From Takakia lepidozioides (Eukaryota; Plantae; Bryophyta), in the NCBI GenBank assembly GCA_030704615.1, contig CM060731.1, positions 6,324,001 through 6,388,000 of the forward strand: 64,000 nucleotides of DNA, read 5' to 3'. Below, one piece after another: positions 1 through 64,000 of this stretch. Below the pieces are notes generated by a model. That model saw nothing but the letters and a program-made list of their open reading frames with translations, searched no databases and was not told where the DNA came from. How positions within the stretch are numbered: position 1 is the first letter of the stretch; every line of letters starts with the position of its first letter. The translations under genes were made by a program, and so were the position numbers.

Positions 1-1
1 G

Positions 2-1540
2 GAAGACATTTCAGTAGACTGCACTACTTATGTCTGTCTCTTGCAAGAGTGTATCAAATTGAAAGGCCTAGCAGAGGGAAAACAGGTGCACGCACACATC
101 ATCCAAAGTAGGTTCAAGCCCAACATCTTGCTATTCAACACCCTTCTCAACATGTATGCAAAGTGCGGGAGCATGGTGGATGCACGACTAGCATTTGACA
201 AAATGGCTGTACGAGATGTGTTTACATGGACTACAATGATGGCAGGATATGCAAAGCATGGATGTAGTAAGGAGGCTTTAGAGATCTTTCAGCAAATGAT
301 ATGGGAGGGGGTGAGGCCCAACAAAGTCACATTCGTTTGCATTCTCAATGTGTGTGCCAGCCTGACAGCCCTGGAAATGGGCAAAGAGGTCCATGGTGAC
401 ATCATCAAAGCTGGAATTGTGCCAAATATCATTCTGGAAACTGCTCTTGTAAACATGTATGCCAAATGTGGGAGCATAAGAGAAGCATGGCAAGTGTTTG
501 ACAATATGGCTGAACGAAATGTGGTCTCATGGAGCACAATGATTGCAGGATATGCCCAGCAAGGGTGTGGTAGGGAGGCTTTTGATATGTATAAGCAAAT
601 GATACAGGAGAGGGTGATGCCCAACAGGGTTTTGTTCACGTGTGTTCTCACTGCATGTGCCAGCCTGGCAGCGCTGGAGAAGGGGAAAGAGGTCCATGGT
701 GACATCATTGCAGCAGGAATTGTGAAAGATATCATTCTGGAGACTGCTCTTGTTGACATGTATGCAAAATGCGGGAGCATGACAGACGCCCGTCAAGTGT
801 TTGACAATATGGATCGACGAAGTGTGGTCTCATGGAATGCAATGATGGCAGGATATGCTCAGTTTGGGTCCAGTAGGGAGGCTTTTGAGACGTATAAGCA
901 AATGGTACGGGAGGGGGTGATGCCCAATCAGGTATCTTTCACTTGCATTCTTAACGCTTGTGCTAGCCTCGCAGCCCTGGATAAGGGGGAAGAGGTCCAT
1001 GTGGACATCATCAAAGCTCAAATTGTACCAGATATCATTCTGTGGAATGCCCTTGTTGACATGTACGCAAAATGTGGGAGCTTGCAGAATGCTCATAAAT
1101 TGTTTAACAAAATGGCTGAACGAAATGTGGCCTCATGGAATGCCATAATTGCAGGTTATGGTCACCACGGGTGTGGTCGGGAGGCCCTTCAACGATTTGA
1201 AGAAATGCAACAGGACGGGTTCAAGCCAAATGGCATCACCTTTATATGCGTCCTCTCTGCATGTAGCCATGTGGGCTTAGTTGAGGAAGGCCGTCACTAC
1301 TTTGATTGCATGACTCAAGATTATGGGCTCGCACCTACAGCAGAGCATTTTGGCTGCATGGTGGACCTTTTTGGGCGTGCAGGGCGATTGGATGAGGCAG
1401 AGGACTTAATTCACAAAATGCCAATCGAACCAGATGGTGCGGTGTGGGGAGCTTTGCTTGGTGCCTGCAGAACTCATGGCAACATAGAGATAGCAGAACG
1501 TGTTGCAAAATTTTCTGCCCAGGACCCTGCAAGTTTGTGA
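2..1540 (+). CDS. PLS-class pentatricopeptide repeat (PPR) protein, organellar RNA-editing factor type; 5' end outside window, truncated after E1
   Basis: The frame is open from base 2 (EDISVDCTTYVCLLQE...). It contains repeated P-L-S triplets (ALVNMYAKCGS..A.QVFD.M..RNVVSW..MIAGYA..G...EA), then P2-L2-S2 (LSACSHVGLVEEG, HFGCMVDLFGRAG) and E1 (VWGALLGACRTHGNIEIAE). Homology breaks down near 1515, followed by a stop. Confidence 0.93.
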   Translation, partial: EDISVDCTTYVCLLQECIKLKGLAEGKQVHAHIIQSRFKPNILLFNTLLNMYAKCGSMVDARLAFDKMAVRDVFTWTTMMAGYAKHGCSKEALEIFQQMIWEGVRPNKVTFVCILNVCASLTALEMGKEVHGDIIKAGIVPNIILETALVNMYAKCGSIREAWQVFDNMAERNVVSWSTMIAGYAQQGCGREAFDMYKQMIQERVMPNRVLFTCVLTACASLAALEKGKEVHGDIIAAGIVKDIILETALVDMYAKCGSMTDARQVFDNMDRRSVVSWNAMMAGYAQFGSSREAFETYKQMVREGVMPNQVSFTCILNACASLAALDKGEEVHVDIIKAQIVPDIILWNALVDMYAKCGSLQNAHKLFNKMAERNVASWNAIIAGYGHHGCGREALQRFEEMQQDGFKPNGITFICVLSACSHVGLVEEGRHYFDCMTQDYGLAPTAEHFGCMVDLFGRAGRLDEAEDLIHKMPIEPDGAVWGALLGACRTHGNIEIAERVAKFSAQDPASL

Positions 1541-1880
1541 TGCTGTGACACCTCTATGCTGATGCTGGAAGGTAGGAGACTACGGTAAAGGTCAGAAGAA
1601 TGGAGGAGAGAAAGTATCCAGGGTGCTGCTGCATGGAGGTGGACAACCAGGGACGTACATTGATTGTAAGTGACAATTGCATCCAAAAAGTGAGGAAATG
1701 AAAGCTGAGTTGAGGAGATTGTCTGGGCAGATAAAGAAGGCCTGATATGTCCCTAACTTACATGATGCAGGAGGAGATCAAGGATTTTCTCTTTGCGACA
1801 GTGAGAAGCTGGCTTTTGGGCTCATCAGCAAACCCCTCAACAACTCTCTGCATCACCAACAGTTTTGCAGTGTGTGTGGC
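1541..1880 (+). pseudogene. Decayed E2/E+/DYW deaminase-domain coding sequence of the upstream PPR gene
   Basis: Piecewise translation gives LYADAGR*, KVRRMEERK, PGCCCMEVDNQ (PG box), HPKSEEMKAELRRLSGQIKKA*YVP, CDSEKLAFGLIS (normally HSEKLA) and LCITNSFAVC. It has several frameshifts and stops and no terminal DYW. Confidence 0.8.
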
Positions 1881-1914
1881 TCTGACACAGGACCACCAAC
1901 TCATGCTGCCACAG

Positions 1915-2050
1915 CCATACCTGAGTGGACAGACCGGAGATCTTTCTCCAAGAGCCACTTGAGGACAAGTGCGATGTGTTCAATTTGGTGATCATCATGT
2001 GGGAGCTTTGCACTCTAAATCTCCCTGGGCAGGTGTCAAGCCCATGCAAG
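1915..2050 (+). pseudogene. Isolated exon fragment of a Raf-like (CTR1/EDR1-type) protein kinase, subdomains VIII-X
   Basis: With two frameshifts it reads PEWTxPEIFLQEPLEDKCDVFNLVIIMWELCTLNxPWAGVKPMQV, matching the Raf-like consensus TPEWMAPE...EKCD.FS.GVI.WEL.TL..PW.G..PMQV. It is flanked by cag and gtagg. Confidence 0.7.
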
Positions 2051-3623
2051 TAGGTCTGGTCATGTTCGCCTAACCCATTCACTAATCTGGGGCTGACTGC
2101 TGTAACTTAGCAGGACCTAGTTTCAAAGGAGCAATAGCAAGCTGATACGCCATCACTAGTTGGCTCCTAACTGCTAGTGTGTCTACCACTACTCGTGCTA
2201 GATTTAGTCCTCTCATAATAAAAGGAAAGTCTCTTGGGTTTCCTCTCTTGTGTGTTCATCTCTGTCTCTGTGTTTCGCTGTAGTCTGAGAGGTTGCTAAT
2301 TTATGGACTAACTGCTGCAGGTGGTATGGCTCATAACAGGGCTGTTGGATATGCCGGAGTGTCTGACTGTCAAGCTGATTGCTGATACCTTACTGCCTGC
2401 ACTTGAAGTTGACACATGATGTGTCTCACAATGCATCCAGTGGGCAAGTAAGTTAATGAGCTTATATGGACTGCTCACCTCTCACAGGACTGGCATTGGA
2501 TACACACAACGGGGAGGACTACAGGATTGCTCAGCCAGTGACAAGATGTGACTCAAAATGTCTTGCAATGGGGTTTTGCTACTACCAGTACATTTTTGCC
2601 TATGTTGATTGGGCTCAATATGCATTTTAAGTCGCATCTGTTTTTTACACATTGATTGGAATTCAAAAGTCACCGTGGTATGTAGGGGACTGGTACATTT
2701 ATAGAATACAACAGCACCAATAGCTGGTCTATCTATACATCTATAAACATTAAATACACTCCAAATAATCACTTGCAAACAGAAGTACTTGAATAAGCAT
2801 TATAATATTAAAGGGTGGGGGGGAGTGATGTGAGCTCCATGGTTTGCGGAGAGACCCTCAACGGTCTCTTCGTCTCTCTCGTTTCTGCTCCTTCCTTCTG
2901 ATTAGTAATGCTTCATCTTACAATTTATTACCATGCTTAGTAGCTCTAACTGATTTCTAGCTCCATAAGGATAGGCTGTTCTATATGTTTTTTTCCTCCC
3001 TTTCTATCACTTTCTTCACTGTATCCAAGTTAATCGTGAACCTATCACCCTCCTTAGTTCTTTAAATCAGCTTCCATCTGCCTGCGCTTAACCCCTGAAC
3101 CCCCAACATTGAGCAGAAGCCAGCCAGCTTGGATGGTAACCTTTACCGCCACTTCTGCATGTCCAAGCCACGCTCTCAGCTCCCTCTCTCACTGTCTCGG
3201 GTTTAACACTCCCTCTGGTTAGGAATTGTGCGCAGCCCCTTCTGCTTAGTATTAGCTACTTTATGGGCCCCAATGCCAGTCGTCTCAAGCTTAAAGCCAA
3301 GATGAAGAATCGTCTTCAGAAAGGTCCCTTGCAACCCCCGCGCAGAAGATTCACACCTTCATTCACACCTTCATCGGGTATAGGATTCTTTCTGGCGCAC
3401 CGGGCCGAGTCAAGAAACGGAAGCTCAGACGGATTTGTAAAGGCTCCCTCTCCCTCTCCTCCAAATCTTTGGGCTTCAAGTCATCAACTATACCACTCAA
3501 CAGCCAACCCAAGTCATGGACTCAATGTTTGTTGATGACAATTTCCTCATGCTGCAAGCTAAACCCGAAAATTTGGATAGGGCAGCAGATTCCCTGGAAA
3601 CTTTTTGCTCAGCATCAAGTTTT

Positions 3624-3880
3624 AGGGCCGCTTTACACTAGGGGCTAAGCCCAAGATCAAGTGAGAATGGAGCATTCCCATTGGCGGAGGCCTAAAAATT
3701 GGGCCCAACGGCTTTACACTACAGCCCGAGCCCAAGAAAATGGAAGTGGGTCATTTGCCTACATGGCACCTACATGGCACAAGTTTTGGCGCCAACTTCT
3801 TGGGCCAGCCCAAGAAAATGGAACCGGAACAAAACATGTGCTCTACTTGTGGGGGATCTCTTAGCATCTACACTTGGCAC
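3624..3880. mobile_element. Putative PIF/Harbinger-like MITE end, truncated
   Basis: TTA|GGGCCGCTTTACAC-type terminus with internal re-duplications (gctttacacta x2, agcccaagaaaatggaa x2). The partner TIR was not found. Confidence 0.35.
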
Positions 3881-4500
3881 TTAACCAACCTTGGGAGCAA
3901 ATCAAGGTTTACAATGGTTGAAACCAGGCCAAACTACTCTTCTTTGTTATACTTTCGGAATGGACCTTATAGACCATCAAAAATTTGCTCCTATGTTGAC
4001 TAAACTCAAACACAAGCTAGCCTACTAGAGTTTGAAACATCTTTCTATCATGGGGAGAGAGCTCACAGCCAACCAGATCCTCTCAGCAAGTATCTGGTAC
4101 TATGCTTCTTCCTGGCGAGTTGAAGCGAATCCACGAGTTGAAGCGAATCCAATGGTTGAGGATTCGCCACATCCCCGTTTTAGGGACTCATGGAGAGTTT
4201 CATTTTGGTCCACCGTAAACTGCAACTACCTCCGGTCAGAACTTGTTGCTGATCATCAACCCCCAAACAATTCGACCCCAGACTCCACTAACTATAACCC
4301 TACCCATTTGTTTGGCTTCCAACATATTCATATGGATATTGGGAAGACCCCTCGCCGACCTTCACTTTGACCCCATGGAATGGTCATGGATTTTTTCCAA
4401 AGACCCTGAGCCATTCTTCCACAAAGAAAGGTTACAAGGCTCTCTCAAACGCTCAGCCTTTGAAAAACAAATGGAAAGCCAGGGAACACCAGCTTAATTT
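3880..4500 (+). mobile_element. Degenerate L1-type LINE ORF2 fragment (post-RT region)
   Basis: KHLSIMGRELTANQILSASIWYYASSW resembles the LINE motif LSxxGRxxLxNxVLxSxxWY. The region contains many stops. Confidence 0.55.
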
Positions 4501-4859
4501 AAAAATGAAACGACCCCTGGATCTCGACCGTCTATTATTGACCATTAAAGACTTTATTTTCAAATCCAACCTTTTAAGTCTACCTTGGTCTATGTATTTA
4601 GTGAGGTAGTGTTGTTATTTCAAAGAATTCCATATGTAAAGGACTTTACGAAAATAGTTATTTTTAAGGCTCAAAATAGTTCATAAAGTTTACTTAAGAT
4701 TTTGGATGAATGTGTTTATTCTAAATTATTTATCCCTCAAAGCACATTTGGCCAAGTCCCTTTTTTTTTTGAAAAATTCCATAATTTCTAGCCATTGTGT
4801 TTTTGGTTATGATACTTGGAATATGGGAAATATATGTAGTTGAGTCTTCAAAGCTTGGT

Positions 4860-5075
4860 CCCTTTTTGCGGCGCCGGGGCGTCGCAAGAAAAAAATCCGT
4901 CGCAGCGAGGGCCCTCTTTCCCCCTTCATGCCACCTTGCGATGGCTGGGCGTCACAATGGTGTCGCAACGGGGGATTGCGACGTCGGGGCGTCGCAAAAA
5001 AGCGCCACGGGCTCGGCGTCGCAGGCTCAGCGCCGCGCGGGGCGTGGGGGCGTGGCTGGCGTCGCAAACCCCTCC
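4860..5075. repeat. GC-rich cluster of GCGTCGC/GCGACG motifs (CACTA-type subterminal repeats)
   Basis: Multiple cgtcgca/gcgacg copies occur in both orientations. The same motif is seen at 7950-8730. Confidence 0.5.
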
Positions 5076-5344
5076 CCATTTGTTGTAGTGTGTTCTTTCT
5101 TCTTTGTCTTCTACCAATTCCCTTAGTCTCTCTTGCAGAGAATAAGAGGGTGTTGCTTCGCTCTACCTCTGCTCATCCTCTGTATGATCAGGATCATGCT
5201 GTCAAAAACATCCCCTTGTCTTCTCCTTTGTCCCCTATGTATTATGTTGTTGCTGCGCCAACTGTCGTAACCTCTTCTGCATGTATGAACCCAACCGCCA
5301 TGGCCGCACTTCTTGTTGTCATCTGTCATGTTCTTGGCTCAGGC

Positions 5345-5660
5345 TCACGGTCTAACCGTCATGGTTCCCTTCACGTTCTCCTTCATGGACATGGTTCCCC
5401 TGAGGTTTTCCCTTCATGGTCATGGTTCCCTTCAGGTTCTTTTTCATGGACATGGTTCACTTGAGGTTCCCCTTCATGGTCATGGTTCCCTTTAGGTTTT
5501 CCCCTTCATGATTCATGATTCATGAGCCCTCATGGTTTCCGAGTCATGAGGCTTCATGACTCTAGTCGTTCATGGTCCGGGGCTCACGATCGTTCGTGGC
5601 TCTCGCACCATGAGTGTTCATGGCCGCTCATGCTTCTGCGCCATGACTATCATGGTCGTG
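5345..5660. repeat. Minisatellite of about 33 bp (ttcatgg[a/t]catggttccc..aggtt), decaying into tcatg repeats
   Basis: About 5 recognisable units lie between about 5355 and 5520, followed by degenerate tcatg-containing units. Confidence 0.75.
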
Positions 5661-6175
5661 TTCAAAATGTAGGGATACTGGCAGGATCGTCTACTTCTGC
5701 CTAAGTGCTCTTAGCCTTGGTAACATTAGCTTGGATGTTCACGGCTGTGCCTACATCATTCAATACAAAGAATGCCTAAGTAGTCCTATTATGAGGATGC
5801 CACAACCTCTGGTTCTTTTCAAGCTTTAGATATTGTACCATCCAACAGTAATGTCATCACATTCAAGGGCTCGGTTCGTTGAGGCTCCTCCATCACGTCC
5901 GCCTCCTCTTGCAAAAAGTCGCTGGTGACACCTGTGACTCTAATTATAGTTTCTTCCCTCTCCCCATCAAGCTCCTCAAAATCAAAACCAAGCAAACTAA
6001 AATCCATACTTCTATTTTGAATCCATCAAACCCTAGCACATCTACTTTGAAGCCCACAAACTTTCAGCCCCAAACATATTGCAAAGTGTTCATTAGTCGA
6101 GGTAGATGATTGCAATAACAACCAAGGCAGTATGTGTACCCTGAATGTAATACCAGATTGGTGTGGTATCTATGC

Positions 6176-6449
6176 CAGTGGTTTTTTTTATTGGCGAATT
6201 TTCGCCAGATTTCGACCTCAAAAAATAAAATGGAATATTCTGTTGTAAATCCCCTATTTTTTCATGGACGAAATCGCCAATTTTCTTCAAATAAAAAATA
6301 AATTATGGATGAATTCACCAAATATGGATGATATATATGGATTATAGTACAGAGGTGGACGAATTTCAGTGGATGAACAGAATGACCTATTTTCTGCAAA
6401 ACTTTGTAGCCACTCGTGCTGTTTTCCAAATTTCTTTAAAAAAACATTG
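6176..6449. mobile_element. hAT-family MITE with 8-bp target site duplication
   Basis: Imperfect TIRs CAGTGGTTTTT...AAAAAACATTG are flanked by a perfect 8-bp direct repeat ATCTATGC (6168-6175 and 6450-6457). Internal ggcgaattttcgcc palindrome and ggatga motifs are present. Confidence 0.88.
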
Positions 6450-7079
6450 ATCTATGCATAATATCTTCCCAAGATTTGTATGTGGGTATCTTGGTATGGG
6501 CATGGCTATTATCCAACCGTAGACTAGCTGGTCTGTTATCAAATGCCAATATTGATACCAAGCCTTACATCATATACCAATCCAACACTGGTTACCATGA
6601 CCTTGGCCGCCTCCTCCGTTGTTTCTTCCTCAAACTTCTTTATCCAAAAATGGCGGAAGGAGTATCGAGCTCAAGCTCGGGCCTCGGCAATAGCTCGTTC
6701 TTAGGGTATTCCGGCAAATGTCATCACTCAAGCAAATCTGCAACTTGTGCACAAATGTGAGATGAAAATTGCGCTCAGCCGTGACCTCCAAGCTCATGTG
6801 TCCAGTTTCAGAAGAAGAAGCCATGGTGCATGGAAGCAGCGCCCTAGTAGAGTCTGAGCAACTCGCCACACAAGCTTCGTAAGAGGAAAACACAAGGTAC
6901 CCTGCGCGCCGCCATCTTGAGGACCGGCTATACAGTACTTGTTGGAGCATAACAGAAGATAAGATAGTGTTCAATGGTCTTGATGATACCTGTAGAACAG
7001 CAAGCGCTAAGAAGAGCATCCTGAAATTGTAGCCATTCACCCACTTTTAGGACTCTGTTAACTACGTGCCTCTGCTCAG

Positions 7080-7800
7080 ATTCAAGAAGTCAAGCACCTT
7101 CTTAGGAACTTCATATGGGGAGCAAAAAAACACGACATTAAAAAAAAAATGATTCCTCGTTTCCTAGGCCCAGGAGGAGGATGGTGGAACTTCCTCGTGG
7201 TTGACAGTATTCTGCACGCCTCTCCCCTGAAACGTGCACCTTGGTTACCCTCCCTTCGATGGAGTGCACCAGGTTTCAATCATAAAAATGCGGATTCCTC
7301 CTTTTGGAATACTATTTGGCAAGCTTGGGGGAAACTCCATCACTTCCTCAAGATCCGAACCCACCTATTACTTTGAGACCTCTCGACCGCATCTTTTCCT
7401 CAATACCAACAAACCCACAACCTCCCAACATTCCTAGGCCATGTGGTGGTCTCCGTGGGACAGATTGGGGATCTCTCAAATGTACAACTTGTGGGAGAAC
7501 AACAATCTCAGGAGCCAAGACTCTGTAACCAACGTGGTTGGAAAAGCTAGAGCCTCGCACGGCTACCATGATCTAATTCAATCCATAGACCCCCAATGAT
7601 GGCTCCTCACCTTACAAACTGGTCCTACAATGTCTACAAACAACTTTTGGGCCCTCAATGTTCTTAATGATCAACTCTCTGTTTTGTTTGTTCAGGAAAC
7701 TACCAATCTCAATCTCTTGATATTCCCTTTCAGCATTGATACAATCTGCACGCTTTACCTTCACCTAATTCTTTCCACTCGGCCACTCCTTCTCTCATCT
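7080..7800 (+). mobile_element. Degenerate L1-type LINE ORF2 3' fragment
   Basis: LLRNFIWG..., PRFLGPGGG..., SSFWNTIWQAW are typical post-RT LINE motifs. The frame is broken. Confidence 0.55.
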
Positions 7801-7944
7801 ATCTCACCCCGGGGGTAGTTGCAGCCTATGATGGACTAGAAATACTGTTACGGCACTGTTTTTATGGGACCTTGATTAGTTGTAAATTATCATACTCCTA
7901 AATGGAAATGCTGAATCGAAAATAAATAAATAAATAAATAAAAA

Positions 7945-8732
7945 TCGTTGCAACATTTGGCGTCGCAAAAGCGTCACTGAGGGCGCCTCCGCGACGCCAA
8001 GGCGTCGCAACAGAATCATCACAGTGGGAGTTTTTTATTTTTTATTTATTTATTTTTTTCGGGCTTTATAGCCCTCAACTTTACAATAGCGTCGCTGGGG
8101 GCGCCCCGCGTTGCCTTGCCCAACGCTGCGACGCCAGGGGGTCGCAATGATGTTGTAATCAGCTTAGGTCATCACAATGATGTCGCTTGGGGCGCATGGC
8201 GGTGGGGGGTGCAACAACGGCGACGACGTTGGGGCTGGGGCTAGGGCTGGCACTAAGGCTGTGGAGGTTGCAACTCCCCGGCGTCACAAGAGGGACCCCC
8301 TTAGAAGGAACTTGAAGGAAATCTTCATATGTATATATATATATATTTAGATTGCTTTTGTGATACATAGATGTAGCGTAGGTATTGATTAGTCTGTAGT
8401 GCCTTAGACCATGGAGGTCTTAGGTTCAAGTATGCATTGCATGATATATGTAGAACAATGAACATATCGCCAACCGGAGTCAATGGTCAACAAGTTTTTC
8501 AAATTCAAATTTCAAATTCAATTTTTCCCACCTAAATTCAAATGTACCCCCTTAAAATTGCAACATCCGGGTGTCGTTTCGCCTTTTTGCAACCCCCATT
8601 AATCGCAAATTTGCGACGTTTTTTTGGTGACGGGCTTGCGACGCTCGGACGTCGTAAATTTGGTTCTTCCCCCTTGCCCGAAAATGGCTGTTTTACGACG
8701 CCGCGGGAAAACCCCCCCTTTTTCCTGTAGTG
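7945..8732. mobile_element. CACTA (EnSpm) non-autonomous element, right terminus
   Basis: It ends in TTTTCCTGTAGTG (reverse complement CACTACAGGAAAA) at 8732 and is preceded by dense GCGACG/CGTCGC subterminal repeats. The left TIR was not found. Confidence 0.75.
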
Positions 8733-8956
8733 ATGCGAGGAAATCAACAAGAAATGAACCCATGGGCAAAAGACTTGGGAGAGTTCTTTGACCAGAATTG
8801 GTATGGTACTCCAAGAGGTGGAAATCTGGTTTTTGATACATCTGCCAATGAATAAGATAATGAGGAGGAGATTGCAGAGAGTTCAAACTCCCAAACTGTA
8901 CCCCATCTGAGTTTGGTGAGTGAGGAGGAAGAGACCCAAGTCAAGAACTTAAGAAC

Positions 8957-10585
8957 TTGGAAGATGCAGAATATCAAGTAGTAGAACCAACAGTGGCTGT
9001 TGATACTGCCACCAGGACATCCCAACCTTTTGTAGCAGGGTCAAGTGATACACTTGAATCACTAGCTGGTGAAAGTGTCGATTCAGGAGGATCAGACAGT
9101 GAGCTTGGATTGCTTCTTAGAGGGACAGGGAGTGTGGGAAGTAGTTTAACAGTAACTTCGGTTACTACAAGTGTCCAGGGACCAGTAATTGGGATTGCAC
9201 AAGTGCCAATACCAGGACAAATATCAATACAACAAATGGCTCAACCAACAGCCCCAACACGCATAATACCACATTTTCCAATATACTCTGGAATAGGGAA
9301 TCCTAATACACACATTTACCAATATGAGTACATGTGCATAGTGACCAACGAGAATGCAGACGCAACAATGTTGAGATTTTTCCCTTGTTCCCTAACCAAG
9401 AAAGCAATTGAGTGGTATGCTCAATTCCCTGATAATCACTTTGCAACTTGGAATGATCTGAAGACATCACTCCAGAAAAGATTTAGAACTAGTAAAACCA
9501 TCGGTGAAGAGTACAACGGACTTCAGCAGCTGAAACAAAAGAAGCATGAAACTGTTGAGGAGTATCTGGAGGAGATGAGGTCAATGATATGAAAATTGAC
9601 TGATGTGCCACATGAAGCTTTACAAAAGACCTGGTTTGTAAATGGCCTAAGACCTGAGATTCAAAGGAAGGTAGACATACTACCAAATGAAACCCTTGCC
9701 TTAGCATATGCATCTGCCAAGAAGGTAGCGCTTGGAAAAATGCCAAGGAAGATGGAAAAGAAGAAAGAGGATGATTCAGAGGATGAACCAAAAGAAAAAG
9801 AAAAAGAAGTTCGAAAGCAGACCAAGAAGAAGGAAAAGATCAAGAAGGACAAATCTAAGAAGAGATTTGAAGAAAAAATGAAGAAATATGCTATAGAAGT
9901 AGCACTGCACTGGAGGAAAGACATCTGGTGCTAGAATTGCCAAAATCCAGACCACACAATGGCAGAGTGCCACTTGAAAGACAAATATTGTGCTATTTGT
10001 CAGATGAGTAACCACTCCACAGAAAGCTGTTACTATAACGGGAAGAATGTGTTACCACATAATTGGGTTGTTGGTGCAAACGAAGTGCAACCTCAACCCA
10101 AAAGAAACAACGACCAAGGCAACTTCGAGAAACCTGGCGGATATAATAATAACAATGGCATGGCCAATAGGGGTAATCCAAGAGGGAATTTCCAGCAAAG
10201 AAACGGGATTATTATAGAGATAATCCCAGAAGAGATCAAGGGCGAGGACTCAACGGAGAAGAATTATGTTTCTATTGCAACCAAGCAGGACATCGCAAGG
10301 TAGATAAAAAACCAGAGTGAAATGAGAAATCCCATGAATGAAGGCCCAGTGGTGGCAACTCACATGGTGATGCCATTTTGCATACCAGAGGCGCGTGCTC
10401 TGGTAGTCACCAGAAGTAAGGCTAAGATACAGTCTGACGAAGAAGAATCTGAAGAAAATCAATATGAAATTGAAATGACCCAAGATGATGAAGCTTGGAG
10501 GGAAGGAAAAGAATTGCACAAGGAGGTGGCCAAGTCTGGCAATATCCAACGTGCAGGTGGCCTGAAGACCATATCCATTCTATAA
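8957..10585 (+). mobile_element. Ty3/Gypsy gag pseudogene (retrotransposon gag plus two zinc knuckles)
   Basis: FPIYSG..NP..HI..YE, LRFFPCSLTKKAIEWY, TWNDLK..L.KRF, LKQKKHETVEEY, WFVNGLRPEI; CxxCxxxxHxxxxC knuckles near 9930-10035; VVTRSK. Stops occur at 9592, 9934 and 10303. Confidence 0.85.
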
Positions 10586-11341
10586 TTTTGTCCAGGGTAT
10601 GCTCATCAGAGAGCAACCCTCTTCAGGAAGATCAAGACATAGCCCTGGTGCCTCTCTTCCACAACTTCCAAAATCTGCAGGCTGAGCCTAAAGCCCTGGC
10701 TCTGCTGGGGTTTAATTGCTGGGCAGCTTACATACAGATGCTATTGTGGAGGGCTATTTAGAGAAAATCTTGAGAGCCCCGAGCCAATTGTTTATACCAA
10801 GGTAAGCCCCACTAATGGAGTGAGCCCGTCACAAAGGTTGTCTGTTCCCTCTTGTTCAGCCCAAACAAAAGTCTATGGCCACCAACAGACAATTTCTTAC
10901 GAGGGCATTCTATTTCTCTTTCTCTCACACAGCATGGAGTATAGTGATTTACAGAACCCGCAGCTCCCTACAGCTAAATCTATGATGATGAAACTGTGAA
11001 TAGTGTCTTCAATTCAAGAATTTCTCAGGGTAGAGCAAGCTTCATTGGCCAATATGCTCCTGTCCCTTGAATTCCCATCTACTTTTGTATGGATAACTTT
11101 TCATGTATCCGTGGGAGAGGGAGTTCCTCTCATGAATTTGCAGTGTTCCTACTAAAAATACTTCTCTGTTGTTGCTCTGAATCATCATGAGGTTGCAGAG
11201 GCTGTGAATTATCTTGACTGTTGTTTGGGTACACAAGGACACATGAATGGTTGGTGTCTCTGCAGCACAGGGGAGCAAAGAGTATTGATGTGCTCGAAGG
11301 AATTGTTGAAGACAGGCAACCTGCACACCAGATAGCACCCC

Positions 11342-14300
11342 TTACAAATTGAGTAAAGAACGTGCCGATCCTTTGCGGGCCCGTCTGCGCTTTCTTTGCC
11401 GAACACGCCACAAACTCACAATTAGAAGAATTCCTGCACAATACAGTCCAACCATTGTGTCACTGGCATAAACTGAAGTGCATATACAAGCATTGCAGAA
11501 AAAACATACAGATAAAATAAAAAAGTTGTCTATCATGAGAGAATATGTTGGATGACTGCAGATCGCTAGATACAACAGTAGCTTACTGATCACACATGGT
11601 AGTGCCTCACGCTTCCGACCATATATGGTACAACAATCCACGAATGGAGGTGAACTCCTGGCATTGCAATAGCAATTGAGGGAATATTAGTTATCTTCTA
11701 GAAACAGGTCAAAACTCATTATAGATCCATGATGAAGTTCAACCAACACACTTTCTAAATAACAAAAACTCTGGTATGGCCCCCAACCCATTAAGAATTT
11801 AAGAACTGACTGTTGATGGCCACACTTGCTGGGAAAAACAACACACAGAAAAACCCTACTCGAACCTACCTACCTGTTACACCGAGAACTGCAGGAACCA
11901 ACCATTGTATAGCTGCAAGTGTTGTCAGGTCCAACTGCATGCCCAACACACATGCACACATATAAAGATCACACATTGACCATCTACTAATAACACAGTG
12001 GACTCCGATATAACATCGGCACACTGAGACCCTGAATCAACTCTTTGTAGATAAAGGCTAACCTATGTTGGCAAAGCTAAAGAGAGCAATTTCTTGAACA
12101 TGTGCTCATTATTAGCAGCACAGGAATTGAAGCAAGGGGAACAATAGAGAGCCAGGGATGACGAATGGCTGCATGCTTCTTTCTGACGCAGTACCTCTAA
12201 CATGCTGCAAGGCTGCCACTTGCATCAGACGCATTTCACAAACTCAAAAAGTGGCCACCAGTACCGCCGGTGGGTTAGGAGGCCCACCTACCAGCGTGGC
12301 TGGTGGCCACCAGATAATAGCCAGTAGGGTAATGGAACCCTTGCTCAACCTTTATCTTGCTGCCTGAACACCATCCAGTACTGGACATGAAGCTGGCCAG
12401 CAACTGCATGTGCAAAGGACAGGCTTACAATAACGAAAGACATGCGAGTGCTCAAGCCTGTTGACTCTCACAACAGGCTGTCACTCACAATTTATAGAGG
12501 CACTTCTTTTACCTCATCACGATTCCACCAACCAAGAGGCAGATGTGAACCAATCTTGATTGTTTGCTGGCTTACATAAGTCCTGCCACCATTATTCTTC
12601 AACATCATGTGTGTCTCAGTCATCTCTATGTCAGCCTTTTTGGTGGAAGATGAACCCTCCTGATACTGCTGTCCAGGCTCGTTCTTGCTATGCAATACAT
12701 TGTTCTGGGGTATCCCTTGTGACCTGTGCAGCTGGTCTGGTGAAGTCAACATCTTTGCCTGGACAGCTTCCCTGCCAAGCAAAGTAACATCCTGCCCTGG
12801 AAAACCACCATCCACAGGTTGTTGTGGAAATGCACTTTGAAATGCGTGGCCTGCATCAGGGGAAAGCTCATTCTGGTTGAAACCTTTTAAGCCTTGCACA
12901 GCAACAGGAGCATCTGTGCCGCACGTCAATGGGTGGTTCAAAACAAGAGAGTACGAGCTGAAGTTAACATCGTCACGGCGCGTTGGCAGGGAATTGTCAA
13001 GCGCCCCAAGGGGGGAGCCAAGCTCGTTTGTGGAAGGAAAAATTACAGGGTCTCGAATATCACGACTGGTAAAATCCAGTAGCTTCTTTAATAACCAGTA
13101 ACAATTGCTGACCATGTGACTGCTATCCAGACAGTTAGAATCCCCATATACTGCGATACGCCCTTTCCCTGCTTCCACTGCTCCCAGAATGGGTGATTCC
13201 ACCTGCCCCATGCCATCCAACAATCACAAGTTCATGATGGACAGCTACGATTTCTTGCAATAACAGCAGTGACCGCAAAAAGGCATAACAAAAGAAAAGT
13301 ATCAGTTTGCATTTATAACTTACAACAGCCATCTACCTTTTCCATCGTCTGAAAAATAGCAGCATCGGTGGACGAAACCTTGAAACAAGATTGCGCTCAT
13401 CAAGGTAGATGTACAAAGAGAAACAGAGAGAAGAGGGGATTCAGTCCAACCATTGTTTCGTGGCCTTCCCATCTTATTGTGTTGCACTGCTAAGCTACTC
13501 TTCATGCACAGCCTTGACAGGACATTCTTTATTCCACTAGCACTGTGTAAATCGACCATTCATACAAACACTTGTACTTCACTGCATTACAAGCAATCAA
13601 AGCTGCATCCCCACCAGCCGCAGAACATCAATCAATGGTGATCACTGACTGGAGCCCATTCCTGAGGCATTATGACGTCCATTTGTACTAGTAAAAAGAT
13701 TCTTAACCTTATAATATCCTGCAGAATGAGCTGTGGAGGCTGTTAAAAGGACACAGGACACTTCCACTAAGGTAATTGGTTGCACAAAACCTGTGCACGT
13801 CCAGATGTGCGTGAGGAGGTGATTCCAGAACGCCCTCCAGAGTGATCCTGGAAAAGAAAGCGGTGCACAAAGCCACGTGCCGGAAAGCGCTGAATATCAG
13901 TGCCCGATGCATAGTGCGCTCTCTCCCCACCTATAGAGTATGCACCATTCAGGATGGTATCTCCAAACGCAATGCCAAAAGGGGCGAGCAGATCATTCAA
14001 AGCTGGAATATTCGCCCCTCCCGTGGCAGGGGTCCACCAACTACGAGTGTTATCATCAAAAAATTTCATCTTAACCATGGTCTCCACGTGATACCAATCA
14101 GCAAAAACAATCAATCCTAGGCCCTTGCTCTCAACATCCTCCTTAAGTTTCTCAATTTCCTCATCATAGAACTCATCCTCGAGGTCAACCATCAACAACG
14201 TTCCATACTGCCCAGCATCAAAGCAGGTCAAAGGGGAGCCCAGTATTTCCAAAAAGTAGCCAGCATCTCGAAGATTGTCAAACATGCCATGGAAATTGGT

Positions 14301-17300
14301 ATGCAAATGGTCCCCATGCCAATCCAGAATGTCATTGCGCACATCTAGCGAGTCACGAGGTATGTATCCAGGCGGGTACCGGACGCTGTGGAACTGATCC
14401 CAAAGTATACGCTTCTCACGCAGTGGTGTCGGAATGACTGCTACTTTGAGAGGAAGAACACACTCCCATTTTCTAGGTTTACTTTCCCCCCTACCTGGAG
14501 GCGAAACAACTGTGAAAACGATGTTCCCGACAATTGTTCCCTCAAAGTTGGCGCCTTCATCTTTGATTCTGAAGTGCAGTCCAAGAAAGCCAGTCCAAGG
14601 CCAGAGTACATCTGAATATGTGTATTGTATGTCCAGCAAATTGTCATTATCTCCAGACGGGAGCCACGAGGGTGCAGTCTCAATGTAGCCCACAACACCC
14701 ATCCCATTAAGAATGGTCGCATTGAAAATTATAGGCATGGCGCCTGCATATAAAGGCTGCCGACAAAAAGGCCAAGCATATGGGCAATCAGTGAGGTCCA
14801 ATGAACTTGGCATAATGCTTGCTCGAGGTTTATAATTTGCCAAGATCTCAAATGACTTCAACCTGGAATGTGCCAACATAGGTTACATGTTAGCTAGTCT
14901 GGCCACTCTCCTAAAGGTGTGGAGCAGTGACCTCACTAGTTGGGGACATCTGAGAACCAAGACAGACAACATCAGAGAACCCTAAACCCTAAACCCTGAA
15001 CTTTGTCAACGACCTCAGAAAGCCAGACGAAAACAATATAATTTTCCTGATTCAGAACAGCAAGCAACAGAAGGGATTACTAAATGTCTCAATGACTTGA
15101 AATCAACCACCTTGCATTCCTACTTTCAGCTCCCATGGACTATGACATACCAAAAGCATATCAGACACCATAAAATAACAGACAACAGCCAATCTAGGGA
15201 TGTAGGCAGGTTTTGACACTGGAAAGAGGAAATACATCGGTTGGAGGCCAAAATAGGAAGTCTTTCAAAATTGAAAAGTTTGTGACGGCAAAAAGTGAAC
15301 ATACAAGTTGAGGCGCCCTGCACCTTGCTCGAACATGTTGGGACCAGACAGGCGCGAGGCACCTTCCACAAGGGCCTGCTTCATACTGGCTGGATTGAGA
15401 AGCTGCCACCTCTCTTGTTCTGGCACCACACTGGCCAGCAGGCACACTGCGCCAGCCACCACTGGACTGGCCACACTAGTACCAGAAAGGCTCTTGCAGC
15501 CTGAGCTAATCTTGGACCCAATCACCTCACGACCATATGCCACAATGTCAGGCTTTACCCGCCCATATCTGCATTCCAAGGTCAGGCAAGTTCGTTCAAC
15601 AAAAGCCCAACTACAGAGCAATTGCACAGGAACCACCCAATGAATTCAATCATCAACTTCAGGGCTTCAGATTGCAATCCATGTATTGCGCCAGCAAAGC
15701 AAAAATACGTTCACGTATTGCTAAGTAAGCTCCCAACAGAGTAGGTTGCCCTGGGTTCAAATTCATATGGGCCTACATTCGAGGTTACATTGAGTGATCC
15801 ACCCAGCAATGAAGGTGGGGGGCACTGTCTTGCCAACCTGTGTACCAACAGGTGCACTGGCTTCTTCTGTATAACCGCATCAAATGGGAACCTTACCCGT
15901 GTGGGATCTCCCAAGTGCTCATGCCACGTGAGGAAAAAGAAGCGATGTGATCACTGTAATCGATGCCTCCTACCCCAATGACATCACTTTGATCAGCCGG
16001 GTTGTTCAAGGTGCCATACAGTGGCCCATCATTGCCAATAGCAGATACCATGATAATGTTATTTGCTGTCATTTCCCAAACCTGTATCATACACGGACCC
16101 AGATTATTTGGTCCAGCTTGTTGCTTGACATCCTTCCAACATTCAAAACTCTTCAAGACATCATCCCTGAATTGAACCCTTCTCCTACAACCAACACCCA
16201 CAAATGGAAGACAATCAACCTCACTTGACAAGATCTAATCAATCACGTTGCCAAGCTTTAGTATTTGAAACACTGGCATGGGCCCATGGAGAAGTCCTGA
16301 AATGACTGGTCAATATCTCCAGTCCAACAATACGAATCAAACAGCTCCTGCAGTACCCATTAGCGGCATACCACATAAGCAAACATCAGAAACAGAAAAC
16401 CTATAACACTATAGACAGGATGACCTTGCTTTGATGTCGTAGAGCACGTCAGTTGCAGACACAATCAAAGAAAATCAAACCTTCAAGGCCAGAGGGTCTC
16501 ACCTTTTCCACAAAAGGACAGTCCAAATAGTCAGGCCCACCAATGCTGAGGTTCAGTACATTCATCTTTGTAGCAATTGCATAATTGAACGCATCCAGGA
16601 ACCATGATGTGTATGATACCTGCACCCCACTGCAAACATCTTTGATCATCGGCTGGCAGCACAGGAAAGGGGCACTCACCTGCCCTTCATCTCCTAATCA
16701 TCATAGCTATATGGCATCTGCCTACACTGACACAATAATGCTTTTAAAAATCTACATTCTAATACTGAATATCTCAGAGCCACATGGAGCACCGGCAGCA
16801 GCTTTCTTTGCCTTTTTGCTCAAAAAGCAGTCAATAGAACAATATATGCAATCAGCAACAATTGCATTACCTGTCCATCAGTGAACACACGAAAGGCATA
16901 AATCTCTGCATCTGGAGCAAAGCCTAGGCATTGTGAATCTTGACTTGAGATAACGCCTGCAACAAATGTGCCGTGGCCAAGATTGTCATTCAACGTGTCC
17001 TCATTGGTCCAGTTGGTTCTCTCCTGCAACTCATCCCACGCTGGCCTAAATCAGCCCCAGCATTTCCTACTGTTAATCTTAGTCTCTGACCTCACAATAT
17101 GGGATGGATTGCGAAGTCGGGACATACCAACATTGTCCACCCCTCTTGGAGTCAAAAGTCTTGCCAAGCAGTATTCAGAATATCACTAGCTGTAAGCTAG
17201 GAATGACAGTTGTAGAGTTGCGGAGCACATTCCTGCTTTTCAACACCTAAACTTTTCAGATGTAGAACAGCACAATCATTGGCTTTTCCAATCTCATGTG

Positions 17301-19339
17301 TGGACCAAAGTTGAAGGAGTGGAGGTGAGGGATAAAGCATGAAATTTCAAAGACTAGCAGAATTGCCAATACAGCCACCTCTAAAATTAGCCAGATGCAG
17401 GCATGTCGACAGCTCACTTGTAGTGATCTATGACTGGATACATTTAACCCCTCAACACTTCAGTGTTTCCCTCCAGACAGCAGGAAAATGATGCACATTA
17501 TGTTCCTCAAGAACACAGTCATGACGAAAAGTAGTGGTGAAAGAAAGCCTTTGTGTACTAATTCCGCTGGTATCTTTTAGTTGTTTACAAAGACCCTGAG
17601 AATAAAAACCAGTTATGACACAAAGGAGGCACATTCTGCTTACTCCTGGCACATGCTTACCTTTATGTTGCGAAAGTGAGGATGATCAGCACGAATGCCT
17701 GTGTCAAACACTGCCATCCTCACTTTGGCACCCGTGAAGCCCTTGTCCCACAGCTTCTCTGCTCCAAACATGGAGGTAATCTGTGATCTCTGCTTCCCAT
17801 TCCAACCCAGCCACATTCCAATCTCAGCATACTTTTACTTCGTGATGACACATTGAGGGCAATATTTGCCCCCTCATGTAAGAAAACCATCCACATATCC
17901 ATTTCATGTAATAATGAGAATGCGTCAAACCGATCAGTCAAATGAGCTCCTCTTATGTGAACCAGATTTCCACTCTTTTGTCTTACTCCGTCATTCCCTC
18001 ACTTTACCAGAACTCCTTTACATTCAATAAAAGGTAGGCAGTTGGTCATCCTTGTATGGGAAAGATTCAAACCCAGTGCAGAACCTTTCTTACAACCTTG
18101 TTGCAGACAGCACGGATCTCAAGACCAATGCATAACAACCAGAGGAGAGTGCACTCAAGTGCAGGCAGGCCATAAAAGTACGACTTCCTTAGGTCCGCAG
18201 TAGTTTTACAGTGTCACAGAAAGTGTCATGCAATAATGACATGTTCCTGCAGAAGCATTTCCATTACTTATGTACTACAACTACTTCAAGAGTTTCAGTA
18301 GGCCATGCTCTTGACAGCTCAGGCAGACAGAGTAGTTGCATATCACCATCCTTCGATGTACTAACCTACAGACCATCTTGACCATTTTTAAAAGTACCTG
18401 CAGTAAGAGCTTTCGGCCTTGCTTTCCAAGAGAGACATTTGCATGGATCAGACCCCAACTTCGCTGGGCGTCATCTTCGTACGACATGTCTGTATGAAGA
18501 CGGCCGCGTGCCTTCACCTCGACCTCATTGAACTCAGAGCCTCTAAGAGATTCCTGCATTTCCAACTCGGCGGTTTTTGCACCCTCTTGCACGGCAAACC
18601 CTTTCCCACGCTTCCCTGCCTCCCCGTCGCAAGCACAGCCAGCTGCGCGAGCGCCAAACATTTCCTTGCCAAGTGTTGGCGGTTCTTGAGACTGTCTGCC
18701 CGTACTTTTCTCAGTTGTAAGTGAACGAGTGAACCGCATCTGGGGCGAAACATCCTTCACAAAGCTAAGCTTTGCTAACTTCCTTAATAGAGATTCACTT
18801 GAACTTCTATCCAATCTGAGCAATGCGAAATCTGTAGGGAAAGCGGAAGCCGGATTGACACGGTCCACCCAATGCCACATTCCTACATTTAACACATCCT
18901 GTAAGACTTGCCTGTGTTCGGAAGCATGTCGATACTCCCTGAATCTAACGATATACTCATCAGAAACTTCCCCTATAGCTCTCACAGGCCCCGTAGGCTC
19001 ACTCGTCTCCCCTTCCCCCTCCAAACACGTAGTCCTCAATTGTTCCTGATCTGCAGTCGCTGATCCGAACCGGTGAACAGGACACTGGCAGTTGGCTTGG
19101 CTTGATATCTCAGGTTCATCACCGCTTGTCGGAGGATCTGCGCTAAGCCCTACCCTTGCTTCAGTGTCCTGATTGCAACCTGCCTCCTCGATCTCTTCAG
19201 CACTACAGGACCCTGACTCGCCGAGATGCGGATACGCACCACATGTACCCCAATCCTTCGCATTGCCTGCGTGCAAGGGCTTGTGTGATGCCAACATCAG
19301 TAGCAACAGAAGCGCCCCCCATCCTGCTAAGGCTCTCAT
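11342..19339 (-). CDS. SBT6.1: Membrane-bound transcription factor site-1 protease (subtilisin SBT6.1/S1P), 10 exons, about 1234 aa
   Basis: Exons on -: 19339-18398, 17789-17661, 17023-16871, 16619-16503, 16081-15897, 15568-15305, 14862-13791, 13202-12513, 11934-11874, 11433-11342. All introns are GT-AG and phases are consistent (3705 nt). Features: signal peptide, RKLL autocleavage site, catalytic D (FDTG), H (GHGTFVAG), S (GTSVASP), oxyanion N (AIGNDG), and C-terminal TM ([19 protein letters not shown]) with basic tail (RVRQRKRRR). Confidence 0.96.
14978..15000. repeat. Short interstitial plant telomere repeat (AAACCCT)n / telo-box in S1P intron 6
   Basis: aaccctaaaccctaaaccctgaa. Degenerate telo-box-like motifs also occur at about 19760-19810, upstream of the S1P start. 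Confidence 0.6.
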
Positions 19340-20828
19340 GCTGCCCGGACCCTCACCCTCGCCTCCCTCTCATGGTGGCTTCTTCCACATTGCTAATCCA
19401 AGCCACTATACCTTCTCATTCCCTTCCTTTGCCCATGCACCTCCGCCTCCTCCTGATTGTTTGGTAAATCGGTCATCGGACGCCAACCTCGGGTGTAGCC
19501 GATTCCGCTTGATCATCTCACACTGACAACGGGTCCACTCTCCTGGCCTTCTAGATTCCAGGCTTGAACAGTGCGATTTTGGAAGATGAAAGCTCTAGTA
19601 AAGCTTTCACAACGTCTGCTCAATCCATCCCTACACCCTACTCTCCCCACACCATTGACATGATGGATCGCAACATGCAATCCAATGCGGATGAGGCTGC
19701 AGGCACGGAGCCCAGCACTGAACGCTGTGTGCTAATAACAACACACTAACCTGCCCCCTCAGCACCCTAAACCACTATCAACCCTCTAACCCACACACTA
19801 AACCCTTGCTCGCCTCATTTGCACGATAAAAACCCAACGGCGACGATTGTCGTTCAGTCTCCGTCCTGTAATATATGCGATACGTTTTACAAATGTGCCC
19901 TACGATCGAAACGACAAAGAACATAAGAATATCGATGAGTTGGACTTATACATAGAGAATACAGAATAATCTGTTCCCATTCCAAAAAAAAAAGAAAAAA
20001 AGGAATAATATGAACTGTCAAGCCAAAAGAATGGATTTCTCAGAAATTTTATTCTATAATCCGCAGATGTGCATTTTTATTTCATTTTAAAATACGGCAT
20101 GATGTCGAAGTTTGAGCTCAGTTGTGAAGCACTGGCATCCGTACCAGATTTAGTATACATATCCTATATTTTATAAATTAAAAAAGTAGGATTGTCAGTA
20201 ATTCAATTTAAAGAAAATTATTTATATATTCAATACAATATTTGTCTTGAGCTATCATGTACCCTTCTACAGGGGTCATTCGTGGGAGTATTATGGGACA
20301 CACCAGTATGAGAAACGGAGAGAAAGATCAAAGAGGACTCCTCCTTAAGGAATTGTAATTGAATAATTTCAAGTATGTCTCCCACTTGGTTATTTTTTGG
20401 AAGAATACCAAATTTATAATATAGTTATATTTATCATATAAATTGTAAACAATTTGTAATTGCGTGAGTGAACCTATGTCTATCTTACAATCTCTGTTTC
20501 TGTGAAAACATTGGAATCCTATTACTGCGTTTTTGTGCTCACATCTCCATTTTTCTATGCTCACGTGAACTGGCGTACAAGTGTGCTCATGTTCTACCAA
20601 ACCCCTACCTCCCTCATATGACATCTTTCTTGAACAATTTATGAAGAATGAATGGATGAATTTTTAGGGTTTATTATCAGATTCCACTATTCACAAAGAG
20701 GAGCCATATGCGTCTAGCCACTCGTTTAAGGCTCCTGATACATGTTTTAGCCCTTCAAAGATCCGTAAGCCCCCTCTTTTTATAGTGTTTTGTGGAACCC
20801 TCCAAAAGTGGAAGGAATAATGACTCAA

Positions 20829-22592
20829 CTTTTTTCTTTTTCTTTTTTAAGGTGAAGAGGGGCGAAGCCACAAAACTTTATTTGAATTATTTGAAGGGAA
20901 AACAATTAAAACCCTTTGATGCCCGAAGGCTGCCATAAGGTTTAACACACGACAAGGCATAACGGATATCCCGATGAACTATGATTGTGCTAAAGAAACT
21001 TTCAGCAGGAAACGGATTGCAAACCGATGACTGAAATTAGTTTCGAGAAAACAGAAATAACGTGGGACTAGTCTAGCCTTGAAGAGGCTGGATGGTACGT
21101 TGTGCATAATAGACAAGCATGGAGGGCCAACCACTCCTTGTTCCTTGCATAGAACCATTGTAGAGAGCAACTCTGAAAATCTAAGTGCAGAAGTGGAGAG
21201 GAGGGGAGATCTATCTGTAGAGCAGCTTGGTCCTTGTGCTAGGCTTCACATGCTTCCAGTTGACATCTGATTTGTCAAACTCTGGGGAAGCGGAAGAGGA
21301 GGGCTTTGTGGTGTTGCCATTGAGGGGGGATTTCTCCAGGCCAGACACAATCTCCCACTCTCGTGCATGCGCAAATGACGTCGTTTCTGCCCCAAGTGGC
21401 CCTGAAGGAACTGAGGAGGGCATGCTGCCGATCTGGGTATTTGACGATGCATGCATGCACTCTTTCTCAAGCAAGTTTAGCTGCTATGGTAAGATCAAAA
21501 AATATCTTTGTGAGTGTAGCAGTGGCAGTGGAGTTAACATTGTCCAAGGACCAGGAACATCTGGCTTTCCAGGGTGCCATAGGGTGTATCCCCTCAAGGC
21601 TTCATAGACCGGACAGTCAATGGCTATGGATTTGGTAGTCCTGTCATAGTTGAGAAGCAGTACAACCTGGTTAGAGGGGAATGCTTCCCATGATGCAATA
21701 TAGAACGAGTCAATAAATGGCCATATCAGACGGGGTGCTTGACAATGTATGAGGCAGTGTTTCAATGTTTCGATGGTCCCAGATTGGCAGCACGAGCAGA
21801 GCAGGGCCTCAGGGAAATTCAGAAACTACCCGACCTTGAGCACCCTATTTGCTACCTGCCAGAAGAAGACACTAATTTATGCGGGCTTGGTTTTTTCCCA
21901 AATGAGTTTCCAGATTTCTCCCCAATTTTCCTCATGGAAGTTTTCATGCTGCCATCTTGCATTCCATTTGCCCGGAAGGGATTTGGCGCTTGCAAGGGCC
22001 CTGTATGCCCTCTTGGCCGAGTAGGAGAAGAATCCCAATTTGGTGTTACCGAATTTCCACTGCCACTCTCCAGAGTCTATCTGCAGGTCCTGGAGAGGCA
22101 TGCCTCCAATCCAAGCAAAGGAGGCAGAGAGAAGCCATAGAAAAGGGGGTGTTACCTCTGGGCAGATGGGTTGAAATCTTTGGCATGGGAGGACCACAAG
22201 CAGATTCTTGTCGGCAAGGCATCTATGCAGCAGAGATTTTGGGTAGTGTGTAAGAAGAGTGTCAGGAACCCGGAGAAGGTATCCGCTTTGAATGCATAGC
22301 CGGTTACTATGTCATGTTTCATCTCTCAAGTATACATTATTGAGTAGGGGTTTGCCTGAAGCCACAACCCAGCTATGAGGAGAATGCAGGGGCCGACCGT
22401 TTCGAAGAATTAGTTTCCTGGAATCTGGGATATTTCTGATAATGGAATTGATGCCGGATATAAGCCTTCTTGTACCTAGGACTGCTTGAAGGGAGTCAGA
22501 AGAGCTTGCCCACAGGTTGGCAATCTCAGAGTATCCTCTGGTTTCCCACTCCGCCCACATTTTGGCCTGAGTGCACTGTAAGGGAGATGGGG
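20829..22592 (-). mobile_element. L1-type LINE, 3' portion with zf-RVT region and poly(A) tail
   Basis: Minus strand reads WGEIWKLIW..., ISVFFWQVANRVLKVG, C..C..GTIETLKHCLIHC....IW (zf-RVT). The T-rich tract at 20829-20848 is the poly(A) tail of the element. Confidence 0.8.
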
Positions 22593-23166
22593 TGTCACGG
22601 ACATAGCCCAGAGGAACTTACCAGGAGTAAATACCAGAAGTTACCAAGTTATCATGTTACCGGAAATTACCATGATTTATCGTGATTTACCATTACTTAC
22701 CAAGTTACCGGGAGTTTATCAAATTACCAAGAGTAACTTGGGAAACTACTCAAGAAGCTTCTTTTGGTAGAAACTTCTCTATCAAGATACCTCCTTTGTT
22801 TAAGAAAACTTCTCCATCAAGAAACCTTTGTTTAATCTTGGAAACTTCTCCAGCAAGAAACCTCCATAGGGGAAGCTTCTTAGTAGCCAGTATATATAGG
22901 AGGCGAGACTGGACACTCCAACACAAGTTCAAGCTACTCTTGTTCCAAGTCCAGTACTCCAGTCTAGCTTCCAGTATCTAGTCCAGTTTCCAGTATCTGG
23001 TATTCCAGTCCAGTTTCCAACATTCCAGAGTTCCAGTATTTTGTACTCTTGTCCATTGTTATAAATATCATCTTGATTCATGTTCACCTACCATGCATTC
23101 GGCCACGCCGACCTTGACTTCTTGTTTAGTCTTGTACCTCTAGTCTGATCTCTTGTTTGTGTTCTG
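22593..23166 (+). mobile_element. LTR fragment inserted in the LINE and interrupted by the P-like element
   Basis: It starts with TGTCACGG and has ttaccaag and aaacttctc U3-type repeats, a TATA box (tatatatagg, about 22891) and ccagt(a/t)t repeats downstream. Confidence 0.6.
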
Positions 23167-26100
23167 CCCGGGGGGTGCACTCTTTATAAACTGTGCGTAT
23201 CACGTGCGTTCGTCGCCTAATAAAAAAACCCCCTGTATACGGGTCCTTGGATAATTTATACCCCCTCTGTACATACTTTTTGAAGATTATAAAATCCCCT
23301 CCTGTAAATACACAAAAATTTACAATTTTAGAAAGTACCCCCTTCTGTATGTATATTCTCATTTTCCATCATTAAAAATAACCCTCCAATATGTATATGT
23401 ATGTTTTTATATTATATCGAATTTATTCATTTAAAACATAATAAAATCTAACAAATTAATTAAAAAAAAATTGCCTTTGATAAAGTTGTCAAAGACTTTT
23501 CGGTCATTTGCATCAAGAACATATGTGTTTGATTTGACATTGTACTTTAAACATGCTAACGCGATAATGGAATCCAAATCAACCATCATGTTATTTGTCA
23601 AATCGTACGTATAGACCCCTCCTCGAATTTTTTGGTACCATGCTAACCTAATCTCCATATGAGAAGGACGCTCCAATAAATCAACAGAATCCCTACATTC
23701 TACAAACCGCTTATTGATTTTCTTCCGCATTCTTTGAACCCTGCCCAAATACCAAGTGCCTTTGGTTGCTCCTTTGCAGGTTTTCCCTGGTCTACCTTTC
23801 CTGTTCGTAGTTTGGATCGCAGTCTCCTCATCAACAAAAAATACAGCACAATCCGAACCCAATCCCAAGCTCGTGGCTTTGTTGCTGGTAGTTGGTTTGT
23901 TTTCTCGGCAAAACAACATCGATGCACTTCTTACTCGTGTCAATCTATCCTTGGATAGAGTAGGGTTGCCATTGAGTTGGCTAACCAAAGTGTTTTTGAA
24001 TATGGTCTTCCCGTCTACTTTGACAAATGGAACCACCGCCTTCGATCCATCTTTCTCTTGTTCAAACTCATCAATGACAGCATCCAGAGTATGTCTCAAT
24101 TCACTTTGAACAAGTACCTCTTCCGCATGATCATCCAAAGGTTGGCTCAAAACATCCTCCATTGAATTCGAAGGCCCGCACACCAATTCATCTTCCACGA
24201 CCTCATTTTGAATATGTGTGTCTACATTAAGAGGACAAATAGAATCTATGGCATCGACATCATCACCCTCCTCTTCCATGCTTTTCAATAGCTTGGCCTC
24301 CATTTGTCTCTCAATTGTTCATGGCTCATTCCACCAATCCAAGTTTGTTGCTTTGTTTGGTTTCATCCCAAGTTTATGACATAAAAGTTGCGCTTCTAGA
24401 AATCCAGTTTTCAAAGCCTCCACAATGCAATCATCCGATTGGACAGTAGAAAAGTCGGACAAATCAGCAAGGGGGATATCTGGCTTCTTCTCCAAAGAAG
24501 ACCAAATGTGTTCTTATTTCTTGTGAGCTCTTGAGAACTTGGGTCCTTTTGGATTCACCTCGAACTCGGATATGCGTGTTAATGCTCCCGCACTCTCAAT
24601 CAAATCACACCCGTCATATGTCCTCTCATTCCGTAACATACCTCCCACTTTGCTAAAGAATATTTCACACACATCTGAACCAACAAGGCTCAAAGGAACT
24701 TGCACATGATTAAACTTATCCTTGAACAATTTGATAAGTAGAACCACGTAGTGGCATGAAATTTGTAAATCCAAGTATGCTTCCCTGCTAATGAAGAAGG
24801 ATTTCAAATTATACACCTCGTGGTGGAATAGCCACAACTTCCACAATCTGAAAAAAAAAATTATACTTTCGCAGCAGATTGTACCCTCTCACACAATGAC
24901 ATGTGAGGAGACAAAAAAATGTTGATGTAGCATGAAATGATGTATAGGTAAATTTCAGTACCTTTGGTCCTCTCTCTTCGATGATTCACAGTTGATTGTA
25001 ACTCCCTCAAACAAGTTTGCACCTTCCGAGATGCCAGTCGTTGAGCTGCTGCCCAATTCTGTCGATCTTCTCTTTTGATATCACATTCCCGAAGTCCATG
25101 CTTGTCCACTGAAAATGAATGGTAGACCAATAACACATGATTCAATGTAGCAACCTCATCACCCAACACCAAAGTCCGTGATGCATTGTCCAAGGGATTT
25201 ACCAATTTTTTCCCATTGTGGATGAAGTCCTGATCATGGAGTCCGTATATATCTCCCCCGTTGCACACTCGACCTGTAAACAACCATCCTTCCCAAGGGA
25301 TGCAAAATCTACTTCCAGCCCCATTGGCATAATCTTCTAACATCACTTTTATCCTCCTACTATCTCCGTCTGAAGCATGCCCAATTATAGGCCCAACCAC
25401 GTCCCTCACATATTTGTCCCACAACTGTCTCACCACTTCCCATTGTGATCTCACAAAATTGTTGTCAAATCTATTGCAAGTGAGCTGGATTACCAATACC
25501 AATCGAGGTAACCATACATGTAGAGGATTTGCTATCAACACTCTAGCATAATGGGCAACCACATTGTTTTTGAATGCCTCCACAATATGTTCGTACCCTG
25601 ATTCTCCATCTCCCACTTGCACCACAAAATTTGAAATACATACATGGTTGTCTTGAAGCCCACAAAACCCGAGAAGGGTGTCATCCCTAGCAATCCAACG
25701 TACCAATCGCTTCACAATAGTTTCATCTTCGGCCACCATCACTGGGATGCTTCCCATTGGAATATTTGCATCTTCCATCACATCTCTGTAAATTCGAGCC
25801 ACATGCTGAAATATATCATCCGTTTCTCCGCTCTATACTTCAAACCTTTCCTCAAAGACCGTCTTGTAGTATCAATAGAAGGACCCCCCACATTTGAAGC
25901 CAAAAAATGATGCAATCTTGGACCCCCCTAAAGCTGCACAGTCTCAAACATTGTTTTTGTGCTAGTACCATACATCTTCCCTTGTGGAGACCTGTCAATA
26001 TTCTTGCCCATATCAACAAGAAAATCCCACAAACTTTCTTTTCCTTCAAAATCCCCCCTCCTATGTGCATCAACAATATCACGACAAAATTTGAGAACAT

Positions 26101-27960
26101 CTCCTCTTTCAATTGCCTCAATCCCAGACTCCTTCAAACTCCTACATCGCACAGACAATGATGTCACTTTGGTCCTGGCCTCCCACAATTTGAACCTCAA
26201 CTGCCTCAACTCCTGTCTATTTTTGTAAACTTGTTTGACAATCTCGACATTTCCAAGATATGACAACCTTCTTCCCTTGCCAGTATCTCTCTCCCCTCTA
26301 CATTCCATGGCACCTCTTTCTCTATATACCCTCATTCTGAAGTCATTTTCCAAGGGAATGGAAGAACATGCTGAACATCTCAAGTTTGGAAATGGCTCCC
26401 CATCCAATGACACTCTAAAACAATCCGCATGCCGAAACGTACCAACAACCTTATGCTCTTGATTGTTTAGAGTGATGGTTGCATGTGTCAATGGCTCGAC
26501 ATACCACTTCTTTCATCCCTTCCTATCTTGAAGGAATGGTTTCAGACTTATTCTCTTATGGTTGTACTCCCACCATTCATCCCATAGGCCCCAACACAAA
26601 CTGTCTCTTCCTTTGTTGCATTGGGACCTTTGCTGTAATTCTCAATCCTCAATCAGATCTGCCCGTTGGGCAGCGTCAACACAAGTGTATGGAGTTTGTG
26701 ACGAGGATGCTCTCATTGTTGATGCCACAATTGGATTGTCAAGTGGTGGGGACGGCAAGGTAGGTTGACTGACCAAGAAAGAGCTTAGATCCCGTTGCTT
26801 TACATCTTTGGCAATCATAGGCTTTGGAGGCCTTCCTCTCTTTTTGCACAGTCCTTCACTACTTCCAACCTTCTGACAAATCTCTGCATCGACATGAGTT
26901 TTTCCTTTCACATGCTTTGTCAAAGAAGATTGCAAAGAACCTGTCCTTGGAAACAAGAGTAGCCACTTCGAATCAAGTGGGCACCTAATCATTATAGAAC
27001 CCAACTGCGAATAGTCTCCAATTGTGGCTTCCACAATCTCAAATCTGTTTCCAGGATTGTCTTCACAAAACCGAGCGATTTCCTCTAATGCCTCCTTCAC
27101 CCTGTTCTTCTTTGCATCTAATGCTTCATTTGCATTTACAGGGCTGATGACACATTGTGATGAACCCTTCCCATGACGCCTCTCATAGGCTATGCGATGT
27201 CCCTCACTCCTCAAATGAGATCTCATAACGTTTGCACATGCATCATATGGTTTGTTTTTCCCAGACCGTGCATAAACATCCTCACACTCAACACACCATA
27301 TGTGGAACATTGCTTGTCCTTGTTGATCCTTTGTCATCAGCTCAAACTTGTCACATTGTCCTTCTGCAGAGATTTTCCTTTCAACGACTCTAATCTCTTT
27401 CTGTCATTTTTGAATATCGTTGGATGTAGCCAACATGCTGCACAATCTACCAGATCTCTGCTGAAGTGCATGCTCATGTGCATGGTCTTCATTTCCACCA
27501 TCGCTAGCAAAGGGTGTATCAGGGTCCATCCTCATCTTTTTAGACACTGGTGCCGGGTCCTCGCCTGGTTTGTCCTCATGCAAGATCGTAGAACCACTGG
27601 AAGATTTTTCAATCCTTGGTCCCCATCATTTTGGTCTGAAATCTTAATGTGTACAGTATCCCCTTTCAGAACCATCCTCTCTTCCTGCTTGGCTGAAAGG
27701 ACACTACCCCCCATGGAAAGGAAATGAAATTTTCCTGAGACAAGCTCATCACCTAGAATTTCTCCTCGGATGCATTTGTATGTGACACCTTGCATAGTGA
27801 ACACAGAACCAAGCCTGTTTGGTGATGCATCTCCTCCAACGAGTAGGACTTTTACTTCCAACTCTTCTTCCATGATGAGTTCACCTGCAAAATGCAATGA
27901 AAACATTTCAAATCAGACCTTGATAGACCAATAACAAAGCACCCGGGTTGGAAGGTTCCA
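23167..27960 (-). mobile_element. P-element/THAP9-like DNA transposon with fragmented transposase gene
   Basis: ORF pieces 27532-27906, 26642-27337 (two C2H2-like fingers), 25928-26491, 24861-25802, 24514-24846 and 23431-24303. Catalytic motifs are in P-transposase order: AEDET, HASDGD, DQDFIHNGKK, DRQNWAAAQRL, GSDVCEIFFS. A terminus-like CCCGGGGGGTGCACTC lies at 23167 with ACCCCCT subterminal repeats. There is a frameshift in the A-run at about 24850. Confidence 0.75.
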
Positions 27961-28199
27961 AAGTCCTGTTTTATACAACCCTATAGGCTGTCCAAGCAGG
28001 GACGACGTTGATAAGAGGATGAAATGTATACAGAAGCAAGTACCTGATTGATGAGTTTGACGTTGCTAATTCTTGCTGCTGCTATTGACCAAATGCTGCT
28101 GCATGAAGAAAGCTCACCTTGTTGACAATATTGTCCCACTGTTGTGGATCATATTTATAGAGCTCCTGCCAGCGCTGTTCCTTGCTCCAAATCTGGCCC

Positions 28200-28800
28200 T
28201 CTTGGATGATTTTGCACCCACGATCCTCTCCCTACATCAACAGCTACCCCTCCCTCCACACTAACAATGCGTACATCATGCCTCTGCAGCTGCTACAGTG
28301 GCTTCCAGTTGACCAGATACCCATGCAGGTTTCTTGTAGCTATCCTTCCACATGGAATCATAGGTAATCTGGAGCTTGGAATCCGGCCATCTGGAAATTT
28401 AGGGACGACTCTGATAACAGGGAAAAACAGGCTGAAATGTGTTGAAGAAGGTACCTTCATTAGCAGTCCCTTGTTCTATCAATTGCGCTGCTGCCGCTGC
28501 TATTTCCAGTTGACCATCTACTCACATTGTCCCACCACTGACTGGGGTCAGAGAAGTATTCATTCCTTGAAAGCTTCTCTCCATCTCTGTTATCTTTTTT
28601 TAGGTACTGTCATGCTGCCACCTCGGCAGTAACTTGCAAAGTCACTTCAAAGCACCGCAGATCCACCCAACGAGCTAACTTACAGAATTCAATACATATG
28701 CTTCAGGGCTGAGTCTAATGAGAGGAAAAACAGGCTGAAACAGGTCAAACCAGAAGGTGCCCTCAGGCTGAAATGTGTTGAAGAAGGTACCTTCATTAGA
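28200..28800 (-). pseudogene. 5' fragment of a second PPR paralog
   Basis: 28300-28390 is homologous to 30360-30450, the N-terminal region of the neighbouring PPR pseudogene. A direct repeat of about 35 bp (aggctgaaatgtgttgaagaaggtaccttcattag) occurs at about 28430 and 28766. Confidence 0.5.
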
Positions 28801-30458
28801 TCATTTCGTTCGGGCATTTTGATGAACACTTGCTGAGCATCAACACACTCCCACATTTGCAATACATGCTGAGAAGGGCAGTTCCCACTTTGCCATCCGA
28901 CTCAAATCCAGTTTTGATCAACCCTGCATGGAGGCCCTTGCCCTGTTCCAAGGCTATTGGGGTAATACATGCATTCAAGATGCTCATGAAGGTGATTTTC
29001 ATTTGGCTCCATACCTTCTCGTTGCATTTGCTGAAAAAGTTTGAACGCCTCCTCACCATGCCCTTGCTATGTTAATCCTACAATCATCGCATTCCATGAG
29101 ATCACATTTCTCTTAGGCATTTTGTCAAACACTTGACAGGCATGCACCACATTTCCGCACTTGCAATACATGCTCACAAGGGCATTCCCCGCCTGGATAT
29201 CTGACACCAAAGCAGCTTTGATGATGCTTGCATGGAGCAGCTTGCCCTATTCTAGAGCTAGAGGGTTGGTGCAAGCAGTAAGGATGTTAATGAAAGTGGC
29301 CTTGTCAGGCTTCACACCTTCTCCTTGCATGCGTGCAAAGAGTTTGAATGCTTCTGCACCTTGCCCTTGCTGAACTAATCCTGCAATCAAGGCATTCCAT
29401 GAAACTACATTTCTCCGAGGCATCTTATCACACACTTGGAGCGCATTAGCCACACTCCCACACTTGCAATACATGCTCAGATGGGCATTCCCCACTAGAA
29501 TCCAGCAACAATGATGCAGGCCTGGAGCCAATTGCCCTGCTCCAGAGCTACTGGGAGGGAGCACGCATTGAGAATCCCAATAAATGTAACCTCGTTAGGT
29601 TTCACTCATTCTAGTTGCATATGTCGAAAGAGGTCGAATGGTTCTGCACCATGGCATTGCTGAGCTAATCCTGCAATCATTGCATTCCATGAGATCACAT
29701 TCCGTTTGGGCATTTAGTCAAACACTTGGCGTGCATGCACCACACTCCCGCACTTTGCAATACATGCTAATAAGGGTGTTTCCAACAAAAATGTCTGGCT
29801 CGAACTCATTATTGAGAATGTGGGCATGAACCCCCCCTTGCCAATTGCCAAAGCTTTTGTTTTAGCACATCCCTGAAGAAGGCAAGCACAGGTCTGCTCA
29901 TATGTCTCCAAAGCATTCCTACGACACCTATGCTTGGTAAATCTTTCCAACGTAATATTCCACGTGATCAAAGGTCATTGAGGCATTCTGTTGAACACTT
30001 GGTGAGCATCCCTGATGCTCGGCACTTAACATGCATATTGACAAGGGTACGTGTTGAGTAGAAAAACATCTGTCGTGAACCCACTTTGGATAAAGTGAGT
30101 GTGCACCTGCTTTCCAGCTTTCGAGACCTTCCATCTTGATGCACTTAAGCAAGAGACAGACATACATATTTGAATCTGCTAAAATGCCTCCTTGGTTTAG
30201 AATCTGTAGAGCCGTTGTCAGGCTGTCTGCCGCACAAAGTATCTTCACATGCCCAGAAATGTCAGAAGAGGCATTGTGGACTCCCTCTCTTGATCCTCTT
30301 TCAGAAGCTGTGGTCATGGTTGAGGTGCCTGATTTTATCATCTGTGCCGCTGCAATAGCTGCCTTTAGTTTACCATCTACCCATGTAGGTTTCTTGTAGC
30401 TACTGACCCACATGGAATCAAGGTAATCTAGAGCTTGAAGTCCAACCCTCGTGGATGA
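28800..30458 (-). pseudogene. PLS-class PPR pseudogene
   Basis: Fragments in different frames (ALLSMYCKCGSV, RNVVSWNALIAGLVQQGQG.EAF.LF..MQ.EGVKPDK.TFI.IL.AC, MYVCLL.KCIK) with many frameshifts. The 5' side is cut by an LTR insertion. Confidence 0.88.
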
Positions 30459-31509
30459 ACACTTATACGGGATCTGTAGGGTACCCTTAATTTTTGCACA
30501 GACTGAGACCAACAGGAGCCTTAGGGGTGACAGCAGCGCACTGTAGAAGGGGGTTACACAGCCAACACAGCCGTTACAGTCGTCACAGCCAACACAGCCA
30601 ACACAGTCGTCACAGCCGACACAGCCAACACAGCCGTTACAGTCGTCACAGCCCACACAGCCAGCACAGCCGTCACAGTCGTCACAGCCGACACAGCCAA
30701 CACAGCCGTTACAGTCGTCACAGCCGACACAGCCAACATAGCCATCACAGTCGTCACAGCAGACACAGCCGACACAGCCCGACACAGCCACACAGCCAGT
30801 CATAGCCCGACACAGCCAAACACAGTCGCACAGTCAGTCATAGCCCGTCACAGTTTCACACAGCCAGTCACAGCTTGACACAGCTGTCACGATCATAGGG
30901 AACGAAGAGTAGGACAGGGAACGACTGTGGGGAACAACACCTGCGAAGGGAACATGTTAGTTCACAGACGACGGTTAGTAAGGTAAACGGTTAGAACCGC
31001 AGATAGGAAGATAAAGGGAGAAACGGGGAATTGAGGGACATCATTCGGAGGAGGACTTCTTGGTGATAGAGAAGAGGGGATCGGGCAAAGATGAAGAACG
31101 GAAGTGAAGATAGAGAGATGATGAGTAGATGCTTGATATATGCAAGGCTGTAATGATATTGTAGAGTAGATTAGAGACACAATGGCTTCGGCCTGATACC
31201 TGATAAATCATAATCGGATACTTTTACGATCACACTGTGTAGAGAGGTCTGAGTGAAGCTGTGGAATGAATGGATGAGTTGATGGAATCCAATAGATTGA
31301 TAAAGCAAACTGATACTTAATTATCAATGGTAAGATAGTTAACATGAATACCAAAAGGGAAACAAATACGAAACACCCCCATGATACACTAGCTGTAGGT
31401 CATGACTGATTGTTCTGCGCGGGCTGAGTACTTAGAGATTTCCAACTCTTCAATCTTGGAGTTTCCGCCTCGAATAGCGAAGGGATGGGTGAGTAAAAGC
31501 CGCGCGACA
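30459..31509 (+). mobile_element. Solo-type LTR of the family at 60081-61019 (inverted relative to it, lacking the first ~25 bp)
   Basis: It is colinear with the reverse complement of 60081-60994, from acacttatacgggatc to gccgcgcgaca. Homology stops exactly at the terminal CA. Confidence 0.85.
30556..30885 (+). repeat. ACAGCC-based tandem array (9-bp subunits, about 36-bp higher-order unit) inside the LTR
   Basis: acacagcca/acacagccg/ttacagtcg/tcacagccg subunits are repeated over about 330 bp. Confidence 0.95.
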
Positions 31510-33900
31510 AGTGTGTGGTCTCTTCCTGCCATCAAACCATCCAATACCAGTCAAGATCCCTAGCTAGTAGAAATCAAGATTTAACATCAGCTCTGATACC
31601 AAAAGAAGGGGCGTGAATCCCCTTCTGTGCAAGTCTAGTTGTGCTCCTCCCCAGGTCAATTGGAGGGAAGGAAAGGAGCTCTCCTCTCAGTGATCCAACC
31701 ATCGTCACTCGGTGTGGGTTTCCCTCAGGTCCTTCATGATCAGAGTTCACACAATCCTCATCCACGCCGCAGCGGAAGAGAAGACATGGATGGGGAGTCT
31801 GTATTGTTTTCACCCGTGGTTCTACTTCTACACGACATCCTCTCCCTGGTACACTGCACCAGCCATGTTACCATGCTGTCTTCAGTGATGCAACCAGCCC
31901 TACGTCAGTGATGACCACTGCCCTTGTGGGCAGCTCCCTTGGTCAGCAACACGTGGAAGCCCCTTTGTAATAAGATCACGATTTAGAAGGAGGCAACTCA
32001 GATCTGCCATGAGTTGCAGGCCCACCAGTTTGGCCCTTCATGGGTTCATGCTTTCTTTATCTTACCGCCCCAATCATCCATTCCTCTCCATCCCCTCTTG
32101 CTGGTCAGCTCTCTCCCTTATGTCCTTTTCTCTCTCCCTCTCTCTTTCTTTCAGGGTGAGTAGGTTCCTCACTCTTTCCACTGTAGCATGTCTATGATGC
32201 AATGCAATGCGCATTCAGCCAAGCATCCAGTGCACCCAGCATTGAAATCAACCTTGGTCACACAAGATATAATCAGCCCTTTTATCAGTCCCTCTCTTGC
32301 CAATGACAGATGCTTCACACTCCACTTTTCCCAGGTGTAGCCATTTGCCCAAGACAGCTCTCAACCCTTCTACAGGTCTCAATTTACACACCCTGACAAC
32401 TCTCTTTTTCCCATCAACTGTGAACCTCAATGGTTCACATGCTGAGAGCACCCTGAGAATCAGATCCAAACCCAAACAGATGTTGGTTTTTCTGCCCCAT
32501 CCACATCATCCCTTCTTGTTGTTTCCAAACAGTTCTATCTAACTCTCACTGGTTTCCTCTACCTACTAAGCTAGTTCCACATTGACTGCAATGTGTCAAC
32601 ATCCCTGGCTAGATTGTTTGTACAAGCTCATGATGCTGAAACAAAGAACAAGAATACAACAGCAGCAACCATTCTGTCCCAGCAACGAATCAACCCTGTT
32701 TCCATTCATTTTTCCTACTGTACAATGTAACAGCAGGTGCATCCATCTCCAGTCCATCCTGGTTTGAAGTCCAGTGTCTTCATTCCATTTCCAAAGCTCT
32801 TTTTCTTCCTCACATGTCAGTGTCTCTTACTACATACAAGAGACAGTCCAAACTTCACAAAGCGATTTCTAAGTCACCAAAAAAGGGGGGCCACTCTTCA
32901 AACGTATCTGTCTTATACTCATTGAAGCGGTGGGTCTGCCTGTCAAGAAGGCACCTTGTCCTCTCCCTCGTCAGCCATTTCCGACATTTCTTCTTATCGT
33001 GATTCCAGTCCTCATTAAGGCATGACGGCTCTGCTTCAGCTGCTGGCACATCCTTGTGCCTGCCAACCTCTACCCTATCCTTCTACATGTGCATTTCTTC
33101 CCTATGAAATGATCTGGTCCTATAGCCCTTAAGACAGAGAGCAGATACAAAACTTAATTATAGATAGCTTAAGCGCCATACACACCAGAAGGCGGCACCG
33201 CTTCCTCTTGCACAGAATGCCAAGCCAGATCCCTTAACGTCGCTCTTTAAGGCAAGCTGATTCCCTTTGCGCAGGTGGAACTTCCTAAGATATGTTGTAC
33301 TGCCAACACCACTGCAGCAGCTGCGAAAAGATGCTTACATTCTTCCCTTACAAAGTGATCTGGTCCTAAAGCTCAAAAACAGACAGCAGCTACAAGATTT
33401 GATCACAGACAACCTGAGGCGCTATACACACCAGCCTGCATTTCTCATCCCCCAACACCTGCTGAGCCGCTCCATCTCCTCATTAATGTGCTCATCAAGA
33501 CAATGGCGACAGCAGTGGTGCACCGCCCTTATCACAAACCTGATCCCTCAGGTTTGATCATTGCTTACAAAGAAGGCGGCACCGCTTCTTCTTGCACAGA
33601 AAGCCAAGCAGGAGCTCTTAACGTTTCTCTTAAAAGCAAGCTCATACCCTTTGCGTAGGTGGAACTTTCTCAGATATCCTGTGCTGCCAACACCACTGCA
33701 GCAGCTGCGAAAAGATACACGCACTCTTCCCCTTCGAATTTCACATCCTGCTTCTAGGGTTCAACATCATGGATGAAAATCATTCATCCTAGGGATGAAA
33801 AAGGTGTATGTCATAACTTAGCCATATTTTGTTCTTGGCAGATCAATAGCATAGTCTTTCCATGGAATTACCTCAAGTTATGGACAATTCCTCCCCTTCA
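31510..33900 (-). mobile_element. Putative 5' part of another LTR retrotransposon: LTR-like region, tRNA-Met PBS and first codons of gag
   Basis: TGGTATCAGAGC lies on - at 31590-31601, followed by ATGGCAGGAAGA (MAGR) cut by the LTR insertion. A GAAGGGG/CCCCTTC hairpin is adjacent. Degenerate repeats of about 245 bp lie at 33090-33735, and a PPT-like GAAGGGGAGGAA followed by TGT lies on - at about 33885-33899. LTR ends are not clean. Confidence 0.5.
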
Positions 33901-33997
33901 TTAGCACGAAGGGCACTCCCTTTGTAGTAGTGCCGAAACCTGATGCCAAACAAAAACTTGAATTTTTACCCCCTGCATTCATTTTTACGAGTAAATT

Positions 33998-34840
33998 TTG
34001 GAGGGCACTTTGGAAGAAGATGGGGACAAGAAGATGAGCACCGCCTTCCGACCTACGACCGACGGCCAAACAGAAAGAGTGAATTCCATAGTGAAGCAGA
34101 TCTTGCGGAATTACGTGTCGGCAGACCAAACAGACTGGGTGGAACATTTAGACGCGGCAGAGTTCTGTTATAATAACACAGAACACTCCGCAACGGGAGT
34201 TTCCCCTTTCGTATTGGTCTATGGAAAAGCACCTCTGGTGCCGACAAGTTGGGCCGCCCAGGACATTGAGGAACCGGCAGTAGCGGCGGTACTGGAAGAA
34301 CGCGAGCGTTTGTTGAAGCTCGCAAAGTACAACATTGTCAAAGCTAGGAAACAGTATGAAAGGCAGGCGAATCGGAAGCGGAGGGAAGTGAAGTTTGAGG
34401 CAGGCACGGAGGTCTGGTTGAACATCAAGAATTTCCGACTACCTCCGGAAGTGAGTCCAAAGTTTGTACCTCCGTATGCGGGACCCTTTCGCATCCGGAA
34501 GGTTATGAATGAGGATGTGTATGAATTGGAGCTGCCGGCAAACAGCAAGGTGCATCCAGTATTCCACGTCTCCATTTTGAAGCCTTACTTCAAAGATGAA
34601 GCACGTCCGAATCGGCATCAAGTGTTGCGTCCGCCACCTGTGCTGTTGGATCATGAAAATGAACCTGAGTACGAGGTGGAGGCAGTACTTAAGTCGAGGA
34701 GGTTCAAGAATCGAGAAACGGAGTATCTCGTCAAATGGAAGGGCTATCATCTTGTGGAGGCATCTTGGGTGCGTGCCTCAGAAATGGGAAACGTATCCGA
34801 GGCGGTTGCAGTTTTCGAAGGGCGACCTCAAAAGCGGTAG
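33998..34840 (+). mobile_element. Chromovirus (Tcn1/Tf2-like Ty3/Gypsy) integrase C-terminus with SH3 and chromodomain
   Basis: STAFRPTTDGQTERVN, AEFCYNN, TGVSPF, GPF.I, HPVFHVSILKP (GPY/F), EYEVEAVL....ETEYLVKWKGY....SW. A PPT AGGGGAGGAAA follows at 34873-34883. Confidence 0.93.
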
Positions 34841-34883
34841 AAGCGTTGATGGGGACATCAACCTTGGAGCGTAGGGGAGGAAA

Positions 34884-35595
34884 TGCATGCTTAGCCCGGC
34901 TTAGCTAGCTTAGGAATCCGATTGCAAAAACTTGTATTGTACAAAAATTTGTCAGAAAGGAAATGGGTTCCAAATGTTGTGCGTCATATTTTGTTTGGAA
35001 TGGTGATGAATGGTGTGGTTGGCTAATGTGTAGAATGCATGCTAGCTTACAAAAATGGGAGAGGTAAATTGGGTTAATCGTGTGTTTGCGTAGTGCCAAA
35101 ATCAGGTGACTCCCATCCAAGGGGCAAGGAAACTTGCGCCTTCTTTAGGAGTTCACGTGCTAGTGCGCACCTGGCGCGTGCGCATACTATAACTGCGCTA
35201 CCGAGGGGGTTGCTTTGTAGTGCGGGCTAACGCGGAAGCTACGTGCTTCCGTTCATGTACTATAATCGTGTAGCCTCGGGACAAAGTCGTAGTGTGGCTT
35301 CGGCGTGTTCCCGTACCTCAGGCCAGCATTCCAAGGCGGACCCAATTGTAGTGATTGGGGCGCGCGGTTGGTTCAAGGTTATCTTCCTAGTCAAAGAGGG
35401 TTCGAGGTGAACCCTTGCTCAAGGTGATGCCAAAAGCAGCATCATGAGCGGTCGCAAGCAATGTTGTTGCAGTAAGGCGATTCGATCCTCGGGGAGGATC
35501 GTTCCTTGGCCTTGAAATAGGCCAAGAAGAGTGCACTGGGAGGAGTTTGAGAGGCTCCACCCTTGACCGAGACTTGGAGGAAGTCGGTCAAACTA
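34884..35595 (+). mobile_element. 3' LTR of the chromovirus fragment, with a dense hairpin array
   Basis: It begins with TG immediately after the PPT. At least 8 adjacent inverted repeats lie in 35160-35591. Confidence 0.65.
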
Positions 35596-35599
35596 GCTA

Positions 35600-36376
35600 G
35601 TGGAGAGTAGAGTCAAGTGTGGGGTTTGGTTCTTTGCCATGGGACGCCATGCTACGGAAACAAACTCCTTGATGTGGGACGCCACAACTTGGATGTTCGT
35701 TTCCACAAAATGGACAAGCCGATGAGGACATCGACTCCGTGTTGGTAGGGGTGTGTGTCACGGCCCTTTGCCTTGAGGGCAGGGGGTCGGGACACAAGAG
35801 GGGCTGCCCCTGTGGTGGGGGCAGTGGCAGCGATAGGTATGGGGGGCTGAAGCACCCTTGACTGCCCAAGGCACTCAAGGAGGCGGAGGCGCTCACTAGG
35901 TGGAGCCCCGCACACCGGGTTGCGGTGGGGGTGGCTCCACAAGGGGTGGTGGTAGCTTAGCGGGACTGAGTGGGGGTGACATAGGACTCACCCTGGGGCG
36001 GAGACCTCGTGGTGGGAGTCGTGGGGAGTCTTGGGACTCATCACGGTCCATAAGGGCCGTGGTGGGTGGGCCAAGACTCACCGCGACTCATCACCGGGAG
36101 TCGAGGGTGTTCGTGGTGGTTCGCCATACAATGACATGGTTGTTTGTGAAACCCCCGCGGACAGCTACAGAAGTATATATAGGGAGTAGTAACCCCGAGA
36201 ACGGTGCAAACCCATTGGTGACCAAAAACTAGTGAGTAAACGAGCGAGCCGGAAAGCGACCAAAGAGTGGGGAGCTGTTCTGGACTGCCAACTACCAAAG
36301 GGAATTCCGCTGGTTCCAAATCGTTGGAGGGTTCTTTGGGAGATCAAAGGGGGACCGTTATGCCCCGGTGAGCACA
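35600..36376 (+). mobile_element. Putative unrelated LTR fragment truncating the methyltransferase domain
   Basis: GC-rich non-coding segment with a TATA box (gtatatataggg, about 36173). It ends in ...GAGCACA where methyltransferase homology stops. Confidence 0.4.
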
Positions 36377-37109
36377 CACTGGCCATCATCCTGGTCCAAG
36401 AATCGCCCATCAGTGGCACATTCTCCAAGATGTATGCTGGAGATACAGCTTGATGAAGCTGCAAGTGGCGCAAAACCCGCACCATCTCCCAAAACAGACC
36501 CGACCTCGAGTCTCGCAATCCATTGTCATGCCCGGCTGATGAATGCCCTTGGCAGGGCCAACCTGCCACTACCAGATCAATGGAGCCAACCCGGTCTAAA
36601 TCTTGTGCCCTCAGCAACGAGATGTCTGCTGGCAAGGCCTGCTGATATCCACGAACTCCAGCCACCGGCAACAACTCAGGGTACTGTTGCACCAACTGAG
36701 CAACATGGCGTAGGGAGACGCGTCGTGCAGTCTCATCCCTCTCCACATACAAGTAACGCCGTACTCGTACACCTGCCTGTAGAACAACAGCCAATCCGGT
36801 GCTGATCCCGCCAAACAAGTCCATAAGGCAAATGCCTTCATCCAGACACTGCCACACGATCAGTGTGGTGTCCAATGGTGACAACTGAGGTGGTCCTGGT
36901 GCAATCCCCGCACTGTCCTCCTCTCCTGACGGTACCAAAGCCTCTACCCAGGCTTGTTGCACCCGTCGATCAGCAACCCTCTGCAAATCCTTGCTCGTGC
37001 CCCACAATGGAGTCTGAGCAACCATGGCAGGCAACTTCGCCATATCATACATGTCATCCGTTTCTCCTGGAGGTATGTCATCCTCTGAATGAACATTTCC
37101 CTTAAGCAA
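36377..37109 (-). CDS. DNMT3-like C5 cytosine methyltransferase domain within a Gypsy polyprotein, 3'-truncated
   Basis: Motif I LMDLFGGISTG, motif II YLYVERD, motif III ADIS, motif IV IDLVVAGWPCQGHS, the GL.D.RSGLFWEMVRVL segment, and motif VI YILENVP. Motifs VIII-X are absent. Confidence 0.92.
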
Positions 37110-39777
37110 CTCTCCAGGCCAAAGTCACTGCAACTGTGAATGCTGCTAGTGTCGGCATCTTGCCCCGCTGGGCAACCGCAACTCCTCCTATAAACGTCAC
37201 AGGGAGCTGCACACGCCGGCCCTCCCCTGACTGCCATTCAGGCCTATAGGAAGCTGACTCCTCCCAAAAATCCAGGGTGAAGCCCATAGGGTACAACATT
37301 GCCCCACCAACCATGACATCGTACGAGACCGCGTCTGTCACAATGGCCTTGGCTCGCATCACTGAGCCATCTGTAGGGTGATCCGGCCATAGTCTGATAG
37401 CCAACTCACGCCGTGTCATGCCCCAAGCCTGCTCCGATCCTCCCAGAGACGTCTGTATCTGGAAAGGACAAGGCTCCATATCCGCCTCCGTGAGGCCCAA
37501 GCCTGCAATAGCAGCTCTGCCCATCATCAATGGCTGAGCTCCCGAGTCCAACAAGACCTGCAGTGGCCGGTACCTCTTGCCTGCCGGTCCACTCAAACAG
37601 AAAATGTCATCCTAGTTGTCTAACATGACAACTCCAAGTGTAACCATGGCGCGCTCAATGGCTGGCCTAGCTGGCAGCTCTATCAACCTAGCAGCTGCAA
37701 CTTGCCATGGCGCCGTTGTGGCAGTCTTGACCCTCAAATCCGAGGATCCCTCGGGCACTACACCTCCCACTATCTCCGCAAAAGATGAAGTAACCTCCCC
37801 ACTCTCACAGAGTGTAGCTGCCAGCCTGAACACCTCAGCTGGTCTTACCCTCGACGTCGCAATCATGGCAGCCAAGAACAATGGAGCCTGGCACACCGAT
37901 GTGGTCGCTCCTAGCAGCACACTAGCTGTCGTAGCTCTGGCAACACTAGGTAGTGGTGCTACCCGTGTAACTCTCCCCAATGGCATAGTAACCTCCGCCT
38001 CGGTAACAGTCGGGCGAGAACTAGGTGCCATGGATGGCGTCGACATTGTCTCCGCCAATGTGAATGACTGAGGAAGCCTAGCCTGACGGCTTGCCTCCCC
38101 ACGCTGTGGATCCAACTCTACCTCTGCACCTTGTGGCTCAGGAACTCGTGCTGCTCCTCGAGTCACGGCTGCAGTAGACTCCACCTGCACTAGTGGTAGT
38201 GCTGCTCCGCACATGAATCCCATGCCTCCCATATCTCATCCCTCAGGAGCAGGAGGTGGACCATCCGGCCTTGGAGCCGGTACCACCTGAGCTGTAGCCA
38301 TGGCAGCGAGCCTCTGCTTTAGATGCTGAAGCCGGTTGGCCATGCCTTGGTCAACACCCTGACCTCCGCGTCCTTGGCCATGTTGAGCTTGCCCTTGGCC
38401 TGCACCCCGTGCCTGGCCACCTCGTCCTTTTTGGGCTGCTCCCCCTCGCCCCCAGCCACCATTGTTCCCTTGGAACTGGCCTGGGCGCAACTCGGGATAC
38501 AAACCATAACACTGGGCCTCTCCATGTCCGTGCTTGCCACAATGCCCACACTGTGCAGGCTGTGCATGCCGGCCCTTTGCCTCCCTCTGGGCAATCCTTC
38601 TTGACATGGGGTCCTCCACATGTCCAGCACACCACATCCGCCCGTTGTTGGCTAGCAAATGAAGAGAGAGACCCCTGCATCTGAGGTCCTCTCTGCCCTT
38701 CCCTGAGCTTCACTTGAGCCCCCTTGTTGCCTTGAGCACATTGAGGTAGCCACTACCCCGTGGTGTCTCCTTAGCAAATCCCACCATGACCACTGGTTCC
38801 TCCTCCATGTTGAGCTCTATCCGCTCTGCCAGCAAAAACACATTTGCTAAGGTGGGTTGGGCCGCTTGTAAGAGAGTTGCATCCCGCACCCTTCTCCTCA
38901 GCTCCTTGTCCAATATCCCATACCAGAATTGGACTGCCTGAGCTTCCGTAACCCTTTGGGTTATATTTATCAAGCGCCTCACGTGAGTGAAAGCCTCCCT
39001 CAAGCTCTCGGTCGGCTTCCATTGGAACTCTTGCAAGCTCCGCAACTTCTCTGTCCTCACCCCTTGGTAGTTCCCTCTCAACTCTTCGAAGAACTCCACA
39101 ACATGATTGAAGGTAGGCACGGGTACTGGTGCTGGTGCGGTAGTGGCTTGGGTGGACGTCATAGCTACGTTACCACCAGTCCTACTAGTCCCACTGCTGC
39201 TTGCTGAAGCTGCAGGTGCAGCGGCAGGTGTAGCCACTGCCCTCGTGACTCTAGTGCCCCTAGTGATGGAGACATAGTCGGGTGACCAGTACATCCTCCA
39301 CTCCTCGATCTCAACCTCATGCCCCCACCTGAACTCATGGTAATCATCCATAGGCGGCCCCTCAAGGTGCTGAAACAGCCCCTTCCATGCCATGAAAGGC
39401 GTAAATAGTTGTGGATTGCGCATTTGCTGCAAATCACACCAACTATCAAACTCTTGGATAAAATTATCAAACTCTTAGATAAAATCATCCAACTCGATGG
39501 TGCCCACCGCCCCAGAGTACCTTCGTGGCCCCTTGGTAGCTCCATACATCTCCTCTATTGTGTCCCACAACAATGGCAAGGAAACAACTTGCACCGCCGG
39601 TATGAGTCCTCCTGATTCACAATCCGAATCAGAACCTTCCGTAGAAGACACAGGAGCTGAAGGTGGCCTAAATTGCACACCTCGTCTCGTGTACCCACTA
39701 GTATCGCTAGTGCTCGAACCGACACTGTCCCCAGCAACTAGTGGCACCTCCGTGTTCATACTCAACCGGTCATGAAC
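37102..39777 (-). mobile_element. Ty3/Gypsy gag, zinc knuckles and aspartic protease of the methyltransferase-bearing element (decayed)
   Basis: gag (ELDDFIQEFDSWCD, LFQHLEG, LQEFQWKPTESLRE, FWYGILDKELR); knuckles CWTCGGPHVKKDC and CGHCGKHGHGEAQC; protease VLLDSGAQP...YDVMVGG. There is a 21-bp duplication with a stop at about 39475 and several frameshifts. Confidence 0.88.
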
Positions 39778-39820
39778 ATGTCCCTAACCCCCTCTCCACA
39801 AGGTAACCGGGTAGGGAACC

Positions 39821-41106
39821 TGTTGCGGCTTATGGTTTGGAATACTAAGTTCCTAACATAGCCTACACCTGTACCTGCATCCACCGCAAACACAGGAGAA
39901 ACAATGATGGTCTGGTTGGTCATCACCCCAGCCTCACCATCGACAGCATGCTCTAGGACTGGCCGGTGATCAAATCCGGACCAATCACCTATAAAAACAA
40001 GCGCCCACACAAAACTAGCATGGCGTACAGTCAAACATGCAGATATGGAGGGGATCCAAACACAAGAAATCAGAACGACAACTCCCCCACACCAATAACA
40101 ACTCCACGGTGTTGCTCCTGCAAGGACACCCCAGCCCAAACCCGGACTGACTCTTGCCTCCACCTACGGAAAGGTCTTGGCCTAATGAGAGGGTGGAAAC
40201 TACGAGGAAGAGAAGCTAAAGCAATGCCTAACCCCAGCATGCCCTCATCCCAACACTCTTCCTCTCCTCTCTTCCCTCACTTGCATGACCATGGGAATAT
40301 CATGAAGATACTCCTCAAACCGCCCTCCACGAGCTTCAAAATTTGGCCTTCAAGACCACATGCCAGTCCTTAAGTAGTCCACCAGTGCCTCCACGAGTCA
40401 GCAGAGGCCATCCACAGGTCAACACGGGCCACCACAGACCAGCACAGGCCCACACAGCTCACTGGTCACAGCCGTCACAGCCCCACACAGGCCACAGGGC
40501 ATAGCCCACCACAGCCTGTCACAGGCCATCACAGCCCCACAGGCCACAGGGCACAGCCCGCCACAGCCCATCACAGCCCATCACAACACGTCACAGCCCC
40601 ACAGGCCACAGGGCACAGCCTGTCACATCCCGTCACATCCCCTCATAGCCCGTCACAGCCCCACAGGCCACAGGGCATAGCCTGTCACAGCCCGCCACAG
40701 CCCATCACAGCTCGCCACAGCCTGTCACAGCCCCACAGGCCACAGGGCATAGCCTGTCACAGCTCGTCACAGCCCCATAGGCCATTGGGCACATCCTGTC
40801 ACAGCCCCTCACAGCCCCACAGGCCACATGGCACAGCCTGTCACAGCCCTACACAGGTCACAGGGGTCACAGCCCCAAAGGCCACAGCCCCTCATAGGCC
40901 ACATGGCACAGCTTGTCACAGCCCGCCACAGCCTGTCACAACCCCTCATAGCCCGTCACAGCCCCACAGGCCATAGGGCACAGCCCCTCACAGCCCCTCA
41001 CAGCCCCACAGGCCATTGGGCACAGCCTGTCACAGCCCGTTACAGCTCGCCACAACCTGTCACAGCCCCTCATAGCCCGTCACAGCCCCACAGGCCACTC
41101 ATGACA
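39821..41106 (-). mobile_element. Putative 5' LTR of the methyltransferase-bearing Gypsy element
   Basis: The minus strand starts TGTCAT at 41106, exactly at the array edge. A possible end ...GCAACA at 39821 lies just upstream of gag. There is no second LTR copy to confirm. Confidence 0.45.
40420..41100 (+). repeat. CACAGCC-based tandem array (gtcacagccccacaggccacagggcacagcc units)
   Basis: About 680 bp of 8-11 bp subunits in a variable higher-order repeat, with CG>TG/CA variants among units. Confidence 0.95.
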
Positions 41107-42795
41107 GTTTAGCCATTTCTCCAAGGGGTTTAGCCACTCCAAGCTAGGGTTTGTGTCTCTTGGACTCTAGGCTTCTTTGCACCGAGCATGGCGGCTGTGA
41201 AGAAATCAGCAAGGTATTCTTGCTCTTTTGGCTCCCACACACCACCAATAGTAGCCCTAAGCCATGAGGAAGATGGTTGCTACAAACCAAGCATTCTTTC
41301 TCACTTAGACTCCCCAAACACGCCACTAAACTCAATGGCAAACAACCAAGCCTTGCTGGTTTCCAGCCCTTGTGAGCACTCATTCAAGCGTTTCCTTTGG
41401 CCATAGCATCTGTCTTAGAGCCTATTCCAGCCCCCTACACCTGCCACTTCAAGAGCCATGCTCTATCTAGGCTTGAGGTTGAAACCCCAACTCAGAACAC
41501 GCTTTACAAGTGTTGGACTGTCACATAAGAGCAGATCAGCCCCTTATCTTCTCTTCTAGTTCTCTAAAGCTTGAAAACAAAGCCCAATGGACTGAAGGCA
41601 TGCTCCACACATGCCCCACTCTCACCACTAGAGAATCAGCCCCTTGCACCCATCAACCTGAAAATACACGCTTCAGCGGGCTGGAAGCATGCTCCACACA
41701 TGCCCTACAGGGAAACCAGCCCCTTTCTTCCTTTCTTGCTTGCCCTCCAAGCTTGAAGATGGAAGCTTCAATGAGCTGAATACATGCTCCACACATGCAA
41801 CCTCTTCACACAAGAGGTATCAGCCCCCTATCTTGGCTCTTTAGTTCCTTGATGCTCTCTAAGACAAGACTAAGCACTCCACAGCCCTTGCCAAGCTCCT
41901 AAAACCCTAAGGCTTACATTTCCAGCCACAAGACACTCCTCTTGTGGTGCAAGAGCTCTTCTTCCAAGCTCTGAAACCCTAGGTGCACATTCCATGGCCT
42001 TGCCGCACCTCTTAGCTCCTGTTCTAGCCTTGCTCTTGCCATGACAAGAGCCCTCTCAATGCTGAAGCTCGAGTTGAAACCCAATCTCAACATACTCCAC
42101 AAAGTGCACTGATTTGCCCCAAGCCAAATCAGCCCTTTCGCTTGGTCTTGCAATCATTCACACAATGAAAGCTCGCATTGCCAAGTCCAATTCTCAGCTT
42201 TGCCACCAAAGCCACTATAACCTGCTTTTGACTGGTTCTCTTCCCAATCGTGCTTGCTCATGCATGTACACAATTTGAAACCATCAAGGTGCTCTGGAAT
42301 TACCTACAGCATGGTGCTTTCATCTCTGAAGCTGAAGATCGAATGCCAAGGTCTACCACCTCGTAACCCACATCGCCTCCGCTTCTAACAACCAAGAGCT
42401 CCACGGTGCTCCTTGCATAATAACCTGGTTTCTCTCATTCTCAAGCAAAAACCACAAGTGCTACAACTAACTCGTATCTGGCACTCACAGAGACGAGCTG
42501 ATCTTTCTCGAGTGATAAAGAAGAAGAATACAAGCACAAGCTCATGCGAGCTCATAAAGCTGAAGCATAAACTCATGCATATATAACCTCATCACTCAAA
42601 TACAAGTCAAGTCAAGTGCACCCCACGCCATGGGGAATCCACACTACGGCGCCATAACTAGGCGCGGTGAGGTTCAACTCGAGAAAGATGAGCCTCCCGC
42701 GCTTGCCGTGAAGATAACCACTCCAGGGCCTAAATCTGCCTTGACCCCTGGATTGACACTTGGGCCAATCCCAAATGTCAATATGTAAAAGCTAG
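41107..42795 (+). mobile_element. Putative LTR with ~90-bp U3 repeats, TATA box and downstream hairpins
   Basis: catgctccacacatg...cagcccct units at about 41590, 41685 and 41780, with related units at about 41480 and 42070. tatataa lies at about 42580, and nested inverted repeats at 42648-42782. Confidence 0.5.
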
Positions 42796-42849
42796 CTATT
42801 TCCTAGCTAATTTCACACTAGTGGTAAAATAACTTGACAAGTGCTTCGA

Positions 42850-44330
42850 CAAATTTTCATCAATGTATTCACGTAATGCAGCCAACTCCGTCTGGGATAA
42901 GTTATAGATTGGGCCGAATGGTGGTTGGGCTTTTTCTTGTAACTCAATTGCACAGTCATAAGGTCGATGTTCTGACAATATGTCTGCATTTTTCTTCTCG
43001 AAGACATCTTTGAAATCTTGATATTGAGCGGGTAATGTTGAAGTACCTTTGTCTGTTGTGGTCTTGATCGGAGTCGCATAAAGTGCAAATGTCGCCTCCT
43101 TTTTTGTAGCTTTCATGAAAGCTCTAGCTCCAAGGAATATGGGTTGAATACTTTTGATATTTCTACATTTTTGTCTTGCAAAATTTTTTCGCGATCGTCA
43201 GTCGATGTCGGGATTGTGAAGTACGAACCAGGGAAGTCCAAGGATCACAGGATTCGTTGGAGACTGGATGACATTGAAAACAATATGTAATGCTTGATCT
43301 TTAAGCTTCACTTCAAGTGGTCGAGTTTCATGGTCCACATTTCTTGATGATAATGGTCGTCTATCGATGACTTCAACAGGGGCCGAGAGTTTCTTCTTTA
43401 CGAGCGTTAAATTGTTTTGCTTCGCAAAGTTTTTGTCCATAAAACAAGCTGAAGCTCATGAGTCCAAAAGTGCTTCTACAGTGATATCTCGATTTTGCAC
43501 TCTGATTTTTACCGGAACTGTGAAGCAAGGTGCAGGATCTGGAGGTAGAAAGAGACATTTTTTCGATAAGGAATTTGTGGTGTCCAGCCGCATGATCCCT
43601 ACTGTGACTGGACATCTTCGTTTTCCGACCTCCTCGTATTGAACACTTGAGTTGTGCCCCGAGCTTTGAATCTTCTCTTGTTGGGGCAGTTTAATGCTAT
43701 GTGATCTTCTTCTATGCAATAGAGGCATAATCCATTCGAGCGCAGTCTTTGTTTTTCTTGTGGCGTCAATGGCTTGAATCAGACAGCATCAATCTGCATA
43801 GAAGCACTACTGGATGTCTGATGAATCGTTGTATTTGGTGTCATAGTAACAATGACATGATGCGTCGTAGACCATCCAGATCGCTTCTCTTGACGTCTTT
43901 CGAACAAACGATTATCGCATGCAATGACTTGGGTGATGAATTCACTCAGTGTGCTCACGTTTGGCATTGTCAGCAATAAATCTTTTACATCATCTTTTAG
44001 TCTACATCGAAACTGACTAATGAGGCTCTTCTCATTCCAGTCGAGGTCGCACGTAAGTTGTCGAAATTCGGCAGCATAAACGGAAGCAGGACGTGCTCCT
44101 TGTCGAAGATTTTGCATCTTTGTTTCTGCAACTCTCTCTCTATCATTTTCTCCAAACGTTGCAGTGAACTCGGACATGAACGCTTCAAAATTGTATGGGT
44201 CAAAGCATGCTACGGTCCACCCAAAATGGACGTCCCAAGCTCTCTGCGAATGCAGTGCCACATAGAAGGACTGACATGGATGTTGGATATAAGTGCATTT
44301 TGAAAGTTTAGACATGAATCATTGATCTTT
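42850..44330 (-). mobile_element. Tcn1/Tf2-like Gypsy gag, protease and start of RT (decayed)
   Basis: LRQGARPASVYAAEFRQL..DLDWNE..L..QFR..LKDDVKD.L (gag); ALLDS*ASACFMD and ILGLPWF..HNPDID (protease); HRPYDCAIEL....PPFGPIYNLS..EL..LREYIDENL (RT N-terminus). Confidence 0.9.
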
Positions 44331-45898
44331 ATTCTGTGCTGAAAACAACGGTGGTTTTCTTTTTGGAATCCATGGAGATTTGAGCATTGAATGAAGTCCA
44401 AACGTAAAAGTATGTATGATGTCCAAAGTAAGGTTGTGGACTATATGGAATCAATTGGAGTGGTGGAAAACTTCAATTCATATAGGGATTTTAATGTCCA
44501 GTAGGAAGGTCACCGTTATACGTGGAAACCACAATGTAGCCCTAAGAATTAGTTTATGAGATATGTGAGAAATTTTCAAAATCTATCATTTTATCTTGGA
44601 ACATCCTAATTCATTAGACCTTCTTCCATTCATTTTCATGCTATGGTCCTTTCATAAGAAGTGTAGCTTTCAAGACTCCCTAAGGCACTTTACAATGATA
44701 TGGAGGTTTTTATGAAGGAATGAACTGCTTGATGATTTTTCATGAAGAGAGTTACATTGGTGTATATTTTGGAAAATCTAGAAAATAATGTAACATTCAC
44801 ATAAGGGCAAAGGGGTTGCAGGAGACACTAAAGGTTGCTACGTATGCCATTTTGGTGAAAAAAAACTAAGTCGTTCGAGCTGCCTACCGTGAGATATGGA
44901 CTGCGCGGCTGCGTCCGCCATGGATGCTGCATGAAAAGCTTCAAGACAACAGTCTCGCGCATAGAGTGTGCAAGACGGCGGGTCACCCGTCACCGGGTGG
45001 TCTGTCAACGTAGATTTTCAAAATGTCTGCGCGTTTGCAAGTGTGGCCCATACACCTTTGCCCTAATGGCCTAACGTTCTATTCGTGCTATCGATCTTCT
45101 TTCTCATATTTTTGAGTGTGCAGAGATAGCCATGCATGATATGCTTTCAGTTCTTATGTAATGCACTAGAGCGCACAACAGCCTGGAACACGTTGGATAC
45201 GGGGTGCGACACGGGCAGTATTGGCGTGCAACCTCGCCATTGACGTATCTTCGTGCAACCTGGCCATTTCCTCCAGCATTCGGGTGTTTGGTTTTGCTCT
45301 TGTCGTACTCACTACGCACGCACATTCATTTGTCTATGTTGCTCACCTGAGTTCCAAGAAAGTGCCATGTGTAGTATTTATGTGATACATGTGTGAGTTT
45401 TGGAGGTTGCAATCTTTGTATAGTGATAACTAGCTGTAAGTGGTATTGTGTTTGCGTTTGTGAGGGTCACAATCTGAACCATATCAGCCCCATCTACTAG
45501 CTCAAGTCTTGGGTACGCAAGCTGCTTGTAGGTCGCGTGCACTTCAATCGCAGCTACTTATAGCCTGCGCATTACCTCCATCTAGAATAATGTTAATCTT
45601 CCCTCAAGTTGAGCATGAGTAAGAGGATGTACTACGCGTTAGTTTGGATAGGTTCTCTATCCAGGGCTCCCGCCACCATAGCAATCTCATGCCTTATCGT
45701 GCTCATCCTGTTTTTGAGTGGGAACCCCTACCGCATATTGCATTGACTGCCCTATAGCAGGAGACTTGATTATATACAGGGTCCCTCTCAAGGTGCATCC
45801 TTGGGGGTTCAAAATGAATTTGTATTGTGATGATATGCGATTTTCCTGCTGATGATATGCGTTCTTTGCTGCTGCTGCGTTTGGTGGAATTTTACCAG

Positions 45899-46155
45899 GT
45901 ATTCAGCTGAGGTGAGGCCAGGGCGCTTTGGGATAATAATTACACTGTACAAGCAGCAGCTATTACTGCTTCAGAATCGCTTTATTCGTGCACTAGGTTC
46001 TGGTGCAGCATGTGACATTGAGTTCAATACTGTGGATGGGTTTCAAGGACGTGAAGTCGACATTCTGATTTTGTCCACAGTTGGACGACAAGGGCGAGAG
46101 AATAATAGGAATGGTGAAGTAAATCGTGGAAGCATTGGGTTTGTGGCTGATTACA
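45899..46155 (+). pseudogene. Fragment of a SEN1/senataxin/UPF1-type superfamily-1 helicase (AAA_12 region)
   Basis: GIIITLYKQQL...DIEFNTVDGFQGREVDILILSTV...SIGFVAD, preceded by the splice-acceptor-like ttttaccag. Confidence 0.8.
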
Positions 46156-46405
46156 TAACAAGTAAAGGTGGGGGCTCTCCCATTTGTTGTCATATTCATT
46201 GCAGATTTTCCTACTTGGTGTAAATTGGTGCAACAGAACCGAGAGTGTTGATATTCTTCTCACATTTGCTTTGGGTTGTTTTGCAGGCCATGTTTTCATA
46301 CAACTGAATTGGACTGGGACAACCATTGGGAGAGAGAGTACACTTAAGCAAACTGTTGTCTGGTTTCCGATCTCTATATTGTGCTAACAGTTGTATCAGT
46401 TTTCA

Positions 46406-49400
46406 ATGGGGAACAAGAAGAACAAGTATAGGGTAAATGGAGAGGTAAGACCAGGCCCTCAAAAAAGGGCAAAACTGGCTTTGTTGGCTGCAGCCAGGCC
46501 CACCGAGGATACACGCAAACAAACCCACGCTGACCAGAAAAGAATGTATAGGGAGAGACTTCAAGCCCAAAAAGAGGCAGAGATTAATGCGGCTACTACA
46601 ACGTCTGGGCAAGGTTCTGTGGAAGATGCCAGGGTGGGGTTTGGAGAACGAGACAAGAGGAGAATAGCTTTGAAAATGGCCGACTTCTGTTACAAGCAAT
46701 TGAGGGAATGCCCAACACTTCATTCACAAACAGAGGTAATGGAGTTATTTTTGGGTCACCATCTCATTAAACTCAGCTTACCTGCCTATTACTTGCCGCC
46801 TAAGGAGGCCAAGGCGCATGCAGATTTGTTGAAGAACCAGCAGAGCTCCATGCAACTTGTTAAGGGTGTGCAGTCTTTAGATAAGCTTGCGAGTAAACGC
46901 TCATTCTTAACAGCGTCTGTTAGTGGAACCCAGACCACTGCTGTGAGGGCAACGGCACGTATTCTTAATATTCATCATAGCAATATTAGTCGTGCAATTG
47001 TACGACGAAGAGTCATTGATTCAGAAGGTGAGGGTTTGTGGGCTTTGGGTGGGAGAAAGAAAAGGTCTGATCATGTACCAGATGCGACCCGAGCAATCGT
47101 TTTGGCTTGGTGGGTAAATGAGACACGAGTGTCACCCAACAAGAAAGATGTCGTGAGCAGCGCGTATCGAGGAAAGTCTATGATACACAACCTGCTCACT
47201 ATCTTCTTGAGACTCAGGTAAGCGAACCCTCTCTTTACAGTGTTTGTGTGGGCTCTCAGTACTTTACAATCCTTCTACACTTACTACTGTACATAACTGT
47301 ATTGGACTATGTTGGAGTTTGTCAACTGCCATTGTGTTGTTTGGGTTGCCTCGTACATTTTCCCTAGACAAGGTACATCGTCACCTGTAAACCTACCAGT
47401 GGACTGAGATTACTGTACTCAATTGTGGACACTATGTCCAGCTCATGTCCTGAATTGGAGTGTCTTGAAGATGTCCCTCTTGTTCATGGACTGGTACTCA
47501 TTGTAAACAGGCCTGGGATGGACTAGAAGTACGACTCACTAGCATGCACTCCTTATATTATGACTAGATAGGACAAAATAGCATGCACTCCATGTAATTT
47601 GATTTGGAGGGACTAGAAGTCGATGTACATGTACTCCATTAGTACATGCACTCCTTGAAATGTGACTAGAAAAGGACAATGACTAGGACTAGGACCGATT
47701 TGGACATGCATTCCTTGATATGTGACTAGAAAGAAGTAGGACTAGGACTGATTAGGACATGCATTCATTGGTATGTGACTATGCATTCATTGGTATGTGA
47801 CTAGGACTAGGACTAGGACTGGTTAGTACATGCATTCCTTAATATGTGACTAGAAAGGACTCACACTCGGACTGATTAGTACATGTACTACTTCATATGT
47901 GACTAGGAAGGACTAGGTCTAGGACTACTAGGACTGATTAGTACTTGTACAATTTGACATGTGATGAGAAATGACTATGACTAAGACTAGGTCTAGGACT
48001 GGTCTAGGTCTAGTAGTAGGTATTCTTAGTGCACTAAATGGGATTCTCTTTGTGCATGTTGTGGTGGCAATGCAGACTGCTTTCTTTCTTCGCTTCAAAT
48101 CAGCCCATCCCAATGTCAAAGTGGGTCAACGATTGTTTGAGTTGTTGAGGCCATTCTTTGTCAAACGCCTGAAGGATCGTAATGTTTGTTGCTGCAAATA
48201 TCATGTGGAGATGGCGGAGTTGAAGGATGGGTTCAACAACATGCGGACTGCCGAGAGGGGTGTCCACTCTCCATCATCATGTACTTGTGACTGTAATATT
48301 TGTCGACGTGGACCAGTATTAGATGGTGAAGCTGGTTGTCAAGCGAACAAGCACCCCTACAATAGAGTGACTTGGCTTTGGCAAGAAATTGTTTGTCCCA
48401 AAGGGGAATTGGATGAATGGCATCGGCGAGACTGTCTCATGGGAGAGTGCTTGAGGTGTGGCTCAAGTAAGTTATCTATTTGTCCCGTGGAGGCAAATGG
48501 TTGTGATTTGACAGTGCAGTGGAGATGCTATGCAAAAGAGAATGTTGGGGAGAAAGATGGAGCCCCTAGAATGAGACTGAAACTCCAATACCAAACGACT
48601 TCCTCTGTTGAATTCTTGTCGTACTTCAAACCCAAGCTACAGGCTTTTGTTCGTCATAACTTTGTAGCCCGATGGCAAGATGCTCAGTTTAAAGCCAGTT
48701 TGAAATCTTTGCCAGAGAATACAATATTGTCTGTTGTTGACTTTGCTGAAAACTACACTTTTACAGTTCAGAATGAAGTGCAAGAGATGCACTGGCACAG
48801 TTTCCAGATCACTATATTGGTGCACATTACCTACCGGTGGAATCCACACCCTGATGTGAATGATCCCGATTCCAAGGTTTTGAAAGAAATGCACTTTTAC
48901 ATTTCTGATGACAACAAGCATGACACGCTGTTCGTACAACATTGCTTTCGGTTTCATTGGAATTACCTTGCTGAAGCAGGGTTCAGACCTGAATCGCATT
49001 GGGTATGGAGTGACGGTTGTGCTGCTCAGTTTAAAGGTGCTCGTCCTTGGTATTTTGTTAGTAGGTACCCCCACATCACAGGGGGTTGCACAATGTGGTG
49101 GAACTTTTTTGGATCAGGGCACGGGAAAGGTGAGCACGATGGGGCTGGTGCTGTGATCAAGAGGGCTTTACGAGCAGAGCAGTTAAACTCAAATGGGCAA
49201 AATGCTGCTGAGGCAGTAGTTTTTTGGCGCAAGAACCTGTCCACCCGACCTCCTTCTTCGTACTCTAAGATTAGAACAGCAGTGAAAAGACATTTTTGGC
49301 TTGTTCGTACAGAAGATGTTGACCGTACACAAGAGTGGGATTGCAAGACCGTACCTGGAACTCGGTCTTTACATTCCATTCTTGGGAGGAACAAGTCAGA

Positions 49401-49985
49401 CCCAACCAAACTTATGGTTCGAGACTTAGCATGTTTTTGTCCGCATTGTTTGGATCTTGATTGGGACAACTGCATCAGTATTGCTCATGCACAAAAATGG
49501 AAGTTGCAAACCCTGCAACCTACAAATACAACTGCTGTCCGGAGGCAGATTGAAGAAGAAGGGGATGAAGAACAAGAGTTTGGGGGAGATGGGGAGGACT
49601 TGGCCTCCTGCTTGGATGCAGGGGACAATTTTGCCTGCAATGCTGAAGCTGGAAACTCAGAAGGGGTGGACTTCTACTTGCTCTGTTGTGAAAGGCCGGT
49701 TCACGTTGTTATGGAGACATTCACAGATGGGTGGGGAAGTACTTTTGACCCTGGCGAGCATGTGGTTGCAGGGAGATATTACCAGTTGTGTGGAAGAAGA
49801 GATAAGGCTTACAAGTTCCTATCTGACCAGCCTTTGGCATTTCTGTATTCGCATTTGGTAGGGCTATCAAATTTGCTATGCCTCCAGCGACATATCGAGT
49901 CAAAGGCAAGGATGCAGTCTTCACCTTGTCTGCGGATGCATTGGAAGGCATCAATGAAGCTCTGGCAGCAATGGAAGATCGCTAA
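46406..49985 (+). mobile_element. Two-exon DDE-type DNA transposase gene (DFAENY / SDGCAAQFK / HGKGEHDG family; superfamily uncertain, possibly Sola-related), two frameshifts
   Basis: Exon 1 46406-47217 (HTH-like VRATARILNIHHSNISR; 1-nt shift at about 47156). Intron 47218-48075 (gtaagc...tgcag). Exon 2 has Cys clusters (CCCKYH, CLMGECLRCG, CFCPHC) and the catalytic motifs. A shift at about 49860 restores RAIKFAMPP...EDR*. Confidence 0.8.
47400..48015 (+). repeat. GGACT(AG) motif array with a ~55-65 bp higher-order unit in the transposase intron
   Basis: Recurrent catgcattcctt..atatgtgactagaaaggactaggactaggactgattag units. Confidence 0.9.
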
Positions 49986-51606
49986 GATGGCATGTTGCAG
50001 GCCAATCCATGGTTGACGGGCAACTTCCCTTATCGGGATGGGGTCCAATTCTCCCTTGGGTTATGTAACTCAAATATGTAGCAATGTGAATTACAAGTTG
50101 CTTGTGAGCTGAGAGATTGTTTTCGGAATTTGTATGTATGTAGCTTTGTTATTTGGCCGCAGATTATAATTCATAATCTATAATCTATCTTGCAAGCTAT
50201 GGCTGAAGAGGCTGTGGCTGTGGCCAAATTTGTTACTGTTCAATTGAATGTGCCTGGTGACTAGAATTCCCGCACTAGTGCTGTGGTGTATCACTTCACA
50301 AGGCGGGGAATTTCAATTTAATGTGTCTGGTTTTCTTTCTGTGATTGGTTTCTTGTTATTTGGAGTGTGTCTGCCTTCCTCTCTGATCACACAATCTGTT
50401 GTCCTCCCCCTTCTCATACCAACTGGTTGGCAAAGGTGCCTGGCTACGAAGATATGGCAAAACCTTATCATAAACCCTACAACTTGTCATACTTCCTGGT
50501 CCTTTCAAAGTTCCACACCCTCGTTTTGGATAAGAAAGTGGAGAAGATCATAGCTGTAAAAATAAGGCACATGATCCTCAACACGCTGAAGCCGGGCGCC
50601 ATTCTAGTCTGAGTTGCTAACAGCCTTCCAAACACAGTGGGACAATCAAGTGGAACAGCAGCAGACCTGCTATCATACTGTCTTGATTCCCTCTTCAAAG
50701 TTAAGCCATCCTTGCATATTGAACTGCATGCATTAAATCATACACACAAGTAATTTTTGGGCTTGGATGAAGTTGAGAGATACTATCAAACTCTCTGAAG
50801 AATTAGGCAGGCAGCACTACAAATCACATTTATGTGCTCAATTGAGCGAAGGTAGATTGCTTAGAGCTGCCATTACTGAGGTATATTCTGTTTAGTGAGT
50901 TGATTAGTGTCCTGACTTGGGGTACAGAACCAGCTTGTCTCCTGTAGAGAGGGGAATGATGGGAATGTTGTCTGTTGGCCTGGCTTCGGTCCGCCATACC
51001 AGGGATCTTCACCAAGGAGCTAGACTAATTACCATTGAGAGATGGAGACTTGTATTGTTGGTGTTCGATTGCAGTTTTGTAAATGAACTATTAGAGTCAA
51101 GCAAAGGAGGATAGAGGTACGCAACCGGATGTAGCCATACCATCCACCAGTTAGTCAAATTTCAGGCGCAGACTCTGTTAAAGCCACGCATGTTGGAGAA
51201 TTGTAGCACAAGCAGGAAAATCAATGGGCCTTTCAAAGCCATCTTTCTCACATAGAATGAATAACAGTAGACTGCCTGCACGAAGGTATTCTAGCAATTC
51301 CTATCAGAAACAGATAGCAAAATAGAGTGCATTGTTTTCAAAAACCACTGTCATGATATTGCTGCCTTACTCACAAGTTTAACAGCATACCTATCAGCAG
51401 AAAATGAACAAAGAACAGTAATGTGCATGCCCTCAATCCATGTCATGTGTCCATTGTGAGCTACTCGAGAAACCACAAGGGCAAATCCACATCACATGAC
51501 TTGGCTGGGCTAAATGAACAAGTACTGATGAAGAGACGAGACCTGTCCCCACAATGACAGCAACGAGTGGTAAAGTCCTCATAAGTGTACAGTATTCAGC
51601 TTGTAC

Positions 51607-54600
51607 CTAGTTGATATGTTTTCTTTTCTTCTTCTTAGGGCCTGCACCAGAAGAATCTGCATCCATCTTCAAGTTAGGTGGGGTCTTGACAGTATTAAGG
51701 GACTTGACAACAGGCCCCCGAGTGGTCAAGTTTGGAGGAGTCTTCACGGTGTTCAGTGACTTCACAACAGGGCCCCGAGCGGCCTTCACAACACCATCCC
51801 GTGGGATTGAGTTACTCTTATCATGGTGGCTCAGATCGTTGTCTTCATTCGTATCCAAGGGCTTGTGCACGACAACTCTCTTTGATGAGGGGGTACTTTC
51901 ACCTGGGCACTTGTCCATATCCTTGTCAATTGATACCTTAGAATCCGCCCTAGTGGTGGGCTTCTTTGCATACTCTGCACTCAATGCCTTGCGAGATCTC
52001 TTTCGTTCTCGTTTACGCTTCCCTGTTGCTTGAACATGTGGACTGACAAGGGCTACAGCTGGGGGGTTCAACACTGCTCCAAGAACAGGAGGGGTTGTTG
52101 CTAAGGCATGAGGTACATATACTACCATAGGTAATGGAGAACCACCATCCAATTGAGCTGGAATTGCGGGAATGGATATTGGCGGAGCAACAAGGGAGGT
52201 AGCAACTGGTGGAGTGACATGAAATATAGGATCTGAAACTTGTGAGGGGCCTCCACCTATGGTACTGTGCAACACAACTGTATCAGAATCAGACTGGGAG
52301 TCGGCCCCAGCATCAGTTTCAAATCCATGTGACCCCATTCTGAGTCTGATGAGAGGGTTGCCACATGTCCAGTATTTTGGGCACCATCTCTTTCAACCTT
52401 CACATCCACATAAGGAGGAACAACAGTGGATGGGATTGTCAAGTCCACAACATCTTCATGTGTACTTTGTAGCGTATGTGTCGTGACAATCTCTGGAACA
52501 AATGCAGCCTGCAGTGGAGATCCAGGAATCTTTTTTGGTGGAGAACCAGGAATGAGGAACTTCTTGACATAACCCTTTCCTGAAGCTGAAACCTCTTGCA
52601 TGATGGTATCAGGTGTGACATCAACCTCAGGGTTCAACGGATCACCAACAATTGGTGCAACGATCCCCGGCCGCGACAGCCCCAAAGGTGACATTTGAAG
52701 AGTTGACGAGCTTGGAGTTCGAGGGAAGTTTTGGTTCACAGCACTACCACCATGTCCACTTTGGCCTCCACTGTAGTTGGTGGTGAATGCGCTATAGTTG
52801 GTGGTGGCCTGAGATGGAGGTCCTGGTCTTCGTTTGTTGGCATCAATGAAGCCATCATCTGCTATCACACCTACACCATTACAACTGGTTTGAGAAGGCT
52901 GAATTATCACTTGGTGCCTACTGTCTACCAATACAACATTAACTGTAATTTGAGTCCAGACAAGTCATTGTAGTCCTTACCATTGGCCGAAGTCCCAACA
53001 GTTGGACTACAATAATTATGTGGGGAGTGCACAGTCCATCATAATGGACTTTTTGTCCCCCATATTAGACTTCCAAGTTCTATGCAGCTGATGGTGGGAC
53101 TACAAGCAAGATTCACACTCCCTAATTAGGACTCACACTCCATCTGGTCCATAACTCAGATTCCAAGTTGAGAAGCAAGCTCCTCAGTAAGGACTCGCAT
53201 TCCACATCCATTATTTTGCAGTTGGACTCACACTCCACATGATTAAGCACATGGACTGACCCTCCACAGGACTCTGATTCCAAACTGGAAATCAGTGGAA
53301 ATCATTAAGGACTCATACTCCCAATAATTAGTCAGCAAGTGGACTCACACTCCCCATGACTAAACACATCGACTCATACTCCACATGAGTCAGCACTTGG
53401 ACTCACACTCCACATGACTGAAGACTCAGAATTCCAGTTAAGAATGACACTCCTCAATAAGGACTCCCCAGTAAGGATTCACTCCACTAAAAGGACAAAT
53501 AATAACATTTGCAGTCCCACATTTAGACTCATAGTCAGTTGAAGGGGTTGAAGGTCCAATCTTGGGACTACAGTCCTGAGGATTGGACATGAAGAGGTAC
53601 AGCCTTGGACCACACAAGTTTTCTGAAGAAGAAAACATGGAAATGTTGCAATCAATCTTACCTGGAACTTGGGTGTTTCTAACCCTGGCTTCGTGAAGTT
53701 GCTTTGACATCCACCTTTGGCGCAGCTCAACCACTCTCAGCTTTTCCGCAAGTGCCTGCACCTCTGGGTCAAGAATCCTAAGCCCAAAACTAGAACACCA
53801 ATCAGGATGCATGATCTCTAAACAGCTGAAGTCCCTACACCTGTTTGACGTCTTCATATGGGATGCCATACAAGCAGGATGGTAAGTGTGCTTACAAGAT
53901 GCCACCACCATGTCCCAACAGTGGAAACCTTTGTGGCAAACAGGGCAAGGAGAGACCTTCAGGAAATCCTTGATGGACGTACTATCTTTGATCACTTGAG
54001 GATGACATATAGGCATAGGATAGATGACGAGTCCTTTGTCCCCATTTGTCAAGGCCTCAATCTGAGCTTGGATAAGACTCCTCTCTGTGTCAGCAACATC
54101 GACCACATTCTCTGCCACTCTAATGTCCCTGTCTTCCTGGTCCCCTGCATCACACAAAGCATTGAACTCTTTTTCGGTCTTATCAGCATTGAGCCAAAAT
54201 TCTGCTTCAATTGATTTCTTCTGGTCAAGTTCCCTTTGCATCTCAGACTGTCTTCCCTTTCCACAATTCAGTAACCCAACACTCTCTTCCCCTTTTTGCA
54301 TTAAGGTCTCTTCCCGGCTCGGATTGTGGCACCCTCGTGGGTGAGTTTGGCCTCTAGGTCTGCAATCTTGTTCCGACACTCTGCAAGACACCATTGTCTG
54401 TCTTCCATTTGCACCCGAACAGTCCGCGTCTTCTCCATCAAGTCCAACTTCCCTTTCTTTAACCTCTCCAACTCTTCCTTCCCCCCACACATCTCCTCAT
54501 ACTTCAAATCATGTAGTTCCTGAAGACTCGCTAGAGCAGTTGCCACATACTCTTGCTCATGTTTTTTCCTTTCCATCTCTGCAATCACTTGCTCAGGCAT

Positions 54601-55200
54601 TTGTTTCAGTCCTTCTTTGCCTCTACCTGGGGTTTTGCGTAGCCTGTCTTTCAATTCACAAACTCCTAGCTTTGGCTTACTGTCTGTGCTGCCAGGGTCA
54701 TTTGCTTCTCGATGCTCCTTCATTCTTTCTTGTTGCTTAGCTGTCCATGCCGCATATGCTGCCCAATTGAGTTTTTGTCCAGTCCTTTTTTCATAGACAA
54801 TGCCCCTTGCCATCAAGTTTGCAATGATACCACCGGTTGGCTTACAATCATACCCATGAACCTTACTCCATAGGTCCTCGATTTTGGGAATCATACTCTT
54901 GTCAGTACAACCCATGTAAAAGTAGCCATTCTTGTTTGCAGGTTGTCCAAACAACTTTGCACATTGTTCTTTGGTGATGTCTTTGTCTAAGAGAAGTTGT
55001 TTGGGATTCTTGCCTGTCGCATTCAGCTTGAGGACATCCCTGAAGTAATCTGCTGATTTGTGCCCCCCTCTTTCGCCCATAGTATCTTCAGATGCTGCAT
55101 TGGAACTCTTCCCATTCGTAGGTGAATTCTGTAACTTACTCCCCAACTGCACCATTGTTTTGAACCACTTCTTGAGTGCCCTACATACTCCCAGCCCCAC
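51607..55200 (-). CDS. Transposon accessory gene (frameshifted): PMD-like domain, coiled coil, RING-H2-like finger, disordered tail with NLS
   Basis: 54301-55200: LFG...KNGY.Y..C......IEDLW..VH...MARGIV.E..GQKLNWAAYA plus heptads. After a frameshift near 54330: CPVC-x13-CKHTYHPAC-x10-C-x4-C. Donor CCAG|gtaag at 53662/53661. Pro/Ser-rich ORFs 52257-52931 and 51607-52338 end in PKKKKRKH. The gene is convergent with the transposase. Confidence 0.65.
53000..53600 (+). repeat. GGACTCA(c/t)ACTCC motif array (~30-bp spacing) in the accessory-gene intron
   Basis: More than a dozen ggact(c/a) cores, e.g. ggactcacactccacatga, recur between about 53005 and 53480. Confidence 0.88.
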
Positions 55201-55986
55201 ATTCCCATTAAACTAGTTTTTTACAACTCCAGGTTGGTTATGTACGGAGACAGCAACATGAGGGGGCAAGGATGGAGCTACAAACCAACACCCTACCGAC
55301 ATTTCCAGCTTCATGAGAACCAACAACCAACAAAACAACAAACCAACAAACCTAAACCCTACTGACATTTCCAGCTTCATGACAACCATACTACCTAATT
55401 CTGACATGAAATTACCTTTTCAATCAGAGGCCAAGTCTGGATCGTCTATGGTTAACGCAAGTTACCCCTTCAAGAAGTGCAAGTGATCCACATAGATGAC
55501 AAACCTGCTTTCCACACACGTTTTCAAATTCTATATTCCCCCACATGGTGAAGTTTCAGAGAATCAACATTCACATATTGATGATATGCATTGCCATATT
55601 CCTCTTCGATCCCAACGAATGATTGACAGAAGGGACAAGTTCCTTCAATCTAGCGTCATGGTTCAGTTTAGGTAATTAGGTACGCAAGGATGAGCTGGGT
55701 TGTCACGTGCTACAACAACAAGAGACTACTCTACCCCTCTACCCCACATAGGCTATGAGGTACGCAATAAAAGTGAAAATATGAGTAGGGAACACCAGAT
55801 TGCACAAAAGCTAAGGGGGTGCCACACCTGTAATGCTTTTGCAAGATGTGGTGGGAGGTAGCGTGAGGGAGAGCCGCAGGCCACCTGCCATCCCGCAAAT
55901 CAGCTGCACAAACAGCTGAAACTTGTTGAATAGTAGCCCCACAAATGTGACAACATATGCAGGCAAGCAGATGGAATCAGAGGATA

Positions 55987-58900
55987 GTGAGCACCTTCTT
56001 GACGTTGAGAGTTTCGTGGCGGACTGTGTGTACGAGCCCGAGGTCTGTCTCTGGTTGACGGAGATGGTTGATCACTACCTGGATAAGTGAGGCCCTCTGG
56101 AGGCTGATATGGAGGTAACCTTTCCGGCATAGGAGACCCCCTTCGCTTCTTCTCTGCCATCTGAACTGCATAGTCTTCTCCCATGTCAAAAGAATTCGGT
56201 GAAGAAACAGTTGTATCAGAATCCTCATCGCCTCTCAGGTGTTTTAATTTTCGAACTTTTTGTGGAATCATCTGGGGCATACAATGCTGTCCTACCATGT
56301 CTGGAAGTTTGTATTTTACAACTTGGTGTAACCGCTGAACAGCAAAATTGGTGTAGACATTGAGCTCCTTGTCTGTCCAGGTGAGTGGGGTACCAATTAC
56401 TGGTGCAGCGTGCAAGTACTTCCATGCCACATGTCCCTTATAGAAAATGTCATCAATGCCGAATTTGTGTGTTGACAAATGGTTCCAGGCCGCTTGAAAC
56501 ATGAACGAATTTGAGAATCCTTTTGCATCATAACTTTTGGGTCATATAGGTACATATGAGGTGGTACCGAAGGTATACCCCATGACCTCCACTGGAATAA
56601 CTCAGAAAGCGTGTTTGCATCTTTTGTTGCTCAATGTGGTAACGTACCAGAAAACAAGCAGCGTAGTATAACCCGCACCCCATGACAATACTTGCTATCT
56701 CCTTGGTCTTGGTATAAATGAGTCCATGTACAACCTGGAAAGCAATCAATTCCCTCAACATGGTACCTGCCTCGTGCCAGTATTGTGCAAAGTGATGATC
56801 TTCAATATGTCGATTGTTCGGAAGAACTTTAGTCCTAGTTGCCACTGGCAGCCATATACGCATGATTTGGTAGTAATGTGCGAATGACTGCGGAGGACTA
56901 AATTCTTTCCAAGCCAAATCCAACATGATGGGAATTTGGTTGAAGGGCATAATCATAGCCCTACTGTACTCCCTGGCAGCTGGAGTTTTAGGTGGGTTAA
57001 AAGCGGCATTGCCCCATACCTCCGGCTGTGGTGGTTGTGGTGTGGTTGTAGTAACCACAGGTTTAGCTATTGGTACAGTGACTTGTTGTGGTGGTGGTGG
57101 TACTGGCTCCTGTATCATTGGCATCTCCTGCACCTCCTGTGAAGATTGAAAAGCCAAAGTTCTGGCTTGTAAATAAGAAGCCATTAGCTGTTCCTGAGGG
57201 ATATAGACTCTTTGGTCGATGTTTGAAGTGAGGTCTTCTATTTGAGTCTGGAGTCCATCTACATCCTCTTGTAACTCTGCTATCCTACTATAGACATTGT
57301 CTATAGTAGTTGTGGCAATGTTCTGCACCTGCAGCCTGAGCTCATTCATCTCGCTTTTCCGTGGTGTTTTGCCCTCTACTGGCCCTTGTGCTAACCAGAC
57401 CTGCATAAGGCTGTTATCCACCAAGTTGCTTGTGGTTCCCCTGAGAGTTTGCTCCTCTCTTAGCTTGTACAATTCCAACTGCTGTTGTAAAGCCTCCATG
57501 CGCTTCGCCTGAGGTTCAACCAATTGCGCATAAGCAGCAAGTAGATTATTGGCTTCCTTCCAAGCCTTGTTATTGACCGCGATTTCATTTCTATTGGCCA
57601 TGATGGTTTGTTGCAACTCCACGATGTGCTTCTCTTGATCAGCTTCAATCTGCCTGTATTGCTTGAAAGTATCTTCATTGCGACAGATTGTATTCTTCAT
57701 ATCGACAATGAGCTTCATTTGCTCAACATTCTCTTCTTCTGCCTTCGTACATTTTTCCGCTTGACTGTTTATTTCTTTTGTAGATTGGTCAAGCATAGTT
57801 GTAAATGTAGCACATTGTATTGTCATCCTGTTATGCACTGTCTGCAACTCCGTATGTAGTGCATTCAGTTCTTGCAACTTGCTTTCATGCTGCACCTGCA
57901 TTTGGTATAGCTGTTGCTTATGTGCTTCGTGCAACTGGTCTTGCGCGAGGCCTGCCTCAATCAATTGTTCCTTGGCCAATTTCAAAGCCATTTCTGTATT
58001 TCCCAAGTCCTGCTTCAACTTGAGAGTGACCTCTTCATCGACCTTGTTTGCACACTCAGTGGCTAGTCGAGCCTCAAACTCCTTCCTGAGTTCCTCTCTC
58101 AAGGCTGTCAATTGGGTAATTGGAACATGGGATTTGACATAAGTCCCCAACAAATTAAGTGTCCTGCCTATGGAACTCATCAGCATTGCCTGTTGAGGGT
58201 CATCATGGTGAGGTTGCTGTTCTTCCTCCTGATCTTCAACAGTGTGATGTCTCACGAACCATTCAGGCCATTGTCCCACCGGATTTTTCTTCCTGAACTA
58301 CTTCATCTATCACCGGTGCTACAGTGTCATGACCTTCCGCCTGTGGTACCTCCGACACAGGTGCGTGTATTATTTGCACCTCAGGATTTCCCTTGGGCAA
58401 CTATTGCACCTCTGGGATCTCTGTTTCCTTGACCAGACCAGAATATTCATAGAGAAGGTCCCCCTTCTCCATTTCTGCCACTATCTGTTCTGTAGTTGGA
58501 ATATCTAACCATTCTTTTTCCAAATCAATTATTTCTGGTTGAGCTGCATGGATAACTCGTGACCTTGTGACAAGTCGATCAGCTGGCTGTGGTGGTTGTG
58601 ATACAGAAGTAACTTCCTCCTCCCTCTCTGAAGGTCCTGCTTCCAGTAATAGCATTTCTCTGTGCTGTTGTGCCCCTTCCTGACCATGAGCTTGGGAAAC
58701 ATTATCATGCGGAGTCCGTGAAGCCAGTGGATCCGCCACTACAGTCTTTCCCCGTCTCTGCCTCTTAGTCTCGGGTTGCCCTGCTAGTCCACCCTCACTG
58801 TGTGAAGAGCCTTGCTCTTCCATTGCAGTTGTTTCTGGCTCAAACACTCCCATTTCCTTCCTTTCTTGTGCATCAAGTATGCCAGAATCAAGGATTATTT

Positions 58901-59495
58901 GAGCAATGATTGGGCCAGACACTATGATAGGAGACTTTGCGGTAGTACCTTGTAATCTTTTCATCTCCTCTACCAGCGCGTTGTACATTATGTCCGCCCA
59001 TTGTACCTCTTGTCCCTTCAGGCCTTTAAGTATTTCCTCCGTGAAGGATCTGCTCAAATACTGTTGGTTCTGTTTCATGGCAATCAGAACGTTCAATACC
59101 TGGCCTACCTCTTTTAACCCTGGGTACACAGCCTTGGTACAAGCATAACCCTGAGTTTTAAAGAAACTCCCTTCTTGGAATAAGTCCCCTATTTGCAGTC
59201 TTGCCCTGTTTTCTCCACATGCACCTGACCTGCTGGCAATCGAAACAATTGCTGGAGGTATAGGGAGTAATCATTAATTCTACTCCCTTCACCGTTGTTG
59301 TTCCTGTCCTTGGCTCAAAGTTCTGCAAAATTGTAACATGTACTGTCTATGGTGTAGTGTCCAATCTAGGCTTTGCAATCCTTGCAATCTCAGCTCCTCC
59401 AGTATCTGTATCGCCTGTGGGGTAGCAATTGTTTGTTTCTGCAGAATCATGGTGCTCTTCACCCTGATTTCCTCCATGCCTCTCACTCTCTTCAT
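55987..59495 (-). pseudogene. Copy A of a long single ORF (PMD/Transposase_32-like N-domain, acidic linker with NLS, coiled coil, Pro-rich linker, helical C-domain) of a gag/pol-less LTR element
   Basis: Joining frames gives MKRVRG..LEELRLQGL..LDW....YMLQF.QNFEPRTGTTTVKGVELMITP..LQQLFRLP...FKTQGY...KGQEVQWADIMYNAL...GPIIAQI, continuing through ORFs 58401-59129, 56528-58279 and 55900-56502. Confidence 0.75.
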
Positions 59496-60080
59496 TTAGA
59501 CTCACCGAACTGTTTTGGCTGTAACAACTGTAGGAATGCCTGTAGTGCACAAAGCATAAACGTATGGTTGCCGCAGAAAGCTATGGGTAATTTCTTGTAA
59601 GCCTGCGGGGCTTACAAGCATCGCTCAAGAGAAAAGCTCCGCTCTGTCTTTTCGTGTCTATGCCACTGCGTAAGTAATATTGCGAGCGTACAGTCTGTTA
59701 GTTCCTCCATAGTTTCCAAGGTATAGCATTGATGGTCTGTCCTGTCGAGACGCCCGTTACTCAGAACGACGCCGCCTCTTGCGCTCAATTTCCCTCCATT
59801 TTCTTGTTCCTTTCTCTGGTTTTCTATTGGCTGTATCCGCTGTGACTGGATTTTAGATTTTATCTTCTTTAGTGGACTTTCCCTGTTGGATAGTCCACTA
59901 GGATCACACATGTGACAAGAATTCCGCTTTTCTGTACTTGCCGTCTGTTCCGTTTCCCTTTTTCCGTACTCATTAATGGGCCCGCCTTTCATCCCTTTTG
60001 ACGGCCGTTCTTGTCCTCTTTCTTTTTGACACCTGTTCTTGCACTTCCTTCTTGGCTGTGTGTCGCGCCCTGACCTCCAC

Positions 60081-61019
60081 TGTCGCGCGGCTTTTACTCA
60101 CCCATCCCTTCGCTATACGAGGCGGAAACTCCAAGATAGAAGAGTTGGAAATCTCTAAGTACTCAGCCCGCGCAGAACAATCAGTCATGACCTACAGCTA
60201 GTGTATCATGGGGGTGTTTCCTATTTGTTTCCTTTTCCGCATTCATCTTAGCTACCTTACCATTGATAATTAAGTATCAGTTTGCTTCATCAATTTATCG
60301 GTTTCCTTAACTCCTCCATTCAATCCACAGCTTCACTCAGATCTCTCTACACAGTGTGATTGTATCGTATAAGTATCAGATTATGATTTATCAGGTATCA
60401 GGCCGAAGCCATTATGTCTCTATTCTTCTTTCCTATATCACTATAGCTTTGCATATAACAAGCATCTACTAATCCTCTTTTCTCCTTCATCGTGCTCTCC
60501 GATCTCCGCTCCCGCCTGACTCCGAAGTCCTCCCCGAATAATGATCCCCCTCTCCATTCCCCGTTTTCCCTTTTTCCTCCTCCTATCCGCGGTTCTAACC
60601 GTTTCCCTCTCTAACCGTCGTATGTGAACTAACATGTTCCCTTCACAGGTGTTGTTCCCCACAGTCGTTCCCTGTCCTACTCTTCGTTCCCTATTATCGT
60701 GACAGCTGTGTCAAGCGGTGACTGGCTGTGTTTGGCTGTGTCGGGCTGTGACTGGCTGTGTGGCTGTGCCGGGCTGTGACTGGCTGTGTGGGCTGTGTGG
60801 GCTGTGACGACTGTGACGGGCTGTGTGGGCTGTGACGACTGTGACGGCTGTGTTGGCTGTGTGGGCTGTGACTGCTGTGTCGGCTGTGTGGGCTATGTAA
60901 CCCCCCTCTACAGTGCGCTGCTGTCACCCCTAAGGTTCCTGTTTGTCTCAGTCTGTGCAAAATTAAGGGTACCCTACAGATCCCGTATAAGTGTCTAAGT
61001 CCCCTACAGTCCTCTAACA
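60081..61019 (-). mobile_element. LTR (~939 bp, TGT...ACA) shared between two tandem units
   Basis: On - the PPT GAGGGAGGAAGGGG-taaa (61037-61020) directly precedes TGTTAG. The end ...GCGCGACA is defined by the 30459-31509 copy and is followed by gTGGAGGTCAGG (PBS position; tRNA unidentified). It contains an ACAGCC array at about 60700-60900. Confidence 0.85.
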
Positions 61020-61058
61020 TTTACCCCTTCCTCCCTCAAAAAGCCGTGTCCTCACGGT

Positions 61059-64000
61059 TTACTGTTTCTGAGTAGCAACCCTTTGTGAGTGAGCACCTTG
61101 TTGACGTTGAGAGTTTCGTGGCGGGCTGTGTGTACGAGCCCGAGGTCTGTCTCTGGTTGACGGAGATGGTTGATCATTACCTGGATAAGTGAGGCCTTCT
61201 GGAGGCTGATATCGAGGTAATCTTTCCGGCATAGGAGATCCCCTTTGTTTCTTCTCTTCCATCTGAATTGCATAGTCTTCTCCCATGTCAAAAGAATTCT
61301 GTGAAGAAACAGTTGTATCAGAATCCTCATCGCCTCTCAGGTGTTTTAATTTTCGAACTTTTTGTGGAATCATCTGGGGCATACAATGCTGTCCTACCAT
61401 GTCTGGAAGTTTGCATTTTACAACTTGGTGTAACCGTTGAACAGCAAAATTGGTGTAGACACTGAGCTCCTTGTCTGTCCAATGAGTGGGGTACCAATTA
61501 CTGGTGCAGCGTGCAAGTATTTCCATGCGATATGTCCCTTATAGAAAATGTCATCAAGTCCGAATTTCTGTGTTGACAAATTGTTGCAGGCTGCTTGAAA
61601 CCATGAACGAATTTGAGAATCCTTCTGTATCATAACTTTTGGGTCATATAGGTACATATGAGGTGGCACCGAAGGTAATACCCAATGATCTCCACTGGAG
61701 TAACTTTGAAAGCGTGCTTGCATCTTTTGTTGCTCAATGTGGTAACGTATCAGAAAACAAGCAGCGTAGTATAGCCCGCACCCCATGACAATACTTGCTA
61801 TTTCCTTGGTCTTGGTATAAATGAGTCCATGTACAACCTGGAAAGCAACCAATTCCCTCAACATGGTACCTGCCTCGTGCCAGTATTGTGCAAAGTGATG
61901 ATCTTCAATATGTCGATTGTTTGGAAGAACTTTAGTCCTGGTTGCCACTGGCAGCCAAATACGCATGATTTGGTAGTAATGTGCGAATGACTGCGGAGGA
62001 CTAAATTCTTTCCAAGCCAAATCCAACATGATGGGAATTTGGTTGAAGGGCATAATCATAGCCCTACTGTACTCCCTGGCAGCTGGAGTTTTAGGTGGGT
62101 TAAAAGCTGCATTGCCCCATACCTCCGGCTGTGGTGGCTGTGGTGTGGTTGTAGTAACCACAGGTTCAGCTACTGGTACACTGACCTGTTGTGGTGGTGG
62201 TGGTACTGGTTCCTGTACCATTGGCATCTCCTGCACCTCCTGTGAAGACTGAAAAGCCAGAGTTCTGGCTTGCAAATAAGAAGCCATTAGCTGTTCCTGA
62301 GGGATATAGACTCTTTGGTCGATGTTTGAAGTGAGGTCTTCCACTTGAGTCTGGAGTCCGTCTACATCCTCTTGTAACTCTGCTATCCTACTATAGACAT
62401 TGTCTATAGTAGTTGTGGCAATGTTCTGCACCTGCAGTCTAAGCTCATTCATCTCGCTTTGGGTGAGCTTCCGTGGGGCTTTGCCTTCTACTGGCCCTTG
62501 TGCTAACCAGACCTGCATAAGGCTGTTATCCACCAAGCTGCTTGTGGTTCCCCTGAGAGTTTGCTCCTCTCTTAGCTTATACAATTCCAACTGCTGTTGT
62601 AAAGCCTTCATGCGCTTCGCCTGTGGCTCAACCAATTGCGCATAGGCAGCAAGTAGATTATTGGCTTCTTTCGAAGCCTTGTTACTGACCGCGATTTCAT
62701 TTCTATTGGCCACGATGGTTTGTTGCAACTCCACGATGTATTTCTCTTGCTCAGCTTCCATCTGCCTGTATTGCTTGAAAGTATCTTCATTGCGACAGAT
62801 TGTATTCTTCATATCGACAATGAGCTTCATGTGCTCCACATTCTCTTCTTCTGCCTTCGTACATTTTTCCGCTTGACTGTTTATTTCTTTTGTTGATTGG
62901 TCAAGCATAGTTGTAAATGTAGCACATTGTATCGCCATCCTGTTATGCACTGTCTGCAACTCCGTATGTAGTGCATTCAGTTCTTGCAACTTGCTTTCAT
63001 GCTGCACCTGCATTTGGTATAGCTGTTGCTTATGTGCTTCGTGCAACTGGTCTTGCGCGAGGCCTGCCTCAATCAATTGTTGCTTGGCCAATTGCAAAGC
63101 CATTTCTGTATTGGCCAAGTCCTGCTTCATCTTGAGAGTGACCTCTTCATCGACCTTGTTTGCACACTCAGTGGCAAGTCGAGCCTCAAACTCCTTCCTG
63201 AGTTCTTCTTTCAAGGCTGTCAATTGGGTAATTGGAACATGGGTTTTGACATAAGTCCCCAACAAATTAAGTGTCCTGCCTATGGAACTCATCAGCATTG
63301 TCTGTTGAGGGTCATCATGGTGAGGTTGCTGCTGTTCCTCCTGATCTTCAACAGTATGATGTCTCACTAACCATTCAGACCATTGTCCCACCGGATTTTC
63401 TTCCTGAACTACTTCATTTATGACCGGTGCTACAGTGTCATGGCCTTCCGCCTGTGGTACCTCCGACACAGGTGTGTGCATTATATGTACCTCAGGATTT
63501 CTCTTGGGCAACTGTTGCACCTCTGGGATTTCTGTCTGCTTGACCAGACCAGAATATTCATAGAGAGGTCCCTTTCTCTATTTCTGCCACTATCTGTTCT
63601 GTAGTTGGAATATCTATCCCTTCACTTTCCAAATCAATTATTTCGGGTTGAGCTGCATGGATAACTTGTGACCTTGTGACAAGTCGTTCAAGTGGCTGTG
63701 TTTGTTGTGATGCAGAAGTAACTTCTTCCTCCCTCTCTGAAGGTCCTGCTTCCAGTAATAACATTCTTTTGTGCTGCTGTGCCCCTTCCTGGTCATGAGC
63801 TTGGGAAACATTATCATGCGGAATCCGTGAAGCCAGTGGATCTGCCACTACAGTCTTTCCCCTTCTCTGCCTCTTAGTCTCGGGTTGTGCTGCTAGTCCA
63901 CCCTCACTGTGTGAAGAGCCTTGGTCTTCCATTGCAGTTGTTTCTGGCTCAAACACTCCCATTTCCTTCCTTTCTTGTGCATTAAGTATGCCAGAATCAA
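61059..64000 (-). pseudogene. Copy B of the same long ORF (5' part beyond the window)
   Basis: ORFs 63558-63962, 61418-63520 and 61059-61526 are colinear with copy A at an offset of about 5.1 kb. Frameshifts fall at different positions from those in copy A. Confidence 0.8.

What the first reader, a model, noticed from the sequence alone, without database searches (positions are those of the whole stretch)
30556..60900. The same (GTC)ACAGCC motif is amplified in the LTR regions of two otherwise unrelated retroelements
Seen: arrays at 30556-30885 and 60700-60900 (PMD-ORF family LTR) and at 40420-41100 (methyltransferase element) share GTCACAGCC/CACAGCC subunits. They differ in higher-order unit, flanks and orientation relative to element sense. 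The motif is dense in CG and CHG (CAG, CCG) sites, and units show CG>TG/CA variants. Inference: convergent amplification of a protein-binding site, either for a host factor or for the PMD-like protein. This raises the possibility of a helper/satellite pair in which one element supplies gag-pol-DNMT and the other the motif-binding protein.
Basis: partly seen in the sequence, partly recalled or inferred. Interest (0 to 1): 0.72.

Follow-up and report, generated by a model that had tools for sequence, protein, structure and literature searches.

The report
Shared repeat in two unrelated retrotransposons
Two unrelated plant jumping genes each carry a run of short tandem repeats built on the same seven letters (CACAGCC), but the repeats sit in different parts of the two elements, which also differ in their ends, so they likely grew separately and the proposed helper-and-passenger partnership is not supported.

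Summary
The arrays and their shared CACAGCC core are real, but there are two independent arrays, not three. 30556-30890 and 60695-60898 lie in two copies of one LTR (92-97% identical outside the array). 40405-41100 is not in an LTR: it lies in the 5' leader of a truncated Gypsy element with a DNMT3-like methyltransferase (KnitGypsy-Dnmt3 type; relatives read A-gag-PR-DNMT-RT-RH-INT-PHD-B-A-B). Public contigs cover array and both flanks deeply, so it likely belongs to that family; 0 of 28 related elements with a full leader carry it. The flanks of the two arrays share nothing; the longest shared word is 16 bases; simulated chance per array pair is 0.1-0.9%, suggestive but not decisive after selection among windows. 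The middle array is CpG-poor, not CG-dense; all are CHG-rich. The 'PMD' ORF matches no PMD model; its relatives are Transposase_32/Athila-ORF1-like. Termini, priming signals and orientation differ, so helper/satellite is not supported. Best reading: separately expanded internal arrays with no shared function (0.55); a shared host-factor site remains open (0.25). The scan had already found moss Gypsy-DNMT3 elements on other DNA.

The parts
30459..31509 (+). LTR copy 1 of the extra-ORF family, 5'-truncated by about 26 bases, no primer site behind it in this copy (solo or partial LTR) beside a PPR gene
   Evidence: blastn to 60994-60081; contigs run on before 30459 into the LTR start seen at 61019 and behind 31509 into a PBS-like sequence
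30556..30890 (+). Array A1 in U3: 35 units, a 9-bp zone (CACAGCCRW, CACAGTCGT) then a 10-bp zone; about 250 bases upstream of a TATA-like word
33984..36376 (+). 3' part of a chromovirus (integrase end, SH3, chromodomain, PPT, probable 1.5-kb LTR) that cuts off the DNMT element inside the methyltransferase
   Evidence: Pfam SH3_Tf2-1 2.9e-14, Chromo 2.2e-10; loose ends at 33984 and 36375; LTR extent inferred from sequence
36376..37124 (-). N-terminal part of a DNMT3-like C5 cytosine methyltransferase (motifs up to ENV), truncated
   Evidence: PF00145 6.5e-13; 48 homologs; closest homolog P0002 hits DNMT3A at 6e-12 ahead of DRM2 and bacterial enzymes
37105..37611 (-). Aspartic protease
   Evidence: Asp_protease_2 E 0.005; matched in 65 of 80 related loci
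37615..39783 (-). gag-like region and linker, broken by stops
   Evidence: matched in related loci, gagB in 47 of 80; relative P0054 has weak Retrotrans_gag plus DNA_methylase
39784..42512 (-). 5' leader of the Gypsy-DNMT3 element (repeat A end to the gagB landmark: 3038 bases against 1121-2285, median 1220, in 28 relatives)
   Evidence: continuous deep contig cover
40405..41100 (+). Array A2: about 66 units, 10-bp CACAGCCYGT-type units interleaved with a CACAGCCC-CACAGGC-CACAGGG block; reads GGCTGTG on the element's sense strand; fades gradually at the low end
42513..42839 (-). 5' terminal repeat A of the Gypsy-DNMT3 element (327 bases, starts TGTCA, holds a TATA-like word, ends at a TCA/CTC junction like relatives)
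   Evidence: interrupts an RT frame at 42839; depth rises at 42482-42883 and drops beyond; junction compared; assignment inferred, no second copy in the window
42840..44318 (-). Separate Gypsy gag-protease-RT start into which the DNMT element inserted
   Evidence: Retrotrans_gag 6.9e-10
55986..59270 (-). Extra ORF, copy 2 (frameshifted, 3'-truncated): Transposase_32/Athila-ORF1-like N-terminal domain plus long coiled coil
   Evidence: 95% identical to copy 1; homologs P0049, P0050; P0049 matches PF20167 at 3.5e-8, below its cut-off; atlas leads under 0.9
60081..61019 (-). LTR copy 2 (939 bases, TGTTAG...CGACA), between two ORF copies
60695..60898 (-). Array A3 in U3: 19 units, same two-zone layout as A1, shorter
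61024..61037 (-). Polypurine tract in front of the LTR
61088..64000 (-). Extra ORF, copy 1 (longest frame 61418-63577, 719 aa), runs off the window
   Evidence: no homolog for this coiled-coil part

Best explanation
Two unrelated retrotransposon families each carry an internal tandem array with a CACAGCC core, one in the U3 of an ordinary LTR and one in the 5' leader of a Gypsy element with a DNMT3-like methyltransferase, and each array likely grew on its own by slippage and unequal strand transfer during replication, with no shared function. Shown: positions, unit structure, length difference between two copies of one LTR (35 against 19 units), absence of flank homology, absence of the array in related DNMT elements. 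Inferred: the leader array was gained in this host's lineage; both arrays are CHG-methylated (CAG/CTG-type C>T variants); the common core is either coincidence or a short seed copied once from one element to the other, which these data cannot separate; each element is mobilised by its own family's machinery.
For: A1 and A3 differ in unit number while their flanks are 92-97% identical. No similarity between the non-array parts of the LTR and the leader (best E 0.2). Longest word shared by A1 and A2 is 16 bases, and no 21- or 24-mer matches with fewer than 2 mismatches. A2 has a block absent from A1, and fades into its flank. 0 of 28 related elements with repeat A and a full leader hold an ACAGCC array, and 35 of 41 long-enough loci carry RT, 22 of 29 integrase, so this kind of element does not need the array. 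Internal tandem arrays that vary in sequence are common in non-chromovirus Gypsy elements (PMC6317226, PMC7004042; passages read). Shuffled 7-mers form triplet arrays in viral contigs as often as CACAGCC (84 against 109 and at least 121), so such arrays arise freely.
Against: A1-A2 is the only one of 36 array pairs in the window that shares a recurrent word of 7 or more bases (a 10-mer; next best 6). Simulated chance for one pair is 0.1-0.25% for a recurrent 10-mer and 0.7-0.9% for a dominant 7-mer (0.9-1.1% and 0.06% for bare units), and the periods (9-10) also agree. The 10-bp zone of A1/A3 has units like those of A2. Both arrays lie in regulatory positions near a TATA-like word. The 28 relatives come from 8 metagenome data sets and look like one family, so they are far fewer than 28 independent cases. 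No listed contig spans A2, so its linkage to gag in other copies rests on continuous cover.
Confidence: 0.55

Rival explanations
1. Both families convergently amplified a binding site for one host transcription factor, using the array as an orientation-independent enhancer (U3 in one, leader in the other).
For: Low per-pair chance; invariant CACAG core at about one helical turn spacing (9-10 bases); the G-rich strand holds TGACG (8, 4, 7 times) and TGACAG (1, 1, 10 times) words, which I recall as bZIP/TGA and TALE-homeodomain half-sites (recalled, not tested). Precedent: E2F and other sites amplified by transposons (PMC5950925, PMC7329337; passages read).
Against: No binding or expression data; TGAC words are in a minority of units; array absent from 28 related DNMT leaders; A2 lies about 1.5 kb downstream of the TATA-like word; variants look like methylation decay.
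Confidence: 0.25
2. The extra-ORF protein is a VANC-like, sequence-specific anti-silencing factor that binds the array in its own LTR, and the DNMT element acquired the same motif to borrow that protection.
For: VANC targets are short motifs in tandem repeats in non-coding parts of the element (PMC5735166; abstract and section 9 read); PMD-C domains are reported as structurally similar to the VANC domain and act at DNA motifs (10.1101/2024.09.27.615353; passages read). The ORF has an Athila-ORF1/Transposase_32-like domain; the leader array is a lineage-specific gain.
Against: No PMD or DUF1985 match, no solved relative, two fold predictions failed (mean pLDDT 41 and 46). A2 is CpG-depleted like its leader (o/e 0.23 against 0.26), which does not suggest protection from methylation. 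Related VANCs are reported to target different motifs, not to share them.
Confidence: 0.1
3. Helper/satellite pair for replication: the DNMT element supplies gag-pol to the gag-pol-less ORF element, which supplies the motif-binding protein; the opposite orientation would let the two RNAs pair through the arrays.
For: The window's LTR-ORF-PPT unit (5.1 kb) has no gag-pol, so it needs some helper. The arrays are complementary at RNA level: predicted duplex -478 kcal/mol against -336 for shuffles, which merely follows from the shared core.
Against: Different repeat architecture and termini, no shared word above 10 bases between repeat A and the LTR; most public contigs continue behind this LTR into a TGG-led PBS-like sequence (65 contigs in X1, 39 in X2), pointing to a conventional parent of its own, whereas no TGG follows repeat A in the window or in relatives.
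Confidence: 0.04
4. The arrays are a generic dispersed minisatellite inserted independently of either family.
For: Contigs show further array variants, including units that mix A1-like and A2-like words (loose ends at 40598; joint 40702 to 30862 at low depth). No genome was held to count arrays elsewhere.
Against: A1 and A3 sit at the same place in two LTR copies; cover runs deep and unbroken across both edges of A2 with no dominant loose end there; no other cluster in 64 kb.
Confidence: 0.06

Closest known systems
KnitGypsy-Dnmt3 of Klebsormidium nitens (PMC5890265; passages read), called streptophyte Gypsy-DNMT3 in 10.64898/2026.05.21.726589 (passages read)
   Same: DNMT3-like domain inside a Gypsy polyprotein; DIRS-like repeat layout (A-coding-B-A-B in 7 of the related loci).
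   Different: Land-plant host; this copy is cut inside the methyltransferase; leader about 1.8 kb longer than in relatives and holding the CACAGCC array; relatives end pol with a PHD finger (18 of 24 long loci), a term not found in the main text of PMC5890265 (figures and supplements not seen).
OTA (Athila/Tat/Ogre/Retand) Gypsy elements with extra ORFs and internal tandem arrays (PMC6317226, PMC7004042; passages read)
   Same: About 1-kb TG...CA LTR, PPT, TGG-led primer site, extra ORF related to Transposase_32/Athila ORF1, variable tandem array.
   Different: Array is in U3, not the 3' UTR; no gag-pol seen for this family in the window, so lineage cannot be assigned.
Transposon-amplified host factor sites (E2F and others in MITEs; PMC5950925, PMC7329337; passages read)
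   Same: A short word multiplied inside transposons of more than one family.
   Different: No factor is known or shown to bind CACAGCC here; these are retroelements.
VANC anti-silencing systems of VANDAL transposons (PMC5735166; abstract and section 9 read)
   Same: Short motif in a length-variable tandem array in non-coding DNA of an element that encodes an accessory protein.
   Different: Retroelement, no DUF1985/PMD match, no binding or demethylation data; VANC targets are family-specific.

Membership tests
Gypsy-DNMT3 (KnitGypsy-Dnmt3 type) | C5 methyltransferase closest to DNMT3, unrearranged | tested here: met
   PF00145; homolog P0002 best hits DNMT3A/3B ahead of DRM2
Gypsy-DNMT3 (KnitGypsy-Dnmt3 type) | DNMT within a Gypsy polyprotein with RT, RNase H and integrase | tested here: inconclusive
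   Met in relatives with the same gag-PR-DNMT (35 of 41 RT, 22 of 29 INT); the window copy is truncated before RT
Gypsy-DNMT3 (KnitGypsy-Dnmt3 type) | DIRS-like split repeats A-coding-B-A-B | tested here: inconclusive
   Seen in 7 related loci; in the window only a 5' A-like repeat is present, supported by junction and depth
Gypsy-DNMT3 (KnitGypsy-Dnmt3 type) | Monophyly with the Klebsormidium elements in RT/DNMT trees | not tested
   No Klebsormidium sequence was retrieved
PMD (PF10536) extra ORF | Match to the plant mobile domain model | tested here: not met
   No hit at E<=0.1 for window frames nor at E<=1 for homologs P0049, P0050
PMD (PF10536) extra ORF | PMD/VANC-like fold | tested here: inconclusive
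   Models too poor to search
OTA non-chromovirus Gypsy | LTR with TG...CA ends, PPT and TGG-led primer site | tested here: met
   the priming tRNA was not identified
OTA non-chromovirus Gypsy | RT/RH/INT phylogeny | not testable with these tools
   No pol linked to this LTR in the window; no genome held
Helper/non-autonomous retroelement pair | Shared termini and priming signals between partners | tested here: not met
VANC-type anti-silencing module | Element protein binds the motif and lowers methylation | not testable with these tools
   Needs binding and methylome data
Troyka | CG...CG termini, 3-bp TSD, animal hosts | tested here: not met
   Termini here begin TG; PMC12440569 parts 1-3 of 5 read

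The most novel reading that the evidence does not exclude
A methyltransferase-carrying retrotransposon has pirated the target motif of a sequence-specific anti-silencing protein encoded by an unrelated retrotransposon family, amplifying it in its leader so that one element's accessory protein keeps both active.
Probability: 0.1. Interest if true: 0.82.

Novelty: new member of a known kind. Interest (0 to 1): 0.36.

Why it matters
As it stands, it is an example of element-internal arrays plus a further land-plant copy of a known methyltransferase retrotransposon, with one odd coincidence. If one protein binds both arrays, it would name a cis-element exploited by unrelated retroelements in a seed-free plant and would give a function to an Athila-ORF1-like accessory protein, whose role is still speculative (PMC6317226); cross-family borrowing of anti-silencing would go beyond the family-specific VANC systems.

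Tried and rejected
No genome is held for this window, so arrays could not be mapped genome-wide. No RNA holder was listed for 36000-42200; this says nothing on expression. DNMT search in viral contigs: nothing. Homolog searches with the 719-aa and 289-aa ORF frames in the word-indexed collection: nothing. PDB sequence search with the ORF alignment: only coiled-coil noise. Two fold predictions gave mean pLDDT 41 and 46 and were not searched. G-quadruplex convergence: A1/A3 never reach a G4Hunter-type score of 1.2 and A2 does in 11% of windows with one canonical motif: rejected as common cause. siRNA cross-targeting: no 21- or 24-mer with fewer than 2 mismatches: weak. CACAGCC as a generally array-prone word: not above shuffled words in viral contigs, and none of those 84 loci resembles the window; this control is not from plants. 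Troyka, recalled as having split repeats: wrong. The PBS-like word seen behind the LTR in contigs does not occur in the window. Earlier-findings look-ups by place and by the A2 and DNMT sequences gave nothing relevant.
Full report
Setting. The window is eukaryotic, 46% G+C, a nest of transposons among a few host genes. The nearest named relatives of its methyltransferase come from the liverworts Calypogeia and Marchantia and those of its extra ORF from the lycophytes Selaginella and Diphasiastrum, so a seed-free land plant is inferred. No genome is held; evidence on other copies comes from public contigs laid on the window and from 80 related loci.

The observation. All three arrays are present. 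ACAGCC occurs 116 times against 37.5 expected, and it clusters only in these arrays. Cut at the CACAG core, A1 (30556-30890) has 35 units, 24 of 9 bases then a zone of 10-base units; A3 (60695-60898, minus) has 19 units in the same layout; A2 (40405-41100) has about 66 units, mostly 10 bases, interleaved with a CACAGCCC-CACAGGC-CACAGGG block that A1 lacks. CGTCACAGCC recurs 5, 2 and 6 times in A1, A3 and A2. The longest word shared by A1 and A2 is 16 bases. All are CHG-rich (11-15 per 100 bases against 4.25), but only A1 and A3 are CG-rich; A2 has CpG o/e 0.23. Of 17 one-base departures from CACAG in A2, 10 are C>T or G>A at the CAG/CTG site, as expected from CHG methylation, which is strong on moss transposons (PMC6453930, passages read); single changes multiplied with the units would look the same.

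Family 1. A1 and A3 lie in two copies of one LTR: 93 of 96 bases agree before the array and 549 of 599 after it. The whole copy runs 61019 to 60081, begins TGTTAG behind a polypurine tract and ends CGACA; the array starts about 120 bases in and ends some 250 bases before a TATA-like word, that is in U3. Public contigs extend the truncated copy at 30459 into the same LTR start, and behind 31509 most continue into a TGG-led PBS-like sequence (65 contigs in X1, 39 in X2, 2 in X5; agreement 0.62-1.0). In the window the LTR sits between two 95%-identical copies of a long ORF with no gag or pol. This ORF has no PMD match. Its N-terminal part finds two lycophyte proteins (E 1e-6 and 5e-4 among 1.8 billion), one of which matches Transposase_32 at 3.5e-8, below the curated cut-off; the atlas gives the same families as leads under 0.9. 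A long coiled coil follows. Extra ORFs of this sort and internal tandem arrays are typical of Athila/Tat-type elements (PMC6317226, PMC7004042; passages read). Folding failed twice, so a PMD-like fold is neither shown nor excluded.

Family 2. On the minus strand, gag-like frames, a protease and a C5 methyltransferase run from 39783 to 36376, where a chromovirus fragment cuts the element. A close homolog hits DNMT3A best among solved structures. The 80 best of 126 related metagenome loci keep the order gag-linker-PR-DNMT; 35 of 41 long-enough loci continue with RT, 22 of 29 with integrase and 18 of 24 with a PHD finger; 7 show the 3' end B-A-B with a copy of A at the 5' end. That is the layout described for KnitGypsy-Dnmt3 (PMC5890265, passages read). 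Three paper searches listed no paper on such elements in land plants, a 2026 preprint speaks of streptophyte Gypsy-DNMT3, and this scan has already reported moss copies on other DNA. In the window the element begins at 42839, where TGTCA interrupts another element's RT; a 327-base repeat ends at a TCA/CTC junction like that of the relatives, and contig depth rises over it. A2 therefore lies in the leader, 1.4 kb inside the repeat and about 0.6 kb before gag, not in an LTR.

Is A2 part of the family? In X1 summed depth stays at 146,000-978,000 over every bin from 39400 to 42883 against 1,400-3,200 on unique DNA; in X5 long contigs on both sides of the array have depth 141-186 against 8-9. No dominant loose end marks either edge; those listed inside it are array variants. 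Depth is not a copy number and no listed contig spans the array, so linkage is likely, not shown. In the relatives, 0 of 28 loci with repeat A and a whole leader hold such an array (at most one ACAGCC), and their leaders are about 1.8 kb shorter; these loci come from 8 data sets and look like one family, so they count as few independent cases. The array is thus not a conserved need of this element type.

Is the shared core more than chance? A1-A2 is the only one of 36 array pairs in the window sharing a recurrent word of 7 or more bases. Random 9- and 10-base units share a 7-mer about 1% and a 9-mer 0.06% of the time; simulated decayed arrays share a recurrent 10-mer in 7 and 15 of 6000 pairs and a dominant 7-mer in 56 and 40 of 6000. 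With tens of pairs per window and a reader choosing striking cases from many windows, chance stays plausible; I put chance and relationship near even. Outside the arrays the two elements share nothing, so a capture, as an earlier unchecked note reports for another moss pair, would have to be a short seed. CACAGCC is not unusually array-prone in viral DNA.

Mechanism. The most likely account (0.55) is separate growth of each array by slippage and unequal strand transfer, from coincident or once-copied seeds, under host CHG methylation, with each family moved by its own machinery. A shared host-factor site (0.25) has precedent in transposon-amplified E2F sites (PMC5950925, PMC7329337; passages read) and fits the near-helical spacing, but nothing here tests it. 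A VANC-like role for the extra ORF with borrowing by the DNMT element (0.10) is the boldest reading left; against it are the missing domain match and the CpG depletion of A2. Replicative helper/satellite (0.04) fails on termini, priming and architecture, although the opposite orientation does make the two RNAs complementary. A free dispersed minisatellite (0.06) fits neither LTR copy.

Verdict. Observation partly confirmed, interpretation partly supported; a new member of known kinds, interest 0.36. Figures and supplements of the cited papers were not seen and could bear on the PHD finger and on host range.

Noticed in passing
L031:14460-14623 and other related loci: The integrase of the related Gypsy-DNMT3 elements ends in a PHD finger (PF00628, 2.7e-8; 18 of 24 long-enough loci), where chromoviruses have a chromodomain.
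   Followed up: partly
window 53441-55212 (-): A second ORF that aligns loosely with the same Transposase_32-like domain, overlapping a frame with a weak RING finger match (E 0.002).
   Followed up: partly
window 55986-64000 (-): Tandem ORF-PPT-LTR-ORF layout with a 5.1-kb unit and no gag-pol; the sequence after this LTR begins with a different TGG word from that of most public contigs and repeats the LTR's last 7 bases.
   Followed up: partly
window 47673-48013: GACTAG-based array (periods 6, 53, 62, 124) between two long ORFs without Pfam match (46388-47221, 47968-50016) that look like a DNA transposon; shares only the 6-mer GTCACA with A1 and A2.
   Followed up: no
window 23431-27403 (-): Four ORFs of 194-323 aa with no clear Pfam match, probably another transposon.
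   Followed up: no
window 4-1265 and 28800-30450: Two PPR-like repeat genes (period about 300 bases, 64% alike); the second abuts the LTR at 30459.
   Followed up: no
window 12492-19369 (-): Exons of a host gene resembling a site-1-protease-type subtilase (label recalled, not from a call).
   Followed up: no
window 31590-31601 (-): A methionine-type primer site word (label recalled) just beyond the first LTR, marking another nested element.
   Followed up: no
L007:5322-5680: A 7-bp TGGCTAT array of 52 copies just outside a related DNMT element; resembles the CATAGCC variant only loosely.
   Followed up: no
window 8924-10300 (+): Gypsy gag (Retrotrans_gag 4.6e-12) not linked here to the array-bearing LTR.
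   Followed up: partly

Follow-up and report, generated by a model that had tools for sequence, protein, structure and literature searches.

The closest described system is KnitGypsy-Dnmt3 of Klebsormidium nitens, which has been reported as an element with a DIRS-like repeat structure, under purifying selection, whose DNA methyltransferase (DNMT) shares an ORF with reverse transcriptase (RT) and RNase H (RH) (de Mendoza et al. 2018, PMC5890265). In yeast, the Klebsormidium domain showed no DNA methylation activity, an outcome called inconclusive by the authors. A Klebsormidium protein used in this work, P0233, is presumably one of the published copies, judging by its organism and architecture. 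As far as the published description extends, the bryophyte family considered below resembles KnitGypsy-Dnmt3 in several respects: an intronless, non-permuted DNMT3-type domain within a Gypsy polyprotein, the order protease (PR)-DNMT-RT-RH-integrase (INT) seen in P0233, split or DIRS-like repeats, purifying selection, and grouping on one side in both the RT-RH tree and the DNMT tree. It differs in having a land-plant host and very many copies, and in that its DNMT ends ORF1, with a conserved stop before RT.

Other systems are more distant. The dinoflagellate SymbioDIRS-Dnmt3 carries a DNMT3-type enzyme that performs de novo CG methylation in yeast (PMC5890265). SymbioDIRS-Dnmt3 and SymbioLINE-Dnmt, as described there, have in common with the bryophyte family a retroelement-borne C5 methyltransferase, but they belong to unrelated retroelement classes, whereas the bryophyte relatives use a DDE integrase (rve), produce 4-bp target duplications, and gave no match to a tyrosine recombinase in the locus ORFs scanned. 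EpiLTR/DAM-LTR elements of Cymbomonas and Euglena (bioRxiv 10.64898/2026.05.21.726589) are likewise Gypsy-type and combine a methyltransferase with a chromatin-reader domain; according to the portion of the preprint available, the DNMT there is a sister of DNMT4, with DAM and a chromodomain alongside, while the bryophyte family has a DNMT3-type domain and a PHD finger, with no DAM match in the relatives' locus ORFs scanned against Pfam. Chlamydomonas Gypsy-7a_cRei (PMC9940879, where REM1 is cited) also belongs to the green lineage and has a PHD finger in its Gypsy polyprotein; compared by description only, it has ordinary paired LTRs and no methyltransferase listed. No land-plant element of this kind was found described in the literature searched, in agreement with the initial annotation, according to which none is known to have been characterised in embryophytes. 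The survey that defines the REXdb lineages Phygy, Selgy, and Chlamyvir (PMC6317226) contains, in the part available, neither “methyltransferase” nor “Marchantia”.

The window, i.e., the whole 64-kb stretch of Takakia lepidozioides DNA analysed here, contains the 5′ half, now dead, of a Ty3/Gypsy-type retrotransposon that belongs to a many-copy bryophyte family. Read on the minus strand from 41106 to 36375, it comprises a family-type terminus, gag, two zinc knuckles, a protease, and a non-permuted C5 methyltransferase, and it abuts a second element on the opposite strand:

41099..41106, minus strand: 5′ terminus of the element (TG start); its first 8 bases equal the clade-A 5′ ends of loci L033, L017, L007, and L038.
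40374..41098, minus strand: tandem array of 10-bp units within the 5′ terminal region (TRF 40465-41088, period 10, 61 copies).
39760..40373, minus strand: putative 5′ leader separating the array from the start of gag homology; many host contigs cover it.
38750..39759, minus strand: gag; the tblastn match to Marchantia protein P0001 begins at 39558.
38591..38629, minus strand: zinc knuckle 1 (CCHC; Pfam zf-CCHC E 0.051), out of the gag frame in this copy.
38509..38550, minus strand: zinc knuckle 2 (CCHC-like), from sequence and alignment to P0001.
37189..37611, minus strand: aspartic protease (Pfam Asp_protease_2 E 0.005), active-site motif at 37554-37537.
36867..37188, minus strand: linker joining protease and DNMT, where the frame breaks near 37120 (frame -2 to -3 relative to P0001).
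36375..36866, minus strand: N-terminal half of a DNMT3-type C5 methyltransferase (PF00145 E 6.5e-13); best PDB sequence matches are DNMT3A.
34884..36374, plus strand: probable 3′ LTR of an unrelated chromodomain Gypsy element, separate from the DNMT element; purine tract 34873-34883 followed by TG, CA at 36373-36374, high contig depth.
33995..34840, plus strand: integrase end, SH3, and chromodomain of this second element (Pfam SH3_Tf2-1 E 2.9e-14; Chromo E 2.2e-10).

The order proposed by the initial annotation is borne out by tblastn, with residues 1-758 of P0001 matching 39558-37189 (47% identity) and residues 783-1033 matching 37121-36375 (60%), both on the minus strand, and by the PF00145 match. 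The window gag has no Pfam match and is assigned by homology to P0001; the scores of the protease (E 0.005) and zinc knuckle 1 (E 0.05) both fall short of the Pfam cut-offs. The protease is 39% identical to that of P0233 over 127 aa. Methyltransferase motifs I (36821-36795), IV with the catalytic Cys (36563-36549), and VI (36431-36417) follow one another on the minus strand as had been read, and motifs VIII-X are absent. What had been taken for an LTR-like repeat is in fact the 10-bp-unit array just inside the family 5′ terminus. No second copy of the 40374..41098 stretch belonging to the element lies within the 64-kb window, and the array is likely part of a 5′ “A” repeat (see below). The depth of host-run contigs drops beyond ~41175, past the 5′ terminus.

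That the copy is dead and cut after motif VI was correctly recognised. It carries four stops and three frame breaks, the stops lying in the gag/PR frame at 39477 (within a 21-bp duplication interrupting gag, TRF 39444-39495), 38712, 38238, and 37614, the last just upstream of the protease. The methyltransferase was said to lie one frameshift downstream of the protease; the break near 37120 is real, but it reflects decay, not design, because relatives run through in a single frame, and a programmed PR-DNMT frameshift is thus ruled out. Other host copies also show indels in the linker near 37120. Element homology ends at 36375, immediately adjoining the TG..CA-bounded LTR of the opposite-strand chromodomain element, which itself has no partner LTR within the window. 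With nine relatives as queries, the remaining DNMT, RT, and RNase H of the element are absent from the 64 kb; a weak match (E 5e-4) to its 3′ half belongs to the integrase of the neighbouring element. Point decay killed the copy, and the cut at 36375 was made either by the chromodomain element or beside it. In run X12, whose RNA nature is a guess, 85 short contigs map to the element, mostly less than 95% alike.

The domain is of DNMT3 type both by profile and by the predicted fold of an intact relative, as the initial annotation supposed. Against PDB sequences, the profile scores 84 bits for DNMT3A, 41 for DRM-type enzymes, and 36 for M.HhaI. The structure model of the domain from locus L045 (pLDDT 89.9) finds DNMT3A as its best match (Foldseek E 1.6e-19), aligns with DNMT3B at Z 28.1 (rmsd 2.8, 276 aligned residues), and is closer to DNMT3 than to DNMT2 (Z 28 versus 21-22). 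Motifs I, IV, and VI in the window, like motifs I-X in relatives, stand in the usual order, with no DRM permutation. The domain might have been kept for DNA or RNA binding, or might methylate RNA rather than DNA, and the inactivity of the Klebsormidium domain in yeast, inconclusive to its authors, fits such a role. This is improbable, given that motif IV (W[PE]CQ) is retained in 114 of 116 domain rows, the motif VI pattern in 113, and motif VIII in 96 (crude patterns, partial rows counted in), and that the modelled fold is nearest DNMT3, above DNMT2.

The PR-DNMT junction defines a real family, as predicted. It occurs in 29 homologous proteins, among them 18 from Marchantia, 2 from Calypogeia, and 1 from Sphagnum, and relatives with the same order are found in Marchantia, Calypogeia, Sphagnum, Closterium, and Klebsormidium. 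In run X1, 11,009 contigs fall on 36250-37350, thousands of host contigs lie on both sides of the junction, and contigs of X1 (19) and X2 (10) continue beyond 36375 into other sequence; runs X1-X4 represent one sample, which may be the source of the window itself. The idea that one dead element once captured a fragment of host DNMT3, which then decayed neutrally, would suit the broken window copy with its half domain and the dN/dS of 0.43-0.94 between dead clade-A copies. It is refuted by the junction common to several genera and by the many copies in the host runs, and retains practically no probability. Moreover, the window differs from Sphagnum-like copies by pN 0.20 with pS of 0.77-0.80 (synonymous sites saturated), and the element DNMT is intronless, lying inside the Gypsy coding region after the protease in the window and in P0233 alike. 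Host streptophyte DNMT3s are described as carrying a C-terminal DUF3444 (PMC6453930), for which Pfam gave no match in the 29 homologues or 14 locus ORFs.

The dN/dS comparison suggested in the initial annotation gave 0.12 for the DNMT of the intact relatives L045 and L046, next to 0.09 for the protease, 0.08 for RT, 0.60 for the linker, and 0.59 for the tail; for L045 and L097, the DNMT value is 0.07, with dS near saturation. The DNMT of intact relatives is thus under purifying selection, as measured between pairs of relatives, not host copies.

The element proved less isolated than had been implied, since it is part of a lineage widespread in green plants, to which the published Klebsormidium element also belongs. 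P0233 groups with the window's side against a group with the order RH-DNMT-INT, both in the RT-RH tree (99) and in the DNMT tree (99/97). Of the enzymes proposed for comparison, the trees contained that of Klebsormidium and no host plant DNMT3; the RT-RH tree had no outside RT root, so the grouping is a shared side of a branch rather than strictly a clade, and deep branches among the PR-DNMT lineages are weakly placed, with long-branch warnings. In the sister group, which has chlorophyte members, DNMT lies between RNase H and integrase. The element is an old green-plant lineage, also present in Klebsormidium and Closterium, rather than a recent acquisition by the host. The host itself was placed among bryophytes, with no hornwort named among the rows compared. 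No vascular plant is among the named matches listed. A bacterial or phage donor was considered and rejected: an exact-pattern scan of the viral collection gave 16 loci (best E 5e-13), matching over only part of the domain, and the same scan of prokaryote genomes gave a single locus, L097, likely a contaminant, since it is a whole element on a 9-kb contig.

Full relatives have the order gag-PR-DNMT-RT-RH-INT-PHD. L045 consists of a 1369-aa ORF (protease and DNMT), one TAG, and a 1047-aa ORF (RT, RH, integrase, and PHD). The order PR-RT-RH-INT with a DDE integrase is found in L045, L056, and P0233, and the relatives' locus ORFs contain the integrase domains rve and H2C2; no Chromo match follows the integrase in the 14 ORFs scanned, its place being taken by PHD. 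Full copies with PR-DNMT-RT-RH-INT in one frame had been anticipated; the order and the shared frame were found, but in the window's clade, a conserved stop separates DNMT and RT. The paired LTRs also expected did not appear: two complete LTRs were not found in full relatives, which instead have split repeats arranged A-ORFs-B-A-B in L033 and L056, with matching pieces in L007, L038, L055, and L051. Of these, the window keeps the 5′ terminus only. TG..CA ends with 4-bp target duplications are present in L033 and L017, the two clade-A loci with both ends to hand.

The stop and the 3′ half lie in the region missing from the window and are known from relatives in its clade. In clade A, the group closest to the window, the stop is at the same place in 31/31 loci covering the site (TAG in 21, TAA in 10), always followed by CAA; these loci are near-copies and therefore count as one event. 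The context reads TAG-CAG-TTA in L045 and L046 and TAG-CAA-TCA in L097, all fitting CAR-YYA, which together with UAG is the readthrough consensus of plant viruses (PMC2194720). Both degenerate positions vary between loci, so that the consensus is kept while neighbouring codons diverge (L045 and L097 differ in amino acid at 10 of the 17 codons after the stop context). Across the window's clade (99/97), which has 33 rows, RT never shares an uninterrupted open frame with DNMT, and the two frames agree across the stop in all loci examined. The block upstream of RT is conserved as protein, with 13 synonymous and 2 non-synonymous codon changes. RNA structure after the stop, compared with simple shuffles in 6 loci, has z values from -0.8 to -3.0, and the folds differ between groups. 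As with TMV, MuLV, and SIRE1 (described in PMC2194720), the stop is an in-frame UAG with CAR-YYA; in the bryophyte family, it follows protease and methyltransferase, and readthrough there is predicted. The literature search found no paper linking CARYYA with a retrotransposon. Clade B and the Klebsormidium and Closterium members have no conserved stop, which means that not every member depends on expression at the Gag level; a candidate conserved stop in clade B was rejected, as stops there occur at differing places and in some copies only.

Expression of pol by splicing or reinitiation rather than readthrough is a minority possibility. The clade-A context, TAG-CAA-CCC, is one base off the consensus and has an ATG directly after it, so reinitiation is possible there; the Marchantia gene models P0015, P0016, and P0022 join exons across the site; and in Tca2, it is reported that the local context of the gag-pol stop can fail to direct readthrough. 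Against this, L045 and L097 lack any ATG in the interval from the stop to the conserved block, CAR-YYA is kept despite changes at both degenerate positions, and the frame is kept across the stop.

The preferred reading, to which we give a probability of about 0.6, is that the window holds a dead element whose relatives are built as gag-PR-DNMT-stop-RT-RH-INT-PHD, and that its DNMT was likely produced at the level of the capsid protein and probably packaged, and would act on freshly made cDNA of the element itself, methylating it before it integrates. Since DNMT ends the capsid-protein frame just before the conserved stop, the enzyme is likely made in bulk, at the Gag level. The window copy would once have had the same 3′ half and stop as its clade, with RT-RH-INT-PHD reached by occasional readthrough; the protease would free the methyltransferase inside the particle, where new cDNA would become its substrate. 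Alternatively, the same enzyme could act during or after integration on the insertion site or flanking chromatin, directed there by the PHD finger linked to the integrase. Both architectures (PR-DNMT-RT and RH-DNMT-INT) do combine DNMT with a C-terminal PHD, DNMT adjoins the integrase in the chlorophyte-type group, and effects on the insertion site were raised by de Mendoza et al. in the part of their paper available. This alternative seems unlikely, because in the window's clade, DNMT ends ORF1, upstream of the stop and far from the integrase, which better fits a particle component.

More tentatively, with the odds somewhat against it, the family may represent an undescribed PHD-tipped, split-repeat Gypsy lineage of green plants that has kept an active DNMT3 from a time predating the chlorophyte-streptophyte split. 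The domain would have shifted between two positions within pol and, in the bryophyte branch, come to stand upstream of a read-through stop, giving each particle many methyltransferases and letting new copies integrate already methylated.

A warning for annotation is that, in Marchantia, Calypogeia, and Sphagnum, many gene models labelled “DNA methylase” belong to transposons. Hosts combat retrotransposons mainly through cytosine methylation, and the reason some of these elements encode the enzyme themselves has been an open question since 2018, with prior examples confined to algae that are difficult to handle. The many bryophyte copies, including those of Marchantia, move this question to a plant with genetics and methylomes, and the conserved stop makes a concrete, testable prediction on the dose of the enzyme and its place of action. 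Under the more tentative scenario above, Marchantia copies with a complete Gag-PR-DNMT frame would make self-methylation by a transposon testable in a land plant.

The minus-strand element at 36375-41106 is a decayed member of a Gypsy family in which a DNMT3-type cytosine methyltransferase follows the protease. Its layout, first read from sequence motifs, is borne out by Pfam, by motif positions and by alignment of the Marchantia homologue P0001, which is 47% identical to the window from gag to protease (39558-37189) and 60% identical over the linker and methyltransferase (37121-36375). The methyltransferase matches the profile PF00145 (E 6.5e-13); the protease and the first zinc knuckle score under the Pfam cut-offs. 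Three methyltransferase motifs are found in the window sequence:

36821, minus strand, DNMT motif I
36563, minus strand, DNMT motif IV
36431, minus strand, DNMT motif VI

The copy is dead, as the initial annotation held, with four stops in the gag/protease frame, knuckle 1 in another frame, a frame break and a sudden end. The break, near 37120, is a product of decay, as relatives are continuous there. At 36375, the homology ends abruptly, and no further homology to the rest of the DNMT, to RT or to RNase H was found within the 64-kb window. Past this point lies a TG..CA-bounded stretch preceded by a purine tract, most probably a second Gypsy element's 3′ LTR, together with a plus-strand ORF that encodes integrase and a chromodomain. 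A short way upstream of the element is a minus-strand fragment of another Gypsy element (42796-44318; Retrotrans_gag, E 6.9e-10). At sites that differ between the window and copies in the host sequence run X1, T and A are commoner in the window (T>C 107 and A>G 95 vs C>T 58 and G>A 61, over 34.5-42.5 kb, which takes in neighbouring repeats), as expected for methylated-cytosine decay.

Elsewhere, the window carries a site-1 protease (SBT6.1) gene (12495-19369, minus strand), one exon of which has 86% identity with its Sphagnum counterpart, 84% with those of Ceratodon and Physcomitrium, 82-83% with liverwort sequences and 70-72% with those of named vascular plants; in the exon tree, it falls inside the bryophyte group (98/96), outside the Ceratodon-Physcomitrium and Marchantia-Riccia subgroups. 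Two repeat-bearing genes on opposite strands (2-1537 and about 28794-30189), 64% alike, are presumably PPR-like, judging from the repeat pattern. A 2.9-kb direct duplication of 95% identity (55986-58891 and 61088-64000) holds coiled-coil-like long ORFs of 589 and 719 aa, and clusters of long ORFs at 23434-27912 and 47968-50013 resemble DNA-transposon coding regions.

That the element represents a family and not a single copy is confirmed by many host contigs and by homologues in Marchantia, Calypogeia and Sphagnum. X1 gives 103,503 contigs on 34.5-42.5 kb and 11,009 on 36250-37350. These figures are not copy numbers, and X1-X4 are a single sample, perhaps the window's own source, but they do show many divergent copies. 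Contigs running past 36375 into other sequence (19 in X1, 10 in X2) there resemble, by eye, the relatives' continuation of the DNMT domain. The protein search returned 29 homologues (among those named, 18 from Marchantia, 2 from Calypogeia and 1 from Sphagnum), and a metagenome scan confirmed 346 relatives, 80 of which were kept. A DNMT profile search gave 544 clusters (50% identity, E up to 1e-30); among the 150 listed, 13 have PR-DNMT or DNMT-RT, 96 have RH-DNMT or DNMT-INT, and 41 are assignable to neither arrangement. Klebsormidium nitens and Closterium are among the named organisms with PR-DNMT; those named for RH-DNMT-INT are Haematococcus, Tetradesmus, Hariotina and Scenedesmus. One complete eukaryotic member of the family from a prokaryote genome collection (L097), on a 9-kb contig in a cyanobacterial bin, is likely contamination.

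The DNMT3-like assignment, as opposed to MET1, CMT or DRM, holds: the motif order is non-permuted, and DNMT3A/B rank first by both profile and model. Among PDB entries, the window half-domain finds DNMT3A at 31 bits, a DRM-type enzyme at 26 and M.HhaI at 25; with the family profile, the gap widens (84, 41 and 36 bits). For L045, whose domain is intact, the structure model (pLDDT 89.9) has DNMT3A/B as its best Foldseek match (E 1.6e-19), and VIA-align places DNMT3B first (Z 28.1, rmsd 2.8, 276 aligned), followed by M.MpeI (25.1), DNMT1 (19.2), ZMET2 (18.3) and MET1 (18.0). A comparison of L045 with L046, both intact, yields dN/dS values of 0.12 (DNMT), 0.09 (protease) and 0.08 (RT), vs 0.60 and 0.59 in the linkers that flank them; in 15 pairs of dead copies from clade A, the loci closest to the window element, the ratio is 0.43-0.94, which is what decay after insertion should produce.

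In the 73-row DNMT tree, the window joins Marchantia, Calypogeia and Sphagnum in an 11-row group (100/100), which together with 22 sister rows forms a 33-row group (99/97), none of the 33 having RT in the same open frame. In the DNMT trees, the window row fills 47-48% of the alignment columns, and deep joins carry long-branch warnings. The split between PR-DNMT and RH-DNMT-INT elements is supported at 99/97 in this tree, at 99 in a 122-row DNMT tree (built without 19 proteins that were fragments or near-duplicates, and without rows of <180 profile positions) and at 99 in a 49-row RT-RH tree, where, under midpoint rooting, Klebsormidium is sister to the other PR-DNMT-side members. The simplest reading of these element-only trees would be one old capture, with the domain moved later. 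The large sister group (L047, L050, L053, L063, L067, L069, L076; named proteins P0205, P0156, P0165, P0286), some of whose members are from chlorophytes, has this DNMT3-type domain after RNase H and before the integrase; its ORFs are intact and include a PHD. A PR-DNMT-INT gene model of Cymbomonas tetramitiformis (P0380) has its DNMT on a long branch that groups with the chlorophyte-type side.

By the initial annotation, such elements are not known to have been characterised in embryophytes, and no description was found for land plants in the open literature, nor any of the chlorophyte members; subscription journals, Repbase-type libraries and the 2026 preprint supplements may be relevant to both points. 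Two later papers, one citing the 2018 work of de Mendoza et al., say "streptophytes".

Relatives have the order gag-PR-DNMT-RT-RH-INT-PHD. The paired LTRs anticipated for full copies are replaced by split repeats: in L033, an A repeat (1679-2017) is followed by the ORFs, a purine tract and then B, A and B, an arrangement shared by L056. The B/A joint is a short palindrome in six loci, including one RH-DNMT-INT element; 4-bp target duplications flank L033 and L017, and window position 41106 matches the family 5′ terminus. The Klebsormidium nitens element KnitGypsy-Dnmt3 has a DIRS-like repeat structure in the description of de Mendoza et al. (PMC5890265), like the split repeats here. Clade B, a second and distant PR-DNMT-RT family among L048-L080 (e.g., L056, L055, L072), is about 40% identical, with split repeats and without a conserved stop. 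Two copies of a ~0.9-kb repeat in the window (30459-31509 and 60081-60994, 85% identical) hold a GACAGCTGT joint, then a 9-bp-unit array resembling the element's 5′ array; they may represent the termini of another family, related or non-autonomous.

The full domain order anticipated for relatives was found, but not the uninterrupted frame, since in the window's clade a stop precedes RT. It is present in all 31 clade-A loci that cover the site (of 44; TAG 21, TAA 10; next codon CAA), which count as one event because they are near-copies, and in L045 a single stop separates ORFs of 1369 and 1047 aa. In Klebsormidium P0233, Closterium P0379/P0419 and clade B, the DNMT continues into RT with no conserved stop. 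We consider readthrough the probable route to pol (about 0.7). The stop context in L045, L046 and L097 is TAG-CAG-TTA or TAG-CAA-TCA despite diverged surrounding codons, both fitting CAR-YYA, given as a readthrough consensus in PMC2194720, and in L045 and L097 no ATG precedes the RT-upstream block, which is conserved at the protein level. Against readthrough, the clade-A context is one base off the consensus, an ATG directly follows the clade-A stop, Marchantia gene models splice across the site, and such contexts can mislead, as in the Tca2 case in that same source (PMC2194720).

ORF1 would then yield Gag-PR-DNMT in bulk and, by occasional readthrough, RT-RH-INT-PHD; it is the relatives that display the architecture, the selection and the stop behind this proposal. 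The family appears to share both the way of working and the descent of KnitGypsy-Dnmt3, differing in that the window's clade is without DNMT in the same ORF as RT. The KnitGypsy-Dnmt3 domain had no activity in the yeast assay as described in PMC5890265, a result its authors call "inconclusive" because DNMT3B failed too; for the dinoflagellate SymbioDIRS-Dnmt3, the same account proposes cDNA methylation (PMC5890265). For packaging and substrate of the predicted methyltransferase, we put the chances at about even: the protease would free the enzyme inside the particle, where it may methylate new cDNA, so that copies would integrate pre-marked.

Follow-up and report, generated by a model that had tools for sequence, protein, structure and literature searches.

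The window analyzed here is a stretch of 64,000 nucleotides of the Takakia lepidozioides genome (GCA_030704615.1, contig CM060731.1, positions 6,324,001 to 6,388,000), and all coordinates refer to positions within it. Reading along the minus strand at its right end, we find ORF B with its stop codon, 21 nt, a polypurine tract (PPT), a 939-bp LTR, one G, a PBS-like site that is initiated by TGG, a 585-nt leader, an ATG and ORF A. This confirms the order given in the original prediction, ORF(B)-PPT-LTR-TGG-leader-ORF(A), with the leader now measured at 585 nt. The two ORF copies belong to a direct repeat, in which copy A (55986-58891) and copy B (61088-64000) share 94.9% identity over 2917 columns with a period of 5102-5112 nt. 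They are oriented head-to-tail with one LTR between them, which is the only LTR of the pair within the window. The description of this locus as a tandem LTR element holds for the direct repeat and its ~5.1-kb period, but the LTR part of the description depends on a single visible LTR. The homology between the copies ends at 55986 in A, which corresponds to 61088 in B, 29 nt short of the native stop of ORF B, and this breakpoint of copy A was placed at 55985-55986. Past 55986, 3' of ORF A, neither a PPT nor an LTR is present, and a search at this left breakpoint for terminal inverted repeats of a DNA-transposon end found none. At the other side, the window end (64000) is the point that matches 58891 in copy A and the 5' end of ORF B lies beyond it. 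A permuted-LTR reading of the locus was rejected, because the LTR is followed by a full internal region and not by a partial repeat.

The identification of the block at 60081-61019 (minus strand) as a true LTR is supported, and it is bordered by a PPT on one side and by a PBS-like site on the other. Read from 61019 to 60081 it has the TG...CA ends of a terminal repeat, in the form of TGT...ACA termini, with TGTTAG at the start and GCGACA at the end. The PPT, GAGGGAGGAAGGGG (61024-61037, minus strand), lies 21 nt past the ORF B stop, and the four nucleotides TAAA separate it from the TG of the LTR; the junction string is unique in the window, with 0 occurrences expected by chance. At the other edge, one G past the LTR end, the PBS-like site TGGAGGTCAGGGCG (60066-60079, minus strand) begins with the TGG that had been predicted for the PBS position. 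This PBS remains putative; no tRNA gene with which it could be compared was found in the window, and the other near-matches of the 14-mer all lie outside an LTR context. The untranslated leader, which links the PBS-like site to the ATG of ORF A (59496-60065, minus strand), contains an open frame of 161 codons, in which a Pfam search found no domain. Inside the LTR there is a microsatellite array of CACAGCC type with 9-, 18- and 28-nt periods (60705-60898).

Another copy of the LTR was found in inverted orientation at 30459-31509 (plus strand), with 85-89% identity. Its 3' end is identical (..GCGCGACA), so that the LTR 3' terminus recurs exactly in an independent copy ending at 31509, and the length of the CACAGCC-type array differs between the two LTR copies. 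This copy is a truncated solo LTR: it lacks the first ~25 nt at its 5' end, and its flanks are unrelated and contain no PBS, TSD or adjoining pol domain. It was previously taken as a sign of a mobile family. A copy at a second locus does exist, yet it is evidence for the spread of the LTR family only, and not of the ORF-only form.

ORF A extends over ~1,190 codons (55903-59495, minus strand), with its ATG at 59495 immediately behind a stop and after the leader, and it is intronless over 3.6 kb. It contains two in-frame stops (59273-59271 and 58403-58401), the latter private to copy A where copy B has Gln, and two 1-nt deletions near 56576 and 56501, and its last 28 codons run into unrelated DNA. 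Of ORF B, the 3' ~980 codons are visible (61059-64000, minus strand), in the form of a piece at 63962-63558, an intact 700-codon piece at 63520-61418 and, after a 1-nt deletion near 61483, a piece at 61526-61059. Its C-terminal end is short, polar and native-looking, as is the stop TAA at 61061-61059. The disabling changes, namely the frameshifts and one nonsense codon, are not common to A and B but private to the copy in which they occur. Broken frames were treated piece by piece, without a consensus or a mended ORF.

The sequence of the ORF points to purifying selection in the past. Comparison of A and B over 855 codons results in a dN/dS of 0.33 (p 2.4e-8), whilst the wrong-frame controls on the same blocks give 1.15 and 1.27, and the changes at codon positions 1, 2 and 3 number 31, 25 and 56, an excess at the third position. 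These counts, together with the private indels, bear out the divergence by third-position changes and non-shared frameshifts on which the original prediction had based a selected ancestral ORF, and the dN/dS that it proposed as a check is clearly not about 1. A neutral tandem duplication in place is ruled out by this value. Since a neutral in-place duplicate is expected to have a dN/dS near 1, the A and B units most likely go back to separate source copies, two in number.

Pfam searches of the ORF pieces of the 5.1-kb unit visible between 55.9 and 64 kb found no domain of gag or of pol (PR, RT, RNase H and INT), the set that characterizes an autonomous Ty3/Gypsy or Ty1/Copia element. The claim that there is no room for gag and pol holds for copy A, as an LTR-leader-ORF unit. 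By contrast, neither the proposed PMD-like/Transposase_32 identity of the protein nor its proposed function as a chromatin protein found support. In the search for the former, hmmscan of the N-terminal pieces gave no match to PMD (PF10536), Transposase_32 (PF20167) or ATHILA ORF-1 (PF03078) even at E<=10, and the Pfam scan of all ORF pieces gave chance coiled-coil matches only. The sole hint in this direction is a weak embedding neighbourhood, in which the N-terminal 169 amino acids have feature neighbours in the ESM atlas at 0.88-0.89 (145-146 shared features), a level below that usual for same-family pairs, from clusters with ATHILA ORF-1 or Transposase_32. The ORF shows neither a Retrotrans_gag match nor a CCHC knuckle, and hhalign against the two gag ORFs in the window gave a probability of <1%. 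Comparison of its N-terminus with the adjoining ORF at 54301-55200 gave just two short collinear matches (E 0.1).

Analysis of the protein sequence indicates an N-terminal domain of ~170 amino acids, followed by a linker that is acidic and bears a KRQRRGK patch. Next come a helical rod of ~320 amino acids that is free of proline and glycine, a linker rich in proline and a C-terminal domain of ~250 amino acids, which is also helical, and the protein ends in a basic tail that is proline-rich and contains an LPPY motif. The conserved C-terminal domain includes one hydrophobic 19-mer, which is borderline (KD 1.72). AlphaFold2 models were poor, with a pLDDT of 48 for the C-terminal and 43 for the N-terminal domain, and none of the searches with these models (Foldseek on the PDB, atlas shape and VIA-wide) found anything above background; a PDB sequence search was also null.

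An exhaustive phmmer search of 1.84 billion cluster representatives revealed one real relative, P0001 (E 4.6e-9), which matches in the C-terminal domain, and two further matches that are repetitive and false. Word-indexed searches with the 700- and 289-amino acid ORF pieces gave no match, and P0001 as a query found itself only. On its contig, L001, this relative has no gag, pol or LTR context; it carries an in-frame stop and may be interrupted by introns. Further copies were sought by a metagenome protein scan, an LTR pattern scan and exact-product look-ups, and none was found.

Our preferred reading, to which we give a probability of about 0.45, is that the locus consists of two decayed, recombinant LTR units in head-to-tail order, which are non-autonomous, carry an accessory ORF only and have one LTR in common, and which may form the edge of a longer array; this tentative figure applies jointly to the identity of the ORF as an orphan retroelement accessory protein. 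Each unit would consist of an LTR, a PBS, the 585-nt leader, one ORF of ~1,180-1,200 codons and a PPT, ~5.1 kb including one LTR. Since the unit has no gag or pol, copying would be possible only in trans, with a related autonomous element providing both particle and enzymes. Selection kept the ORF intact in the lineages that led to both copies, as the dN/dS of 0.33 shows, and both died afterwards through private frameshifts and nonsense mutations. Units from different sources may have been joined, either by unequal recombination between LTRs or by template switching during reverse transcription, and the 3' end of copy A, including its PPT and LTR, would have been lost later, at 55986. Tandem copies that share an LTR are common among non-autonomous plant LTR elements (PMC13570524).

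In a strong alternative, to which we give appreciable but minority weight, the ORF would belong to a large autonomous Gypsy family, as its normal accessory gene at the 3' end or as an extension of its polyprotein. Copy B would be the tail of such an element, with pol beyond the window, and copy A a one-off derivative without gag-pol, produced by an internal deletion or from a reverse-transcribed spliced subgenomic RNA (leader plus accessory ORF) and then placed beside B by LTR recombination between elements; a self-sustaining ORF-only family would not exist. The position of ORF B directly 5' of the PPT, which is the site of sense env-like ORFs in plant Gypsy elements (PMC7264820), fits this, as do the embedding neighbours of the N-terminal 169 amino acids, and autonomous sources for both copies would equally lead one to expect a dN/dS below 1. 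Yet the leader has a normal length and no pol remnant, and ORF A has its own ATG right behind a stop, an arrangement that a random deletion junction would rarely create. The selection signal would also be expected from a host gene, or a domesticated one, that had been duplicated in tandem with an old LTR as promoter region, if the duplicates had diverged in place under purifying selection at the level of the organism and later became pseudogenes. The possible introns of the distant relative would suit such a gene. This origin is nonetheless improbable, as the LTR edges coincide exactly with the PPT and the PBS-like site, the ORF runs for 3.6 kb without introns, both copies are dead and the relative itself has an in-frame stop; moreover, many annotated homologues would be expected for a conserved host gene, whereas the 1.84 billion cluster representatives gave one weak match. 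The tandem layout might also have arisen in the assembly, for example if two alleles or two dispersed copies had been stitched head to tail, and the repeat does extend to the window edge. However, the sequenced moss plant is haploid, the copies are 5% diverged with private indels, and the junctions along ORF-PPT-LTR-PBS-leader-ORF are clean and make biological sense, which makes an artefact very improbable.

The pair of accessory-ORF-only units raises the further question of whether such units sustain themselves as a family. One could propose a bryophyte LTR family without gag and pol that keeps just the ~1,190-amino acid orphan accessory protein (N-terminal domain, long helical rod, conserved helical C-terminal domain and LPPY or PPPY tail) and borrows gag and pol in trans. 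The protein would be held under purifying selection because it has to act on the RNA or the chromatin of the very element that encodes it, perhaps in the role of packaging adaptor or of anti-silencing factor. We consider this extension rather unlikely. If ORF-only units do propagate as a family, the sole function that an element cannot borrow may be that of an 'extra' retrotransposon gene; this would indicate a cis-acting role for poorly understood accessory proteins and would add a coding class between TR-GAG and LARD among the non-autonomous LTR elements. If the unit instead arose once and locally from a giant Gypsy element, the locus is an ordinary by-product of retroelement decay.

Elements of the LARD/Dasheng type are longer than 4 kb, have LTRs, a PBS and a PPT without gag or pol, rely on an autonomous partner and have a non-coding internal domain. 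The unit described here is similar in its length of more than 4 kb, in the presence of LTR, PBS and PPT and in the absence of gag and pol; unlike in a LARD, its internal region is not non-coding but almost wholly one constrained ORF with a dN/dS of 0.33. Terminal-repeat retrotransposons with a GAG domain (TR-GAG) have a single Gag ORF, with a capsid domain and usually a CCHC knuckle, and are smaller than 4 kb (PMC4350172). They share with our unit the non-autonomous LTR structure, exactly one ORF between leader and PPT and a presumed mobilization in trans (PMC4350172), but our ORF does not encode a Gag (Retrotrans_gag and CCHC are absent and the hhalign result was null) and has ~1,190 codons in a unit of 5.1 kb. 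Another comparison is with the sense additional ORFs (env-like, aORF-3S) of the Athila, Tat and Retand Gypsy elements, which follow pol (PMC7264820, PMC11963269). Like these, our ORF is large, in sense orientation, rich in helix or coiled coil, has one hydrophobic 19-mer and ends just before the PPT, as seen in ORF B, and its weak embedding neighbours carry ATHILA ORF-1 or Transposase_32. It differs in that the ORF of copy A stands directly behind the leader and not after pol, and in that no Pfam family is matched. Env-like aORFs have a signal peptide or membrane anchor, to which only the one borderline hydrophobic 19-mer might correspond here. Maize Bs1, as cited in PMC7264820, is likewise an LTR element that has no pol and codes for a non-retroviral protein in its internal region. 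According to the same description Bs1 carries transduced fragments of host genes, whilst the ORF here has no known host parent and one distant, broken relative. The arrangement of the pair itself, internal-LTR-internal with one LTR common to two units, is that of the TRIM/Cassandra-type arrays (PMC13570524). Those tandems mostly arise within one element (PMC13570524), whereas the dN/dS of 0.33 found here argues for two source copies or for selection in place.

The two copies of a direct repeat on the minus strand (copy A, 55986-58891; copy B, 61088-64000) are 94.9% identical over 2917 columns and are spaced 5102-5112 nt from start to start, with copy B reaching past the window end. Reading along this strand, the TAA stop codon of ORF B (61061..61059) is followed after 21 nt by a purine tract (PPT; GAGGGAGGAAGGGG, 61037..61024) and TAAA, and then by a 939-nt LTR (61019..60081) that starts with TGTTAG and ends with GCGACA, which gives it TGT/ACA inverted ends. 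One G after the LTR end there is a PBS-like site (TGGAGGTCAGGGCG, 60079..60066). The PPT-LTR and LTR-PBS junction strings each occur once in the window, where none is expected by chance; at a few other places the window has strings similar to the PBS, none of which adjoins an LTR end, and it contains no tRNA genes. The order of ORF, PPT, LTR, TGG, leader and ORF described in the original prediction is therefore seen, with a leader of 585 nt, although the start of ORF B lies outside the window.

The third, inverted LTR copy that had been reported is present at 30459-31509 with 85-89% identity to the block between copies A and B, and the CACAGCC-type microsatellite inside the LTR is of unequal length in the two. 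This copy ends on the same final base as the LTR (..GCGCGACA at 31509) with unrelated DNA beyond, lacks the first ~25 nt, and has neither a detectable target-site duplication around it nor a pol domain beside it; it is thus a truncated solo LTR. At 33998-34840 (+), 2.5 kb downstream of it, an isolated integrase C-terminal SH3 domain and a chromodomain form a chromovirus remnant, with no further pol domain in between. Other features of the window are a Gypsy fragment at 36165-37596 (-), in which a C-5 cytosine DNA methylase domain (PF00145, E 6e-13) comes after an aspartyl-protease piece, and an intact 681-aa ORF at 47971-50016 (+) without a Pfam match, which has transposase-like motifs (DFAENY, SDGCAAQFKG and HGKGEHDG) and is part of a neighbouring element. 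There are also two tandem arrays (28841-29783, units of ~290-304 nt; 40483-41046, 42/10-nt periodic, in a GC-rich (55%) stretch) and two host genes, an intronless PPR protein at 41-1540 (+), whose PPR motifs account for the 303-nt DNA repeats at 143-1264, and a multi-exon site-1 protease (MBTPS1-like) at 12492-19339 (-).

ORF A starts with an ATG at 59495, immediately after a stop codon and with the LTR 585 nt behind, and can be traced for ~1,190 codons to 55903. It carries in-frame stops at 59273..59271 and 58403..58401 and 1-nt deletions near 56576 and 56501. The damage in ORF B is different: 2 nt are missing near 63569 and 1 nt each near 63400 and 61483. In this copy 700 codons in a row (63520..61418) remain intact, and Gln stands at the position of the ORF A stop at 58401. 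As had been claimed for the frameshifts, every comparable disabling change is confined to one copy, and therefore the common ancestor of A and B had an intact ORF. Homology ends at 55986 (61088 in copy B), 29 nt short of the ORF B stop. Beyond this limit ORF B ends after nine further polar residues, whereas ORF A runs through 28 mostly hydrophobic codons within unrelated DNA; copy B thus carries the native 3' end, and copy A has lost its last codons, PPT and 3' LTR. No direct-orientation copy of this LTR was found elsewhere in the window, nor inverted repeats that would make the 55986 breakpoint a transposon end. Directly downstream of ORF A lie two overlapping minus-strand ORFs (53438-55200): one (54301-55200) has a coiled-coil tail and two short motifs that occur in the same order in the ORF A N-terminus (GxIIAxxxxxG and EQ(I/V)(V/I)AEME; E only 0.1), and the other (53438-54490) gives a weak RING-finger match (zf-RING_2) at E 0.002, which falls short of the Pfam cut-off.

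Over all four gap-free blocks in the true frame (855 codons), dN/dS between A and B is 0.33 (50.5 synonymous changes in 541 sites and 61.5 non-synonymous changes in 2012 sites; binomial p 2.4e-8), while the same blocks in the two wrong frames give 1.27 and 1.15. The ratio is 0.24 in the central rod and C-terminal domain, 0.62 in the acidic N-terminal linker and 0.42 in the C-terminal tail. Together with differences of 31/25/56 at codon positions 1/2/3, this bears out the proposed third-position excess and selected ORF. By a rough inference, some 0.076 of the divergence would have built up under constraint and some 0.023 neutrally; the neutral share is consistent with the observed damage of six indels that shift the frame and one or two nonsense changes. 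A tandem duplication within one element is rejected, since decay in place would bring the ratio near 1. The locus is dead; its structure and selection signal are real.

From its sequence, the encoded protein consists of an N-terminal region (~170 aa), an acidic linker that contains KRQRRGK, a Pro/Gly-free stretch of ~320 aa that is rich in E/K/Q/L and interpreted as a helical rod, a proline-rich linker, a C-terminal domain (~250 aa) and a basic, proline-rich tail with LPPY in A and LPRY in B. It has no CCHC knuckle. Pfam searches of the ORF pieces gave no relevant family even at E<=10, and a word-indexed search of 5.8 billion clusters gave no matches. Metagenome scans and look-ups of the exact product likewise yielded no further copy of the ORF. 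An exhaustive phmmer search of 1.84 billion representatives found one true relative, P0001, which matches the C-terminal domain (E 4.6e-9, 23% identical) and is located at 3666-4931 (+) of a 5-kb Logan contig (L001, run SRR327455). An in-frame stop interrupts it at 4557-4559, and PPPY occurs in the tail near its end; no gag or pol was found near it on the contig, and short ORFs upstream of it may be exons. In the ESM-atlas feature search the C-terminal domain had no usable match; the nearest clusters to the N-terminal 169 aa are unnamed streptophyte proteins (0.90-0.92), followed by clusters with Transposase_32 (0.89) or ATHILA ORF-1 (0.88) in a minority of their members, a neighbourhood that by the atlas's own statistics amounts to no more than a lead. 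AlphaFold2 produced poor models (pLDDT 48 and 43), which suggest helices but yield no fold, and structure searches with them stayed at background level. These results thus do not support the earlier description as PMD-like or as a chromatin protein; the product is an orphan protein.

The facts fit an LTR-retroelement origin of the pair, because a dispersed TG..CA-ended repeat has the PPT and the PBS-like site right at its two edges and the intronless ORF runs in the same direction as the LTR. The suggestion that there is no room for gag or pol holds for copy A, where LTR, PBS-like site, leader and ORF follow one another and which was therefore non-autonomous; the 5' side of copy B lies past the window end. 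Our preferred reading, at a probability of roughly 0.45, is that both copies are ORF-only units: two source copies would have given rise to A and B, and LTR-LTR recombination or template switching would have put them together. LTR-sharing tandems are common among non-autonomous plant elements (PMC13570524). That the unit forms a propagating family is less likely than not.

The main alternative, possible but less favoured, assigns ORF B to a large autonomous Gypsy element with pol beyond 64000, as its usual 3' accessory gene, and takes copy A for a single derivative. A spliced subgenomic RNA with leader and ORF joined could have been reverse-transcribed into such a derivative; env-like ORFs are expressed via RNA of this kind (PMC7264820). 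Yet ORF A has its own ATG, which directly follows a stop and is preceded by an ordinary-length leader, and a random deletion junction would rarely yield such a start. Both readings rank above a host gene pair under selection in place, which is improbable, and an assembly artefact, which is very improbable.

With one ORF and its presumed mobilisation in trans, the unit resembles TR-GAGs, but its ORF encodes no Gag and it exceeds 4 kb, which places it outside this group. It is of LARD size, whereas its interior is coding. The ORF occupies the same position as env-like aORFs; in copy A, however, it comes directly after the leader.
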